Shown here: positions 1 to 64,000 of the stretch, one piece after another
Numbering within the stretch: position 1 is the first letter of the stretch
Layout of the letters: each line of letters starts with the position of its first letter
Assembly: GCF_000143415.4 (NCBI RefSeq)
Contig: NW_003314297.1
Span: 1,031,430 to 1,095,429, forward strand
From: Selaginella moellendorffii
Taxonomy: Eukaryota; Plantae; Lycopodiophyta
Length of the DNA: 64,000 bases
Direction: 5' to 3'
The notes under the pieces: generated by a model
Told to the model about the DNA's origin: nothing
Seen by the model: the letters and a program-made list of their open reading frames with translations, nothing else
The model's database searches: none
Program-made: the position numbers and the translations under genes

Positions 1-1070
1 ATGAACTTCTGCATTTGTTTCTCCATCTCAGCCCGCTTCTTTGCCAGTGCTGCGACATCTCCAGGATCGAACACGGTGCCAGAACCTTTCGTCCTTGTTC
101 CCGTCCATGAAACTGCTCTGGAACCCCGTCGCGTCAAGATGATAGCAGCACTGGGAGCTCGTTTGCAGCCATTTTCTCGCCTGCTGGATGGTGAGAGTAG
201 CCACCAGTCGAGAAGAGTGGATCATCCTCTGGAGTGGCTGAGAACAGCCTTGGCTGCTCGTCAACTTCATTTGCAGGAAAGGCGACGAGAGGATCCTCCA
301 TCATGACGTTTCCCCGGTTTCCCTTCTGGCCATGCACTGGATCAGCAGCACGAAAGAGTGGATCCACTGCGAGCTTGTTTCCGAATGCAGACTTGTGGCG
401 AGCACCACCGGGAAGAGCAGACGGTGGCAGTCGCCTTGGTGGCCTCAGGACCTCGCGAATTCGGGGATCAGCAGCCGCCTTCTTCCTACCGGCATTCAAC
501 TGCAAAGATGGTCGAGGCAATACTTTGGTCAGGGGAATATTAATGAGGTGCTCCTGCTGGCTGTTGCTGCTGCCGCTGTTGCCACTGCCAGGCTGATGGC
601 CATACTCCACGAAGATGTCGTCGTGCACCTTGTTCCTTCTCCGCTTCAAGAGTATCCAGACTCCAGTGACGATGGCTACCAGTGCGAGCAGGAGCATAAC
701 GATGCCTGCCACGAGCACACCAGGTGATGCCACGAATGCAGCTGCTGCTGAAGATGGTGCTGACGGCGCAGTAGGCGGAGAGGTGCCCAAGCCAAGGGGC
801 CTTGTTATGGTCGAAGGTGGTGGCGATGGCGGCCCGGCCCTCCTTGGTCCCAGGTTACAGTGTCGGCCTTGTTGGGCGGCGAAGAAGAAGGTGGCGGCCT
901 TGTAGCAGCTCCATCATCAGCTCGTCGATGTCCATGGTGCCTCTTTGGCTCAGCTGCTGGATGTTCCTTGGTGGGCGGAGAGCTCGGGGGTGGATGTCCA
1001 GCTCCATGATGCTCAGGAGAACTTGGGCTTTCTGTGCCTCTTGGCTAGTGCCGGTGGATATACGAAGAAG
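1..1070 (-). pseudogene. Pro-rich single-pass membrane protein, copy 1 (N-terminal part deleted, frameshifted, runs off window start)
   Basis: ORFs 134..790 and 28..270 contain the TM segment FVASPGVLVAGIVMLLLALVAIVTGVWILLKRRR and the cytoplasmic DPLF motifs of the intact copies; no MARKIST start. Confidence 0.7.
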
Positions 1071-1223
1071 TCGCAGTATTTCAACTCAAGCTTGCTTGCT
1101 TACCATTGTGCTCAAGTTTGCTTGCTTACTTCCCCTTTTTTAGGGCATTAAAGTGTCTGAAATCCCTTTTCGTACAAATAGAAGAATAGTATATTCTTAA
1201 AATCTATAAGATCTGAGAACTTG

Positions 1224-1392
1224 AAATCTGGGCCGTCTATTGGACAGTCATTCATGTACAATCTAGACCGTGCATTTAAAACACTCTGGACCGTTTATTT
1301 ATATACAATCTGAGCCGCCCACGGTGTAAAATCTGGGCTGTCGTATTAATTAAATCAAAGCCGTCGATCTAACATGATCTGAACCGTCCCAT
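1224..1392. promoter_or_regulatory. Phased array of ATCTRRRCCGT-type (MSA-like) motifs in the divergent promoter
   Basis: Motif cores at 1233, 1268, 1291, 1315, 1338, 1361, 1384 (spacing 35, 23, 24, 23, 23, 23); also present at ~7173-7305, 11837-11995, 20935-21070, 34654-34780, 44558-44685. Confidence 0.55.
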
Positions 1393-1687
1393 ATTTAACT
1401 GATGATATTGCAATGCCATGTGTTGCTTTCAAACACTACTTAGGATTGTTTTCATCTTTTCGAGCTAAACTCCATGGCTTTCTCTATCTGCAAGCTTGTA
1501 GTACGAACTTGTAAAGTTTTAGCAACGTGGAATGGCGATTTTGTGGAACTTAATTCCATTTGAAGGGTTGGAGAGATTTATGAGTATTATAGAAAGAGAA
1601 GAAATTTTCAAACACAGAACCAAAATAGATAACGACTAAGCAATACCGTCCCACAACAACTCTCTAGCATTGTGTGCTGGCTCGAGC

Positions 1688-1695
1688 TATAAATA
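1688..1695 (+). promoter_or_regulatory. TATA box of secreted peptide gene
   Basis: GCTATAAATA 80 nt upstream of the ATG; conserved in front of essentially every peptide paralogue, followed by a pyrimidine-rich ATCAAAYCACTTCTCTC Inr-like tract. Confidence 0.7.
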
Positions 1696-1767
1696 CAAGC
1701 CCCTCCCACCTCACAAATCAAACCACTTCTCTCTAATATAACAAGCTTACTTCTCTAGCAGCAAATC

Positions 1768-1965
1768 ATGGAGAACAAGGCTTTCTTCGTGTTGTTTTTG
1801 GCGCTCGCCATATTTGTCATGATGCTGGCCATGGGCGTGGACGTGGGAGGACTCGCAAAGGCTGCTGCCCAGCGCTGCCAGTCGGGGTGGTATTGGTATG
1901 ACAACGGTTGCCACCGTTGCCAGAGGGGTTGGAGCTGGCGCAACAATCGCTGCTCGCGCAACTGA
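1768..1965 (+). CDS. Secreted Cys/Trp/Arg-rich peptide precursor, 65 aa (family A, copy 1)
   Basis: ATG start, hydrophobic signal peptide, short pro-segment, mature QRCQSGWYWYDNGCHRCQRGWSWRNNRCSRN; upstream TATA; six intact copies. Confidence 0.85.
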   Translation: MENKAFFVLFLALAIFVMMLAMGVDVGGLAKAAAQRCQSGWYWYDNGCHRCQRGWSWRNNRCSRN

Positions 1966-2272
1966 AACCTCTCGTTTCATGGGGTAAGCCCAAGTTAAGA
2001 ATCAGCATCGTAATTGCCTTTGATTTTATCGTTCTGCAGTGCCAAGGGTCTGGAAACAAGAATAAAGACACTGACAACATGTTTTCTGTATCGTGCGATG
2101 TTGCATGGTATTGCTTGAGTTCCAGCAATAAAATTTAAATGTCCAAGCCTTGATATAAAATGTCTGAATCTGTCCTTGCTCCTTCCTCCAAATCCCTCTA
2201 CTTCCATTCGATTGCTCCAATGATCGGCAAGCAATAAGACTCGATTTGTGCATCAAAACCAGGCCCAGGCAT

Positions 2273-2410
2273 ACCTAGCGGTGGGAGTGGAGGTCAGGGG
2301 GATCACCAAGGCGATGGCGCAGCGGTGCCGTGGAGGATTACCTACTGGAATGGATTTCGCTGCGTGCAATGCAATTGGTACGGGTATGACAACAGCTGCC
2401 ATCGAGGGTG
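2273..2410 (+). pseudogene. Peptide paralogue family B remnant
   Basis: LAVGVEVRGITKAMAQRCRGG followed by frameshifted YWNGFRCVQCNWYGYDNSCHR; no signal peptide. Confidence 0.6.
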
Positions 2411-2571
2411 CAGAAGCGAATCGCGAACTACCTTTCAAAGGACAAAGTGATGCCGTCCCAAGAGGCGCCACTCTAGCATTGTATGCTGCCTAGATTACAT
2501 CAGGAGCTATAAATACGAGCGGCCTCGCAGATCAAATCACTTCTCTCGGAGTTCGTTGAACTCTTCGTTTC

Positions 2572-2760
2572 ATGGAGAACAAGGCTTGCCTGGTGTTGTT
2601 TTCGGTTCTCGCCATGTTGCCGACGCTGGCCATGGGAGTGGACGTGAGAGGAACCGCAAAGGCTGCTGCCCAACGCTGCCCGTCCGATAGTTGCCACCGA
2701 TGCCCTCGGCGCTGGTTACAACGAAATAGGATCGATATGAAGTTAACGGATTATGGATAA
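2572..2760 (+). pseudogene. Peptide paralogue family C (MENKACL type), mature region partly deleted
   Basis: Signal and pro region homologous to family A; RCPSDSCHRCPRRW lacks the first WxW loop; own TATA at ~2508. Confidence 0.65.
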
Positions 2761-2883
2761 AGTCGGTGAAATGTTTAGTCGAACCTCAGGCACAATGGAA
2801 ACGCATTGACAAATCAAAGCTCTATCTTGTCAGTCTCCAGGAAAACGCCGGTAAGATGATAGGATAGCGCAGACGTACCGCTT

Positions 2884-4250
2884 CATGCATCGATTTGCGT
2901 CAAGGCGCCAGGCTCCACGCGCTCGTCCTTGGGAGCAGCCACCAGCAATCCAACAGGTGCCTCGCAAATCTTCTCATCCAACTCTATGGAAGGTGCGAGC
3001 GCGCGGATCGAGCATGGCAGGTGTTTATCAGCATCCACGAGCCCAACAGATTCTCCTGGAACTTGCTGCTTGGCGCTTATGCCCAAAGTGGGTATCTTGA
3101 GAAAGAAAAAGAACTGTTTGATCAGATGCCACAAAGGGATTGTTGCTTGGATGATTTTTATGACGGCTCGTGCAAACCGTGGAAACTTTGAGGAATGCCG
3201 AGCATTGTTTGATCAGGTTCCAGAATGGGATGTAGTTTTCTGGAACTCTCTATTTACAGTATATGCCCATAACGGGCATATGGATCAAGCAAGCCAGTTC
3301 TTTGATGGAATGCTAGAACACAACAGAGTTTCTGTTTGATGCCATACCACAGAAGAACGTTGCATCGTGGTCGACAATATCACAGCACTGGCCGAGAGAA
3401 ACCAGCTCGAAGAAGCTCGCATTCTCTTCGATCGACCTCCCCGACGACGTGGTGTGGACTAACATGATCTTGGCCTATTCCAACCACGGCCACCTCGAAG
3501 AAGCCATGAAGATGTCCACAGTGCGATTTCGTCGCTTAGACGGCAATGGTGGCGGCAATTGCTTTGCACGGGGGCTTGATCGATGCCAGAGTCTTGTTCG
3601 ACCAAATGCCACAGCACGATAGCATCGCGTGAAACACGCTTAGATCCAGAGCAATTGCCCTCGTCCAAGCGCGGGAGCTGAGAGCAACAGCGAGCTGGAT
3701 TGCCGCGAGCGCTCAAAGGGGGAATCTCTTGCAGGCCGGGAAGATCTTCTCCACGTTGCCTGATCAGAGCATTGTGTCGTGGAACGCGATGATCCATGGC
3801 TGCGCACCGAATGGCCATGAGCGAAAATCCGCTGAGTTTTTGGCAGCATGGAGCTTCCCACCGTGATTGCAAGTCAGGAGAATCGCCTGGAAACTTATCT
3901 CGTTCCTCGCCTCGCCCTCCATCGCCGTGTGGCACTCGACTACTTTCGATCTATGGTGGTCTAGTACAGCATTTCTCCAAATGTGATTCACTTCCAGGCG
4001 ATGGCAGATGTGCTGGACGAGCCGGGCTGGTTGCCGAGGCCGAAGGTCTGCTGCTGGTGATGCCCTTCCAGCCGCATTTCATCGCGTGGAAGAGCTTGAT
4101 CAGCGTTTGCAAAGTTCATGGTAGCGAAGAACATCGATGCTGCAGCTCGTGCCGCAGAGAAACTCTTGGAGATGGAACCAGGGGACTCGGCGCTGTACGT
4201 GCTCATGTCGAATCTGCAAAAGCAGGATTCCAGAGAAAGCTTGCCTTCCA
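2884..4250 (+). pseudogene. PLS-class PPR (E-type) pseudogene
   Basis: Fragments in different frames: SWNLLLGAYAQSGYLEKEKELFDQMPQRD, FWNSLFTVYAHNGH, and E domain GRAGLVAEAEGLLLVMPFQPHFIAWKSLISVCKVHG..AARAAEKLLEMEPGDSALYVLMSNL. Confidence 0.85.
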
Positions 4251-4494
4251 ACGTTCATGGGTGGCCTTGCAACAGCTCGGTTTTTCAAGATCTGGGACGC
4301 ACCCAAGGAAGAAGAGGAAAAGTAAGAAACATAAACACAAAATTTGACCAACCTGCTAACTGATGAACAGCAAATTCCGTCACTAGCTTGTGCACAAGCG
4401 TAACTTTAAGAAGATTTAATTAGTAACAGAAAAGTAATTATAAAATCCTATCACTTTCATTGATGTTCTCCCATGCTGATCTCTTTCTGGTCAT

Positions 4495-4610
4495 GAGGGT
4501 CCTGTCGCTGATCACTACTGCTGCGTGATTGATCTGTTTGGGCGTGTTGGATTGCCCAAGAGATTGTTAAGAACGATGTAGCATTTACCACTTTTCTCGC
4601 AGCGTGCAAT
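4495..4610 (+). pseudogene. Second PPR remnant (S2/E1-motif fragment)
   Basis: DHYCC.IDLFGR..AQEIV..DVAFTTFLAAC resembles EHYxCMVDLLGRAG..MP..D.V.W.TLLxAC; also at ~9490, 16120, 31820, 41970. Confidence 0.5.
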
Positions 4611-4899
4611 CGTACTGACTCTGTGGTTGAAATCGTGTATTAGGAGTCTTAAGTTCTATGGAACTTTGAGTTTGTAAAAGCTAAAAGAGGGAGTTCGGAG
4701 ATATATGTTAAATTTTGACATGGATAGTGCAAGATTCCCAAAAAGAATGAGCCTGTAGGTCCTGATCTGTGAATATCCCAATTCAAATCTGTAAACTCCG
4801 GTGCCTCCAATTACCGTAAAGATTGAAGAGATCTGTGGAAGCTACAACGGACAGGCTCAAAGGATAGCTAAAATATATCGTCATACATGATCTCTAGCC

Positions 4900-5110
4900 T
4901 ACAAGGTGACACTACTGCCACCTAGGATCATGTCATAAAGAGCGTATATACTCGTCGCTGATGTACGTCCTTTTGGCTCTTCCCACAATCTGGGAGTCAC
5001 ACGAGGGAGAACATCGTCGATGACAAACACCACTCCAAAATAACCATTCTGGGGGCCTGCGACCAAAACCACCATGGAATTTGATTTGCGTTGCATGAGA
5101 AAAACCAACT
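4900..5110 (-). pseudogene. Dirigent-like protein remnant
   Basis: FGVVFVIDDVL and SQIVGRAKG motifs split across frames. Confidence 0.55.
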
Positions 5111-5345
5111 GAGAGGCCGTAGGATTTCTGGTGTTGTCTACAGCATTACAAAGCATCTATAGTTTAGATTTCTAAAAATAAAAAAAATAGATATGTCATC
5201 ATATATCGATGATTGATGGCTCCTCCTAAACTTCTGTACCCGATGAAGGCCACAGGATCTTCCTGTGACTTACTCAAGCCAGTAGAAGGGACTGAAGAGA
5301 AAGCCAGATAAATGACAAGCTTTCGCTCTTCATTCTATTTGTTTT

Positions 5346-6966
5346 TCACTGTTCTTATGTTTTGTCTCTTGCAGTGCCTGGCATCTATACAACTTGACTT
5401 CGAAGAAACGTACCTCGTCAAGTTCCCTGTCTCTCTCAGAGGTGGAAGAATTCACCAGGATACAGAAGGGCTCGTACCTCGTCGGCGTTTTCACCTGTCA
5501 AGAGAAGCATGCCCCGGAGCAGATGGCTCCACCTCCAAATCACTTTTGACCCGCTTGGGATCATTGACTGTCACCTTCCCGACGAGGTTCTCGTCGCTCG
5601 TGATCTCGGGGCTGTTCTCCACATCGCGCTTCCTGATCGATTCAGCTTCATCAGTCCATATTGTCAGCTCAAGTGCAGAGATTACTAACCTGTGGGAAAA
5701 AGGCCGGATGCAGGGCTCCATCATGATGAACTTCTGCATTTGTTTCTCCATCTCAGCCCGCTTCTTTGCCAGTGTAGCGACATCTCCAGAATCGAACGCG
5801 GTGCCAGAACGATCCGCCACCTTTCCATGAAACTGCTCTGGAACCCGGTCGCGTCGAGATGATAGGCGCACTGGGAGCTCGTTTGCAGCCATTTTCTCGC
5901 CTGCTGGATGATGAGAGTAGCCACCAGTCGAGAAGAGTGGATCATCCTCCGGAGTGGCTGAGAACAGCCTTCGCTGCTCGTCAACTTCATACGCAGGAAA
6001 GACGACGAGAGGATCCTCCATCGTGACGTTTTCCCGGCTTCCCTGCTGGCCATGCACTGGATCAGCAGCACGAAAGAGTGGATCGTTTTCGGATGCAGAC
6101 TTGTGGCGAGCACCAGCGGGAAGAGCAGACGGTGGCAGCCGCCTTGGTGGCCTCAGGACCTCGCGAATTCGGGAGCAGCCGCCTTCTTCCTGCCAGCATT
6201 CAGCTGCGATGATGGTCGAGGCTCCACTTGGTGCTCCCATTGGTTGCTGCTGCTGCCGCTGTTGCCACCGCTAGGCTGATGGCCATACTCCACCAGGATG
6301 TCATCGTGGTGGATGTCGCCGTGCACCTTGTTTCTTCTCCTCTTCAAGAGTATCCAGACTCCAGTGACGATGGCTACCAGTGCGAGCAGGAGCATAACGA
6401 TGCCTGCAACGAGCACACCAGGTGATGCCACGAATGCTGCTGCTGCTGCTGCTGAAGATGGTGCTGACGACGCAGTAGGCGGAGAGGTGTCCAAGCCAAG
6501 GGGCCTTGGTTGCCACGTTATGGTCGAAGGTGGTGGCGATGACGGCCCGGCCCTCCTTGGTCGCTAGGTTACAGTGTCGGCCTTGTTGGGCGGCGAAGAA
6601 GAAGGTGGCGGCCCTGTAGCAGCTTCATCACCAGTGCGTCGATGTCCATGCTCTTTGGCTCGGCTGCTGGATGTTCCTTGGTGGGCGGAGAGCTCGGTGG
6701 TGGATGTCCAGCTCCATGATGCTCGGGAGACCTCGGTGGTGCCGGAGAGCTCGGTGGTGGATGTACAGCTCGAGGTGGCTTTGTTGGTGAGCGTGTCCCT
6801 CTGTGGGCTTTGGTGGTGAATGACTGTACCTCTTGGCTGGCGCCGGTGGAGACCTCTTTGGGGGTGGAGATGAAGTTGTCCGCGCCCTCTTTGGCGATGG
6901 TTTGGGCGGCGGCATCCTCCTCGCGTGCTCCCGGTGAGGCGGCGGGGGCGGTGGTGTGCGAGCCAT
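5346..6966 (-). pseudogene. Pro-rich single-pass membrane protein, copy 2 (frameshifts and stop)
   Basis: Split over ORFs 6628..6966, 6153..6494 and 5491..6240, collinear with intact copies. Confidence 0.8.
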
Positions 6967-7512
6967 AGTCAGAGATGAAGCTTACCAGAGAAAGTCGCAG
7001 TATTTCAGCTCAAGCTCGAGAAAACTCGCGCTCAAGTTTGCTTGCTTCCTTCCCCTTTTTGAGGGCATTAAAGTGTCTGAAAGTTAAGTACTTCTGATGT
7101 GTACGGTAAACGAATGTTAAAGATATCCTTTTTGTATAAATAGAAGAATAGTATATTCTGGAAAGCTAGTCACAATCTAGACCGTGCATTTAAAACATTC
7201 TGGACCGTTCCTTTATATACAATCTGAGCCGTCCACTGTATAAAATCTGGGCTGTCGTAAAACTTAAATCAAAGCCGTCGATCTAAAATGATCTGAACCG
7301 TCCCATATTTAACTGATGGATTCTTCGGAACTTGTAACGTGGAAAGAGATTTTATGTGATTATAAAAAAGAGAAGAAATTCTCAAACACGGAACCAAATT
7401 AGATAAGGACTCCGTCCCACGACAAGTCTCTAGCATTGTGTGCTGGCTCGAGCTATAAATATGAGCCCAAATCAAACCACTTCTAACAAGCTTACTTCTC
7501 TAGCAGCAAATC

Positions 7513-7710
7513 ATGGAGAACAAGGCTTTCTTCGTGTTGTTTTTGGCGCTCGCCATCTTTGTGATGATGCTGGCCATGGGCGTGGACGTGGGAGGACTCG
7601 CAAAGGCTGCTGCCCAGCGCTGCCAGTCGGGGTGGTATTGGTATGACAACGGTTGCCACCGTTGCCAGAGGGGTTGGAGCTGGCGCAACAATCGCTGCTC
7701 GCGCAACTGA
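7513..7710 (+). CDS. Secreted Cys/Trp/Arg-rich peptide precursor, 65 aa (family A, copy 2)
   Basis: Protein identical to 1768..1965; differs by synonymous changes. Confidence 0.85.
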   Translation: MENKAFFVLFLALAIFVMMLAMGVDVGGLAKAAAQRCQSGWYWYDNGCHRCQRGWSWRNNRCSRN

Positions 7711-8026
7711 AACCTCTCGTTTCATGGGGTAAGCCCAAGTTAAGAATCAGCATCATAATTGCCTTTGATTTTATCGTTCTGCAGTGCCAAGGGTCTGGAA
7801 ACAAGAATAAAGACAATGATAACGTGTTTTCTGTATCGTGCGATGTTGCATAGTATTGCATGAGTTCCAGCAATAAAATATAAATTGTCCAAGCCTTGAT
7901 ATAAAATGTCTGAATCTGTCCTTGGTCCTTCTCCTCTCTTCTCCAAATCCCACGACTTCCAATCGATTGTTCCAATGATCGGCAAGCAATAAGACTTGAT
8001 TGGAGCATCAAACGCAGGCCCAGGCA

Positions 8027-8165
8027 TGGAGGTCGGGGGCATCACCAAGGCGCAGCCCTTGGTACTGGAATAGATTTCGCTGCGTGCAATGCAATTGGTA
8101 CGGGTATGATAACAGCTGTCATCGAGGGTGGCGCTGGAATGGCAGCGCTGCATCTGCTGAAGAAT
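8027..8165 (+). pseudogene. Peptide paralogue family B remnant
   Basis: WYWNRFRCVQCNWYGYDNSCHRGWRWNGS within ORF 8000..8263; no signal peptide. Confidence 0.6.
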
Positions 8166-9082
8166 TGCCAAAGTTTACGAGCCTCGGCCTCGAAGAAGCA
8201 CGGGAGCGATTCTCGAATCATGAAAAGTTGGTTGACAGCCTGGATGAGATATATGTAGAATAAGAGTGAACCAAGGTGTTTTGGAGTCTATTCGTGTTTG
8301 ATGCCCTGGGCCTGAGACTGTCAATGATAAATATGGTGCGTTTTCTGCTAAGTCAGTGTAACGTTCGCAATGTATGGACTTTTAATATATAGGAACGTCA
8401 TATATTCAGTCAAAAAACTTGAACCAGAATGACAGGATAATTAGAACATGACAAATAAAATAAAAAGAAAGCCAACCGAGTCAATCTATCTGGGCTCAAA
8501 ATTATATTATATAATTTTAACTAAAAATATATATATATTTTTTGTCAGTTGTGGACACTCTGCCATCTTAGTCTCGACGTGGAACCAGATGGAAATATGA
8601 CGTGGTAGTGGAGACAAGTTTTTCAACGATCTGATCTCTTTCCCAAGACAAAGTCTAGCAATTATATACACCAACCACGTATATAAAACACAATCGAAAA
8701 TGAAATGACATACACATCTTCTAAAGATCGTCAAGATCCAATTATTTATTTGGATTTTTGTTCTTTTCAGTGGCAGTGAAATCTATAGAAATGGCGCATG
8801 GTGATGCACGAGTTCATATATTATATAAACTGTGAAAAAACTAAAATTCTGTCTTACTCTGGATTCACAGCTTCATTTCGTGTGTTGTTCTATGTCCCAG
8901 CATTATAGAAAAGAAAGGAATTGACAAACACGGAATGACTTCTTCGAATAACTTTCAAAGGACAAAGTTCTCAGGAGGCGCCACTCAAGCATTGTATGCT
9001 GCCTCGAGCTATAAATACGAGCGACCTCACAGATCAAATCACTTCTCTCGAATATACTAGAGTTTGTTGAACTCTTAGGTTC

Positions 9083-9250
9083 ATGGAGAACAAGGCTTGC
9101 CTGGTGTTGTTTTCGGTTCTCGCCATGTTGCTGATGCTGGCCATGGGAGTGGACGTGGGAGGAATCTCAAGCGCACTGCAGCTAGCTCCTCTAAGGGATT
9201 GTTTTGCAAATTTTGGCTACACCATGTTCTTTGAAAGTGCCTTTAAATAG
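9083..9250 (+). pseudogene. Peptide paralogue family C, mature region lost
   Basis: MENKACLVLFSVLAMLLMLAMGVDVGGI then unrelated sequence to TAG at 9250; TATA at ~9010. Confidence 0.6.
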
Positions 9251-10714
9251 GAGCGATATGAAATAAAGTCAGTGAAATGACCACCGTTTAGTGCGCACTT
9301 CTTTGCGACAAATCAAAGCTCTATCTTCAGTCTCCAGGAAAACGTCGCTAAGATGACAGGAATCACTACTTTCCGATTCAAGCCTCTAGAACAGACTGGA
9401 CGATCTAGAGCAGCGCACACCGTAGATCTAATAACAGAAACTAATTAATTTTAAATGGACAATACCTCCCAATGCTGAGCTGAGTGTGATCGGTCGGGCA
9501 TGCTGGATTGCCCAAGAGATTGTCAAGAGCCTACCAGTGAGAAAAGACGATGTAGCATTTACCACTTTTCTTGCAGGTATATAATCCTACTATAGAGTTC
9601 TTGTCTTCCATCTTGACCTAGGTTCTATCAAACTTTGAGTTTGTAAAAGCTAGAAGAGAGATAAAGATACATTTTCGGCCTGTTCAATTTTGACATGGTC
9701 AATTAACACTCAATAGTGCAAGATTGCAAGATTGGAATGAGCGTGTAGGTTGAATACCTCGATGCAATCTGTAAGCTCCAATTACCACAATCTTCATCAA
9801 AGATTGAAGAGAGATGCAGCAGGTACAACAGAAATGGATGATTCAAGGATAGCTAGAATATATCATCATAGCACAATAGACATGATTAAGGGACATGCCA
9901 CACCTGGATAAATGAGGTGGCACTATTGCAACCTAAGATCATGTCATAGAGAGCATATATACTCAAAAAAGATGTCTTACCTAGACATGCTCAACACCAT
10001 CTTATTTCATTCTCTCTCCACTTAGTTGATAGTGACTTTGCATTTATTTGCGACTTTCTTGATTCAGGGCTATGAGACACCTGCCCATTTGCACCTGCAA
10101 ATCTGCAGACTTAAATTTAATTGACTTAAAAAAGTTCATGGTTTTTTCATGATCTAGCATATAATTTAATTTCATATTGATTATGTAGTTGATAAATTGA
10201 CAGTGAATATTTTCTATGCAAATTGTTAATATGCTGTATAGTTAGAAAATTATCTTGACAAAGAGGTTCACTAATTGATTTATTCTTTCCCATAATCTAT
10301 ATATGCTCATTATAAATTTAATTTGAGGTGAAATCCTACTAGATCATATAAATCACTCAATTTTGAAAGCTTTTGAGAAAATAATGACTTTCCTCCATGG
10401 ATCTAACAAAAAATCCCATTCTAGGCTATTTATAAAAAGATTTGATCAAAAACTTGAAAGCCAACCCCACTTGTTAAAACTTTGACCTAGATTACAAATG
10501 TTGGCTTCTTTTTCGGTGGGAATTCTTCGTTCTCCAGTCTGTCCATCTCTTCCAAAACTAGAGTATCAAAAACACTCACCCTCTTCTCATCCTACTCTTC
10601 ATTTTCGGCTTCATGCTCTGAGTTTTTTTCGAAAGCTCTAGTTCTTCTTCTTGTTGTGGAGGAGACTCTTCCACCAACCAAGATCCCAAAGCCTACCTTA
10701 TGTTGTAATTGTAG

Positions 10715-11685
10715 GTCGAGATGATAGGTGCATTGGGCGCTCGTTTGCAGCCATTCTCTCGCCTGCTGGATGATGAGAGTAGCCACCAGTCGAGAAGAGT
10801 GGATCATCCTCCGGATCAGACGAGTGGCTGAGAACAGCCTTGGCTGCTCGTCAACTTCATTTGCGCAAAAGACGAGGAGAGGATCCTCCATCATGACGTT
10901 TCCCCGGCTTTTCTGCTGGCCATGCACTGGATCAGCATCACGAAAGAGTGGATCGTTTCCGGATGCAGACTTGTGGCGAGCAAGAGCATACGGTGGCAAC
11001 CGCCTTGGTGGCCTCAGGAGCTCGCGAATTCGGGGATCAGCAGCCTCCTTCTTCCTGCCGGCATTCAACTACGATGATGGTCGAGGCTCCACTTTGGTAA
11101 TGAGGTGCTCCCGCTGGTTCCTGCTGCTGCCGCTGTTGCCACCGCTAGGCTGATGGCCATACTCCACCAGGATGATGTCGCCGTGCACCTTGTTCCTTCT
11201 CCGCTTCAAGTGTATCCAGACTCCAGTAACGATGGCTACCAGTGCGAGCAGGAGCATAACGATGCCGGCCGCGAGCACACCAGGTGATGCCACGAATGCT
11301 GCTGCTGCTGCTGCTGAAGATGGTGCTGACGGCACAGTGGGCCTTGGTTTCCACGTTATGGTCGAAGGTGGTGGCGATGGCGGCCTTGGGTTCCACGTTA
11401 TGCTTGAAGGTGGTGGCGTTATGCTCGAAGGTGGTGGCGATGACGGCCCGGCCCTCCTTGGTCGCCAGGTTACAGTGTCGGCCTTGTTGGGCTGCGAAGA
11501 AGAAGGTGGCGGCCCTGTACCAGCTCGTCGATGTCCATGGTGCCTCTTTGGCTCTGCTGCTGGGTTCCTTGGTGGGCGGAGAGCTCGGTGGTGCTCAGAG
11601 CTCGGCGGTGGATGTCCAGCTCCATGATCCTCACGTGCTCCCGGTGAGGCGGCGGGGGTGGGGGTGTGGAGATTTTGTGAGCCAT
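10715..11685 (-). pseudogene. Pro-rich single-pass membrane protein, copy 3 (frameshifted, 3' end replaced)
   Basis: ORFs 11470..11685, 11069..11698, 10592..11068; homology stops at ~10715. Confidence 0.75.
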
Positions 11686-12321
11686 AGTCAGATTTCAAGC
11701 TTACGAAAAAGTCGCAGTATTTCAGCTCAAGAGAGAAAATTGCTTACTTCCCCTTTTATAAGGCATTAAAGTGTCTGAAAGCTAAGTACGGTAAACGAAT
11801 AGTATATTCTGGAAATCTATAAGATCTGTGAACTTAATCTGGGCCGTCTATTGGACAGTCATTGTTGTACAATCTAGACCGTGCATTTAAAACATTCTGG
11901 ACCGTTTATTTATATACAATCTGAGCCGCCCACTGTGTAAAATCTGGGCTGTTGTATTAATTAGATCAAAGCCGTATGATCTGAACCGTCCCATATTTAA
12001 CTGATGGGTGTGGCCGTGGGGTCTTACAAGAACATGTGTTGCTTTCAAACACTACTTAGGATTGCTTTCATCTTTTCGAGCTAAACTCCATGGCTTTCTC
12101 TATCTGCAAGCTTGTAGTACGAACTTGAAGGGTTGGAGAGATTTTTATGAGCATTATAGAAAGAGAAGAAATTTTCAAACACGGAACCAAAATAGATAAC
12201 GACTAAGCAATGCCGTCCCACGACAACTGTCTATGGCTCGCTATAAATACGAGCCCCTCCCACCTCACAAATCAAACCACTTCTCTCTAATATAACAAGC
12301 TTACTTCTCTAGCAGCAAATC

Positions 12322-12519
12322 ATGGAGAACAAGGCTTTCTTCGTGTTGTTTTTGGCGCTCGCCATATTTGTCATGATGCTGGCCATGGGCGTGGACGTGG
12401 GAGGACTCGCAAAGGCTGCTGCTCAGCGCTGCCAGTCGGGGTGGTATTGGTATGTCAACAGTTGCCACTGTTGCCAGAGGGGTTGGAGCTGGCGCAACAA
12501 TCGCTGGTGGCGCAACTGA
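12322..12519 (+). CDS. Secreted Cys/Trp/Arg-rich peptide precursor, 65 aa (family A, copy 3, Cys-shift variant)
   Basis: Intact ORF; mature QRCQSGWYWYVNSCHCCQRGWSWRNNRWWRN. Confidence 0.75.
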   Translation: MENKAFFVLFLALAIFVMMLAMGVDVGGLAKAAAQRCQSGWYWYVNSCHCCQRGWSWRNNRWWRN

Positions 12520-12837
12520 AACCTCTCGTTTCACGGGGTAAGCCCAAGTTAAGAATCAGCATCATAATTGCTTTTGATTTTATCGTTCTGCAGTGCCAAG
12601 GGTCTGGAAACAAGAATAAAGACACTGATAACGTGTTTTCTGTATCGTGCGATGTTGCATAGTATTGCATGAGTTCCAGGAATAAAATATAAATTGTCCA
12701 AGCCTTGATACAAAATGTCTGAATCTGTCCTTGGTCCTTCTCCTGTCTTCTCCAAATCCCACGACTTCCAATCGATTGCTCCAATTATCGGCAAGCAATA
12801 AGACTTGATTGGAGCATCAAAACCAGGCCCAGGCACA

Positions 12838-12992
12838 CCTGCGGTGGGAGTGGAGGTCGGGGGCATCACCAAGGCGATGGCGCAGCCCTTGGTACTGGAA
12901 TGGATTTCGCTGCGTGCAATGCAATTGGTACAGGTATGACAAACAGCTGCCATCGAGGGTGGCGCTGGAATGGCAGCCGCTGCATCTGCTGA
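12838..12992 (+). pseudogene. Peptide paralogue family B remnant
   Basis: WYWNGFRCVQCNWYRYD then frameshift. Confidence 0.6.
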
Positions 12993-13350
12993 AGAATTGC
13001 CGAAGTTTGCGAGCCTCGGGCCTCGAAGAAGCACGGGACCGAATCTCGAATCATGAAAAGTTGGGTTGACAGCCTGGATGAGATATATGTAGAATAAGAG
13101 TGAACGAAGATGTTTTGGAGTCTATTCGTCTTTGATGCCCTGGGTCTGGGACTGTCAATGATAAATATGGTGCGTTTTCTGGACAGTTGTTGTTGCAGTG
13201 TAACGTTCGCAATGTATGGACTTTTAATATATAGAAACATGATATACTCAGTCAAAAAACTTGAACCAGAATGACAGGATAATTTAGAACATGACAAATA
13301 AAATAGAAAGAAAGCCAAGTCAATCTATCTGGGCTCAAAATTATATTATA

Positions 13351-13572
13351 NNNNNNNNNNNNNNNNNNNNNNNNNNNNNNNNNNNNNNNNNNNNNNNNNN
13401 NNNNNNNNNNNNNNNNNNNNNNNNNNNNNNNNNNNNNNNNNNNNNNNNNNNNNNNNNNNNNNNNNNNNNNNNNNNNNNNNNNNNNNNNNNNNNNNNNNNN
13501 NNNNNNNNNNNNNNNNNNNNNNNNNNNNNNNNNNNNNNNNNNNNNNNNNNNNNNNNNNNNNNNNNNNNNNNN
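13351..13572. other. Assembly gap (N run)
   Basis: 222 consecutive N. Confidence 0.99.
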
Positions 13573-13899
13573 TCTCTTCCAGAGATCGTCAAGATCCAAC
13601 TATTTATTGGATTTTTATTCTTTTCAGTGGCAGTGAAATCTATAGCAATGGTGAAAAGACTAGAATGATGTCTTTACTCATCTGGATTCACAGCTTCATT
13701 TCGTGTGTTGTTCTATGTCCCAGCATTATAGAAAAGAAAAGGAAACGACTTCCTCGACTAACTTTCAAAGGACAAAGTGATGCCGTCCCAAGAGGCGCCA
13801 CTCAAGCATTGTCTGCTGCCTCGAGCTATAAATACGAGCGGCCTCACAGATCAAATCACTTCTCTCGAATATACTAGAGTTCGTTGAACTCTTAGTTTC

Positions 13900-14061
13900 A
13901 TGGAGAACAAGGCTTGCCTGGTGTTGTTTTCGGTTCTCGCCATGTTGGTGATGCTGGCCATGGGAGTGGGCGTGGGAGGAATCGCAAAGGCTGCTGCCCA
14001 AGGCTGCCTGTCCGATAGTTGCCACCGATGCCCTCGAGGACGGCGCTGGTATGCTCTGTGA
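13900..14061 (+). CDS. Peptide paralogue family C, 53 aa, possibly degenerate
   Basis: MENKACLVLFSVLAMLVMLAMGVGVGGIAKAAAQGCLSDSCHRCPRGRRWYAL*; three Cys in the mature part; TATA at ~13827; below the ORF-track size cutoff. Confidence 0.5.
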   Translation: MENKACLVLFSVLAMLVMLAMGVGVGGIAKAAAQGCLSDSCHRCPRGRRWYAL

Positions 14062-14333
14062 TCGTAAGGGATTGTTTTGCAAATTTTGGCGACAACGTGT
14101 TCTTTGAAAGCGCAAATAGGAGCGATATGAAGTTAACGGATTATGGATAAAGTCGGTGAAATGACCACCGTTTAGTGCGCCAACCTCATGCACAAATTGC
14201 CCCATGTCTTTGGAAACGCTTATTTGCCATTGACAAATCAAAGTTCTATCTTGTCAGTCTCCAGGAAAACGCCGGTAAGATGACAGGAATCACTACCACG
14301 CAGACGTACCGATTCAAGCTTCTAGAATAGGCC

Positions 14334-15860
14334 GTGGACGATCTAGAGCAGCGCACATCGTCGCTCGACGACGACTACGCGCAAGTCCTCACAGCTTGCA
14401 TCGATTTGCGTCAAGGCGCCAGGCTCCACGCGCTTATCTTTGGGGGCAGCCACCACCAATCCAACAGGTACCTCGCAAATCTTCTCATCCAACTCTGCGC
14501 GCGGATCGAGAATGGCAGGTGTTTATCAGCATCCACGAGTCCAACAGATTAACTTGATGCTTGGCGCTTATGCCCAGAATGGGTACCTTGAGAAAGCAAA
14601 AGAGCTGTTTGATCAGATGCCACAAAGGGATATTGTTGCTTGGATGGTTTTTATTACGGCTCGTGAAAACCATGGAAACATGGAGGAATGCCAAGCATTG
14701 TTGATCAGGTTCCAGAATGGGATGTAAATTTCTGGAACTCTCTACTTAAAGCATATGCCCATAACGGGCATATGGACCAGATCTTTGATGGAATGGTAGA
14801 ACACAAACTGTTATGGTTTCTGGGTATGCAAGAACAATTCTTGTTAAATAAGTGCTAATTTTGTTTATGAGAATTCCCGAAACCAACGAGCTGGGATGAA
14901 CTGTACTTGTCACTGCATATGCCCAGCTTGAGCATAATGAAAAAGCCAAGGAGCGTTTCAGTAAAATGCCACACCGCGACTTAATCTCGTGGAGCGCAAT
15001 GCTAGCGGCAACGTCCAGCCCGCAAGAAGCAAGGTCTCTGTTTGATGCCATACCACAGAAGAACGTTGCATCGTGGTCGACAATATCACAGCACTGGCCG
15101 AGAGAAACCAGCTCGAAGAAGCTCGCATTCTCTTCGATCGACCTCCCTATCACGACGACGTGGTGTGGACTAACATGATCTTGGCCTATTCCAACCACGG
15201 CCACCTCGAAGAAGCCATGAAGATGTCCACAGTGCGATTTCGTCGCTTAGACGGCAATGGTGGCGGCAATTGCTTTGCACGGGGGCTTGATCGATGCCAG
15301 AGTCTTGTTCGACCAAATGCCACAGCACGATAGCATCGCGTGAAACAGAGCAATTGCCCTCGTCCAAGCGCGGGAGCTGAGAGCAACAGCGAGCTGGATT
15401 GCCGCGAGCGCTCAAAGGGGGAATCTCTTGCAGGCCGGGAAGATCTTCTCCACGTTGCCTGATCAGAGCATTGTGGCGTGGAACGCGATGATCCATGGCT
15501 GCGCACAGAATGGCCATGAGCGAAAAGCAGCTGAGTTTTTTGGCAGCATGGAGCTTCCCACCGTGATTGCAAGTCAGGAGAATCGCCTGGAAACTTATCT
15601 CGTTTCTGGTCTCGCCCTCCATCGCCGTGTGGCAGTCGATTACTTTCGATCGATGGTGGCCTAGCACACAGCATTCCGAAGGTCTGCTGCTGGCGATGCC
15701 CTTCCAGCCGCATTTCCTCGCGTGGAAGAGCTTGATCAGCGCTTGCAAGCGGCAAGAACATCGATGCTGCAGCTCGTGCCGCAGAGAAACTCTTGGAGAT
15801 GGAACCAGGGGACTCGGCGCTGTACGTGCTCATGTCGAATCTGCAAAAGCAGGATTCCAG
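14334..15860 (+). pseudogene. PLS-class PPR (E-type) pseudogene
   Basis: Many frameshifted PPR fragments (MPQRDIVAW, MPHRDLISWSAML, DQSIVAWNAMIHGCAQNGH) plus E domain. Confidence 0.85.
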
Positions 15861-16559
15861 AGAAAGCTTGCCTTCCAACGTTCATGGGTGGCCTTGCAAC
15901 AGCTCGGTTTTTCAAAGATCTGGGACAGCACACTGCACCCAAGGAAGAAGAGGAAAAGTAAGAAACATAAACACAAAATTTGACCAACCTGATGTGATCT
16001 AACTGATGAACAGCAAATTCGTTCATTAGCTTGTTCACAAGCGTAACTTTAACGAGATTTAATTAGTAACAGAAAAGTAATTATAAAATAGTTTTAAACT
16101 TATAATCGCTTTCATTCGTGAGGGTCCTGTCGCTGATCACTACTGCTGCGTGGGCGTGCGGGATTGCCCAAGAGATTGTCAAGAGCCTGCCAGTCAGAAG
16201 AGACGATGTAGCATTTACCTACTTTTCTTGGTGGAATCGTACCGAGTCTGTGGTCGAAATGGAAGATAAGAACTCTGGAGCGTGTATTAGGAGTATACTA
16301 GCATCTCTATGGAACTTTGAGTTTGTACGAGGGACGTCGGAGATATATGTTCAATTTTGACATGATCAGTTAACACTTGATAGTGCAAGATTGCCAAAAC
16401 GAATGAGTGTGTAGGTCCTGATCTGCAAATATCCCGACACAAATCTGTAAGCTCCAGTGCCTCCAATTACTGCAATCTTCATCAAAGATTAAAGAGATCT
16501 GCAAAAGTTACAACGGACAAGGATGGCTCAAGGATAGCTAAATATGATTAAGAGATATG

Positions 16560-16830
16560 CCTTAAGCCCTATTGCCACCTAGGATCATGTCATAAAGAGC
16601 GTATATCCTGGTATTCTCATCGCCTTGAACACAACCACAAATGTCAAGAACAAACCGGTTGTGATGTTGGTGTTGGTGGAATCGTCGTTGATGTACGTCC
16701 CTTTGGCTCTTCCCACAATCTGGGAGGCACGTGAAGGAGAACATCGCCGATGACAAACACCACTCCAAAATTCTGGGGGGGTGCGACCAAAACCACCATG
16801 GAATTTCATTTGAGTTGCATGAGAAAAACA
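16560..16830 (-). pseudogene. Dirigent-like protein remnant
   Basis: SQIVGRAKGTYI...LFLTFVVVF matches the dirigent VGRAQGxY motif. Confidence 0.6.
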
Positions 16831-17099
16831 AACTGAGAGGCCGTAGGATTTCTGGTGTTGTCTAATCAATAACATTATCACCAACTACAGCATAACAAAG
16901 CATCTATAGTTTAGATTTCTAAAATTTGAAAAAAATAAATATGTGATCATCCAGGCTAATTGTATATCAATGATTGATGGTTCTTCTTAAACTTTTGTAC
17001 CCTGATGAAAAGCGAGGAAGGTAAAAGGACCTTCCTGTGACTTACTCAAGCCGAAAGCCAGATGAATGACGAGCTTTCACTCTTTATTCTATTTGTTTT

Positions 17100-18644
17100 T
17101 CACTTGGTTGTCTCTTGCAGTGCCTGCAATCAAAGAGTAGCATCTAGACAAATTGACTTCAAAGAAACGTACTTCATCAAATTCCCTGTCTCTCAAGGGT
17201 GGAAGAATTCACCAGGATACAGAAAGACTCATACCTGGTCGGCGTTTTTACGAAGCGTGCCCCGGAGCAGATGGCTCCACCTCCAAATCACTCTTGACCC
17301 GCTTGGGATCATTGGCTGTCAACTTCCGGACGAGGTTCTCGTCGCTCGTGATCTCGGGGCTGTTCTCCACATCGCGCTTCCTGATCGATTCAGCTTCATC
17401 AGTCCATATTGTCAGCTCAAGTGCAGAGACTACTAACCTGTGGGAAAAAGGCCGGATGCGGGGCTCCATCATGATGAACTTCTGCATTTGTTTCTCCATC
17501 TCAGCCCGCTTCTTTGCCAAAGCGGCGACATCTCCAGGATCGAACACGGTGCCAGAACGATGCGCCACCTCTCGTCCTTGTTCCCGTCCATGAAACTGCT
17601 CTGAAACCCCGTAGCGTCGAGATGATAGGCACACTGGGATCTCGTTTGGAGCCATTTTCTCGCCTGCTGGATGATGAGAGTAGCCACCAGTCGAGAAGAG
17701 TGGATCATCCTCCGGAGTGGCTGAGAACAGCCTTGGCTGCTCGTCAACTTCATGCGCAGGAAAGACGACGAGAGGATCCTCCATCGTGACGTTTTCCCGG
17801 CTTCCTTGCTGGCCATGCACTGGATCAGCAGCACGAAAGAGTGGATCGTTTCCGGATGCAGACTTGTGGCGAGCACCAGAGGGAAGAGCAGACGGTGGCA
17901 GCCGCCTTGGTGGCTTCAGGAGCTCGCAAATTAGGGGGTCAGCAGCCGCCTTCTTCCTGCCGGCATTCAACTGCGATGATGGTCGAGGCAATACTTTGGT
18001 CGGAGGAATATTAATGAGGTGCTCCTGCTGGCTGCTGCTGCTGCCGCTGTTGCCACCACCAGGCTCATGGCCATACTCCACCAAGATGTCGTCGTGCACC
18101 TTCTCCTCTTCAAGAGTATCCAGACTCCAGTGACGATGGCTACCAGCGTGAGCAGGAGCATGACGATGGCTGCCGCGAGCACACCAGGTGATGCCACGAA
18201 TGCTGCTGCTGCTGAAGATGGTGCTGACGACGCAGTAGGCGGAGAGGTGCCCAAGCCAAGGGGCCTTGTTATGGTCGAAGGTGGTGGCGATGGCGGCCCG
18301 GCCCTCCTTGGTGGCCAGGCTACAGTCTCGGCGAAGAAGAAGGTGGTGGCCCTGTAGCAGCTCCATCACCGGCTCGTTGATGTCCATGGTGTCTCTTTGT
18401 GGGCGGAGGGCTCGGTGGTGGATGTCCGGTTCCATGATGCTCAGGAGAACTCGCTGGTGGCTTTGCCGGTGAGTGATGTCCCTCTGTGGGCTTTGGTGGT
18501 GAATGACTGTGCCTCTTGACTGGCGCCGGCGGAGACCTCTTTGGTGGCGGAGATGAAGTTGTCGGCGCCCTCTTTGGCGATGGTTTGGGCGGCGCGTGCT
18601 CCCGGTGAGGCGGCGGCGATGGCGTGGAGATTTTTGCGAGCCAT
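17100..18644 (-). pseudogene. Pro-rich single-pass membrane protein, copy 4 (frameshifts)
   Basis: TM segment lies in a different frame (17967..18254) from the cytoplasmic tail (in 17248..18663). Confidence 0.8.
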
Positions 18645-19970
18645 AGTCAGAGAAGACGCTCAAGCTTACCAGAGAAAGTCGCAGACTAGTATTTCAGCTC
18701 AAACAGAGAATTGCTTGCTTCTTTTTTAGGGCATTTACTTACGATGTGTACGGTAAACGAATGGTAGAGATTGAAAAAGTTCCTATATGTCGCCATAGAC
18801 GCGGAGGATGCGGTGTGGAGGCCGGCGACGAGCGCGCGGTACTCGGCCTCGATGATGGCCGGCCGAGGTAAATGCCGCCGCAGGCGACCTCGGCATCGTG
18901 GTAATCGAGGAGGAGGAAGCCGCCGGCGCATGTTGCACAAGCTTATATAATAACTTGAATAGATTACGCTTCTGATGAAAAGGACCATTTTCTCCACAAA
19001 ACAAAATGTTCTGTGGGTTTCCGTAACTATCACCAAAGCCCGTCCGGCCAGAGCTGCGGTGAGCCTGTAATCCTCATCCTGTAAACGCGCGCTGCTGGCC
19101 CCCCTTTAGAGCTCGCGGAGTATTATTCAATCTCTCTCTCCTCGACGCCCTCGCGAGGTCCTTCGCCTCGTGTTTCTGCGCGTCAGCTCTGCTGCTCAAC
19201 ATGATAATCGCGCGCGGCAGCGGGATCGAATCGATGAAGTCGCAGATTTCTAATGCCCCGGGGAGTGATGCTTTGCCAGAGCTCTGGAGCGCCTTCGACT
19301 AGCATGAATAGCTGCCGAGAGTGGGACTTTGCCCGATGCGACATCCGCTTCAAACAGCTCCAACTTATCCACGGAAAGGCTCGTCTCGTTCACGAAGATC
19401 CTCCGTCTCACCAAAACAGTGGTGCTCTCCTCAAATTAGGGCAGCCGGCAGTGGACAACAACCATTCTTATCAGGAGTTACTAAGTAACTTTGTTCAAAA
19501 TCCCAAGCCAAAACTATGACTCCCTTGTCATCTTTTTGTGCAAAAGCAGTCCCAAATCATCCCTCGTCATTTAGCTTTAGCTTGTCTTCATGTGGTTCAC
19601 TTCGTCCAATTGTACATCATATCCAAAGATTATCTCAAACAATCCGTTTGTAAATAAAAATGGAGGCTTTCCTTTCTTCTACTTTCTGTCTGTCACTTAG
19701 TGTTCTTGATGAAAGCTTTATTCCTCTCCTGGATTCGAGTGATGTTTTGGTGTGTGCTCTTGTTTTGCAACTTGTACCATTGAGGTGATTAAGAAAGATG
19801 ACAGCAACAACTTTGCATAAAACGCACCATTTTTATCATTGACAGTCTCAGGGCACCAAACACGTGAATAGACTCCAAAATTTTCTTCGTTCACTCTTAG
19901 TCTATTTATATATCACTTTTCATGATTCGAGATTCGTTCCCGTGGTTCTTCGAAGCCCTTTGGCAATTCT

Positions 19971-20136
19971 TCAGCGGAAGCAGCGGCTGCCATTCCAGCG
20001 CCACCCTCGATGGCAGCTGTTGTCATACCCGTACCAATTGCATTGCGCGCAGCGAAATCCATCCCACTACCATCCTCCGCAGCAGCGATGCGCCATCGCC
20101 ATGGTGATCCCCCCAACCTTCACTCCCACCGCTGGG
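19971..20136 (-). pseudogene. Peptide paralogue family B, most complete remnant
   Basis: AVGVKVGGITMAMAHRCCGGW*WDGFRCAQCNWYGYDNSCHRGWRWNGSRCFR*; one in-frame TAG where other copies have TAC. Confidence 0.65.
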
Positions 20137-20454
20137 TGTGCCTGGGCCTGGTTTTGATGCTCCAATCGAGTCTTATTGCTTGCCGATCATTGGAGCAATC
20201 GATTGGAAGTCGAGGGATTTGGAGAAGAGAGGAGGAGGACCAAGGACAGATTCAGACATTTTATATCAAGGCTTGGACAATTTATATTTTATTGCTGGAA
20301 CTCATGCAATGCCATGCAGCATCGCACGATACAGAAAACACGTCATCAGTGTCTTTATTCTTGTTTCCAGACCCTTGGCACTGCAGAACGATGAAATCAA
20401 AGGCAATTACGATGCTGATTCTTGACTTGGCCTTACCCCGTGAAACTGGAGGTT

Positions 20455-20652
20455 TCAGTTGCGCCAGCAGCGATTGTTGCGCCAGCTCCAACCCCTCTGG
20501 CAACGGTGGCAACTGTTGTCATACCAATACCACCCCGACTGGCAGCGCTGGGCAGCAGCCTTTGCGATTCCTCCCACGTCCACGCCCATGGCCAACATCA
20601 TCACAAACATGGCGAGTGCCAAAAACAACAGGAAGAAAGCCTTGTTCTCCAT
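20455..20652 (-). CDS. Secreted Cys/Trp/Arg-rich peptide precursor, 65 aa (family A, copy 4, inverted cassette)
   Basis: Intact ORF; mature QRCQSGWYWYDNSCHRCQRGWSWRNNRCWRN. Confidence 0.85.
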   Translation of the reverse strand: MENKAFFLLFLALAMFVMMLAMGVDVGGIAKAAAQRCQSGWYWYDNSCHRCQRGWSWRNNRCWRN

Positions 20653-21279
20653 GCTTTGCTGCTTGTTCTATTAGAGAGAAGTGCTTTGATCTGTGAGGCA
20701 GGAGGGGCTCATATTTATAGCTCGAGCCAGCACACAATGCTAGAGAGTTGTCGTGGGACGGCATTGCTTAGTCCTTATCTAATTTGGTTCCGTGTTTGAG
20801 AATTTCTTCTCGTTTCTATAATATCTCTCCAACCCTTCAAATGAGGATCACTAAGTTCCACAAAATCGCCTGCTAAAACTTTACAAGTTCATATTACAAG
20901 ACCCTCGGAAACTTTTGCCCAGAATCGCATGTGTATGGGACGGTTGAGATCATGTGAGATCGACGGCTTCGATTTAATTAATACGACAGCCAAGATTTTA
21001 TACAGTGTACGGCTCAGATTGTATATAAAGGAACGGTCCAGAAAATTTTAAATGCACGGTCTAGATTGTACAAGAATGACTACTATTCTTCTATTTGTAC
21101 GAAAATACCATTCGTTTACCGTACACATTATATAAGTACGCTAAGTTGAAGTACTTAGCTTGTCAGACACTTTAATGCCCTAAAAAAGGGGGAAGTAAGC
21201 AAGCGCGAGTTTCCTCTGGTAAGCAAGCGAGCTTGAGCCGAAATACTGCGACTTTCTCTGGTAAGCTTGATCTCTGACT

Positions 21280-22836
21280 ATGGCTCGCAAAATCTCCACG
21301 CCACCGCCCCGCCGCCTCACCGGGAGCACGCGAGGGACGCCACCGCCTAAACCATCGCCAAAGAGGGCGCCGACAACTCCATCTCCGCCACCAAAGAGGT
21401 CTCCAACGGCGCCAGCCAAGAGGCACAGTCATTCACCACCAAAGCCCACAGATGGACATCACTCACCAGCAAAGCCACCACCGAGTTCTCCTGAGCATCA
21501 TGGAGCTGGACATCCACCACCGAGCTCTCCGCCCACCAAGGAACATCGAGCAGCAGAGCCAAAGAGGCACCATGGACATCGACGAGCTGATGATGGAGCT
21601 GCTACAGGGCCGCCACCTTCTTCTTCGCCGCCCAACAAGGCCGACACTGTAACCTGGCGACCAAGGAGGGCCGGGCCATCATCGCCACCACCTTCGAGCA
21701 TAACGTGGAACCCAAGGCCGCCATCGCCACCACCTTCGACCATAACGTGGCAACCAAGGCCCCTTGGCTTGGACACCTCTCCGCCTACGGCGTCGTCAGC
21801 ACCATCTTCAGCAGCAGCAGCAGCTGCAGCTGCATTCGTGGCATCACCTGGTGTGCTCGCGGCAGGCATCGTTATGCTCCTGCTCGCACTGGTAGCTATC
21901 GTCACTGGAGTCTGGATACTCTTGAAGAGGAGAAGGAACAAGGTGCACGGCGACATCCACCACGACGACATCCTGGTGGAGGATGGCCACCAGCCTAGCG
22001 GTGGCAACAGCGGCAGCAGCAGCAACCAGCGGGAGCACCTCATTACCAAAGTGGAGCCTCGACCATCATCGCAGTTGAATGCCGGCAGGAAGAAGGCGGC
22101 TGCTGACCCCCTAATTCGCGAGCTCCTGAGGCCACCAAGGCGGCTGCCACCGTCTGCCCTTCCCGCTGGTGCTCGCCACAAGTCTGCATCCGGAAACGAT
22201 CCACTCTTTCGTGCTGCTGATCCAGTGCATGGCCAGCAGGGAAGCCGGGGAAACGTCATGATGGAGGATCCTCTCGTCGTCTTTCCTGCGTATGAAGTTG
22301 ACGAGCAGCGAAGGCTGTTCTCAACCACTCCGGAGGATGATCCACTCTTCTCGACTGGTGGCTACTCTCATCATCCAGCAGGCAAGAAAATGGCTGCAAA
22401 CGAGCTCCCAGTGCGCATATCATCTCGACGCAACGGGGTTCCAGAGCAGTTTCATGGACGGGAACAAGGACGAAAGGTGGCGGATCGTTCTGGCATCGTG
22501 TTCGATCCTGGAGATGTCGCAGCACTGGCAAAGAAGCGGGCTGAGATGGAGAAGCAAATGCAGAAGTTCATCATGATGGAGCCCCGCATCCGGCCTTTTT
22601 CCCACAGGTTAGTAGTCTCTGCACTTGAGCTGACAATATGGACTGATGAAGCTGAATCGATCAGGAAGCGCGATGTGGAGAACAGCCCCGAGATCACGAG
22701 CGACGAGAACCTCGTCCGGAAGTTGACAGCCAATGATCCCAAGCGGGTCAAGAGTGATTTGGAGGTGGAGCCATCTGCTCCGGGGCACGCGTCTCTGACG
22801 GGTGAAAACGCCGATCAGTTACGAGCCTTTCTGTGA
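21280..22836 (+). CDS. Pro-rich single-pass membrane protein, copy 5 (open ORF; probable in-frame intron 22608..22664; downstream splice sites mutated)
   Basis: 518-aa ORF: ~185-aa Pro/Ser/His-rich N-terminus with SPPP motifs, one TM helix followed by KRRR, low-complexity tail. Confidence 0.7.
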   Translation: MARKISTPPPRRLTGSTRGTPPPKPSPKRAPTTPSPPPKRSPTAPAKRHSHSPPKPTDGHHSPAKPPPSSPEHHGAGHPPPSSPPTKEHRAAEPKRHHGHRRADDGAATGPPPSSSPPNKADTVTWRPRRAGPSSPPPSSITWNPRPPSPPPSTITWQPRPLGLDTSPPTASSAPSSAAAAAAAAFVASPGVLAAGIVMLLLALVAIVTGVWILLKRRRNKVHGDIHHDDILVEDGHQPSGGNSGSSSNQREHLITKVEPRPSSQLNAGRKKAAADPLIRELLRPPRRLPPSALPAGARHKSASGNDPLFRAADPVHGQQGSRGNVMMEDPLVVFPAYEVDEQRRLFSTTPEDDPLFSTGGYSHHPAGKKMAANELPVRISSRRNGVPEQFHGREQGRKVADRSGIVFDPGDVAALAKKRAEMEKQMQKFIMMEPRIRPFSHRLVVSALELTIWTDEAESIRKRDVENSPEITSDENLVRKLTANDPKRVKSDLEVEPSAPGHASLTGENADQLRAFL

Positions 22837-23331
22837 ATTCTTCCACCTCTGAGAGAGACAGGGAATTTGACGAGGTACGTTTTTCCGAAGTCAATTTGTA
22901 TAGATGCTACTCTTTGATTGCAGGCACTGCGAGAGGCAAAGAGCAACTGAAAAACAAATAGAATGAAGAGCGAAAGCTCGTCAGTTATCTGGCTTTCCGT
23001 TCTAGGGGCTTGAGTAAGTCACAGGAAGGTCCTCTTATCTCCTCGCTTTTCATCGGGGTACCAAAGTTTAGAAGGAGGCATCAATCATCGATATACAATT
23101 AGCCAGGATGATCACTTTTTTTTTTTGTTGATTTTCATATGAAATCTAAACTATATTATTGCACTAATGGAATTAGACAACGCCAGAAACAACAAACAAA
23201 TTCCCCATCCTACGGCCTCTTAGTGTTATTAAAATGAGTTACACTTTGAATAAGCATTTTTATTAAGCTCCAATTTTGACAAGATCAGTTCTTGTAAAAC
23301 GCAAGATTGCCGAAAACGGTGGAATGAGCTT

Positions 23332-23574
23332 CTAGAGCGTACCCTGATAAGCTCCGGTGCTGCCAATCACCGCAACCTCTCGAACTTTATCAAAGATACT
23401 GTGTTGCCCGTGCATGCTCATCGTCCCATCCCTGGACACAGCCACCGTGGAATTGCTGGGATTGGTATCGACCTTGTCGTGGAAGTAGAGCTCCAGCCCT
23501 TCGATTTGAGTTGCATGAGTGAAACCAAAAGCCAGAGAGACCGCTAGGAGCAAGAGCAAAGGAAAGCACTCCAT
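23332..23574 (-). pseudogene. Dirigent protein, internally deleted
   Basis: Signal peptide MECFPLLLLLAVSLAFG, LELYFHD motif and REVAVIGSTGAYQG motif with the central region missing. Confidence 0.7.
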
Positions 23575-23959
23575 GAACTTCTTTTCTTTTGGACAATAGT
23601 GAAAGCAAGGAAGAAGGAAGAACTTCGGCCAGGATTCATCGTGAGACAAGCTTCCTTGGAAAGGAATAGTATCGGAAACAACAGACAACTACTTGCCCTC
23701 ACTGGGCACCAGCAACGTAAGAGCTGCCAAAGATGAGAACTGATTGCATTGTGTGGTGTATTCCTTTAGGAGACTATATCATGCCTTCAAGGAAAATAAC
23801 GAATTGATTTCTAAGAAAACGTCTCTTGTGCAACCTGAAACTCTCTCCAAAGAGGGTTAAATAATGTGACAAACTTTTCCAGTGCCAAGTGGTTACCCTC
23901 CATCCGACGGTGCCGATTGGCCAGATCCGGCGGCCCACAGAGTTCGCCTTAATCCCTAG

Positions 23960-23983
23960 AACCCTAAACCAGCCGCTAGGGTT
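23960..23983 (+). promoter_or_regulatory. Telo-box elements in RPSA promoter/5' UTR
   Basis: AACCCTAA at 23960 and TAGGGTT at 23977, with a GGCCCA site-II-like motif at ~23932; typical of plant ribosomal protein genes. Confidence 0.65.
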
Positions 23984-23997
23984 GAGTCTCCAGCGAA

Positions 23998-25259
23998 ATG
24001 GCGCTCTCGCCGAAGGAAGCCGACATCCAGATGATGCTGGCCTCGGCCGTGCATCTGGGCACCAAGAACTGCGATTTCCAGATGGAGCGCTACGTCTGGA
24101 AGCGCCGCTCCGACGGTAAGATCCTAGTCGCTTCTCGCGATCTTAGCTTTGTGGTGCCACAGGCATCTTCATCATCAACGTTGGGAAGACGTGGGAGAAG
24201 CTCCAGCTCGCGGCCCGCGTGATTGTGGGCATCGAGAACCCCCACGATATCATCGTGCAGTCGGCCAGGCCTTACGGGCAGCGCGCGGTGCTCAAGTTTG
24301 CGCAGTACACTGGCGCGCAGGCCATCGCCGGGAGGCACACCCCTGGAACTTTCACCAATCAGCTCCAGAACTCCTTCTCGGAGCCTCGCCTCCTCATTCT
24401 CACGGATCCGCGCACCGATCACCAGGTAAGTTTGCTCGCTCGATCTAGCACGACTTTTTTCCTCATTGGTTTCCTTCTTTTGTTTTGTGTCTGTGTGTTC
24501 TTCCAGCCGATTAAGGAGGCCGCGCTTGGAAACATCCCCGTGATCGCCTTCTGCGACACGGACTCGCCCATGAAGTACGTGGACATTGCTATCCCGGCCA
24601 ACAACAAGGGGAAGCACAGTATTGGGTGCTTGTTTTGGATGCTCGCTCGCATGGTGCTCCAGATGCGAGGCACCATCGCTCCCAGCCAGAAGTGGGATGT
24701 CATGGTAAGATCTATTTTCTTCGCTCATCTCTTGTTCTTGCTCGTGGTTTTTTCCCTGTGACCTACACTTGTTCGTGCTCGTGGTTTTTGCTGTAACTTA
24801 CACACTTGTTTGGCTATTCCTTTCGTAGGTGGACTTGTTTTTCTACCGGGAGCCCGATGAGACCAAGGACCGGGAGGGCGAGGAAGCCGCGATTGTTCCG
24901 CAGGAGTACAACGAGTTTTCGACTGCGCCACTGCCTTACTCGACCGCGTCCGTGCCGGAGGCGGCCTGGGACGGTGCTGCTGCAGAGGCTACCTGGGAAG
25001 CGACCGCTCCACCCGCAGCTGTTCCTGTTGATCCTGCCACTGCTGCTGCTGTCGCTGCTCCAGAATGGGCTGCAGCAGCTCCTCCCCCTGCTGCCGCACA
25101 AGGTTTGCAACTTTCTTTGCTTTTCTTTGGTTTTGTTTCTAGTTCTAAAACTTTGCAAACGCACCAGGTTGGGACGCTGCCGCTGCTCCAGTTCCGGCTG
25201 CTGGATGGGAGAGCACTCCGGCCGCGACTGGCTGGTCCGAGACAACACCAATGTACTGA
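23998..25259 (+). CDS. RPSA: 40S ribosomal protein SA (uS2); exons 23998-24115, 24163-24425, 24507-24704, 24829-25102, 25168-25259
   Basis: [72 protein letters not shown]; GT-AG introns keep the frame. Confidence 0.97.
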
Positions 25260-25417
25260 GCCAAGCTTTTAGAAACCAGAGTAACATCAAGTTTTGTATG
25301 GAAAGAATGAAAGCCTGGGAGCAATTTACTCTTTCAACTTTGCTTTTTCGTGTTGTGAGGTGAACCAAAAACAGAGAATAAATCTAGAGAGCTTCAAACG
25401 CTAAGATTCTATGCTGT

Positions 25418-25663
25418 TTACATGTCCTCTGGAGCGAATCGCTTGGACCGGGGGCTGAAGAGCTGAGGAAGTCCTGCGCTGGACATGACCCTGGACAAGG
25501 AGGGCTTGAGAGACTTGGAATGATCGAGCATCTTGTATCGGTGCTGGAGGCTCTGGGGCAAGGGGAGGAGACTGGAAGAGAGCAGCGTCACGAAGACGAG
25601 CAGAGCTTGGATCGCCCCAAGAACAAGCATGCTCTCCCACCATGGCAGCCCCTCGCCAAACAT
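25418..25663 (-). CDS. Small putative membrane protein, 81 aa
   Basis: ATG start, hydrophobic LVLGAIQALLVFVTLLSS segment, Ser/basic tail; CTATATAA ~190 nt upstream on the same strand. Confidence 0.5.
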   Translation of the reverse strand: MFGEGLPWWESMLVLGAIQALLVFVTLLSSSLLPLPQSLQHRYKMLDHSKSLKPSLSRVMSSAGLPQLFSPRSKRFAPEDM

Positions 25664-26075
25664 CTTGGAACTTCTTGTTGATGACCGAAAAACGACTACC
25701 AGAAATCTGGAACTATCGCCTGGAACTCTTCGAGTGATGAGCTTTTCTGGATTGGAACTCTGAGAGATTTTCTGGATGAAATCTGAAACTCTTTGAAGAA
25801 CGAAAACACGATCTGGAACTGCGGAGCTCTTCTGGACTAGCGTACATTATATAGATGCGACCTTTGACCCCGAGGCTGTGATCACGAAACAACCAAAGAA
25901 ACTTCCAAGAGACCACTATCCTAGACTGAGTCGTGCCAACACGGGATAAAGGCGGGTTATTAAACTATAATCAAAATTGCAAACGTTGTCTCCTAAAACT
26001 CTCCTCTCTTTCGTCCTTGGTCTCTTAAAATCTGTGTTGGTTATTCCCTCTTTTCTAACGGAAAGAAGTGGTCTC

Positions 26076-28748
<2,673 letters not shown>

Positions 28749-28788
28749 CCTTGGCAGGCGAGGAGCGACCGAGACAACAACGACGAAG

Positions 28789-28848
28789 AACCCTAGCTCA
28801 AAATCTCTAAAACCCTACGGCGAAACTTCTAGATCCTAAAACCCTAGC
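28789..28848 (-). promoter_or_regulatory. Telo-box cluster upstream of HSP60
   Basis: Three AACCCTA motifs at ~28789, 28811, 28840. Confidence 0.55.
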
Positions 28849-28916
28849 CGGTGTCCTTGATAAAGCCCCACTGTAAATAACCCCGCGTCCTTAAATTTCA
28901 AAACAAGACATTTGCG

Positions 28917-30722
28917 CTATAACTTTGCTTTCCAGCACGCTAATCCGGCCATCCATGTTTCTATCATGGCGCGAGAGCACACTGGTTGATCCGCTGGAAC
29001 CTGCGAATTGGACCACATTTTCTGTGAGAAAAAAATCCTCTTTTTCTTGCGAAGATCGCAAAGATCAAGTAAAGTTCTTGCCACTCCTACCTCATGTCCG
29101 GCTCCAGCGATGACAACGTGTGTGAGATTCCGGCCTTGCCTCCAGTAGCCCGCTTTGTCTCCCATGACTTTCCAGATCTCTCTGGGCGATTTCCAAAACC
29201 TGTCTACGTATTCCCAGTTGAGGGAGCGCATCCAAGCTTCCGAGGATGCGGCACCGTCCTTGGCATCGTAAACTCCCTGGTAGAGCAGCACTGGCAGCCC
29301 CTTCTTTAGGACCGTCTCCAGCATCCACTTCGTGCTCTTCATGGTGTCCTGCAATGCCATTCCATGTTTTGTCTCTGTTTTTTTCTTGGAGAACTTACCT
29401 CTGCCATGAGAAGTTTCACCGATTTACGGCAGCACGCGAAGTTTAGAGCGGTCGGATCCACTTTGAGGCTCGTTCTTACGTGCGGTAGATTCAGAAACTC
29501 TGCCAGATAGTCGGTTCCATCCTGCGTCCAAGTTTTATAATCTCGAAACTGTGACAGGAAATCCTGTGATTTTTTACCTCTCGGCGATGGTATCTCGAGG
29601 AGCGTCTTACATCCAAAAGCGTGGGAATGCCGCTCGTTGTTTCAATCCACTTGCAAAGGTAAGTTCTCTGCTCGTGTGCAGCTAACCAATCTTCCCTGAA
29701 TATAAAAGTTCAGCTCAGAGGGGATGGAAAAGAAAAATTCTTTCAACCTATCAATAAGCTCGACGACTTCTCGAGCGAGCTCTTGAACGTATTGGCTTTG
29801 CTGCTTGTCTAAAAGCCCAAAACAAAAGGCAACTTCGGCGTGCATTTGCACCTGCAAGGCCGAAAGCCGAAAAGAGTGAGAGGAAGAAAACGTTTCAAAG
29901 CATATTAGCTTTTTCATACCTGTGTTCTTGGATGTATCAACCCGTTTCCAATGGCAACTCCAGAGAGCTGAGAGCTCAGACCATTCCCGTTCTTCCTGGT
30001 CAGAATATGGTGAGCGAGAGCCGGCAAGTACTTCCCCGCGTAGCTCTCTCCAGCAAGAACCAATGGACGCTTTGTAAAGCTCTTTTGCTCCATGAAAGTC
30101 GACAGCGCGTTGTGCAAATGAAGAGCTACCGTTTCCTGGCACCTTGGAACCTCGAGCTCCGACGCTGCAATACTGAAGCCAGTCCCAATTGGATTGTCTA
30201 CAAACAAAATCCCACACCTGGAAGACAAAATATGTTCAAAACGAAACTTTCAGTCACTTCGAAAACAAAAATCTACGATACCTTCGGTTCCACGCTCCTG
30301 GATTTTTTTGCAAGCTGAAGTTCTCTTGGACAATCCATGGGCCGAGCTCGTAGAAGCAACCGATTAAGCTGGAGCAACCGGGTCCGCCGTTGAGCCACAC
30401 CATAATCGGTGAGATTTCCAGCTCGGTGTCTGGCTTGCTCGCTTCGTAGTAAACGTAAAAGAGGCGAGACTCGCTCGACTCGTCGATGGGGAGATAGCCG
30501 GAGTCGGTTGGCAAAGCCTCGTCGGGGAATTCATACTCGGCAGCGTGGATTTCAATCTCCGGAAGCTTGGTTATGGAAGTCTGGACCTGAAAAACCACAA
30601 AGAAAAGTTGGCAAATGCAGGTGAGAAATTTCTATCTTATGATTTCTTCTCTCTGTTTTTTTTTTTTTCATGAGCTAAACCTGGTCGCAGGCCATAATAC
30701 TTCGATCACAAGCAACTTCCAT
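28917..30722 (-). CDS. Serine carboxypeptidase-like protein (peptidase S10), multi-exon; start codon tentative
   Basis: WLNGGPGCSS, ELGPW, LFVDNPIGTGFS, catalytic GESYAGKY, AIGNGL, VLLYQGVYD, IAGAGHEVPADQP. Confidence 0.9.
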
Positions 30723-32199
30723 CAACACCCAGCTTTTGCTTGGAGGAAGAAGAAAAGAAAAAAGGAGAAGAAATTCACTAACGAAGGATAAAGCAAACCA
30801 GGAACTAAAGGAACGATCCCAATGAGAGAGGAGATTCTCAAATAAGGCAAAGATAGAAGAAATCAGCGGCCATACGTACGATCCTGCGAGCTTTGGTTCG
30901 AACAGTGGTTCGAAAGCAAGAAGAGGGACCCCGATTCGGCGTTGGCAGCCTGATCTCTCGAAACGGGACGTTGAATCTGGGACTGCTCGCAGCGCTGCTG
31001 CCGCTGGCGAGCTGCATTGCGACGCGATCTCCCGCGCCGGGGGCAAGCGACGTGTGCCCCGTCGATCGAAGCCCCGGAAGAACCCTAAATTCTTTATTTG
31101 AAATCGAATCTTTACTGGTTCTTTGCTTAAGTAAATGATTTCTTCCATGAAGGAAACATCCTTCATCCCTGCTGATGATAATCAAGCCACAAAGTAGTTT
31201 ATAATGTTTGACCTGTGGATTTTTCCACTCTATTTCTGCATTACATGGCTCTTTGTGTAAGAGTCCTCTCTAGGTTAAGAGATAGGGTTAGGCTCATTAG
31301 ATGAGAATAATTCCTGCAAGGTATTTGACATTCAGCCTTATCTATTTAAATTTCTACCAGCTTATAAATATGGTTTGTATTCAAACTAAAAATCACAGAA
31401 TAGACACTACTTAAATGAATGCTGGAATGGCTTTTAAGTATATTATTATCTAAACATAAAAGTATGATCTTTAACAGTAGCTTAATAATAAAACTACAAT
31501 AAAATTTTAAAGGTTTTGGGAAAACTTTTAGGCAGCAAATGAGAATGAAACGACAGTAAAAATTGGTAAAGCTAAGAAAATTATTAAATACCACGAATAG
31601 AGATTACTTCCTGCAAATCTAAGATTAAGGAAACTTTAGGAAGTTATATGATAATAATATAACCCAAAAGCTCGAAATAATGGCGATAGAGAGGAGGATA
31701 GTCTGCAAATATTTATAACTTTAACAAGATTTAATATCAGAATATAATTATTAATTAATTAATTTTAAACGGGTAATACCTCCCATTGGATGGCTGAAGC
31801 ATAGACCACTTTCTGGTCCCATCACGGATCACTACTGCTGCATGATCAACCTGTTTGGGTGCTGGATTGCCCAAAAGATTGTCAACAGCCTCCCAGTGAG
31901 CAGAGACGATGTAGCATTTACCACTATTCTTGCAGCGTAATATACTCCTAATATTATGCTCCAGAGTTCTTTACTGACTTGGTTCTATCAAACTTTGACT
32001 TTGAGCTAGAAGAGGGACTTCGGAGATACAGATACATTTTTGGCTCGTTCAATTTTGACATGATCAGTTAACACTAAATAGAAAGATTGCCGAAAATGCC
32101 TGCAATTATTGCAATCTTCATTGAAGATTGAAGAGATATGCAAAAGCTACAATAGGCAAGGATGACTCAAGGATAGCTAGAATACAAGAGACAGTGAGG

Positions 32200-32470
32200 T
32201 GGCACTACTGCCACCTAGGATCATGTCATAGAGAGCTCAAAAAAGATGCTGTTGCCTGCGCATGCTCATCGTCCCATCCTTGAACACAGCCACGAATGTC
32301 AAGAACAAACCGGTTGTGATGTTGGTGTTGGCGGAATGTACATCCCTTTGGCTCTTCCTACAATCTGGGAGTCACGCGAGGGAGAACATCATCGATGACA
32401 AACACCGCATCAAAATGGCCATTCCGCGACCAAAACCACCGTGAAATTTGATTTCAATTGCATGAGAAAA
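32200..32470 (-). pseudogene. Dirigent-like protein remnant
   Basis: Homologous to 16560..16830 and to the DGTMSM segment of 23332..23574. Confidence 0.55.
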
Positions 32471-32753
32471 CCACCGTACGAATTCTGGTGTTGTCTAATA
32501 TCTATTAGTGCAATAATATTATCACCGACTCAAGCATCGATAGTTTAGATTTCATAAAAACAGAATAAAAATTAACAAAATCAATTTGTGATCATCCTGG
32601 CTATTGTATATCGATGATTGATGGCTCCTCCTAAACTTTTGTACCCCGATGAAAGGCCAGGAAGACCTTCCTGTGACTTACTCAAGCACATAGAAGGGAC
32701 TGAAGAGAAAGCCAGATAAATGACGAGCTTTCGCTCTTCATTCTATTTGTTTT

Positions 32754-34459
32754 TCACTTGTTCTTATGTTTTGTCTCTTGCAGTGCCTGCAATCAAAGAG
32801 TAGCATCTATACAGATTGCCTTTGAAGAAACGTACCTCGTCAAGTTCCCTGTCTCTCTCAGAGGTGGAAGAATTCACCAGGATACAGAAAGGCTCGTACC
32901 TGGTCGGCGTTTTCACCTGTCAGAGAAGCGTGCCCCGGAGCAGATGGCTCCACCTCCAAATCACTCTTGACCCGCTTGGGATCATTGGCTGTCAACTTCC
33001 GGACGAGGTTCTCGTCGCTCGTGATCTCGGGGCTGTTCTCCACATCACGCTTCCTGATTGATTCAGCTTCATCAGTTCATATTGTCAGCTCAAGTGCAGA
33101 GACTACTAACCTGTGGGAAAAAGGCCGGATGCGGGGCTCCATCATGATGAACTTCTGCATTTGTTTCTCTATCTCAGCCCGCTTCTTTGCCAGTGCTGCG
33201 ACATCTCCAGGATCGAACACGGTGCCAGAACGATCCGCCACCTTTCGTCCTTGTTCCCGTCCATGAAACTGCTCTGGAACCCGGTCGCGTCGAGATGATA
33301 GGCGCACTGGGAGCTCGTTTGCAGCCATTTTCTCGCCTGCTGGATGATGAGAGTAGCCACCAGACGAGAAGAGTGGATCATCCTCCGGAGTGGCTGAGAA
33401 CAGCCTTCGCTGCTCGTCAACTTCATACGCAGGAAAGAGGACGAGAGGATCCTCCATCATGACGTTTCCCCGGCTTCCTTGCTGGCCATGCACTGGATCA
33501 GCAGCACGAAAGAGTGGATCGTTTCCGGATGCAGACTTGTGGCGAGCATCAGCGGGAAGAGCAGACGGTGGCAGCCGCCTTGGTGGTCTCAGGAGCTCGC
33601 GAATTAGGGGGTCAGCAGCCGCCTTATTCCTGCCGGCATTCAACTGCGATGATGGTCGAGGCTCCACTTTGGTAATGAGGTGCTCCCGCTGGTTGCTGCT
33701 GCTGCCGCTGTTGCCACCGCTAGGCTGATGGCCATCCTCCACCAGGATGTCGTCGTGGTGGATGTCGCCGTGCACCTTGTTCCTTCTCCTCTTCAAGAGT
33801 ATCCAGACTCCAGTGACGATAGCTACCAGTGCGAGCAGGAGCATAACGATGCCTGCCGCGAGCACACCAGGTGATGCCACGAATGCAGCTGCAGCTGCTG
33901 CTGCTGAAGATGGTGCTGACGACGCCGTAGGCGGAGAGGTGTCCAAGCCAAGGGGCCTTGGTTGCCACGTTATGGTCGAAGGTGGTGGTGATGGCGGCCT
34001 TGGGTTCCACGTTATGGTCGAAGGTGGTGGCGATGGCGGCCTTGGGTTCCACATTATGCTCGAAGGTGGTGGCGATGACGGCCCGGCCCTCCTTGGTCGC
34101 CAGGTTACAGTGTCGGCCTTGTTGGGCGGCGAAGAAGAAGGTGACGGCCCTGTAGCAGCTCCATCACCAGCTCGTCGATGTCCATGGTGCCTCTTTGGCT
34201 CTGCTGCTGGATGTTCCTTGGTGGGCGGAGAGCTCGGTGGTGGATGTCCAGCTCCATGATGCTCAGGAGAACTCGGTGGTGGCTTTGCTGGTGAGTGATG
34301 TCCATCTGTGGGCTTTGGTGGACTGTGCCTCTTGGTTGGCGCCGGCGGAGACCTCTTTGGTGGCGGAGATGAAGTTGGCGATGGTTTGGGCGGCGGCGTC
34401 CTCCTCGCGTGCTCCCGGTGAGGCGGCGTGGGCGGTGGCGTGGAGATTTTGCGAGCCAT
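32754..34459 (-). CDS. Pro-rich single-pass membrane protein, copy 6; predicted intact 497 aa; exons 34459-33111, 33053-32972, 32916-32900, 32848-32836, 32786-32754
   Basis: Four GT-AG introns of 57, 55, 51 and 49 nt give an open frame ending DPKRVKTPTRELDEALQETKHKNK*; the apparent stop at 33077 falls inside intron 1. Confidence 0.7.
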
Positions 34460-35004
34460 AGTCAGAGATCAAGCTTACCAGAGAAAGTCGCAGTATTTCA
34501 GCTCAAGCTCGCTTGCTTACCAGAGGAAACTCGCGCTTGCTTACTTCCCCCTTTTTTAGGGAATTTAAGTGTCTGAAAGCTAAGTACTTATGATGTGTAC
34601 GGTAAACGAATGGTATTTTCGTACAAATAGAAGAATAGTAGTCATTCTTGTACAATCTAGACCGTGCATTTAAAATTTTCTGGACCGTTCCTTTATATAC
34701 AATCTACACTGTGTAAAATCTTGGCTGTCGTATTAATTAATCGAAGCCGTCGATCTAACATGATCTCAACCGTCCCATATTCAACTGAAAGTTTTAGCGA
34801 ACTTAGCGATCCTCATTTGAAGGGTTGGAGAGATATTATAGAAACGAGAAGAAATTCTCAAACACGGAACCAAATTAGATAAGGACTAAGCAATGCCGTC
34901 CCACAACAACTCTCTAGCATTGTGTGCTGGCTCGAGCTATAAATATGAGCCCCTCCTGCCTCACAGATCAAACCACTTCTCTCTAATAGAACAAGCAGCA
35001 AAGC

Positions 35005-35202
35005 ATGGAGAACAAGGCTTTCTTCGTGTTGTTTTTGGCACTCGCCATATTTGTGATGATGCTGGCCATGGGCGTGGACGTGGGAGGAATCGCAAAGGCT
35101 GCTGCCCAGCGCTGCCAGTCGGGGTGGTATTGGTATGACAACAGTTGCCACCGTTGCCAGAGGGGTTGGAGCTGGCGCAACAATCGCTGCTGGCGCAACT
35201 GA
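35005..35202 (+). CDS. Secreted Cys/Trp/Arg-rich peptide precursor, 65 aa (family A, copy 5)
   Basis: Intact ORF with TATA at ~34938. Confidence 0.85.
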   Translation: MENKAFFVLFLALAIFVMMLAMGVDVGGIAKAAAQRCQSGWYWYDNSCHRCQRGWSWRNNRCWRN

Positions 35203-35422
35203 AACCTCCAGTTTCACGGGGTAAGCCCAAGCTAAGAATCAGCATCGTAATTGCCTTTGATTTCATCGTTCTGCAGTGCCAAGGGTCTGGAAACAAGAAT
35301 AAAGACACTGATGACGTGTTTTCTGTATCGTGCGATGCTGCATGGCATTGCATGAGTTCCAGCAATAAAATATAAATTGTCCAAGCCTTGATATAAAATG
35401 TCTGAATCTGCCCTTGCTCCTT

Positions 35423-35522
35423 NNNNNNNNNNNNNNNNNNNNNNNNNNNNNNNNNNNNNNNNNNNNNNNNNNNNNNNNNNNNNNNNNNNNNNNNNNNNNN
35501 NNNNNNNNNNNNNNNNNNNNNN
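35423..35522. other. Assembly gap (100 N)
   Basis: N run; the duplicated unit has only ~8 nt (CCTCCAAG) at the equivalent position. Confidence 0.99.
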
Positions 35523-35604
35523 TCCCTCGACTTCCAGTCGATTGCTCCAATGATCGGCAAGCAATAAGACTCGATTGGAGCATCAAAACCAGGCCCAGGC
35601 ACAC

Positions 35605-35740
35605 CTAGCGGTGGGAGTGGAGGTCGGGAGGATCATCAAGGCGATGGCGCATCGCTGCTTCGGAGGGATGGATTTCGCTGCGCGCAATGCAATTGGTACG
35701 GGTATGGCGTGGCGCTGGAATGGCAGCCGCGGCCTCCACT
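35605..35740 (+). pseudogene. Peptide paralogue family B remnant
   Basis: Homologous to 19971..20136 with deletions. Confidence 0.55.
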
Positions 35741-36459
35741 GAAGAATTGCCTCGAAGAACCACGGGAACGAATCTCGAATCATGAAAAGTGATATATATA
35801 TAGAATAAGAGTGAACGAAGATGTTTTGGAGTCTATTGACGTGTTTAGTGCCCTGAGACTGTCAAGCGTTTTCTGCAAAGTTGTGTGTAACGTATGGACT
35901 TTTAATATATAGGAACTTTTTTCATATAATCTAGACTCAAATTTATATTTTATATAATATTAAATATATTAAATTGGAAAAGCAACAAGATGGAAATATG
36001 ACGCAGTAGTGGAGACAAATTTGTCCAAGACAAAGTCTAGCAATTACATACCCCAACCACGTATAACCTCTCTCGATCGAAAATGAAATGAAACACACAT
36101 TTCTGTTCTAAAGATCGTTAAGATCCAACTATTTATTTGGATTTTTGTTCTTCCCAGTGGCAGTGAAATCTAGCGCGTGGTGATGCATGAGTTCATATAT
36201 TATATAAACTGTGAAAAAACTAAAAATGTTGTCTTTACTCATCTGGATTCACAGCTTCACTTCCTGTGTTGTTCTATGTCCCAGCATTACAGAAGAGAAA
36301 AGGAATTGACAAACACGGAACGACTTCCTCGACTAACTTTTAAAGGACAAAGAGATGCCGTCCCAAGAGGGGCCACTCAAGCATTGTATGCTGCCTCGAG
36401 CTATAAAAATACAAGCGGCCTCACAGATCAAATCACTTCTCTCGAATATACTAGAGTTT

Positions 36460-36565
36460 CATAGGCTTGCTTGGTGTTGTTTTCGGTTCTCGCCATGTTG
36501 CAAAGGCGCTCCCTGCCACCGATGCCCTCGAGGACGGCGCTGGTATGGCGGCTCTGTGATCGTAA
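36460..36565 (+). pseudogene. Peptide paralogue family C remnant (start lost)
   Basis: ACLVLFSVLAML and CHRCPRGRRWYGG fragments; equivalent copy at ~46340-46445. Confidence 0.55.
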
Positions 36566-36786
36566 GTTTCCTCTCAGGGATTGTTTTGCAAAGTTTGGCT
36601 TGTTCTTTGAAAGCGCCTTTAAATAGGAGAGAGATGAAGAAAAAGTGGCATTGAAAAATTAGAGCAGACTACCACGCCTGTAAGCCTGTACTACCACGCA
36701 GACGTACTGATTCAAGCCTCTAGAACGCGGCAGTCAGTGCTGCCCGGTCCTGCTGGTCGGACAGTAGTCCCCCTGCCTCACCACGG

Positions 36787-38310
36787 GTGGCCGATCTAGA
36801 GCAGCGCGCATTGTCGCTCGACGACGACTACGCGCAACTTCTCACAGCTTGCATCGAATTGCGTCAACGCGCCACGCGCTCATCCTTGGGAGCACCCACC
36901 ACTAATCCAGCAGGTACCTCGCAAATCTTCTCATCCAACTCTATGAAAGGTGCTAGCGCGCGGATCGAGCATTGGCAGGTGTTTATCAGCATCCACGAGC
37001 CCAATAGATTCTCTAGGAACTTGCTGCTTGGCCCTTATGCCCAAAGTGGGTATCTTGAGGAAGCAAAAGAGCCGTTTGATCAGATGCCACAAAGGGATGT
37101 TTCTGCATGGATGATTTTTATGACGGCCTGTGAAAACCGTGGAAACTTGGAGGAATGCCGAGCATTGTTTGATCAGGTTCCAGAATGGGATGTAGTTTTC
37201 TGGAACTCTCTAATTACAGTATATGCTTATAACGGGCATATGGATCAAGGGTCTTTGATGGAATGCTAGAACACAACATAGTTTCTTGGGCTGTTATGGT
37301 TACTGGGTATGCAAGAAAAGGTCTTGTTAACGACGCGCTACGTTTTTTTATGGGAATCCCCGAAACCAACGAGCTGGGATGAACTGTTCCTGTCCCCCAG
37401 CTTGAGCATAATGAAACAGCCAAGGAGCTTTTCAGTAAAATGTGCCACAGAAGAACGTTGCATCGTGGTCGACAATATCACAACACTGGCCGAGAGAAAC
37501 CAGCTCGAAGAAGCTCGCATTTTCTTCGATCGACCTCCCCGACGACGTGGTGTGGACTGACATGATCTTGGCCTACTCCAACCACGGCCACCTCGAAGAA
37601 GCCATGAAGATGTTTGCACGGATGCCACAGCGCGATCACGTCGCTTAGACGGCAATGGTGGCGTCAATTGCTTTGCACGGGTGCCATCTTGTTCGACCAA
37701 ATGCCACAGCATGATAGCGTCGCGTGAAACACGCTGGGAGCTTACATCCAGAGCAATTGCCCTCGTCCAGCGCGGGAGCTCTTCGCGGCCATGCTGGTGA
37801 GAGACACAGCGAGCTGGATTGCCGCGAGCACTCAAAGGGGGAATCTCTTGCAGGCTGGGAACATCTTCTCCATTGTGCCGCGGAACGCGATGATCCATGG
37901 CTGCGCACAGAATGGCCACGCTGAGTTTTTGACAGCATGGCGATGGAGGGCGAGACGAGAAACGAGATAAGTTTCCAGGCGATTCTCCTGACTTGCGGAA
38001 GCTCCGAGTGGCACTCAACTACTTTCGATCTATGGTGGCCGAGTACAGCATTTCTCCATGTGATTCACTTCCAGGCGATGGCAGTGCTGGGACGAGCCGG
38101 GCTGGTTGCCGAGGCCGAAGGTCTGCTGCTGGTGATGCCCTTCCAGCCGCATTTCCTCGCGTGGAAGAGCTTGATCAGCGGTTGCAAAGTTCATGGCAGC
38201 GGCAAGAACATCGATGCTGCAGCTCGTGCCGCAGAGAAACTCTTGGAGATGGAACCATGGGACTCGGCGCTCTACGTGCTCATGTCGAATTTGCAAAAGC
38301 AGGATGCTTG
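36787..38310 (+). pseudogene. PLS-class PPR (E-type) pseudogene
   Basis: Frameshifted PPR motifs and E domain VLGRAGLVAEAEGLL..AAEKLLEMEPWDSALYVLMSNL. Confidence 0.85.
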
Positions 38311-38719
38311 CCTTCCAAGGTTCATGCGTGGCCTTCGAACAGCTCGAACTGGGACAGCACACTGCACCCAAGGAAGAAGAGGGAAAAGCAAGAAACATAA
38401 ACACAAAATTTGACCAACCTGATGTGATCTAACTGAACAGCAAATTCGTTCACATGAATTTGCTTGTGCACCAGCGAAGAGGTTTGGGAAGAATTGTGAG
38501 CAATTTCGGTTAACTTTCTAGCATCTATTGCAGGACTTGACTGTTCTAAGGAGGGATCTAAAGGAGGTTGACAATTACAGCGACAACTTCTGGAATAATC
38601 CAAGGAATGGGATTCTTGTAGGGTTCTTTGAAGATGACTCAGAGAAAAACTTTCTTAACCCCCAAAGATTTTGCGTGATTGAAGAGCTAAAATTAAAAAA
38701 TTAGGGTTCTTGATGGCTA

Positions 38720-39140
38720 TGGGCGTGGAGGAGCACGTCTCCTCCTCAACCTGGGCAATGCCCTGGACGACGCCGTCCTCCGCGAGCTCCCGATCGCTGC
38801 GAGCACTGGACGATGATCCACAGGTGCGCGTGGTGCTGCTCTCGGGGAATGGCTCCAATTTCTGCTCGGGTATCGACACCAACATCCTCAGCACCAAATC
38901 CTCTTCTTCCTCTTCCTCGGCCCATGGCGATGGCGATGGCGCTCGCGGCCGCCGAGAGGGAGTCTTGGAACCACCTGATGTAGGCGCCGAATCTCTCGCC
39001 CGAGATTTGCCGCAAGCCAGTCATCGCGATGATCTATGGCGCGTGCATTGGCGCCGGGATCGATGTCATCACGGCCTGCGACGTGAGGTACTGCACTAGA
39101 GATTCACTCTTCTCCGTCAAGGAGGTGGATCTAGGACTCA
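38720..39140 (+). pseudogene. DCI1: Delta3,5-delta2,4-dienoyl-CoA isomerase (crotonase family) 5' fragment
   Basis: LDDDPQVRVVLLSGNGSNFCSGID and ICRKPVIAMIYGACIGAGIDVITACDVRYC..FSVKEVDLG; frameshifted and truncated. Confidence 0.8.
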
Positions 39141-40221
39141 TTGCCGAGAACAGCCTCCTTGCCTCCTCCAAATCTCCAGCTTGGGAATACGCTGCTAAAA
39201 TCACGTTCCATGAAATGGTATCTCGCTCTTTCATGGAATAGAACGTTGTCTTTGCACGAGAGATATTTCTATCGCCGACATACGCCGCTAGCATGGTATT
39301 CCACGTCATTGTGTCCCTTGCAAAAAAGCTCTCCACAGCATCAAAATACCTGGCCACGGCATATCCTGAAATCAAAGTTGTCCACGACACAATGTCCCAT
39401 TCTGGGCACAAATCAAACCGAGACTTGGCTCCCTCTAAGTCTCCAGCGTTAATAAATGCCGAAATCACCGCATTGTAGAAGACCACATCTTTCTCGTGCA
39501 TGGTTTGGAGCAAACGTATACATTCTACCAAATGCCCTCTTTTGCCATATGCCTGAAGCATCACCGTAAACGAGACAAGATCCCACTCGGGCATGGAATC
39601 AAAGACCCGCTTTGCTTCGGTGAGATCACCTTTCAGAGAAAACGCTTCAAGCATGGTAGTGCAGGCTAGCATGTTTCTTTCGGGCATTTTGGAGAAGAGG
39701 TCTTTAGCTCTAGCTATTAGACCCTTTTCGCAAAACGCGGCCACCATGGTTGTCCATGTAACGAGCGTCGCTTCTGGGATCCATGCAAACATACTCTCGG
39801 CGCTGGACAGATCACCCAAGTTTGCAAATCCAGATATCATGGAATTAAAGACTACAACGTTCCATCTGGGCATAAGATCAAACAACCTCTTTCCACTGCT
39901 CAAATCGCCCTTCTTTACAAACGCCTGGAGAAGTGACGCCCAGGAAACAATGTCCCTGTCCGGCATCGTATCAAACAGCTGTTTTGCCTTACGCAAATGC
40001 CCAGCATTAGCATAAGCTGCAACCAGCGTATTCCAAGTCACTCGATCTCGCAATGGCAAGACTCCAAACAGCTCCTCCGCTTGGGCAATACCTCCATTGC
40101 GGACGTAGCCCGAGAGCAGGATATTCCAAGAGTGCTGGTTGGGACACTCGAGCGTTTGAAAGGCAGAAAGGGCATCTTGGAGGCTGCCACACCTGGCATA
40201 TGCTTTGACGATTAGATTCAC
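39034..40221 (-). pseudogene. PPR protein, long open repeat tract, 3'-truncated and with 5' frameshift
   Basis: About eleven ~31-aa S-type repeats (MPDRDIVSW, MPERNMLAC, MKERDTISW); ORF starts at GTG; the likely ATG region (MDHEVITLIGR) is in another frame; the last ~35 aa are antisense DCI1. Confidence 0.75.
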
Positions 40222-40372
40222 GAGCTGGACATGGCGGTGGAGTTAACCCTCTTTTCACTTGCGAGATGGTAGAAGCACGCCCGATCAAAGTGATAACCTC
40301 ATGGTCCATGTCCAAAACATTGCACCTAAGTTCTTAGATTATACCGTGACGAACAAAAGAATTTTTGGATTT

Positions 40373-40870
40373 CACACCTGGATAGACAAAATATGTTCAA
40401 AACAAAACTTTCGGTCACTTCGAAAAAATCTACGATACCTTCGGTTCCATGCTCCTGGATTTTTTTGCAAGCTGAAGTTCTCTTGGAGAATCCATGGGCC
40501 GAGCTCGTAGAAGCAACCGATCAAGCTGGAGCAACCGGGTCCGCCGTTGAGCCACACCATAATCGGTGAGATTTCCAGCTCGGTGTCTGGCTTGCTCGCT
40601 TCGTAGTAAACGTAAAAGAGGCGAGACTCGCTCGACTCGTCAATGGGGAGATAGCCGGAGTCGGTTGGCAAAGCCTCGTCTGGGAATTCATACTCGGCAG
40701 CGTGGATTTCATTGGTTATGGAAGTCTGGACCTGAAAAACCACAGAGAAAAGTTGGCAAATGCAGGTGAGAAATTTCTATCTTATGATTTCTTCTCTCTG
40801 TTTTTTTTTTTTTTTCATGAGCTAAACCTGGTCGCAGGCCATAATACTTCGATCACAAGCAACTTCCATC
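40373..40870 (-). pseudogene. Serine carboxypeptidase-like 5' fragment (exons 1-2 only)
   Basis: Copy of 30213..30722 including WLNGGPGCSS; the rest of the gene is absent. Confidence 0.85.
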
Positions 40871-42109
40871 AACAGCCAGCTTTTGCTTGAAGGAAGAAGA
40901 AAAGAAAAAAGGAGAAGAAATTCACTAACGAAGGATAAAGCAAACCAGGAACTAAAGGAACGATCCCAATGAGAGAGGAGATTCTCAAATAAGGCAAAGA
41001 TAGAAGAAATCAGCGGCCATACGTACGATCCTGCGAGCTTTGGTTCGAACAGTGGTTCGAAAGCAAGAAGAGGGACCCCGATTCGGCGTTGGCAGCCTGA
41101 TCTCTCGAAACGGGACGTTGAATCTGGGACTGCTCGCAGCGCTGCTGCCGCTGGCGAGCTGCATTGCGACGCGATCGCCCGCGCCGGGGGCAAGCGACGT
41201 GTGCCCCGTCGATCGAAGCCCCGGAAGAACCCTAAATTCTTTATTTGAAATCGAATCTTTACTGGTTCTTTGCTTAAGTAAATGATTTCTTCCATGAAGG
41301 AAACATCCTTCATCCCTGCTGATGATAATCAAGCCACAAAGTAGTTTATAATGTTTGACCTGTGGATTTTTCCACTCTATTTCTGCATTCCATGGCTCTT
41401 TGTGTAAGAGTCCTCTCTAGGTTAAGAGATAGGGTTAGGCTCATTGGATGAGTGCAAGGTATTTGACATTCAGCCTTATCTATTTAAATTTCTATCAGCT
41501 TATAAATATGGTTTGTATTCAAACTAAAAATCACAGAATAGACACTACTTAAATGAATGCTGGAATGGCTTTTAAGTATATTATTATCTAAACATAAAAG
41601 TATGATCTTTAACAGTACTAAAACCAGGAGCTTAATAATAAAACTACAATAAAATTTTAAAGGTTTTGGGAAAACTTTTAGGCAGCAAATGAGAATGAAA
41701 CGACAGTAAAAATTGGTAAAGCTAAAAAAAATTATTAAATACCACGAATAGAGATTACTTCCTGCAAATCTAAGATTAAGGAAACTTTAGGAAGTTATAT
41801 GATAATAATATAACCCAAAAGCTCGAAATAATGGCAATAGAGAGGAGGATAGTCTGCAAATATTTATAACTTTAACAAGATTTAATATCAGAAAATAATT
41901 ATTAATTAATTAATTTTAAACGGGTAATACCTCCCATTGGATGGCTGAAGCATAGACCACTTTCTGGTCCCGTCACGGATCACTACTGCTGCATGATCAA
42001 CCTGTTTGGGTGCTGGATTGCCCAAAAGATTGTCAACAGCCTCCCAGTGAGAAGAGACGATGTAGCATTTACCACTATTCTTGCAGCGTAATATACTCCT
42101 AATGGAATG

Positions 42110-42370
42110 CCACCTAGGATCATGTCATAGAGAGCTCAAAAAAGATGCTGTTGCCTGCGCATGCTCATCGTCCCATCCTTGAACACAGCCACGAATGTCA
42201 AGAACAAACCGGTTGTGATGTTGGTGTTGGCGGAATGTACATCCCTTTGGCTCTTCCTACAATCTGGGAGTCACGCGAGGGAGAACATCATCGATGACAA
42301 ACACTGCATCAAAATGGCCATTCCGCGACCAAAACCACCGTGAAATTTGATTTCAGTTGCATGAGAAAAC
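42110..42370 (-). pseudogene. Dirigent-like protein remnant
   Basis: Duplicate of 32200..32470. Confidence 0.55.
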
Positions 42371-42652
42371 CACCGTACGAATTCTGGTGTTGTCTAATAT
42401 CTATTAGTGCAATAATATTATCACCGACTCAAGAATCGATAGTTTAGATTTCATAAAAACAGAATAAAAATTAACAAAATCAGTTTGTGATCATCCTGGC
42501 TATTGTATATCGATGATCGATGGCTCCTCCTAAACTTTTGTACCCCGATGAAAGGCCAGGAAGACCTTCCTGTGACTTACTCAAGCACATAGAAGGGACT
42601 GAAGAGAAAGCCAGATAAATGACGAGCTTTCGCTCTTCATTCTATTTGTTTT

Positions 42653-44364
42653 TCACTTGTTCTTACGTTTTGTCTCTTGAAGTGCCTGCAATCAAAGAGT
42701 AGCATCTATACAGATTGCCTTTGAAGAAACGTACCTCGTCAAGTTCCCTGTCTCTCTCAGAGGTGGAAGAATTCACCAGGATACAGAAAGGCTCGTACCT
42801 GGTCGGCGTTTTCACCTGTCAGAGAAGCGTGCCCCGGAGCAGATGGCTCCACCTCCAAATCACTCTTGACCCGCTTGGGATCATTGGCTGTCAACTTCCG
42901 GACGAGGTTCTCGTCGCTCGTGATCTCGGGGCTGTTCTCCACATCACGCTTCCTGATCGATTCAGCTTCATCAGTTCATATTGTCAGCTCAAGTGCAGAA
43001 ACTACTAACCTGTGGGAAAAAGGCCGGATGCGGGGCTCCATCATGATGAACTTCTGCATTTGTTTCTCTATCTCAGCCCGCTTCTTTGCCAGTGTTGCGA
43101 CATCTCCAGGATCGAACACGGTGCCAGAACGATCCGCCACCTTTGGTCCTTGTTCCCGTCCATGAAACTGCTCTGGAACCCGGTCGCGTCGAGATGATAG
43201 GCGCACTGGGAGCTCGTTTGCAGCCATTTTCTCGCCTGCTGGATGATGAGAGTAGCCACCAGACGAGAAGAGTGGATCATCCTCCGGAGTGGCTGAGAAC
43301 AGCCTTGGCTGCTCGTCAACTTCATACGCAGGAAAGAGGACGAGAGGATCCTCCATCATGACGTTTCCCCGGCTTCCTTGCTGGCCATGCACTGGATCAG
43401 CAGCACGAAAGAGTGGATCGTTTCCGGATGCAGACTTGTGGCGAGCACCAGCGGGAAGAGCAGACGGTGGCAGCCGCCTTGGTGGCCTCAGGAGCTCGCG
43501 AATTAGGGGGTCAGCAGCCGCCTTCTTCCTGCCGGCATTCAACTGCGATGATGGTCGAGGCTCCACTTTGGTAATGAGGTGCTCCCGCTGGCTGCTGCTG
43601 CTGCCGCTGTTGCCACCGCTAGGCTGATGGCCATCCTCCACCAGGATGTCGTCGTGGTGGATGTCGCCGTGCACCTTGTTCCTTCTCCTCTTCAAGAGTA
43701 TCCAGACTCCAGTGACGATAGCTACCAGTGCGAGCAGGAGCATAACGATGCCTGCCGCGAGCACACCAGGTGATGCCACGAATGCAGCTGCAGCTGCTGC
43801 TGCTGCTGAAGATGGTGCTGACGACGCCGTAGGCGGAGAGGTGTCCAAGCCAAGGGGCCTTGGTTGCCACGTTATGGTCGAAGGTGGTGGTGATGGCGGC
43901 CTTGGGTTCCACGTTATGGTCGAAGGTGGTGGCGATGGCGACCTTGGGTTCCACATTATGCTCGAAGGTGGTGGCGATGACGGCCCGGCCCTCCTTGGTC
44001 GCCAGGTTACAGTGTCGGCCTTGTTGGGCGGCGAAGAAGAAGGTGACGGCCCTGTAGCAGCTCCATCACCAGCTCGTCGATGTCCATGGTGCCTCTTTGG
44101 CTCTGCTGCTGGATGTTCCTTGGTGGGCGGAGAGCTCGGTGGTGGATGTCCAGCTCCATGATGCTCAGGAGAACTCGGTGGTGGCTTTGCTGGTGAGTGA
44201 TGTCCATCTGTGGGCGAATGACTGTGCCTCTTGGTTGGCGCCGGTGGAGACCTCTTTGGTGGCGGAGATGAAGTTGTCGGCGCCCTCTTTGGCGATGGTT
44301 TGGGCGTCCTCGCGTGCTCCCGGTGAGGCGGCGGGGGCGGTGGCGTGGAGATTTTGCGAGCCAT
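42653..44364 (-). CDS. Pro-rich single-pass membrane protein, copy 7; predicted intact 499 aa; exons 44364-43010, 42952-42871, 42815-42799, 42747-42735, 42685-42653
   Basis: Same splice model as copy 6; all splice sites present; ends ELDEALQETKRKNK*. Confidence 0.7.
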
Positions 44365-44980
44365 AGTCAGAGATCAAGCTTACCAGAGAAAGTCGCAGTA
44401 TTTCAGCTCAAGCTCGCTTGCTTACCAGAGGAAACTCGCGCTTGCTTACTTCCCCCTTTTTTAGGGCATTAAAGTGTCTGAAAGCTAAGTACTTATAATG
44501 TGTACGGTAAACGAATGGTATTTTCGTACAAATAGAAGAATAGTAGTCATTCTTGTACAATCTAGACCGTGCATTTAAAATTTTCTGGACCGTTCCTTTA
44601 TATACAATCTACACTGTGTAAAATCTTGGCTGTCATATTAATTAAATCGAAGCCGTCGATCTAACATGATCTCAACCGTCCCATATTCAACTGATGCGAT
44701 TCTGGGCAAAACTTTTTAACACGGCCGAGGGTCTTGTAATATGAACTTGTAAAGTTTTAGCAGGCGAATTTGTGGAACTTAGTGATCCTCATTTGAAGGG
44801 TTGGAGAGATATTATAGAAACGAGAAGAAATTCTCAAACACGGAACCAAATTAGATAAGGACTAAGCAATGCCGTCCCACGACAACTCTCTAGCATTGTG
44901 TGCTGGCTCGAGCTATAAATATGAGCCCCTCCTGCCTCACAGATCAAACCACTTCTCTCTAATAGAACAAGCAGCAAAGC

Positions 44981-45178
44981 ATGGAGAACAAGGCTTTCTT
45001 CGTGTTGTTTTTGGCACTCGCCATATTTGTCATGATGCTGGCCATGGGCGTGGACGTGGGAGGAATCGCAAAGGCTGCTGCGCAGCGCTGCCAGTCGGGG
45101 TGGTATTGGTATGACAACAGTTGCCACCGTTGCCAGAGGGGTTGGAGCTGGCGCAACAATCGCTGCTGGCGCAACTGA
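44981..45178 (+). CDS. Secreted Cys/Trp/Arg-rich peptide precursor, 65 aa (family A, copy 6)
   Basis: Protein identical to 35005..35202; synonymous differences only. Confidence 0.85.
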   Translation: MENKAFFVLFLALAIFVMMLAMGVDVGGIAKAAAQRCQSGWYWYDNSCHRCQRGWSWRNNRCWRN

Positions 45179-45487
45179 AACCTCCAGTTTCACGGGGTAA
45201 GCCCAAGCTAAGAATCAGCATCGTAATTGCCTTTGATTTCATCGTTCTGCAGTGCCAAGGGTCTGGAAACAAGAATAAAGACACTGATGACGTGTTTTCT
45301 GTATCGTGCGATGCTGCATGGCATTGCATGAGTTCCAGCAATAAAATATAAATTGTCCAAGCCTTGATATAAAATGTCTGAATCTGCCCTTGCTCCTTCC
45401 TCCAAGTCCCTCGACTTCCAGTCGATTGCTCCAATGATCGGCAAGCAATAAGACTCGATTGGAGCATCAAAACCAGGCCCAGGCACA

Positions 45488-45640
45488 CCTAGCGGTGGGA
45501 GTGGAGGTCGGGGGCATCACCAAGGCGATGGCGCATCGCTGCTTCGGAGGGATGGATTTCGCTGCGCGCAATGCAATTGGTACGGGTATGACAACAGCTG
45601 CCATCGAGGGTGGCGCTGGAATGGCAGCCGCGGCCTCCAC
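45488..45640 (+). pseudogene. Peptide paralogue family B remnant
   Basis: LAVGVEVGGITKAMAHRCFGG then frameshift. Confidence 0.55.
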
Positions 45641-46666
45641 TGAAGAATTGCCTCGAAGAAGCGAACGAATCTCGAATCATGGAAAGTGATATATATATAT
45701 AGAATAAGAGTGAACGAAGTCTATTCTGTCAATGATAAACATGGTGCGTTTTCTGCAAAGTTGTGTGTAACGTATGGACTTTTAATATATAGGAACTTTT
45801 TTCATATAATCTAGACTCAAATTTATATTTTATATAATATTAAATATATTAAATTGGAAAAGCAACAAGATGGAAATATGACGCAGTAGTGGAGACAAAT
45901 TTGTCCAAGACAAAGTCTAGCAATTACATACCCCAACCACATATAACCTCTCTCGATCGAAAATGAAATGAAACACACATTTCTGTTCTAAAGATCGTTA
46001 AGATCCAACTATTTATTTGGATTTTTGTTCTTCCCAGTGGCAGTGAAATCTAGCGCGTGGTGATGCATGAGTTCATATATTATATAAACTGTGAAAAAAC
46101 TAAAAATGTTGTCTTTACTCATCTGGATTCACAGCTTCACTTCCTGTGTTGTTCTATGTCCCAGCATTACAGAAGAGAAAAGGAATTGACAAACACGGAA
46201 CGACTTCCTCGACTAACTTTTAAAGGACAAAGAGATGCCGTCCCAAGAGGGGCCACTCAAGCATTGTATGCTGCCTCGAGCTATAAAAATACAAGCGGCC
46301 TCACAGATCAAATCACTTCTCTCGAATATACTAGAGTTTCATAGGCTTGCTTGGTGTTGTTTTCGGTTCTCGCCATGTTGCAAAGGCGCTCCCTGCCACC
46401 GATGCCCTCGAGGACGGCGCTGGTATGGCGGCTCTGTGATCGTAAGTTTCCTCTCAGGGATTGTTTTGCAAAGTTTGGCTTGTTCTTTGAAAGCGCCTTT
46501 AAATAGGAGAGAGATGAAGAAAAAGTGGCATTGAAAAATTAGAGCAGACTACCACGCCTGTAAGCCTGTACTACCACGCAGACGTACTGATTCAAGCCTC
46601 TAGAACGCGGCAGTCAGCGCTGCCCGGTCCTGCTGGTCGGGCAGTAGTCCCCCCGCCTCACCACGG

Positions 46667-48185
46667 GTGGCCGATCTAGAGCAGCGCGCATACTACGCGC
46701 AACTTCTCACAGCTTGCATCGAATTGCGTCAAGGCGCCACGCGCTCATCCTTGGGAGCAGCCACCACTAATCCAGCAGGTACCTCGCAAATCTTCTCATC
46801 CAACTCTATGGAAGGTGCTAGCGCGCGGATCGAGCATTGGCAGGTGTTTATCAGCATCCACGAGCCCAACAGATTCTCCTGGAACTTGCTGTTTGGCGCT
46901 TATGCCCAAAGTGGGTATCTTGAGGAAGCAAAAAAGAGCCATTTGATCAGATGCCACAAAGGGATGTTTCTGCATGGATGATTTTTATGACGGCCTGTGA
47001 AAACCGTGGAAACTTGGAGGAATGCCGAGCATTGTTTGATCAGGTTCCAGAATGGGATGTAGTTTTCTGGAACTCTCTAATTACAGTATATGCTTATAAC
47101 GGGCATATGGATCAAGGGTCTTTGATGGAATGCTAGAACACAACATAGTTTCTTGGGCTGTTATGGTTACTGGGTATGCAAGAAAAGGTCTTGTTAACGA
47201 CGCGCTACGTTTGTTTATGGGAATCCCCGAAACCAACGAGCTGGGATGAACTGTTCTTGTCCCCCAGCTTGAGCATAATGAAACATCCAAGGAGCTTTTC
47301 AGTAAAATGTGCCACAGCCCAGCTTGAGCATAATGAATCATCCAAGGAGCTTTTCAGTAAAATGTGCCACAGAAGAACGTTGCATCGTGGCCGACAATTT
47401 CACAACACTGGCCGAGAGAAACCAGCTCGAAGAAGCTCGCATTTTCTTCGACCAACCACGGCCACCTCGAAGAAGCCATGAAGATGTTTGCACGGATGCC
47501 ACAGCGCGATCACGTCGCTTAGACGGCAATGGTGGCGTCAATTGCTTTGCACGGGTGCCATCTTGTTCGACCAAATGCCACAGCATGATAGCGTCGCGTG
47601 AAACACGCTGGGAGCTTACATCCAGAGCAATTGCCCTCGTCCAGCGCGGGAGCTCTTCGCGGCCATGCTGGTGAGAGACACAGCGAGCTGGATTGCCGCG
47701 AGCACTCAAAGGGGGAATCTCTTGCAGGCTGGGAACATCTTCTCCATTGTGCCGCGGAACGCGATGATCCATGGCTGCGCACAGAATGGCCACGCTGAGT
47801 TTTTGACAGCATGGCGATGGAGGGCGAGACGAGAAACGAGATAAGTTTCCAGGCGATTCTCCTGACTTGCGGAAGCTCCGAGTGGCACTCAACTACTTTC
47901 GATCTATGGTGGCCGAGTACAGCATTTCTCCATGTGATTCACTTCCAGGCGATGGCAGTGCTGGGACGAGCCGGGCTGGTTGCCGAGGCCGAAGGTCTGC
48001 TGCTGGTGATGCCCTTCCAGCCGCATTTCCTCGCGTGGAAGAGCTTGATCAGCGGTTGCAAAGTTCATGGCAGCGGCAAGAACATCGATGCTGCAGCTCG
48101 TGCCGCAGAGAAACTCTTGGAGATGGAACCATGGGACTCGGCGCTCTACGTGCTCATGTCGAATTTGCAAAAGCAGGATGCTTGC
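46667..48185 (+). pseudogene. PLS-class PPR (E-type) pseudogene
   Basis: Duplicate of 36787..38310. Confidence 0.85.
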
Positions 48186-48593
48186 CTTCCAAGGTTCATG
48201 CGTGGCCTTCGAACAGCTCGAACTGGGACAGCACACTGCACCCAAGGAAGAAGAGGGAAAAGCAAGAAACATAAACACAAAATTTGACCAACCTGATGTG
48301 ATCTAACTGAACAGCAAATTCGTTCACATGAATTTGCTTGTGCACCAGCGAAGAGGTTTGGGAAGAATTGTGAGCAATTTCGGTTAACTTTCTAGCATCT
48401 ATTGCAGGACTTGACTGTTCTAAGGAGGGATCTAAAGGAGGTTGACAATTACAGCGACAACTTCTGGAATAATCCAAGGAATGGGATTCTTGTAGGGTTC
48501 TTTGAAGATGACTCAGAGAAAAACTTTCTTAACCCCCAAAGATTTTGCGTGATTGAAGAGCTAAAATTAAAAAATTAGGGTTCTTGATGGCTA

Positions 48594-49020
48594 TGGGCGT
48601 GGAGGAGCACGTCTCCTCCTCAACCTGGGCAATGCCCTGGACGACGCCGTCCTCCGCGAGCTCCCGATCGCTGCGAGCACTGGACGATGATCCACAGGTG
48701 CGCGTGGTGCTGCTCTCGGGGAATGGCTCCAATTTCTGCTCGGGTATCGACACCAACATCCTCAGCACCAAATCCTCTTCTTCCTCTTCCTCGGCCCATG
48801 GCGATGGCGATGGCGATGGCGCTCGCGGCCGCCGAGAGGGAGTCTTGGAACCACCTGATGTAGGCGCCGAATCTCTCGCCCGAGATTTGCCGCAAGCCAG
48901 TCATCGCGATGATCTATGGCGCGTGCATTGGCGCCGGGATCGATGTCATCACGGCCTGCGACGTGAGGTACTGCACTAGAGATTCACTCTTCTCCGTCAA
49001 GGAGGTGGATCTAGGACTCA
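48594..49020 (+). pseudogene. DCI1: Dienoyl-CoA isomerase 5' fragment
   Basis: Duplicate of 38720..39140. Confidence 0.8.
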
Positions 49021-50101
49021 TTGCCGAGAACAGCCTCCTTGCCTCCTCCAAATCTCCAGCTTGGGAATACGCTGCTAAAATCACGTTCCATGAAATGGTA
49101 TCTCGCTCTTTCATGGAATAGAACGTTGTCTTTGGACGAGAGATATTTCTATCGCCGACATACGCCGCTAGCATGGTATTCCACGTCATTGTGTCCCTTG
49201 CAAAAAAGCTCTCCACAGCATCAAAATACCTGGCCACGGCATATCCTGAAATCAAAGTTGTCCACGACACAATGTCCCATTCTGGGCACAAATCAAACCG
49301 AGACTTGGCTCCCTCTAAGTCTCCAGCGTTAATAAATGCCGAAATCACCGCATTGTAGAAGACCACATCTTTCTCGTGCATGGTTTGGAGCAAACGTATA
49401 CATTCTACCAAATGCCCTCTTTTGCCATATGCCTGAAGCATCACCGTAAACGAGACAAGATCCCACTCGGGCATGGAATCAAAGACCCGCTTTGCTTCGG
49501 TGAGATCACCTTTCAGAGAAAACGCTTCAAGCATGGTAGTGCAGGCTAGCATGTTTCTTTCGGGCATTTTGGAGAAGAGGTCTTTAGCTCTAGCTATTAG
49601 ACCCTTTTCGCAAAACGCGGCCACCATGGTTGTCCATGTAACGAGCGTCGCTTCTGGGATCCATGCAAACATACTCTCGGCGCTGGACAGATCACCCAAG
49701 TTTGCAAATCCAGATATCATGGAATTAAAGACTACAACGTTCCATCTGGGCATAAGATCAAACAACCTCTTTCCACTGCTCAAATCTCCCTTCTTTACAA
49801 ACGCCTGGAGAAGTGACGCCCAGGAAACAATGTCCCTGTCCGGCATCGTATCAAACAGCTGTTTTGCCTTACGCAAATGCCCAGCATTAGCATAAGCTGC
49901 AACCAGCGTATTCCAAGTCACTCGATCTCGCAATGGCAAGACTCCAAACAGCTCCTCCGCTTGGGCAATACCTCCATTGCGGACGTAGCCCGAGAGCAGG
50001 ATATTCCAAGAGTGCTGGTTGGGACACTCGAGCGTTTGAAAGGCAGAAAGGGCATCTTGGAGGCTGCCACACCTGGCATATGCTTTGACGATTAGATTCA
50101 C
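48914..50101 (-). pseudogene. PPR protein repeat tract, truncated
   Basis: Duplicate of 39034..40221 (one amino acid difference visible). Confidence 0.75.
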
Positions 50102-50252
50102 GAGCTGGACATGGCGGTGGAGTTAACCCTCTTTTCACTTGCGAGATGGTAGAAGCACGCCCAATCAAAGTGATAACCTCATGGTCCATGTCCAAAACAT
50201 TGCACCTAAGTTCTTAGATTATACCGTGACGAACAAAAGAATTTTTGGATTT

Positions 50253-50634
50253 CACACCTGGATAGACAAAATATGTTCAAAACAAAACTTTCGGTCACTT
50301 CGAAAAAATCTACGATACCTTCGGTTCCACGCTCCTGGATTTTTTTGCAAGCTGAAGTTCTCTTGGAGAATCCATGGGCCGAGCTCGTAGAAGCAACCGA
50401 TCAAGCTGGAGCAACCGGGTCTGCCGTTGAGCCACACCATAATCGGTGAGATTTCCAGCTCGGTGTCTGGCTTGCTCGCTTCGTAGTAAACGTAAAAGAG
50501 GCGAGACCGTCAATGGGGAGATAGCCGGAGTCGGTTGGCAAAGCCTCGTCTGGGAATTCATACTCGGCAGCGTGGATTTCAATCTCTGGAAGCTTGGTTA
50601 TGGAAGTCTGGACCTGAAAAACCACAGAGAAAAG
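50253..50634 (-). pseudogene. Serine carboxypeptidase-like exon 2 fragment, frameshifted, joined to dirigent remnant (50635-50810)
   Basis: WLNGRPGCSS; deletion within exon; abrupt junction at ~50634. Confidence 0.8.
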
Positions 50635-51165
50635 TGGTTGTGATGTTGGTGTTGGTGGAATCGTCATTGATGTACATCCTTTGGCTCTTCCCACAATCTA
50701 GGAGTCATGTGAGGGAGAACATCGTCGATGACAAACACTGTTTCAAAATGGCCATTCTGGGGGCCTGTGACCAAAACCACCGTGAAATTTGATTTCAGTT
50801 GCATGAGGAAAACCATTGTATGAATTTTGGTGTTGTCTAATATCTATTAGTGCAATAATATTATCACTGACTCAAGCATTGATAGTTTAGATTTCATAAA
50901 AACAAAATATGTGAGTGCTTGGAATATGGAAAGGAAATACAGAAATGTGCATATTAATTAGCCCAAAAACCCCAATTTATATACAGGAGCGAGTGGTCCA
51001 AATTAAAACCAATTCAACGGCTACCAAAATCCCACGACACTAATATTAGTATACGGCATCATAACTGTACACTTGGCCCTCACATTATCCCCTCCTCTCG
51101 GGATAATGGAAGACCATCAGGGTTCTCTTGAAGATGGGCCGGGATCCAGAGGAACGTCAGGAGGA

Positions 51166-52292
51166 TGTAAGCGACTAAATTTTCCATTCTACTTTAGTCA
51201 CTTAACCACACCTCTTACCACTTGGAGGAGTCTCATTCACAACCTCCATAAGTCCAATCCAGGACTTGGGACTTGCTAGCCCCGAGAATGGCATCCATGC
51301 CACTCAACATTTGCACTTGGTCCAAGTGCACCACGTGTCCGATCCCATGACCGACACTCAAAGGTACCACCGACATAGCAGCCCGTTGCGCTAAGGCCAT
51401 GCCCAATCACCTTTGCCCCACTAGTAGTCCAATACCACTTGCATCACAGTCTTGGCTCTCCAAGACCAGGCAAACCATCCGTGAGTGGTCATCTCAGATC
51501 CACTCCTTAGCATCCTTAGGATGCCCACCGACAAGGGGAATAGCCTTCCCCAATATCCCTCTGTCAATCCCCACTAAGTCCCTTTCTGCCCCTGGCCGTG
51601 TTTGCCGACACTGCCACTGGATCGAGGCCCATAGGCCCGACCACTAAGTCCCACGGTCCACTGGGACTTCCTCACCACACGACTGTGTCCTTGGTCACTA
51701 CCCCAGAGGACTGCTCCTCTTCCTTTCCACAGTCTGGTCCTTTGGGACAACATTTCGGAACACCGTGGCCTTACGCGAGCCACCTGGGTACTCTCCTCGC
51801 CTTCTGCCCTTGGGTGCTCTAGCCATGGGCTTAGAGCGGGTTCCGTTGAGCCACACCAGGTATCCAAGTAGGTAGTGCCACCCACACTTGGACTGGGAGC
51901 ATCGGCCAGTCGATCTCCCGGGGGAACTAGAGCCGGCTCTTGAACACTTCACCAAGCTACCCTGCTTGTCGGTCTGTGTTCACTCTAGTCTTGGACTTCC
52001 CAGTGGGCAGCTCATCACCCAACACTGGGTCCGGCCTTCCTGGGCCAAACTGGCCTTTCCTGGCCAAACTGGCTCCACTGCAGTCCTCCCCCTTACTATA
52101 CTTTTGGAGCTCACCAAACCCCCCAGGGTCTGGGAGACGAACGCTTTGGGCTTTCACCCTCTCAGGCTCCGGACTCGGACTCGGACTCGGACTCGGACTC
52201 GGACTCGGACTCGGACTCGGACTCGGACTCGGATTCGGACTCGGACTCGGCCTCGGGCTCGGTCTCGGCCTTGGCCTCGGTCTCGGTCCCGA

Positions 52293-52324
<32 letters not shown>

Positions 52325-53032
52325 CCGGTCTCGGTCTCGACTTCGGACTCCATCTCGGACTCCATCTCGGACTCCATCTCGGACTCCATCTCGGACTCCA
52401 TCTCGGGTCCATCTCGGGTCCATCTCGGACTCCATCTCGGGTCCATCTCGGACTCCATCTCGGACTCCATCTCGGGTCCATCTCGGACTCCATCTCGGGT
52501 CCATCTCGGACTCCATTTCGGGTCCATCTCGGGTCCACCTCGGACTCCATCTCGGACTCCATCTCGGACTCCATCTCGGGTCCATCTCGGACTCCACTTC
52601 GGACTCCAACTCGGGTCCATCTCGGGTCCACCTCGGACTCCACTTCGGACTCCATCTCGGGTCCATCTCGGACTCCACTTCGGACTCCAACTCGGGTCCA
52701 TCTCGGACTCCACTTCGGACTCCAACTCAGGTCCATCTCGGACTCCAACTCGGGTCCATCTCGGACTCCACTTCGGACTCCAACTCGAGTCCATCTCGGA
52801 CACTCCCACGTGTCATGTGTTGGTCCTTTTGGGTCCCTTTTTGGAGCCTCGCCTTTTGCTCGCTTCGTGCTCGTTCCTCGAGCACTTCGTTGGGAGTTCC
52901 ACTCCCGCTCTTGACTTTTCAAGTTGGAGCTTTTGGTCCAAACGTGTTACGCTCGTTTGGCTCTCGCTTCGGCCACTACCATGTGGCGCCCCTCTGGCTC
53001 CACTTTGGGGCCTAGGGATTTTGTGTCTCACA
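51166..53032 (-). repeat. 3' LTR (1867 bp)
   Basis: TGTAAGCG..TCTCACA; adjacent PPT-like ATGGGTGGTGGAGT (minus strand) at 53033-53046. Confidence 0.92.
52170..52800. repeat. Compound satellite in LTR: (GGACTC)n, (GGTCTC)n, then 12-mer (TCGGACTCCATC / TCGGGTCCATC)n
   Basis: Directly visible; second copy at 58032-58674. Confidence 0.97.
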
Positions 53033-53143
53033 ACTCCACCACCCATAGACGAAGTTCGATGTCCTCATCGAACGGTAAACCCTTTCATAAAGTAACACCC
53101 ACACGTGTTACCATTTCCATCCTTGGCACCTAGCCAATATTTG

Positions 53144-53267
53144 TCAATGGTTTGACATTGAAGGCTCACCATGCCTTTTGCATATGCTTCAATGGTTTGA
53201 CATTGAAGGCTCACCATGCCTTTTGCATATGCTTCAATGGTTTGACACCAAAGGCTCACCATGCCTT
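53144..53267. repeat. 45-bp tandem repeat, ~2.7 copies
   Basis: TCAATGGTTTGACATTGAAGGCTCACCATGCCTTTTGCATATGCT repeated. Confidence 0.85.
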
Positions 53268-54432
53268 GCCTATCCTCTAAGGAGGGTAGTCTCTCCAACT
53301 TAGAGACTGATTGGACCACATGTAGCGGTTCTCTCCTTTTATTGGTTTAGTTCTCGCTAAACCTCTTAGAGACCCTTCTCTAAGTCAATCCCGCTACTCC
53401 TTCTCGAGTAGTCTCAATTTCCATCGATATAACCTTTGCACTTTGGAACTTTGAATTTTGACTTCTTGGAGTCAATTTCCTAGGTGTCTCCGACACCTTG
53501 CCTTGCACCTTTTGTGCAACTCCACTTCCCATCCTAGGAAGTTCTCTACTCGAGGGCACCACCATCCTCTCTTCTATTTCGTGCCAAAGTTCCAGTTATC
53601 ATACTTTGTGCTAGGGCTGTTCATGGCCCTATCATTTGGCTACCTTACTGCTCCCTCCCTTGGAGCTTCCACTTTCGCCAAATCGGAGCATTTCGGAATC
53701 CCTCCTTGGAAACACACTTCCTTTCCCGCAACTTGTTAGCGTCCAACACATTAGTGTTCCTCGCCTAACTTTGTCACTTGGATTCCTTCCAAGGGATTCC
53801 ACGACCCTATCTTGGCCACTCATCTTTTGCTATGGGCTCTATCCACGGCCCAACTTCGTGACCCTCCCATGGGTCTTTTATAGAGACTACTTTCCTCGGA
53901 CTCACTATGCCATCGCACGGACATAGTTTATTTCCCTTAGGTGCTCTTCCCACTTGGTCATCACGACCAAGCCACACCACCTTAAACAGTTCAATTTCAA
54001 CATTTTGAACCAGGAACTTCATTCCTTAGCCAACCAAGGACCTTGTCCTTATCTGGCCATAAGATCACCTAGTGATCTCACCTTGGCACCTTAACAGAGT
54101 TGCCAAGAGGTACTTGGTCTTCTAGACCTCCAAGTTGTTGACTATAACCCCGGGGGCATCCCCCACACTTGGCGGTGCACCCAAGCCAGCCCTTACGGCC
54201 AAGGGTTCATAGCAACTGAGATTAGGTGTCCCCATCTCACTCACCACGACCTTGGTGCCACTTGCACCAAAGCGTTCAAGTTAGATATGCTGAGCTTTCA
54301 CACTAAGCAATCTAACCGTGCATCACGACTCCGAGGCATCCCTCGCTTGGCGGTGTGCCCAAACCAGTCTCCCCACTGAGAGTCCATGACCACCGAAATA
54401 TGAGTGTCCTCATATTCCAAACCATCACCACG

Positions 54433-54549
54433 CCCTAGTGATTTGGGACTCGAACCCAAGCACTAGAGGGTCGGGACTCGAACCCAACCTCCGTATATGC
54501 ATCTACGGACGGCATCACACAAGATGCCTGGCGTGACTCCCCACGCCGG
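54433..54549 (-). other. Cluster of five adjacent stem-loops, two with tRNA T-loop/B-box sequence
   Basis: Stems at 54530-54547, 54511-54528, 54490-54509, 54469-54489, 54435-54466; GGTTCGAGTCCC occurs twice on the minus strand. Confidence 0.65.
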
Positions 54550-57012
54550 TGCACCAACTTATTTTTAAAGCGCGCTACAGATCACAGCTTAGGAACCTAG
54601 TTCCTCCACACTGCCAAGTCCTCTCACTTGACATGTCTGTGATCATGCATGGACTCCTCCATGCTCGGCCCCATGGCCCACCCTTTTTGAAGTTATCACC
54701 TTCAACTAGGGTATTTGTTCCCCCGATGTGCCAATCTCGCTTGGCAAGTCCTCCGACCACTGTAACATGGTTCTTGCATAAGCGTGAAAGTCCTTGACCA
54801 TCGACTTTCGTTCAAAGCCCTCTCTTTGAACACTCGGGAACTACTTCCCTAACCTTGATAGCCTTGCCTCATGGCAAGCTTCAAGACCACGCTTCTGCTG
54901 CGCCACTCTGATTTCGCGCGTTCCATGAACCATTTACACTTGGCCTTTCTAGGTACTAAGCTACCTAGAATCGTCTTTGGGAACCTTGAAGGAACTCTGT
55001 CCCTCAGCTTGCTAAGGCCTCCCTTTTGCAAGCCTTCCAAATGCCACATAGTCTAACATGGACAATTCCATAACTTAGACTCTTCATGGCATCACGGTTG
55101 CTAGCGGCAACACCCTCGAGCCCCCACTTGATTCTCCACTCCCAACTGGCATAACCAACCTTGGTTATGCCCTTCGATTTCTATGGTTCAGTTCCATCCC
55201 AATACTACTTGCCTTTGGCTTCACACCTTTCCTTCGGTCATTCTCCTCCAGATCAGGAGGATAGCTTTGCACTTTCTATCATGCCTTAGCAAGTATTCTT
55301 AGGGATGAACTTACCCAATAGCCCAGGGAGTGGTTCCTCAATCCGGGTATGCTCACCTTATAATCCCACACACTGGGATTACATTGTTGCTTATGGGCCT
55401 TTACATGCCCAGCACTAGCCTTGCCAAAATTCCATTTTTGGCTTTGTCCAACTTGGGTAGACAGTCCTCTCCTGTCTCCGCAACCTTGGACATTTGGATA
55501 GCACCTTCTATCCATCATTCGCTAGGGATTTAGTCCCTTGGGCTTTATCCATTGCCCTCGCGACAACAAACACCACCTTCTGGTGTTCTAGAGTGTTTGG
55601 GTGTCCCAATGATGGCTTTCTTGACAATGAGTATTTCCTTTTATGACATTGACTTACTATATCGCAACATAAGCAACTTATCCCCCGCAAGGGTATATCC
55701 GACTTCTCTATGCTAGAAGTCTTGGGTAGCTATCTTCTACCCATTTAACCAGTTATTTTGCACCTCTTGCTTAGTTGCCTCATAGTTGTCAAGTCTTACA
55801 ACTCATTGCTTGGTGCTTTCACACCTCCATCATTATCTGGGTCACCGCACTCCAACTGCATGCTCTGCAGCTTAGGCTATGCCATTCCCATTTCCATTGG
55901 GATTCCTTTGGCAAGGGGTTCTCATGAACCCACCAACATAGCCTCAAGGTATCACACCTTGGCACATTTGGTGTCTCCACACCATCGGCTCCACGAGCCT
56001 ACCTCTATGACACTTCTTCTTTGTGCCTAAGTCTTTGCCAAGACCAATGCCACTCTTTCTCATGCCAACCATCTGTTAGCACTACACCATAGAGGTCACA
56101 CACAACTTTGTGTCAAAGTTGTTTTCTTTTTTGGGAACACCTTCCCCACGACTTTAGCATGGCACATTTTGCCATCGATGAGATACCCTCTGTTCTCATC
56201 CTTGGATCCTATGATCCCCCCCATCTTTCGTGGGGTACAACACACCTCAGTCCAAATGCTTCCATCAGTCCTTTTAGGACCATTCCTTGACTCTACTTGA
56301 GTCATCCAGCAGTTTTGGACTTGGTTAATCCACAGACCCTTAAGGTCCTACTTGTGAGGCACTAGCTCACTGGAATACACTTCTTGCATTCCTGTCCTAC
56401 TCAAAAGGACTATTTTCACAAGTGTTACTCCGACACTTGATTTTGTTCTCTGGGGGCAACTTTTGCCCCTTAGGACTACTTGTCCATGCGATGAGAATAC
56501 CACTCATCTCTAAGTACACCCCCCAACTCCTTGGGTTGTTCCAGCATTTATTAAAGGTAGCCCCGGCTACCATTTCAAGGACTTGAGTCCTCTTCCGTAT
56601 TTGACCTCCCACGGTCATTACCTCTGGTCTCACATTCATGAGCACCAACCTCAACTATATGAGGATAATCTTGTGACTCCTTTATTGTTTTGGAGTCTCT
56701 ATCTTTCCCGTGATCCCAACTCTAGTTGTTTACCACAACAACCTTAGCCAATTTGCTGAGACAAATGCTCATCCGGATCACATCCTCAACTCAATGAGGA
56801 AAACCTTGCACTGTTCCCAAGATCCCAAAGTCGTTCCATTATTGGCCCTTTTCTATCCACCACCTCGTCTACAAGTTCACACATGAACTGTAATGGAGAG
56901 CCATGTCTTCCCGACTTGCTACTCCTCAAGGATAGGCCCACTCCTCGGACCTTCCGATGCCAACACTAGTGGTGATATACTTGAGCACCAATAAAAGTCG
57001 GACTAAGGAACA

Positions 57013-57024
57013 GCTCCGATACCA
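57013..57024 (-). promoter_or_regulatory. Primer-binding site (tRNA-iMet type)
   Basis: TGGTATCGGAGC 3 nt inside the 5' LTR; canonical form is TGGTATCAGAGC. Confidence 0.9.
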
Positions 57025-57027
57025 AAT

Positions 57028-58166
57028 TGTAAGCGACTAAATTTTCCATTCTACTTTAGTCACTTAACCACACCTCTTACCACTTGGAGGAGTCTCATTC
57101 ACAACCTCCATAAGTCCAATCCAGGACTTGGGACTTGCTAGCCCCGAGAATGGCATCCATGCCACTCAACATTTGCACTTGGTCCAAGTGCACCACGTGT
57201 CCGATCCCATGACCGACACTCAAAGGTACCACCGACATAGCAGCCCGTTGCGCTAAGGCCATGCCCAATCACCTTTGCCCCACTAGTAGTCCAATACCAC
57301 TTGCATCACAGTCTTGGCTCTCCAAGACCAGGCAAACCATCCGTGAGTGGTCATCTCAGATCCACTCCTTAGCATCCTTAGGATGCCCACCGACAAGGGG
57401 AATAGCCTTCCCCAATATCCCTCTGTCAATCCCCACTAAGTCCCTTTCTGCCCCTGGCCGTGTTTGCCGACACTGCCACTGGATCGAGGCCCATAGGCCC
57501 GACCACTAAGTCCCACGGTCCACTGGGACTTCCTCACCACACGACTGTGTCCTTGGTCACTACCCCAGAGGACTGCTCCTCTTCCTTTCCACAGTCTGGT
57601 CCTTTGGGACAACATTTCGGAACACCGTGGCCTTACGCGAGCCACCTGGGTACTCTCCTCGCCTTCTGCCCTTGGGTGCTCTAGCCATGGGCTTAGAGCG
57701 GGTTCCGTTGAGCCACACCAGGTATCCAAGTAGGTAGTGCCACCCACACTTGGACTGGGAGCATCGGCCAGTCGATCTCCCGGGGGAACTAGAGCCGGCT
57801 CTTGAACACTTCACCAAGCTACCCTGCTTGTCGGTCTGTGTTCACTCTAGTCTTGGACTTCCCAGTGGGCAGCTCATCACCCAACACTGGGTCCGGCCTT
57901 CCTGGGCCAAACTGGCCTTTCCTGGCCAAACTGGCTCCACTGCAGTCCTCCCCCTTACTATACTTTTGGAGCTCACCAAACCCCCCAGGGTCTGGGAGAC
58001 GAACGCTTTGGGCTTTCACCCTCTCAGGCTCCGGACTCGGACTCGGACTCGGACTCGGACTCGGACTCGGACTCGGACTCGGACTCGGACTCGGACTCGG
58101 ACTCGGATTCGGACTCGGACTCGGCCTCGGGCTCGGTCTCGGCCTTGGCCTCGGTCTCGGTCCCGA

Positions 58167-58198
<32 letters not shown>

Positions 58199-58906
58199 CC
58201 GGTCTCGGTCTCGACTTCGGACTCCATCTCGGACTCCATCTCGGACTCCATCTCGGACTCCATCTCGGACTCCATCTCGGGTCCATCTCGGGTCCATCTC
58301 GGACTCCATCTCGGGTCCATCTCGGACTCCATCTCGGACTCCATCTCGGGTCCATCTCGGACTCCATCTCGGGTCCATCTCGGACTCCATTTCGGGTCCA
58401 TCTCGGGTCCACCTCGGACTCCATCTCGGACTCCATCTCGGACTCCATCTCGGGTCCATCTCGGACTCCACTTCGGACTCCAACTCGGGTCCATCTCGGG
58501 TCCACCTCGGACTCCACTTCGGACTCCATCTCGGGTCCATCTCGGACTCCACTTCGGACTCCAACTCGGGTCCATCTCGGACTCCACTTCGGACTCCAAC
58601 TCAGGTCCATCTCGGACTCCAACTCGGGTCCATCTCGGACTCCACTTCGGACTCCAACTCGAGTCCATCTCGGACACTCCCACGTGTCATGTGTTGGTCC
58701 TTTTGGGTCCCTTTTTGGAGCCTCGCCTTTTGCTCGCTTCGTGCTCGTTCCTCGAGCACTTCGTTGGGAGTTCCACTCCCGCTCTTGACTTTTCAAGTTG
58801 GAGCTTTTGGTCCAAACGTGTTACGCTCGTTTGGCTCTCGCTTCGGCCACTACCATGTGGCGCCCCTCTGGCTCCACTTTGGGGCCTAGGGATTTTGTGT
58901 CTCACA
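57028..58906 (-). repeat. 5' LTR (1879 bp)
   Basis: Matches 51166-53032 apart from two extra GGACTC units, as far as can be seen by eye. Confidence 0.92.
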
Positions 58907-58911
58907 GAGGA

Positions 58912-61900
58912 GGCATCGGTGGATCTGTAGGTGGTATTAACTCCTTCTGATCCCTTTGTACGAAGCGTTTCAGCCGTTGCACATACACAATCTCTGGAGG
59001 ATCAGCCTGCTGAACGTCATGCCGAACCTCATAAACTTGTGGTCCAACTTGCCACAACACCCGATACGGTCCTTTCCATTGCGCAAGAAGCCCCTTAGAT
59101 AAACCAGATACCGTAAGATGGGGAAAACGGACTAACACCAAATCATCCACTTTGTACTCCACAGGTGGACGATGATAGGAGTTGTAACCCTGTTGTTGTC
59201 CCACTTGTATGTGGCCTAAGTGTTCGGCAGACTTTGCTTGGACAAGTGGAAGAATGCTCGTCAAATACTAATCCCATGATCTAGCATCGGTAGCTCGTGG
59301 CAATTGCGAAGGTAAACCCAGCTCTGTTGGTAATATTGGATCATGACCATATAGGAGTTTATATGGTGAAGCACCAACAGAACTCTGCACCCCTATAACA
59401 TATGCATACCGAAGAGACGACAAATAACCATCCCAATCCGAATGCTGAAAGTTCACATACTTCGCAATCATCCTTTTGAATGTCCGAACAAGCCGTTCCA
59501 CCAGACCGTCTGATTGTGGATGATAAGCACTTGTGAAAGTGTGGCATATCCCCAATCGAGACGTCAAAACATGAAATGCCTCAGCCATAAATGCGGGACC
59601 ATTATCCGAAAGAATCTGCTCTAGACAAGAATGCTAGAACACCACTCGATTGAGGAGGAACTATCCAACAGCAGTTGCAGAGGCGCTAGCAAGAGCACCA
59701 ACTTCCACCCAATGAGTCATGTAGTCAGAAGCAATAATAACATACTTATTGCCAGCAATCGACCGTGGAAAGGTCCCATAAGATCAAACGCCACTAACTT
59801 AAACGGATGGGAAACTGCAATTGACTCCAACCGTCCTTCTGCAGCACGAGGGGGAGTATTACGAGCTTGGCACCAAACGTAGTTACACACATACCGGATA
59901 ATATCACGTCGCATCTCCGGCCAATAGAAAGACTTGCGCAGCTTCTTGGTGACACGACGGTGTCCCATATGCCCACTTAGAATAGGAGAATCATGGTAGG
60001 CATGATGAAACTACGGAATAAACACCGAAGGCACCACCAGCCGTAAATGATCATCAGGATCCATCCCCACAAAATAAAGAAGGCCATCTTCAAGGCGATA
60101 TTGAGAATGTAAATGCCGGAAAGGCAATTCATCAACAAGTGATGCAAGATTCTCAAACCCATCTTGAAGCCTTTAAATCCACGGCTCAGTCTTTTGAGCC
60201 TCGCGAACCTCATCAAGAAAAGGTAAATCTTGCTCTGTGCCTTGTGGACACTCAAGGACAGCAACCGCCGACGGCATAGAATCCTCATCTAGAAAATCCA
60301 TAGATGTTGGAACAACAAGTTCGTCAGAAACATGAGAAGTGAGTGGAGAAGGAAGAGGAGCTCGAAAAAGGGCATCAGCATCAGCCATAGAATTCTCTGG
60401 GCGATGAATAACATCGAAATCATATATCTGAAGCTTCAAAGCCCATCGAGCCGTACGACCAACCAGGTTTTTCCGCTTCAATAATGAAGTAATAGCAGCA
60501 TGGTCACCTTCAAGTAACGTCTAAGAACCATGTAGATATGTATGAAGTTTCTTGAAACCCCAGACTACTGCTAAACACTCCTTCTCCATTGTGGAGTAGT
60601 TCATCTCCGCTGGTTGTAATGTACAACTTATGTATGCAATGGGATGGTGCTGACTAGGCACATTCGAGCTCTCTTGCATCAACACACCTCCAAGACCAAT
60701 CCACGTGCAAAATAAAAGGTCGAGTGTAGTCAGGATATGCCAAAACCAGAGGAGTTGTCAATAGCTCTTTGAGATCCATGAACGCCCGCTCACAATCCGG
60801 AGACCAAATGAAAGATGACATTGATGACTTCAGCAACGCTCGCAATGGTGTAGTGCGATCGGAAAGATAATCCACAAAACGACCGAGATACTACACCTTT
60901 CCCAAAAAGCGCTGCACATCATTCACACACTTTGGAGTAGGGAACTTTAGAACAGCCACAAGTTTGTCAGGATCAACTTGCAAACCCTCACGAGAAATAC
61001 AGTACCCAAGATAAGTTGTGTCCTTGGACCCAAACACACACTTTGACCGCTTCAGCTTTAAACTAATGTCGCGTAGTCGATCCAACACTTTACAAACATC
61101 ACGAACGTGCTTCTCCCACGTCCCCTCCGAGTGGATCAAGACATCATCAATGAAGTCAGCAGTCACCTCCGGCATATTGCAAAGAACCTCGTCCATCATC
61201 CGCTGGAAAGTTGCTGGAGCATTGTTTAAACCAAATGGCATCACCAAGAATTCGTACAAACCAAATGGTGTACAAAAAGCAGTCTTAGGAATATCTTCCT
61301 CGGCCATCGATACTTGCCAATACCCAGAAGCAAGATCTAGCTTGGTGAACTAACGACTTCGCCCCAGACGATCCAAGAGATCAGCAATGTGAGGAAGAGG
61401 ATACACATCTGGGATCATCACTTCGTTTAATGGACGATAGTCGATGCAAAAACGAATACTCCCATCAGGCTTCATCACAAGATGAGGTTCACATGCCTAA
61501 AGACTCCGTGACTTCTGAATAACACCCTTCTCCAACATTTCCTTGATGTTTGCTTGTAAAATCTTGATCTCCTTAGGTGACCGACGACGAACAGGAACCT
61601 TGATTGGACGAGCATCCCCGGTTGGAATCGGATGACGTGTAGCAATCTTGGCCCCAGACGATAGGTCAAATTCAAAGAGATCAGAATACTCCTTCATGAG
61701 CCGGTCAATTGCTGCAACACAAAGATCGTCGAAGGGATCGGAAAAGGGAAAAGCAGAACAAGATGGAAACACAGAAGGAAAGAGTGGGGGAACAAAAGTA
61801 ATGGAAGTAGAGGTAGAAGTAGAGGGACGAAAAGGTATGGAAGTGAGAGGAATGGATGAAACATAAGGAAGTATGAAACAAGGGGGAAAAGCTTCAAAGT

Positions 61901-62400
61901 CAAATTTGGCATGTTTGCATTGCAACCAATCTATACAAAAAATGAGGTCAAAAGCTAGACTCGGCACCACCCGCAACGGCTGCAACTCAAGCTCGAGATC
62001 GCCCACACGCACAACAAGGTCCATCTCATCCTGTGCACATGCATGTGTACGGCCGTTGCCATAAAGAATGAAAACTGGTTCTGCTGCACGACGCAAGTGT
62101 AGACGACAACAAGTGGCAACAGGTCGAGCAATAGAAAATAAACTCGAACTTGTATCAACCAACACGGAGAAAATAATAGGAGACCTCTTGTTATAAAAAT
62201 GAGCTTGGAAAGTAAATACTGGATGAACCGGTGCCGAGTGAACCCCTTGATGATACTCCCGAAAGAAAGATGGAGGGGTCACTGATTTATTCGCGCAAGG
62301 TCCCTCCGTTACTCGCGCGACTCCTCGTTTCCCGGATGCATCTCGGTGTCTTGACCTTCCACTGCAGCAACACCCACGAGACGTTGCTGACACCAAGGTC
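58912..62400 (-). pseudogene. Gypsy pol (protease-RT-RNase H-integrase), multiple stops and frameshifts
   Basis: VLVDTSSS; KTAFCTPFGLYEFLVMPFGLNNAPATFQRMMD..FIDDVLI; VLAYPDYTRPFILHVD; FYWPEMRRDI..C; TSAYHPQSDGLVER; WKGPYRV. Confidence 0.92.
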
Positions 62401-62419
62401 TCCACCCAGGAAATGGAGG

Positions 62420-63061
62420 TCACCAATCCGGAAAACGACGGCAACGCCGATAAGTATAACCAACTTCATCACACGCCCAGCAGTGAACATCACAGCCACA
62501 ACCACGTCCTCGCACTTGTCCTTGGACTCGAGTAGCAACAGCATCAACCTCCATTGGAACAGGACCATCACCCATAGGAAGTGGAGCGGAAGGACGTGCA
62601 GCGAAAAGTGGAAGAGGTGACGTCTCATAACGTTGTGCCAAGCGAAGAGCATTATTAAGGGTGGCAGGAGCAAGTGCATGCACAAGTCCGACAAAATCTT
62701 GACGAAGTGCTGGCCACAACATTCCTAGCTTGATCCGCTCCGATATATTTGGCTCCGCACGAAGCAAAAGACTTCGGAAACGAATGCCAAATTGCATCAC
62801 CGACTCAGATGGCTTTTGGGAAAGACGATACAATTGTTGGAAAGCATCATCACAATCATCAGCATGTCCGAAGGCGCGTTTGAAGACGTCTAGGAGAACA
62901 CTCCAATCCCCATGAGTGGTTGCACTCAAACCATTGTACCACTGCAACGCTGTCCTTTGGAGACACGTGGGAAACTCACGAAACCGTCAAGCATCATCCC
63001 AAGAATGATATATGGCAATCACCGTGAAGTGATCGAATCAATGGTACACATCATCCCCAGG
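62420..63061 (-). pseudogene. Gypsy gag with degenerate zinc knuckle
   Basis: QWYNGL..DWSVLLDVFKRAFG..LSQKPSESV..F..RF; PVPMEVDA; CWACDEVGYTYRRC. Confidence 0.85.
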
Positions 63062-64000
63062 TGTAAGCGACTAAATTTTCCATTCTACTTTAGTCACTTA
63101 ACCACACCTCTGACCACTTGGAGGAGTCTTAGTCACAACCTCTATAAATCCATTTCAGGACTTGGGACTTGCTAGCCCCAAGAATGGCATCCATGCCACT
63201 CAACATTTGCACTTGGTCCAAGTGCTCCACGTGTCCGATCCCATAACCAACACTCAAAAGTACCACCGACATGGTAGCCTGTTACGCTAAGGCCATGCCC
63301 AAACACCTTTGCCACACTGGTAGTCCAATACCACTTGCATCACAGTCTTGGCTCTCCAAGACTAGGCAAACCATCCGTGAGTGGTCATCTCAAATCCACT
63401 CTTTAGCATCCTTAGGATGCCCACCGACAAGGGGAATAGCCTCCCCAATAATCCCTCTGTCAGTCCCCACTAAGTCCCTTTCTGCCCTTGGCTATGTTTG
63501 CCAACACTGCCACTGGATCGAGGGCCACAGGCCCGACCACTAAGTCCCACGGTCCTCTGGGACTTCCTCACCACACGACTGTGTCCTTGGTCACTACCCC
63601 AAAGGACTACACCTCTTCCTTTCCACAGTCTGGGCCTTTGGGACAACATTTTGGACACCATGGCCTTACGCCTTCCGCCCTTGGGTGCTCTAGCCATGGG
63701 CTTAGAGCAAGGTTCCATTGAGCCACGCCTGGTATCCAAGTAGGTAGTGCCACCCACACTTGGACTGGGAGCATCGGTCAGTCGATCTCCCGGGGGAACT
63801 AGAGCCGGCTCTTGAACACTTCACCAAGCTACCCCGCTTGTCGGTCCGTGTTCACTTTAGTCTTGGACTTCCCAGTGGTCAGCTCATCACCCAACACTGG
63901 GTCTGGCCTTCCTGGGCCAAACTGGCCTTTCCTGGCCAAACTGGCTCCACTGGGCTCCAACCCCCACACTCTCCCTACTATACTTTTGGAACCCCCCGCA
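63062..64000 (-). mobile_element. Third, more diverged LTR of the nested family inserted in gag; runs off window
   Basis: Starts TGTAAGCGACTAAATTTTCC; collinear with 51166 onward with many substitutions and indels; flanking CCAGG is the candidate TSD. Confidence 0.88.

Follow-up and report, generated by a model that had tools for sequence, protein, structure and literature searches.

Does a small secreted-peptide gene that recurs head-to-head with a gene for a proline-rich membrane protein in Selaginella moellendorffii form a functional pair with its neighbor, or were the two simply copied together? In the window, i.e. the whole stretch of 64,000 nucleotides analyzed here, tblastn and ORF listing identified six intact 65-codon ORFs of this peptide (peptide A), each divergent to the gene of a Pro-rich single-pass membrane protein at a distance of 545–700 bp. 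This confirmed the six divergent pairs and the seventh, partnerless membrane gene of the original prediction, which had seen in them a possible co-regulated ligand/receptor, self-recognition or toxin/protector module and had named hitch-hiking on a duplicated block as the main alternative. The evidence favors this alternative, and none of the tests run supported the module.

Organization of the array

Peptide A is encoded on the forward strand at 1768–1965 (copy I; 65 aa, intact, type 1), 7513–7710 (copy II, encoding the same protein as copy I), 12322–12519 (copy III), 35005–35202 (copy VI) and 44981–45178 (copy VII), and on the reverse strand at 20455–20652 in an inverted unit (copy V); copies V, VI and VII belong to type 2. 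The ORF of copy III is open and carries the exchanges D45V, R50C and C62W, the last of which removes the fourth Cys. The ATGs of the divergent membrane genes are located at about 1067, 6966, 11685, 21280, 34459 and 44364, with an ATG-to-ATG distance of 545–637 bp and about 700 bp in the first pair. Self-alignment revealed repeat units with alignable intergenic DNA (82–99% identity), which come in two sizes of 5.7 and 10 kb and are arranged in tandem with one unit inverted. Both the peptide types and the similarity groups of the membrane genes track two sub-arrays, and the three pairs that are still intact are found in the younger one. The head-to-head order is also retained on a second scaffold, GL377572.1. 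Since the six pairs have alignable intergenic DNA in common, all pairs of the window go back to one ancestral linkage event and not to six. The seventh membrane gene (copy IV) is partnerless because cassette homology extends only some 125 bp upstream of the ATG and is followed by about 1 kb of unrelated DNA up to the inverted unit.

Two assembly gaps are present in the array. The first (13351–13572, 222 N) lies between the peptide pseudogenes B and C (see below) of unit III and its flanks are collinear with positions 8511 and 8717 of unit II (about 205 bp); the second (35423–35522, 100 N) begins 220 nt past the stop codon of peptide copy VI and its flanks align to 45398 and 45407 of unit VII (about 8 bp). 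Both gaps lie 3' of the peptide A gene and touch none of the coding sequences of the pairs, so that the finding is affected by neither.

We propose that the ancestral block contained a TATA-driven secreted-peptide gene, a divergent orphan gene for an extensin-like single-pass membrane protein and fragments of PPR genes. Unequal crossing-over would have amplified this block into the 5.7-kb and 10-kb units, in addition to one inversion, and the head-to-head pairs would recur through copying of the whole block and not through repeated selection for pairing. Co-amplification (hitch-hiking) of the entire block is in our opinion the best reading of the recurrent pairing, with a probability of roughly 70%. 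The array is young, tandemly organized and so far only known from S. moellendorffii, and the birth-and-death evolution that had been suspected for the amplified cassette is clear.

The membrane gene

A broken frame or a truncation is found in four of the seven membrane copies of the window. Copy I (1–1056, reverse strand) runs past the start of the window and is pseudogene-like, with an ORF at 134–790 covering the transmembrane (TM) segment and tail and the N-terminal part (850–1056) in another frame. Copy II (5491–6966, reverse strand; annotated 436-aa model P0006) is split into three ORF pieces, copy III (10592–11698, reverse strand; annotated model P0012, 218 aa) has an N-terminal frameshift and a 3' truncation, and the peptide-less copy IV (17248–18663, reverse strand) is frameshifted in its N-terminal half and has lost the TM segment. 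Intact are copy V (21280–22836, forward strand; P0001, a 518-aa ORF including an in-frame 57-nt intron), copy VI (about 32750–34459, reverse strand; exon 1 33077–34459, the 3' end being approximate and set by homology to copy VII) and copy VII (about 42650–44364, reverse strand; P0003, 513 aa), which consists of three exons with introns of about 57 and 113 nt and an exon 1 ending at AG|GTTAGT. Among the intact copies pN/pS ranges from 0.4 to 1.0 (0.45–0.87 for the ectodomain), which points to almost neutral evolution. With four of seven copies broken and the remainder nearly neutral, the coding sequences mark the membrane gene in the array as redundant and decaying. The earlier description of the pairs holds for the six intact peptide ORFs and is to be corrected for the broken membrane copies I, II, III and IV.

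The ectodomain comprises 181–202 aa with 28–30% Pro and contains 3–4 SPPP and 7–8 SPP motifs, and the N-terminus has neither a hydrophobic stretch nor a signal peptide. The TM segment is followed by KRRRNK, and the annotated three-exon model leaves about 290 aa C-terminal to this segment. AF2 modeled the protein with a mean pLDDT of 45 and was confident only for the TM helix (199–236, pLDDT 86–92) and a helix at 419–441. According to the positive-inside rule the topology is probably N-out and C-in, which would place a Pro-rich, wall-facing arm outside that is predicted to be disordered and is probably Hyp-glycosylated, whereas the cytoplasmic tail appears to be disordered except for one helix and has the conserved motifs PPRRLPPSA, DPLF and VFDPGD. 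A disordered Pro-rich arm outside together with a disordered tail with short motifs suggests a wall-membrane tether or scaffold rather than a ligand-binding receptor. The prediction of a kinase-less protein is correct, as no kinase was detected in Pfam or by profile, PDB and Atlas searches. One copy carries the automatic name 'PERK9'. Pfam gave sub-threshold TM-type matches only, Atlas (scores 0.79) no match and the PDB profile search zero hits. Based on the criteria for classical and chimeric extensins, the 3–4 SPPP motifs in combination with the lack of a signal peptide and of a Tyr-X-Tyr (YxY) motif would make it at most 'other chimeric EXT'-like.

All homologues of the membrane protein are from S. 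moellendorffii, and among 1.84 billion representative proteins a profile search yielded just 7 matches, all from this species. Three divergent paralogues are dispersed in the genome, at L001 (P0010), L004 (P0014) and L005 (P0013/15/16). No peptide homologue is present in the 10 kb on either side of these loci; small ORFs for Cys-rich secreted products are likewise missing from roughly 5 kb around the gene in L001 and L004, and the divergent upstream neighbor at L005 is a ribosomal S30 gene. Unlinked homologues had been named in advance as an argument against a functional pair, and this is the picture on the membrane side, from which the age of the linkage relative to the array was judged. Synteny of PPR genes was also considered as a sign that the blocks of the array and of the dispersed loci share ancestry, and was rejected because the similarity is only generic (21–45%). 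Papers mentioning the SELMODRAFT identifiers were not found in the literature.

The divergent intergenic region

The intergenic region of unit VII (44365–44980) harbors two separate core promoters, with TATATAAAG preceding the membrane ATG by 240 nt on the membrane-gene strand and TATAAATA preceding the peptide ATG by 67 nt. Between both promoters lies an indel-rich, poorly conserved stretch (44711–44800), and conservation within the cassette is lowest in the middle of the intergenic region. With no more than about 240–310 bp between the two TATA boxes, shared regulation is possible.

It is conceivable that the two genes are a functional module, i.e. a co-regulated ligand/receptor-like or wall-sensing pair with a shared divergent promoter, and that amplification raised the dosage of both. 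The close head-to-head spacing, the three intact pairs persisting in the younger sub-array, the same arrangement on the second scaffold and an ectodomain with a predicted orientation towards the apoplast, the expected location of the peptide, are in line with this idea. We nevertheless consider it rather unlikely, because all pairs stem from one event, the dispersed membrane paralogues lack a linked peptide, and intact peptide genes stand beside broken partners while one membrane copy is peptide-less. Furthermore, the membrane protein has no kinase or other signaling domain and a disordered ectodomain, its copies are near-neutral, and the middle of the intergenic region is conserved least. Nothing in our analysis shows that the peptide and the membrane protein work together.

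The peptide gene

In addition to block copying, the question arises whether the block carries a gene under constraint. All nine peptide A copies on the two scaffolds are intact with 65 codons, and the ORF is the best-conserved stretch of the cassette. The coding sequence has no gap event compared with 21 across 250 upstream columns, and the pairwise identity is 96.9% for the coding sequence, 90.4% upstream and 93.5% downstream. At the protein level the nine copies share 92% identity or more, and the Cys/Trp framework is retained in 8 of them. In the corresponding unit of both scaffolds (window unit VI versus GL377572.1) the mature peptide is the same, the sole change being M18T in the signal peptide. 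The pN/pS of 0.39 (about 0.3–0.4; approximately 9 synonymous events against 11 non-synonymous ones; binomial p = 0.009–0.06) draws on some 20 substitutions, and this signal becomes borderline when transition bias is taken into account. Every copy has TATAAATA (TATAAAAA in one copy) at −59 to −80 of the ATG, a conserved start-codon context and the poly(A) signal AATAAA about 96 nt past the stop codon, with a further AATAAA about 162 nt past it in 8 of 9 copies (96 and 162 nt in copy VII). Because all copies are intact and free of indels, pN/pS is below 1 and promoter and poly(A) signals are kept, the peptide gene stands out at the sequence level as the constrained cargo of the block. Homogenization of the coding sequence by gene conversion is a possible alternative source of conservation.

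Beside peptide A, each unit contains two more, decayed peptide paralogues: B is devoid of a signal peptide, and C has kept the signal peptide with the first Cys loop deleted. In unit I both are located on the forward strand within 2248–2760 (B 2248–2493, C 2572–2760). Further B paralogues are at 8000–8263, 12809–13069, 19974–20132 (reverse strand) and 45459–45689, and further C paralogues at 9083–9250 and 13900–14058.

The 65-codon ORF might also be non-functional, either a chance frame or a recently dead gene that is open only due to the youth of the duplicates. Peptide A is unannotated and absent from a collection of 5.8 billion proteins and from gene-call records, none of the runs on record as RNA contains its ORF, and few disabling mutations would be expected anyway at the low divergence among the copies. 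Still, we regard this explanation as quite improbable: the ORF starts with a canonical signal peptide and has a TATA box, a start context conserved in every copy and poly(A) signals, its lack of indels contrasts with the many in the flanks and in paralogues B and C, and both the low pN/pS and the Cys/Trp framework speak against a dead gene. In addition, sequencing runs that were presumed to be RNA and come from 8 or more studies contain 15–53% of the sampled words of the peptide stretch, which is a weak sign of transcription.

The precursor consists of a signal peptide and, assuming the predicted cleavage, one mature chain of 37–42 residues with a net charge of +5/+6, 4–5 Trp and 6 Arg. Its four Cys form the frame C-x10-C-x2-C-x10-C, and two R-C-Q-x-G-W-x-W-x-x-N-x-C units arranged in tandem make up the chain. 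Single-sequence AF2 modeling placed strands at 41–44/47–50 and 55–58/61–64 behind the signal helix (pLDDT about 80), and thus predicts two Trp-rich β-hairpins held by two putative disulfides. Judged from its composition and this model, the peptide is most likely an apoplastic defense peptide that binds membranes or carbohydrate, and a signaling role is less likely. Searches for homologous proteins and in Atlas, Pfam and PDB by sequence returned no relatives, the best Foldseek hits to the model (EGF/furin-like hairpin modules, E = 1.5) are not significant, and we located no report on such a Selaginella peptide in the literature. The peptide family is an unannotated orphan with a previously undescribed four-Cys scaffold, and the early assessment that neither protein family is recognizable was borne out, as Pfam, Atlas, PDB and profile searches gave no usable relatives.

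One could speculate that the Trp-ladder peptide and its kinase-less extensin-like neighbor do function as a pair behind a shared divergent promoter; the peptide might, for instance, dock on the Pro-rich arm with its glycans and serve in wall integrity or self-protection. Such a peptide/receptor-like system would operate without a kinase and be known so far only in S. moellendorffii, but we hold it to be very doubtful.

Comparison with known systems

Brassica SCR/SRK and Papaver PrsS/PrpS are recognition loci with physical linkage between the genes of a secreted peptide and a membrane protein. The locus described here resembles them in the tight linkage of a gene for a secreted Cys-containing peptide with a membrane gene and in its structurally dynamic surroundings, but the chance that it is a self-recognition or toxin/protector locus of this kind is close to negligible, because a mature peptide conserved across two scaffolds and all nine copies is the opposite of S-locus hyperpolymorphism and of allelic hypervariability, the membrane partners are often broken and decay independently, no folded receptor domain or kinase is present, and one block duplication explains the linkage. 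Co-amplification of the block cautions against counting gene pairs that recur within a segmental duplication as independent evidence for functional coupling. The array opens no long-standing question, and it is a clean case of birth-and-death evolution, with one cassette gene maintained next to a decaying neighbor.

The membrane protein is similar to PERKs in the missing signal peptide, the N-terminal SPn/Pro-rich extensin-like domain and the single TM segment (PMC4769139). It differs from them by the lack of a kinase domain, the cytoplasmic part being a disordered orphan tail, and the cited study detected no PERKs in S. moellendorffii (PMC4769139).

The peptide gene is reminiscent of the tandem arrays of plant CRP/defensin-like genes (PMC4695807, PMC7476358), which also encode a signal peptide and a short cationic Cys-stabilized mature part, evolve in clusters by birth and death with pseudogenes beside intact copies and are often missed by annotation. 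In contrast to these, peptide A has only four Cys in the frame given above and a duplicated GWxW unit, and no relatives were found. It also resembles disulfide-cyclized β-hairpin AMPs (PMC13001179), which are short, strongly basic, rich in Arg and Trp and have two disulfides: the signal peptide, the charge of +5/+6, the four Cys and the two hairpins predicted here would fit a secreted, short, cationic Cys β-hairpin peptide. Ib-AMP1 of Impatiens balsamina has 20 residues, a charge of +5 and four Cys, and the Ib-AMPs share the motif CCX8CX3C, form a loop without β-structure and are released from a polyprotein that contains six peptides (PMC10136942). Peptide A has a different Cys spacing, two tandem hairpin units and a precursor for a single peptide, and it is neither of the Ib-AMP motif nor of the polyprotein type. 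An orphan family of secreted Cys/Trp/Arg-rich peptides and an orphan family of PERK-like, kinase-less membrane proteins are new to the gene set of a key early vascular plant, and if the peptide is antimicrobial or carbohydrate-binding, it would represent a new compact double-hairpin scaffold.

Array organization and origin of the gene pairs

A tblastn search of the window with the 65-aa secreted-peptide ORF recovered six full-length open copies, at 1768, 7513, 12322, 20652, 35005 and 44981, each followed downstream by weaker, broken paralogues. The divergent genes for a Pro-rich single-pass membrane protein start at about 1067 for the first pair and at 6966, 11685, 21280, 34459 and 44364 for the others, and the distance between the two start codons is 545-700 bp, which confirms the six head-to-head pairs of the original prediction. 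The seventh membrane gene (17248-18663) is indeed without a partner: its homology to the other copies stops about 125 bp upstream of the ATG and is followed by about 1 kb of unrelated DNA before an inverted unit begins.

Self-alignment resolved a left sub-array of units of about 5.7 kb, starting near 1, 5726, 10715 and 17474 (83-92% identity), the single inverted unit (19885-23138) and two 10-kb units (30213-40753 and 40373-50635, 96-99% identity). The intergenic DNA of the pairs could be aligned together with both genes. Moreover, the peptide occurs as type 1 (L29, G47, S63) and type 2 (I29, S47, W63), and these types divide between the two sub-arrays just as the membrane-gene similarities do. 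Therefore, the six pairs are copies of one ancestral juxtaposition and not six independent associations, and co-amplification of a single block best accounts for the recurrent pairing, as the hitch-hiking alternative had proposed. Two assembly gaps are harmless, as the sequence on either side of each runs collinearly with a sister unit (222 N correspond to about 205 bp and 100 N to about 8 bp) and neither lies inside a coding sequence of a pair.

Every amplified unit also contains pieces of a fragmented PPR gene (2886-4377, 14334-16089, 36787-38447, 46692-48321), and each 10-kb unit an open 395-aa PPR ORF on the minus strand (39034-40221 and 48914-50101; Pfam PPR, E = 1.6e-74). The similarity of these sequences to PPR genes adjoining dispersed membrane-gene paralogues is only generic. 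A single-copy segment (about 23200-32000) separates the inverted unit from the first 10-kb unit, and its counterpart on the scaffold GL377572.1 is annotated with Peptidase_S10, Cpn60/TCP-1 and ribosomal protein S2 genes. Beyond the array, two direct repeats of 1.87 kb (51166-53032 and 57028-58906) are 99.4% identical, lie 5.9 kb apart and each contain about 54 tandem copies of CTCGGACTCCAT; a third, partial copy is found at 63059-63952 (92%). Judged by its sequence, this arrangement looks like an LTR retrotransposon. The GC skew is strongly negative over 52-58 kb.

On GL377572.1, a 12.8-kb stretch (locus L002) aligns to 22775-35422 of the window with 95.9% identity, single-copy housekeeping genes included, which indicates that the region has a sister (haplotype-like) copy on this scaffold. 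The cassette array is present there at two loci (L002, L003). At L003 (16891-19463), peptide genes at 17061(-) and 19269(+) stand on either side of one short membrane-gene remnant, and the degenerate membrane copy P0008 at this locus has no peptide gene directly upstream. Thus, the cassettes have been rearranged differently on the two scaffolds.

Is there a functional link within the pairs?

Shared regulation of both genes is possible, but the data give no indication of it. Both have a conserved TATA box of their own, with about 240-310 bp between the two, and conservation within the cassette is lowest in the stretch that separates these boxes.

The proposed ligand/receptor and toxin/protector modules are possible, but we give them a low probability. 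The divergent linkage expected at other loci fails on the membrane-gene side, an outcome that the original prediction had itself listed as refuting, as no peptide homologue is present within 10 kb on either side of the singleton membrane paralogues L001, L004 and L005. No small Cys-rich secreted ORF lies within roughly 5 kb of the paralogues L001 and L004, and the divergent neighbour at L005 is a ribosomal S30 gene. In the window, four of the seven membrane copies are frame-broken, all four left sub-array units among them, and the peptide genes adjoining the broken copies in the first two units are intact and protein-identical. The intact membrane copies show a pN/pS of 0.4-1.0, in the ectodomain and the tail alike. 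The self-recognition reading also has a low probability; the mature peptide argues against it, as, unlike self-recognition ligands, it is identical in corresponding units of the two scaffolds.

The membrane protein

The 518-aa ORF at 21280-22836 matches only S. moellendorffii proteins, e.g., SELMODRAFT_417975 and 407769, encoded on two scaffolds (1.75 and 3.9 Mb), which marks the window as spikemoss nuclear DNA. A profile searched against 1.84 billion representatives likewise returned proteins of this species only. They include three divergent singletons that share the architecture and the conserved short motifs PPRRLPPSA, VFDPGD and AEKRxEMEK, indicating that the family predates the array. 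An N-terminal arm of 181-202 aa (28-30% Pro, 3-4 SPPP motifs) contains two to three ITW-containing Pro-rich repeats (e.g., PSPPPSTITWNPRP), whose number differs among copies; it is followed by an Ala run, one TM helix, KRRRNK and a tail of about 290 aa. From an alignment of eight sequences, AF2 gave confident predictions only for the TM helix and one cytoplasmic helix (419-441). The annotation is inconsistent between models: P0003 (42650-44364) comprises three exons separated by short introns with canonical GT donors, whereas P0001 (21280-22836) translates an in-frame 57-nt intron that the sister-copy models P0002 and P0003 splice out, and whose counterpart in 42650-44364 contains a stop codon.

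The Pfam search detected neither a kinase nor any other domain, in agreement with the kinase-less protein originally described. The family thus has the layout of a PERK minus the kinase; PERKs are defined by their kinase, and none has been found in S. moellendorffii (PMC4769139). The automatic names "PERK9", "formin-like 14" and "BTB/POZ 7" are low-complexity artefacts.

A constrained orphan peptide gene

The element of interest is the peptide gene, which is unannotated and had no match in protein or gene-call collections. Nine copies, six from the window and three from the sister scaffold, were compared, and all have exactly 65 codons. The coding sequence is the best-conserved portion of the cassette, with a pairwise identity of 96.9% compared with 90.4% upstream and 93.5% downstream, and it is free of gap events, of which the 250 alignment columns upstream contain 21 and those downstream 20. 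The substitutions comprise about 9 synonymous and 11 non-synonymous events, compared with roughly 1:4 under neutrality, and give a pN/pS of 0.39 (binomial p = 0.009; 0.06 with a generous transition bias). The copy at 12322 alone carries three of the non-synonymous changes, one of which removes the fourth Cys, and seems to be at the onset of decay. Two neighbouring paralogues within the same units illustrate neutral decay: one has lost the signal-peptide hydrophobic core and acquired stops, the other is without the first loop and variable in its tails.

A TATA box lies 59-80 nt upstream of the ATG in all nine copies (TATAAATA in eight, TATAAAAA in one), the start context CAAA(G/T)CATGG is always kept, and an AATAAA follows about 96 nt past the stop, with a second at about 162 nt in 8/9. 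In the copy at 44981, the TATA box stands at 44912. Directly behind the stop, every copy has a conserved GGTAAG with a CAG about 55 nt further on (45179-45260 in the copy at 44981), which might mark a small intron in the 3'-UTR, with a length typical of Selaginella introns. Of the sampled words from 44900-45330, 15-53% occur in runs that are guessed to be RNA and come from at least eight studies, which hints weakly at transcription.

Predicted product and comparison with known peptides

The N-terminus is a signal peptide, in which MENK is followed by an 18-residue hydrophobic core and GVDVGG. The mature peptide of 37-42 residues (net charge +5/+6, four Cys, 4-5 Trp, 6 Arg) consists of two units, RCQSGWYWYDNSC and RCQRGWSWRNNRC, with 8/13 residues in common. 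AF2 predicted from the single sequence two beta-hairpins (41-44/47-50 and 55-58/61-64, pLDDT ~80), and since Trp alternates along the strands, each hairpin would have one face lined with Trp. Neither a sequence nor a fold relative was found in Pfam, the Atlas, the PDB (by sequence) or with Foldseek on the model, and the peptide shares neither the motif nor the precursor type of the Ib-AMPs. By composition and architecture, the peptide is nearest to Cys-stabilised cationic defence peptides, among them beta-hairpin AMPs (PMC13001179) and the Arg/Trp-rich Ib-AMPs with four Cys (PMC10136942), and by analogy it may act in defence via membrane or carbohydrate binding.

What the first reader, a model, noticed from the sequence alone, without database searches (positions are those of the whole stretch)
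1768..1965. Unrecognised cysteine-rich peptide scaffold C-x10-C-x2-C-x10-C built from a duplicated R-C-Q-x-G-W-x-W-x-x-N-x-C unit
Seen: signal peptide, VDVGG(L/I)AKAAA spacer, then a 31-aa region made of two 14-aa repeats (RCQSGWYWYDNSCH / RCQRGWSWRNNRCW), with 4-6 Trp, 5-6 Arg and at most one acidic residue. Established: this spacing is not that of defensins, thionins, heveins, knottins, snakins, RALFs or alpha-hairpinins (Cx3C). Inference: two disulfide-closed WxW beta-hairpins, chemically like arenicin/tachyplesin-type antimicrobials or aromatic carbohydrate-binding modules. An N-terminal Gln after AAA could cyclise to pyroglutamate.
Basis: partly seen in the sequence, partly recalled or inferred. 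Interest (0 to 1): 0.8.

Follow-up and report, generated by a model that had tools for sequence, protein, structure and literature searches.

The report
Spikemoss secreted double tryptophan-hairpin peptide gene
This is a real, strongly transcribed but unannotated plant gene, almost certainly from the spikemoss Selaginella moellendorffii, present six times in the window; it encodes a small, secreted, positively charged peptide of two disulfide-stapled tryptophan-rich hairpins, probably for defence or sugar binding, though its function is untested.

Summary
The ORF at 1768-1965 (+) exists as described: 65 aa with a signal peptide, a VDVGG(L/I)AKAAA spacer and two 14-aa R-C-Q-x-G-W-x-W-x-x-N-x-C units.

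The gene is real.
- All six full-length copies keep the TATA box, the ORF, a 56-nt GT..AG intron in the 3'UTR and both AATAAA signals.
- The coding sequence is far better conserved than its flanks.
- Neighbouring relic copies have decayed.
- Stranded RNA-seq covers it deeply on the + strand and shows the splice.

It is not annotated. Pfam, PDB and word searches give nothing significant. A full HMMER scan of 1.84 billion proteins finds one plant relative, the N-terminus of S. moellendorffii XP_024531936.1 ("pectinesterase 11").

AlphaFold2 predicts two beta-hairpins (pLDDT 85). They resemble TNFR, furin-like, mGluR-CRD and CBM14 hairpin modules only weakly (Z about 2.4).

So this is an undescribed, lineage-restricted family built from a known type of mini-module. 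Function is inferred: extracellular defence or glycan binding.

The scan has already flagged and followed up this family on other pieces of the same genome (for example s1-431098, s1-431138, s1-363762).

The parts
1688..1695 (+). TATA box (TATAAATA), 80 nt upstream of the ATG
   Evidence: Read in the sequence. GCTATAAATA is kept in all six copies.
1757..1767 (+). Minimal 5'UTR. RNA contigs and reads begin at or before 1757; the true start is not mapped.
   Evidence: tables 2, 7 and 8.
1768..1965 (+). Coding sequence of the 65-aa precursor, stop codon included
   Evidence: RNA depth reaches 656 in stranded run X24. Exact-match contigs in X2 cover 1757-1982.
1768..1836 (+). Signal peptide, residues 1-23. 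Cleavage is inferred after A-M-G.
   Evidence: Hydrophobicity profile. The -3/-1 rule was applied by eye; no SignalP was available.
1837..1869 (+). Spacer or possible propeptide VDVGGLAKAAA, residues 24-34
   Evidence: Kept in all subtypes, in the relics and in XP_024531936.1. Modelled as a helix by AF2.
1873..1914 (+). Hairpin unit 1, RCQSGWYWYDNGCH, residues 36-49
   Evidence: AF2 places strands at WYWY and GCHR with a D-N turn.
1915..1956 (+). Hairpin unit 2, RCQRGWSWRNNRCS, residues 50-63
   Evidence: AF2 places strands at WSWR and RCSR with an N-N turn.
1984..2039 (+). 56-nt GT..AG intron in the 3'UTR, starting 19 nt after the stop codon
   Evidence: Junction reads and contigs in X24, X1 and X2, with depth falling from 276 to 5 inside it. 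Kept in all six copies.
2061..2066 (+). First AATAAA poly(A)-type signal
2127..2132 (+). Second AATAAA. An RNA contig of X2 runs to at least 2140.
7513..7710 (+). Paralogue encoding the identical protein (2 synonymous differences)
12322..12519 (+). Paralogue with a disturbed cysteine pattern (D45V, R50C, C62W, S63W). Probably defective.
20455..20652 (-). Paralogue of the I29/S47/W63 type, in inverted orientation
35005..35202 (+). Paralogue of the I29/S47/W63 type.
44981..45178 (+). Paralogue with the same protein as 35005
2275..2405 (+). Relic B of unit 1: a three-unit subtype with no signal peptide and a frameshift. Counterparts lie at 8023-8155, 12841-12983, 19974-20132(-), 35605-35730 and 45489-45631.
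   Evidence: The few reads here come from intact relatives elsewhere in the genome (tables 5c and 7).
2572..2760 (+). Relic C of unit 1: signal peptide and spacer kept, GWxW core deleted, no RNA depth. Counterparts lie at 9083-9250, 13900-14061, 36508-36546 and 46388-46426.

Best explanation
The ORF at 1768-1965 is a functional, unannotated gene of a lycophyte, almost certainly Selaginella moellendorffii.

Gene layout: TATA promoter, single coding exon, and a 56-nt intron in the 3'UTR.

Product, as inferred:
- It encodes a 65-aa precursor.
- A signal peptide, probably cut at G23|V24, sends it into the secretory pathway.
- What is released is a 4-5 kDa, strongly basic mini-protein.
- Its core is two tandem 14-residue modules. 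Each is a short beta-hairpin (strands GWxW and xCxR, with an Asn-containing turn), probably stapled by its own disulfide (C1-C2, C3-C4).
- The WxW residues sit on one face of each hairpin, with Arg around them.

The gene belongs to a lineage-restricted, birth-and-death family whose members differ in the number of modules. It has been amplified here by tandem segmental duplication.

Most likely role (inferred, not shown): an extracellular defence effector that binds microbial surfaces, either anionic membranes or chitin/glycans, through the exposed Trp/Tyr/Arg residues.

Shown: gene structure, transcription, strand, splicing, copy number, conservation and lack of annotated relatives.

Predicted: the two hairpins.

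Inferred: secretion, cleavage site, disulfide pairing and function.
For: Gene reality:
- ORF and anatomy.
- There are six copies with TATA box, intron and AATAAA all conserved.
- Coding sequences are 95-99% identical, while flanks diverge 4-15% and carry many indels.
- Relics B and C in every duplicated unit have lost the signal peptide, the reading frame or the core, while gene A stays open in all six units and keeps four correctly spaced Cys in five.

Expression:
- In stranded RNA-seq run X24, 761 of 9.2 million records read lay on this 1.2 kb, with depth up to 656.
- All first mates were on the - strand, so the RNA is + strand.
- The GT..AG junction 1984-2039 appears in X24, X1 and X2.
- X2 contigs match this copy's L29/G47/S63 isoform exactly.

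Novelty and relatives:
- No Pfam family is above cut-off.
- The exact protein is not in a 15-billion-protein collection, although the neighbouring gene's product is.
- The only plant relative is the N-terminus of S. moellendorffii XP_024531936.1 (E 7e-7, 57% identity).

Structure:
- AF2 gives two hairpins in both jobs: mean pLDDT 74 with the spacer and 85 for the 31-aa core.
- The Asn/Asp/Gly turn residues fit known beta-turn preferences (established knowledge).

Disulfide pairing:
- Module number varies. It is one in XP_024531936.1 and two here. A three-unit subtype is seen as relics and, in part, in reads from relatives elsewhere.
- That fits self-contained single-disulfide modules.

Defence reading:
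- High expression, tandem amplification with gene birth and death, net charge +4.8, and 6 aromatic plus 6 Arg residues in 31.
Against: - No functional data of any kind exist.
- No peptide-level evidence exists. The cleavage site and disulfide map are unknown.
- The AF2 alignments are shallow (6-7 rows, mostly paralogues), and I could not read Cys-Cys distances from the models.
- Most X24 reads are only 95-99% identical to this copy, so much of the depth belongs to paralogues, some outside the window.
- Tissue and condition of the runs are hidden. Induction by pathogens is therefore not shown.
- dN/dS between copy groups (3 nonsynonymous, 2 synonymous changes) has no power.
- High coding-sequence identity could partly reflect gene conversion.
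- The fusion of a related module to a pectinesterase points to the plant's own wall rather than to microbes.
Confidence: 0.5

Rival explanations
1. It is a module that binds the plant's own cell wall. The Trp-rich hairpins would act as a miniature carbohydrate-binding module for pectin, cellulose or hemicellulose, altering wall properties or anchoring and modulating wall enzymes. Microbes would not be the target.
For: - The only annotated relative carries the same signal peptide, spacer and one hairpin unit fused through an acidic linker to a pectinesterase domain (PF01095, E 4e-59).
- WxW on one strand face gives a planar aromatic platform as in carbohydrate-binding modules, and S-x-W-x-W recalls the hevein sugar-binding motif (established knowledge, not tested).
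- The CBM14 of chitotriosidase is among the weak structural look-alikes (Z 2.2, rmsd 1.9 A over 30 residues).
- The metagenomic look-alike P0003 gives a sub-threshold CBM_14 hit.
Against: - The XP_024531936.1 gene model may be a chimera of a peptide-gene relic and a pectinesterase gene. Its locus could not be fetched.
- All structural matches are insignificant.
- The strong positive charge, extreme expression and rapid gene turnover are more typical of defence peptides.
- The two readings partly overlap, since chitin binding is also defence.
Confidence: 0.2
2. It is a secreted signalling ligand, like the cysteine-rich peptide hormones EPF, RALF and LURE. It would be sensed by a membrane receptor, possibly the proline-rich single-pass membrane protein encoded head-to-head with each copy.
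For: - It is a small secreted Cys-rich peptide.
- Every copy lies 0.5-1 kb head-to-head with a copy of a proline-rich single-pass membrane protein gene.
- Structural look-alikes include receptor and ligand cysteine-rich domains such as R-spondin and TNFR.
Against: - The pairing is explained by duplication of one segment.
- In units 1-3 the membrane-protein gene is broken into frameshifted pieces while the peptide gene stays intact.
- Peptide hormones are usually low-copy and weakly expressed, whereas this one is multi-copy and very abundant.
- The neighbour has no kinase or any other recognisable domain.
Confidence: 0.12
3. It is a transcribed but non-functional ORF: a young, repeat-borne transcript whose peptide is not made or has no role.
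For: - It is unannotated.
- There are no relatives outside one species.
- Decayed copies are numerous, and copy 12322 has a broken Cys pattern.
Against: - The ORF is open in all six units, while adjacent relics and the flanks decay.
- All motif residues (C, G, W, W, N, C) are kept between the two units and across subtypes.
- A canonical signal peptide, TATA box, efficient splicing and poly(A) signals are present.
Confidence: 0.04

Closest known systems
Single-disulfide beta-hairpin modules of TNFR-type (A1 module), furin-like (R-spondin Fu, EGFR/Elapor1) and class-C GPCR (NCD3G, mGluR CRD) cysteine-rich domains
   Same: - The pattern C-x2-G-aromatic-...-C repeated with a C-x2-C junction.
- The AF2 core superposes over all 31 residues on mGluR CRD (TMq 0.6-0.69, rmsd 1.5-2.0 A), UL144 (Z 2.4, rmsd 1.9 A) and Elapor1 (Z 2.3).
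- R-spondin-2 gives a weak sequence alignment, KCKSGFYSHKGQC.
   Different: - No match is significant (Foldseek E above 2, Z at most 2.4, no Pfam hit).
- Those modules are parts of large receptor ectodomains and mostly use interlocked disulfides.
- This is a free two-module peptide, Trp- and Arg-rich, in a plant.
- Common descent is not shown.
N-terminal beta0-beta1 hairpin of long-form C-type lectin-like domains (for example snake-venom convulxin, snaclecs)
   Same: - Nearly the same spacing and residues. Convulxin alpha HCPSDWYYYDQHCYR aligns with RCQSGWYWYDNGCHR. In CTLDs that hairpin is closed by its own disulfide (established knowledge).
- Lectin_C clusters and snaclec or NKp80 N-termini appear among the weak structural hits.
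   Different: - E values are 2-5, so not significant.
- In CTLDs the hairpin is a small appendage of a 120-aa domain, and the rest of the domain is absent here.
- Most likely convergence on a stable mini-hairpin.
Hevein (CBM18) and tachycitin/peritrophin-A (CBM14) chitin-binding hairpins
   Same: - An aromatic-x-aromatic pair on a disulfide-fixed hairpin. S-x-W-x-W in unit 1 recalls hevein S19/W21/W23 (established knowledge).
- CBM14 of chitotriosidase is a weak structural look-alike.
   Different: - No Pfam hit to PF00187 or PF01607 for the window peptide.
- It has 4 Cys rather than 6-10, no CC doublet, and a different spacing.
- Chitin binding is untested.
Cationic beta-hairpin and Trp/Arg-rich antimicrobial peptides (tachyplesin, arenicin, protegrin; indolicidin, tritrpticin, the puroindoline Trp domain)
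   Same: Small, basic, disulfide-stabilised beta-structure with a high Trp and Arg content. Products of secretory precursors.
   Different: - Those are single hairpins with cross-strand disulfide ladders, or are linear, and come from animals or cereals. There is no sequence similarity.
- AF2 predicts two separate short hairpins here, not one long one.
Tandemly amplified plant cysteine-rich defence peptide families (defensins, thionins, NCRs, snakins)
   Same: - Signal peptide plus a small Cys-rich mature part.
- Tandem arrays with birth and death of copies, and high expression.
   Different: - Different Cys pattern, and no Pfam match to any of these.
- Built from a variable number of 14-aa modules.
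- So far found in one lycophyte only.

Membership tests
Hevein / Chitin_bind_1 (PF00187, CBM18) | Significant profile match; 6-10 Cys including a CC doublet | tested here: not met
   No PF00187 hit even at E up to 10. Only 4 Cys and no CC in this copy.
Peritrophin-A / tachycitin (PF01607, CBM14) | Profile match above 22.1 bits; six-Cys domain of about 50 aa | tested here: not met
   No hit for the window peptide. Only the metagenomic look-alikes P0003 and P0005 reach 16.5-16.9 bits, which is below cut-off. Structural Z is 2.2-2.3.
Plant defensin, thionin, snakin/GASA, RALF, knottin, alpha-hairpinin | Family Pfam profile or the characteristic Cys spacing (for example 8-Cys defensin, 12-Cys snakin, CX3C...CX3C alpha-hairpinin) | tested here: not met
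   None of these families is listed at E up to 10. The spacing here is C-x10-C-x2-C-x10-C.
TNFR / furin-like / NCD3G cysteine-rich domains | Significant sequence-profile or fold match to the domain | tested here: inconclusive
   No Pfam hit. The full 31 residues superpose at rmsd 1.5-2.5 A, but with Z at most 2.4 and Foldseek E above 2. This is module-level resemblance only.
Pfam DUF5874 (PF19202), named in earlier scan note s1-363762 | Profile match above the curated cut-off | tested here: not met
   Not listed for this two-unit member at E up to 10. A DUF5874-bearing cluster appears only as row 10 of the atlas shape search (TM 0.38, 19 residues). Longer members were not tested here.
C-type lectin-like domain (PF00059) | Whole domain of about 120 aa with the WIGL motif and the core disulfides | tested here: not met
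   Only the 13-15-residue N-terminal hairpin aligns (E 2-5). No PF00059 hit.
Tachyplesin/arenicin-type beta-hairpin antimicrobial peptides | One 17-21-residue hairpin with cross-strand disulfide(s); antimicrobial activity | tested here: not met
   AF2 gives two separate four-residue-strand hairpins. Activity cannot be tested with these tools.
Selaginella Trp/Cys hairpin-repeat peptide family (unnamed; this scan's earlier reports) | Signal peptide, then a VDVGG...AAA spacer, then one or more C-x2-G-W-x-W-x4-C units | tested here: met
   All three elements are present. The same elements occur in XP_024531936.1 residues 1-53 (E 7e-7).
Secreted protein (classical signal peptide) | n-, h- and c-regions with small residues at -3 and -1 | tested here: inconclusive
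   There is a 17-residue hydrophobic core, and A-M-G precedes V24. No SignalP-type predictor was available and there are no experimental data.

The most novel reading that the evidence does not exclude
The 14-residue Trp hairpin is a new, lycophyte-specific, freely stackable mini-module. The scan has reported one to six units per peptide. It would form a plant defence or lectin scaffold unrelated by descent to all described plant antimicrobial peptide families, with genuine antimicrobial or chitin/glycan-binding activity. Because each unit carries its own disulfide, it would be a naturally modular peptide scaffold.
Probability: 0.4. Interest if true: 0.7.

Novelty: new variant of a known kind. 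Interest (0 to 1): 0.55.

Why it matters
- Lycophytes are the oldest living vascular-plant lineage, and their defence peptides are almost unknown.
- This gene is among the abundantly transcribed genes in the runs examined, yet it is missing from the annotation. An abundant part of the secreted peptide output of a model lycophyte has therefore been overlooked.
- If the peptides are antimicrobial or sugar-binding, they add a new plant family. Its unit is a 14-residue, self-stapled Trp hairpin that evolution has used in variable numbers.
- That makes an attractive minimal scaffold for structural work and for studying how repeat peptides are born and die.
- If they bind the plant's own wall, as the pectinesterase fusion hints, they would be an unusually small carbohydrate-binding module.

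Tried and rejected
- Pfam scan of two isoforms at E up to 10: only noise (POPLD, Sar8_2, DUF4215), all far below cut-off.
- Word-index protein search with the 65-aa precursor: no candidates, not even the protein itself.
- PDB sequence search, precursor and core: only insignificant pattern matches.
- ESM Atlas feature search: no usable hit.
- Foldseek, VIA-align and atlas shape searches with both models: nothing significant.
- HMMER scan of 1.84 billion representatives: four hits.
  - P0002 and P0004 are low-complexity repeat proteins and were rejected by eye.
  - P0003 is discussed under things noticed in passing.
- Fetching the locus of XP_024531936.1 to test its gene model: not on record.
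- Literature: three full-text searches (Selaginella with cysteine-rich, antimicrobial, tryptophan, secreted peptide) and two papers checked. No description of this family was found. The library lacks most subscription journals, so absence is not proof.
- I considered one long arenicin-like hairpin with C1-C4 and C2-C3 pairing, which the symmetric spacing would allow. I set it aside for two reasons. AF2 places turns at D-N and N-N inside each unit, and unit number varies between family members.

Full report
**1. The observation**

The window holds an ATG-to-TGA ORF at exactly 1768-1965 on the + strand, 65 aa long. It reads as follows:
- A short polar start.
- A 17-residue hydrophobic core. The Kyte-Doolittle 9-mer mean is 2.2-3.3.
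- A-M-G, then the spacer VDVGGLAKAAA, then Q.
- Two 14-residue units, RCQSGWYWYDNGCH and RCQRGWSWRNNRCS, then RN.

The two units share 8 of 14 residues and 25 of 42 bases. The Cys spacing is C-x10-C-x2-C-x10-C.

From Q35 the peptide is 31 aa, 3964 Da, pI 9.7 and net charge about +4.8, with 4 Trp, 2 Tyr, 6 Arg and 1 Asp.

The exact strings it quoted (DNSCH, RCW) are those of paralogues at 35005, 44981 and 20455(-), not of this copy.

**2. It is a gene, and it is amplified**

There are six full-length copies in the window:
- 1768 and 7513, which encode the identical protein.
- 12322, which has D45V, R50C, C62W and S63W, so its Cys pattern is broken.
- 35005, 44981 and 20455-20652(-), the I29/S47/W63 type.

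All six keep GCTATAAATA 59-80 nt upstream of the ATG. All six keep a 56-nt GTAAG...CAG element 19 nt after the stop. All six keep two AATAAA motifs.

Coding sequences differ by 1-5% between copies. The 300 nt upstream and 400 nt downstream differ by 4-15% in aligned columns and carry many indels. Fisher p is below 0.05 in 13 of 15 pairs; the pairs are not independent, and gene conversion could contribute.

Each duplicated unit carries a trio:
- The intact two-unit gene (A).
- A relic of a three-unit subtype (B) with no signal peptide and with a frameshift or stop, for example 2275-2405.
- A relic (C) with signal peptide and spacer but the GWxW core deleted, for example 2572-2760.

Gene A has stayed open in all six units while B and C decayed. 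That is the pattern expected if A is under selection.

**3. Transcription**

In a 2026 stranded RNA-seq run (X24, about 12% of it read), 761 of 9.2 million records lay on 1450-2650.
- Depth rises from 0 before 1737 to 656 over the coding sequence.
- All first mates lie on the - strand, so the RNA is + strand.
- Depth drops to 5 within 1983-2023.

Junction reads and contigs remove 1984-2039 (GT..AG) in X24, X1 and X2. The larger set of X24 junction reads (68) shows the same intron in paralogues whose second exon is 18 nt shorter.

The intron lies 19 nt after the stop. By established knowledge of the 50-55-nt rule, it should not trigger nonsense-mediated decay.

Most X24 reads are 95-99% identical and carry L29I and S63W. 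Their 5' and 3' ends match no copy in this window. Much of that depth therefore comes from paralogues elsewhere or from another accession.

In run X2, contigs match this copy without a single difference over 1757-1982. That includes L29, G47 and S63, so this isoform is itself expressed. The 3'UTR piece is closer to copy 7513.

Reads over relic B come from intact relatives elsewhere. Their loose ends encode ...QRCRRGW... and ...CQRGWRWNGS....

**4. Organism and annotation**

The exact protein is absent from a collection of about 15 billion proteins. The product of the neighbouring gene 21280-22833 is present there from NCBI nr, on a 1.75-Mb contig. The peptide gene is therefore simply not annotated.

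A full HMMER scan of 1.84 billion cluster representatives gave four hits.
- The best is XP_024531936.1, "putative pectinesterase 11" of Selaginella moellendorffii.
- Its first 53 residues are a signal peptide, VDVGGIANAAA, and QQRCKSGWNWDGHKCIQCPKG.
- These are followed by an acidic linker and a pectinesterase domain (PF01095, E 4e-59).

Together with PPR-rich surroundings and the earlier scan notes, the window is almost certainly S. moellendorffii. I did not prove this independently.

**5. Relatives elsewhere**

Two of the four HMMER hits (P0002, P0004) are low-complexity repeats and were rejected.

P0003, with P0005 and P0007, is an 83-85-aa protein.
- It carries C-x11-C-x2-C-x11-C and a C-terminal membrane anchor.
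- It is encoded on compact, Shine-Dalgarno-bearing, virus-like or prokaryotic contigs (L001, L002).
- Its core, GWYWYDNACHRC, matches the plant peptide at 11 of 12 positions (E 2.6e-4).

This is either convergence on a stable hairpin or an unexplained link. It does not give the plant family a name.

Pfam, PDB sequences and the ESM Atlas feature search gave nothing significant.

**6. Structure**

AlphaFold2 was run twice.
- On the 42-aa form: mean pLDDT 74. It gives a helix for the spacer and hairpins at WYWY/GCHR and WSWR/RCSR.
- On the 31-aa core: mean pLDDT 85. It gives the same two hairpins with turns at D-N and N-N.

The alignments are shallow, so this is a prediction and not evidence of fold.

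This fits the known preference of Asn, Asp and Gly for tight beta-turns (established knowledge).

Fold searches return only weak matches:
- mGluR cysteine-rich domain (TMq up to 0.69, rmsd 1.5-2.0 A over 31 residues, E above 2).
- TNFR-like UL144 (Z 2.4).
- Elapor1 (Z 2.3).
- CBM14 of chitotriosidase (Z 2.2).
- R-spondin furin repeats, EphA2 CRD and C-type-lectin N-termini.

The common denominator is a stack of small disulfide-stapled hairpins. The sequence pattern C-x2-G-aromatic-...-C is also that of the following (for the alignments; the disulfide facts are established knowledge):
- TNFR A1 modules.
- Furin-like hairpins.
- The beta0-beta1 hairpin of long-form C-type lectin domains, where convulxin HCPSDWYYYDQHCYR aligns to unit 1.

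So the module type has precedents. The family does not.

**7. Disulfide pairing**

This is not shown. I favour C1-C2 and C3-C4 for three reasons.
- Units occur in different numbers: one in XP_024531936.1 and two here. A three-unit subtype is seen as relics here, and read fragments show relatives of it are transcribed elsewhere. Up to five or six units are reported in the earlier scan notes.
- Look-alike modules in known domains close on themselves.
- AF2 places a turn inside each unit.

A single long hairpin (C1-C4, C2-C3) is geometrically allowed by the symmetric spacing. Only chemistry can exclude it.

**8. Processing**

By the -3/-1 rule, cleavage after A21-M22-G23 fits best. AAA|Q would need a 34-residue signal peptide with an 11-residue c-region.

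The spacer is conserved in every subtype and relic. It is therefore either part of the mature peptide or a propeptide. The pyroglutamate idea depends on a second cut and is untested.

**9. Function (inferred)**

Four features are the hallmarks of defence peptides rather than hormones:
- Very high mRNA level.
- Tandem amplification with birth and death of copies.
- A basic, Trp/Tyr/Arg-rich surface.
- An extracellular destination.

The mechanism would be binding of microbial surfaces, either anionic membranes via Arg/Trp or chitin/glycans via the WxW platform. S-x-W-x-W in unit 1 recalls hevein.

I give this about 0.5. The rivals are:
- Binding to the plant's own wall, suggested by the pectinesterase fusion: 0.2.
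- A receptor ligand: 0.12.
- No function: 0.04.

The head-to-head proline-rich membrane-protein gene is duplicated with each copy. It is frameshifted in units 1-3 while the peptide gene is intact. That argues against an obligate pair.

**10. Novelty and score**

No paper in the searchable library describes the family.

It is a new family within a well-known kind (secreted plant cysteine-rich peptides), built from a known sort of mini-module. I therefore class it as a new variant of a known kind.

The scan has already followed up the same family on other pieces of this genome, including s1-431098, s1-431138, s1-431152, s1-363762, s1-434241, s1-432143, s1-431115, s1-358622 and s1-432136. This window adds the following:
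- The trio structure of the duplicated unit.
- The comparison of coding and flank conservation.
- The mapped 3'UTR intron.
- The pectinesterase fusion.
- The virus-like look-alike.

Interest is 0.55.

Noticed in passing
window 21280-22836 (+), 33077-34459 (-), 42976-44364 (-); broken copies at 3-1026, 5463-6921, 10716-11644, 17251-18634 (all -): A proline-rich (SPPP-type) single-pass membrane protein gene of 460-518 aa, with no Pfam domain and no kinase, lies head-to-head 0.5-1 kb from each peptide gene copy. One copy is annotated in NCBI nr (P0006). In units 1-3 it is frameshifted while the peptide gene stays intact.
   Followed up: partly
P0001 = XP_024531936.1 (S. moellendorffii), residues 1-53 versus 90-353: The annotated 'putative pectinesterase 11' starts with the family's signal peptide, spacer and one hairpin unit, followed by an Asp-rich linker and a pectinesterase domain. 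It is either a real exon capture or a chimeric gene model. Its locus could not be fetched.
   Followed up: partly
L001:2624-2875 (+) and L002:5014-5268 (+): Small membrane-anchored proteins (P0003, P0005, P0007) on compact virus-like or prokaryotic metagenome contigs carry GWYWYDNACHRC. This matches the plant peptide at 11 of 12 positions (E 2.6e-4 against 1.84 billion proteins). They have only three known members. It is unexplained: convergence or a real link.
   Followed up: partly
window 39034-40221 (-) and 48914-50101 (-): Two copies of a pentatricopeptide-repeat (PPR) ORF of about 395 aa lie inside the roughly 9.9-kb duplicated segment that also carries peptide copies 35005 and 44981.
   Followed up: no
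window 52170-52801 and 58032-58675: A 12-nt minisatellite (unit CTCGGACTCCAT, about 54 copies) sits inside a 5.9-kb repeated element present three times (about 51157, 57019 and 63053). Its long ORFs are artefacts of the repeat.
   Followed up: partly
window 13351-13572 and 35423-35522: Runs of N (assembly gaps) lie inside the tandem array, so copy number and order in this region may not be fully resolved.
   Followed up: no
window 1450-2650, run X1 (organism A): A run labelled as a different organism from the other holders carries hundreds of near-identical fragments of this transcript at very high word depth. This is either a close relative, a different label for the same species, or contamination.
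   Followed up: no
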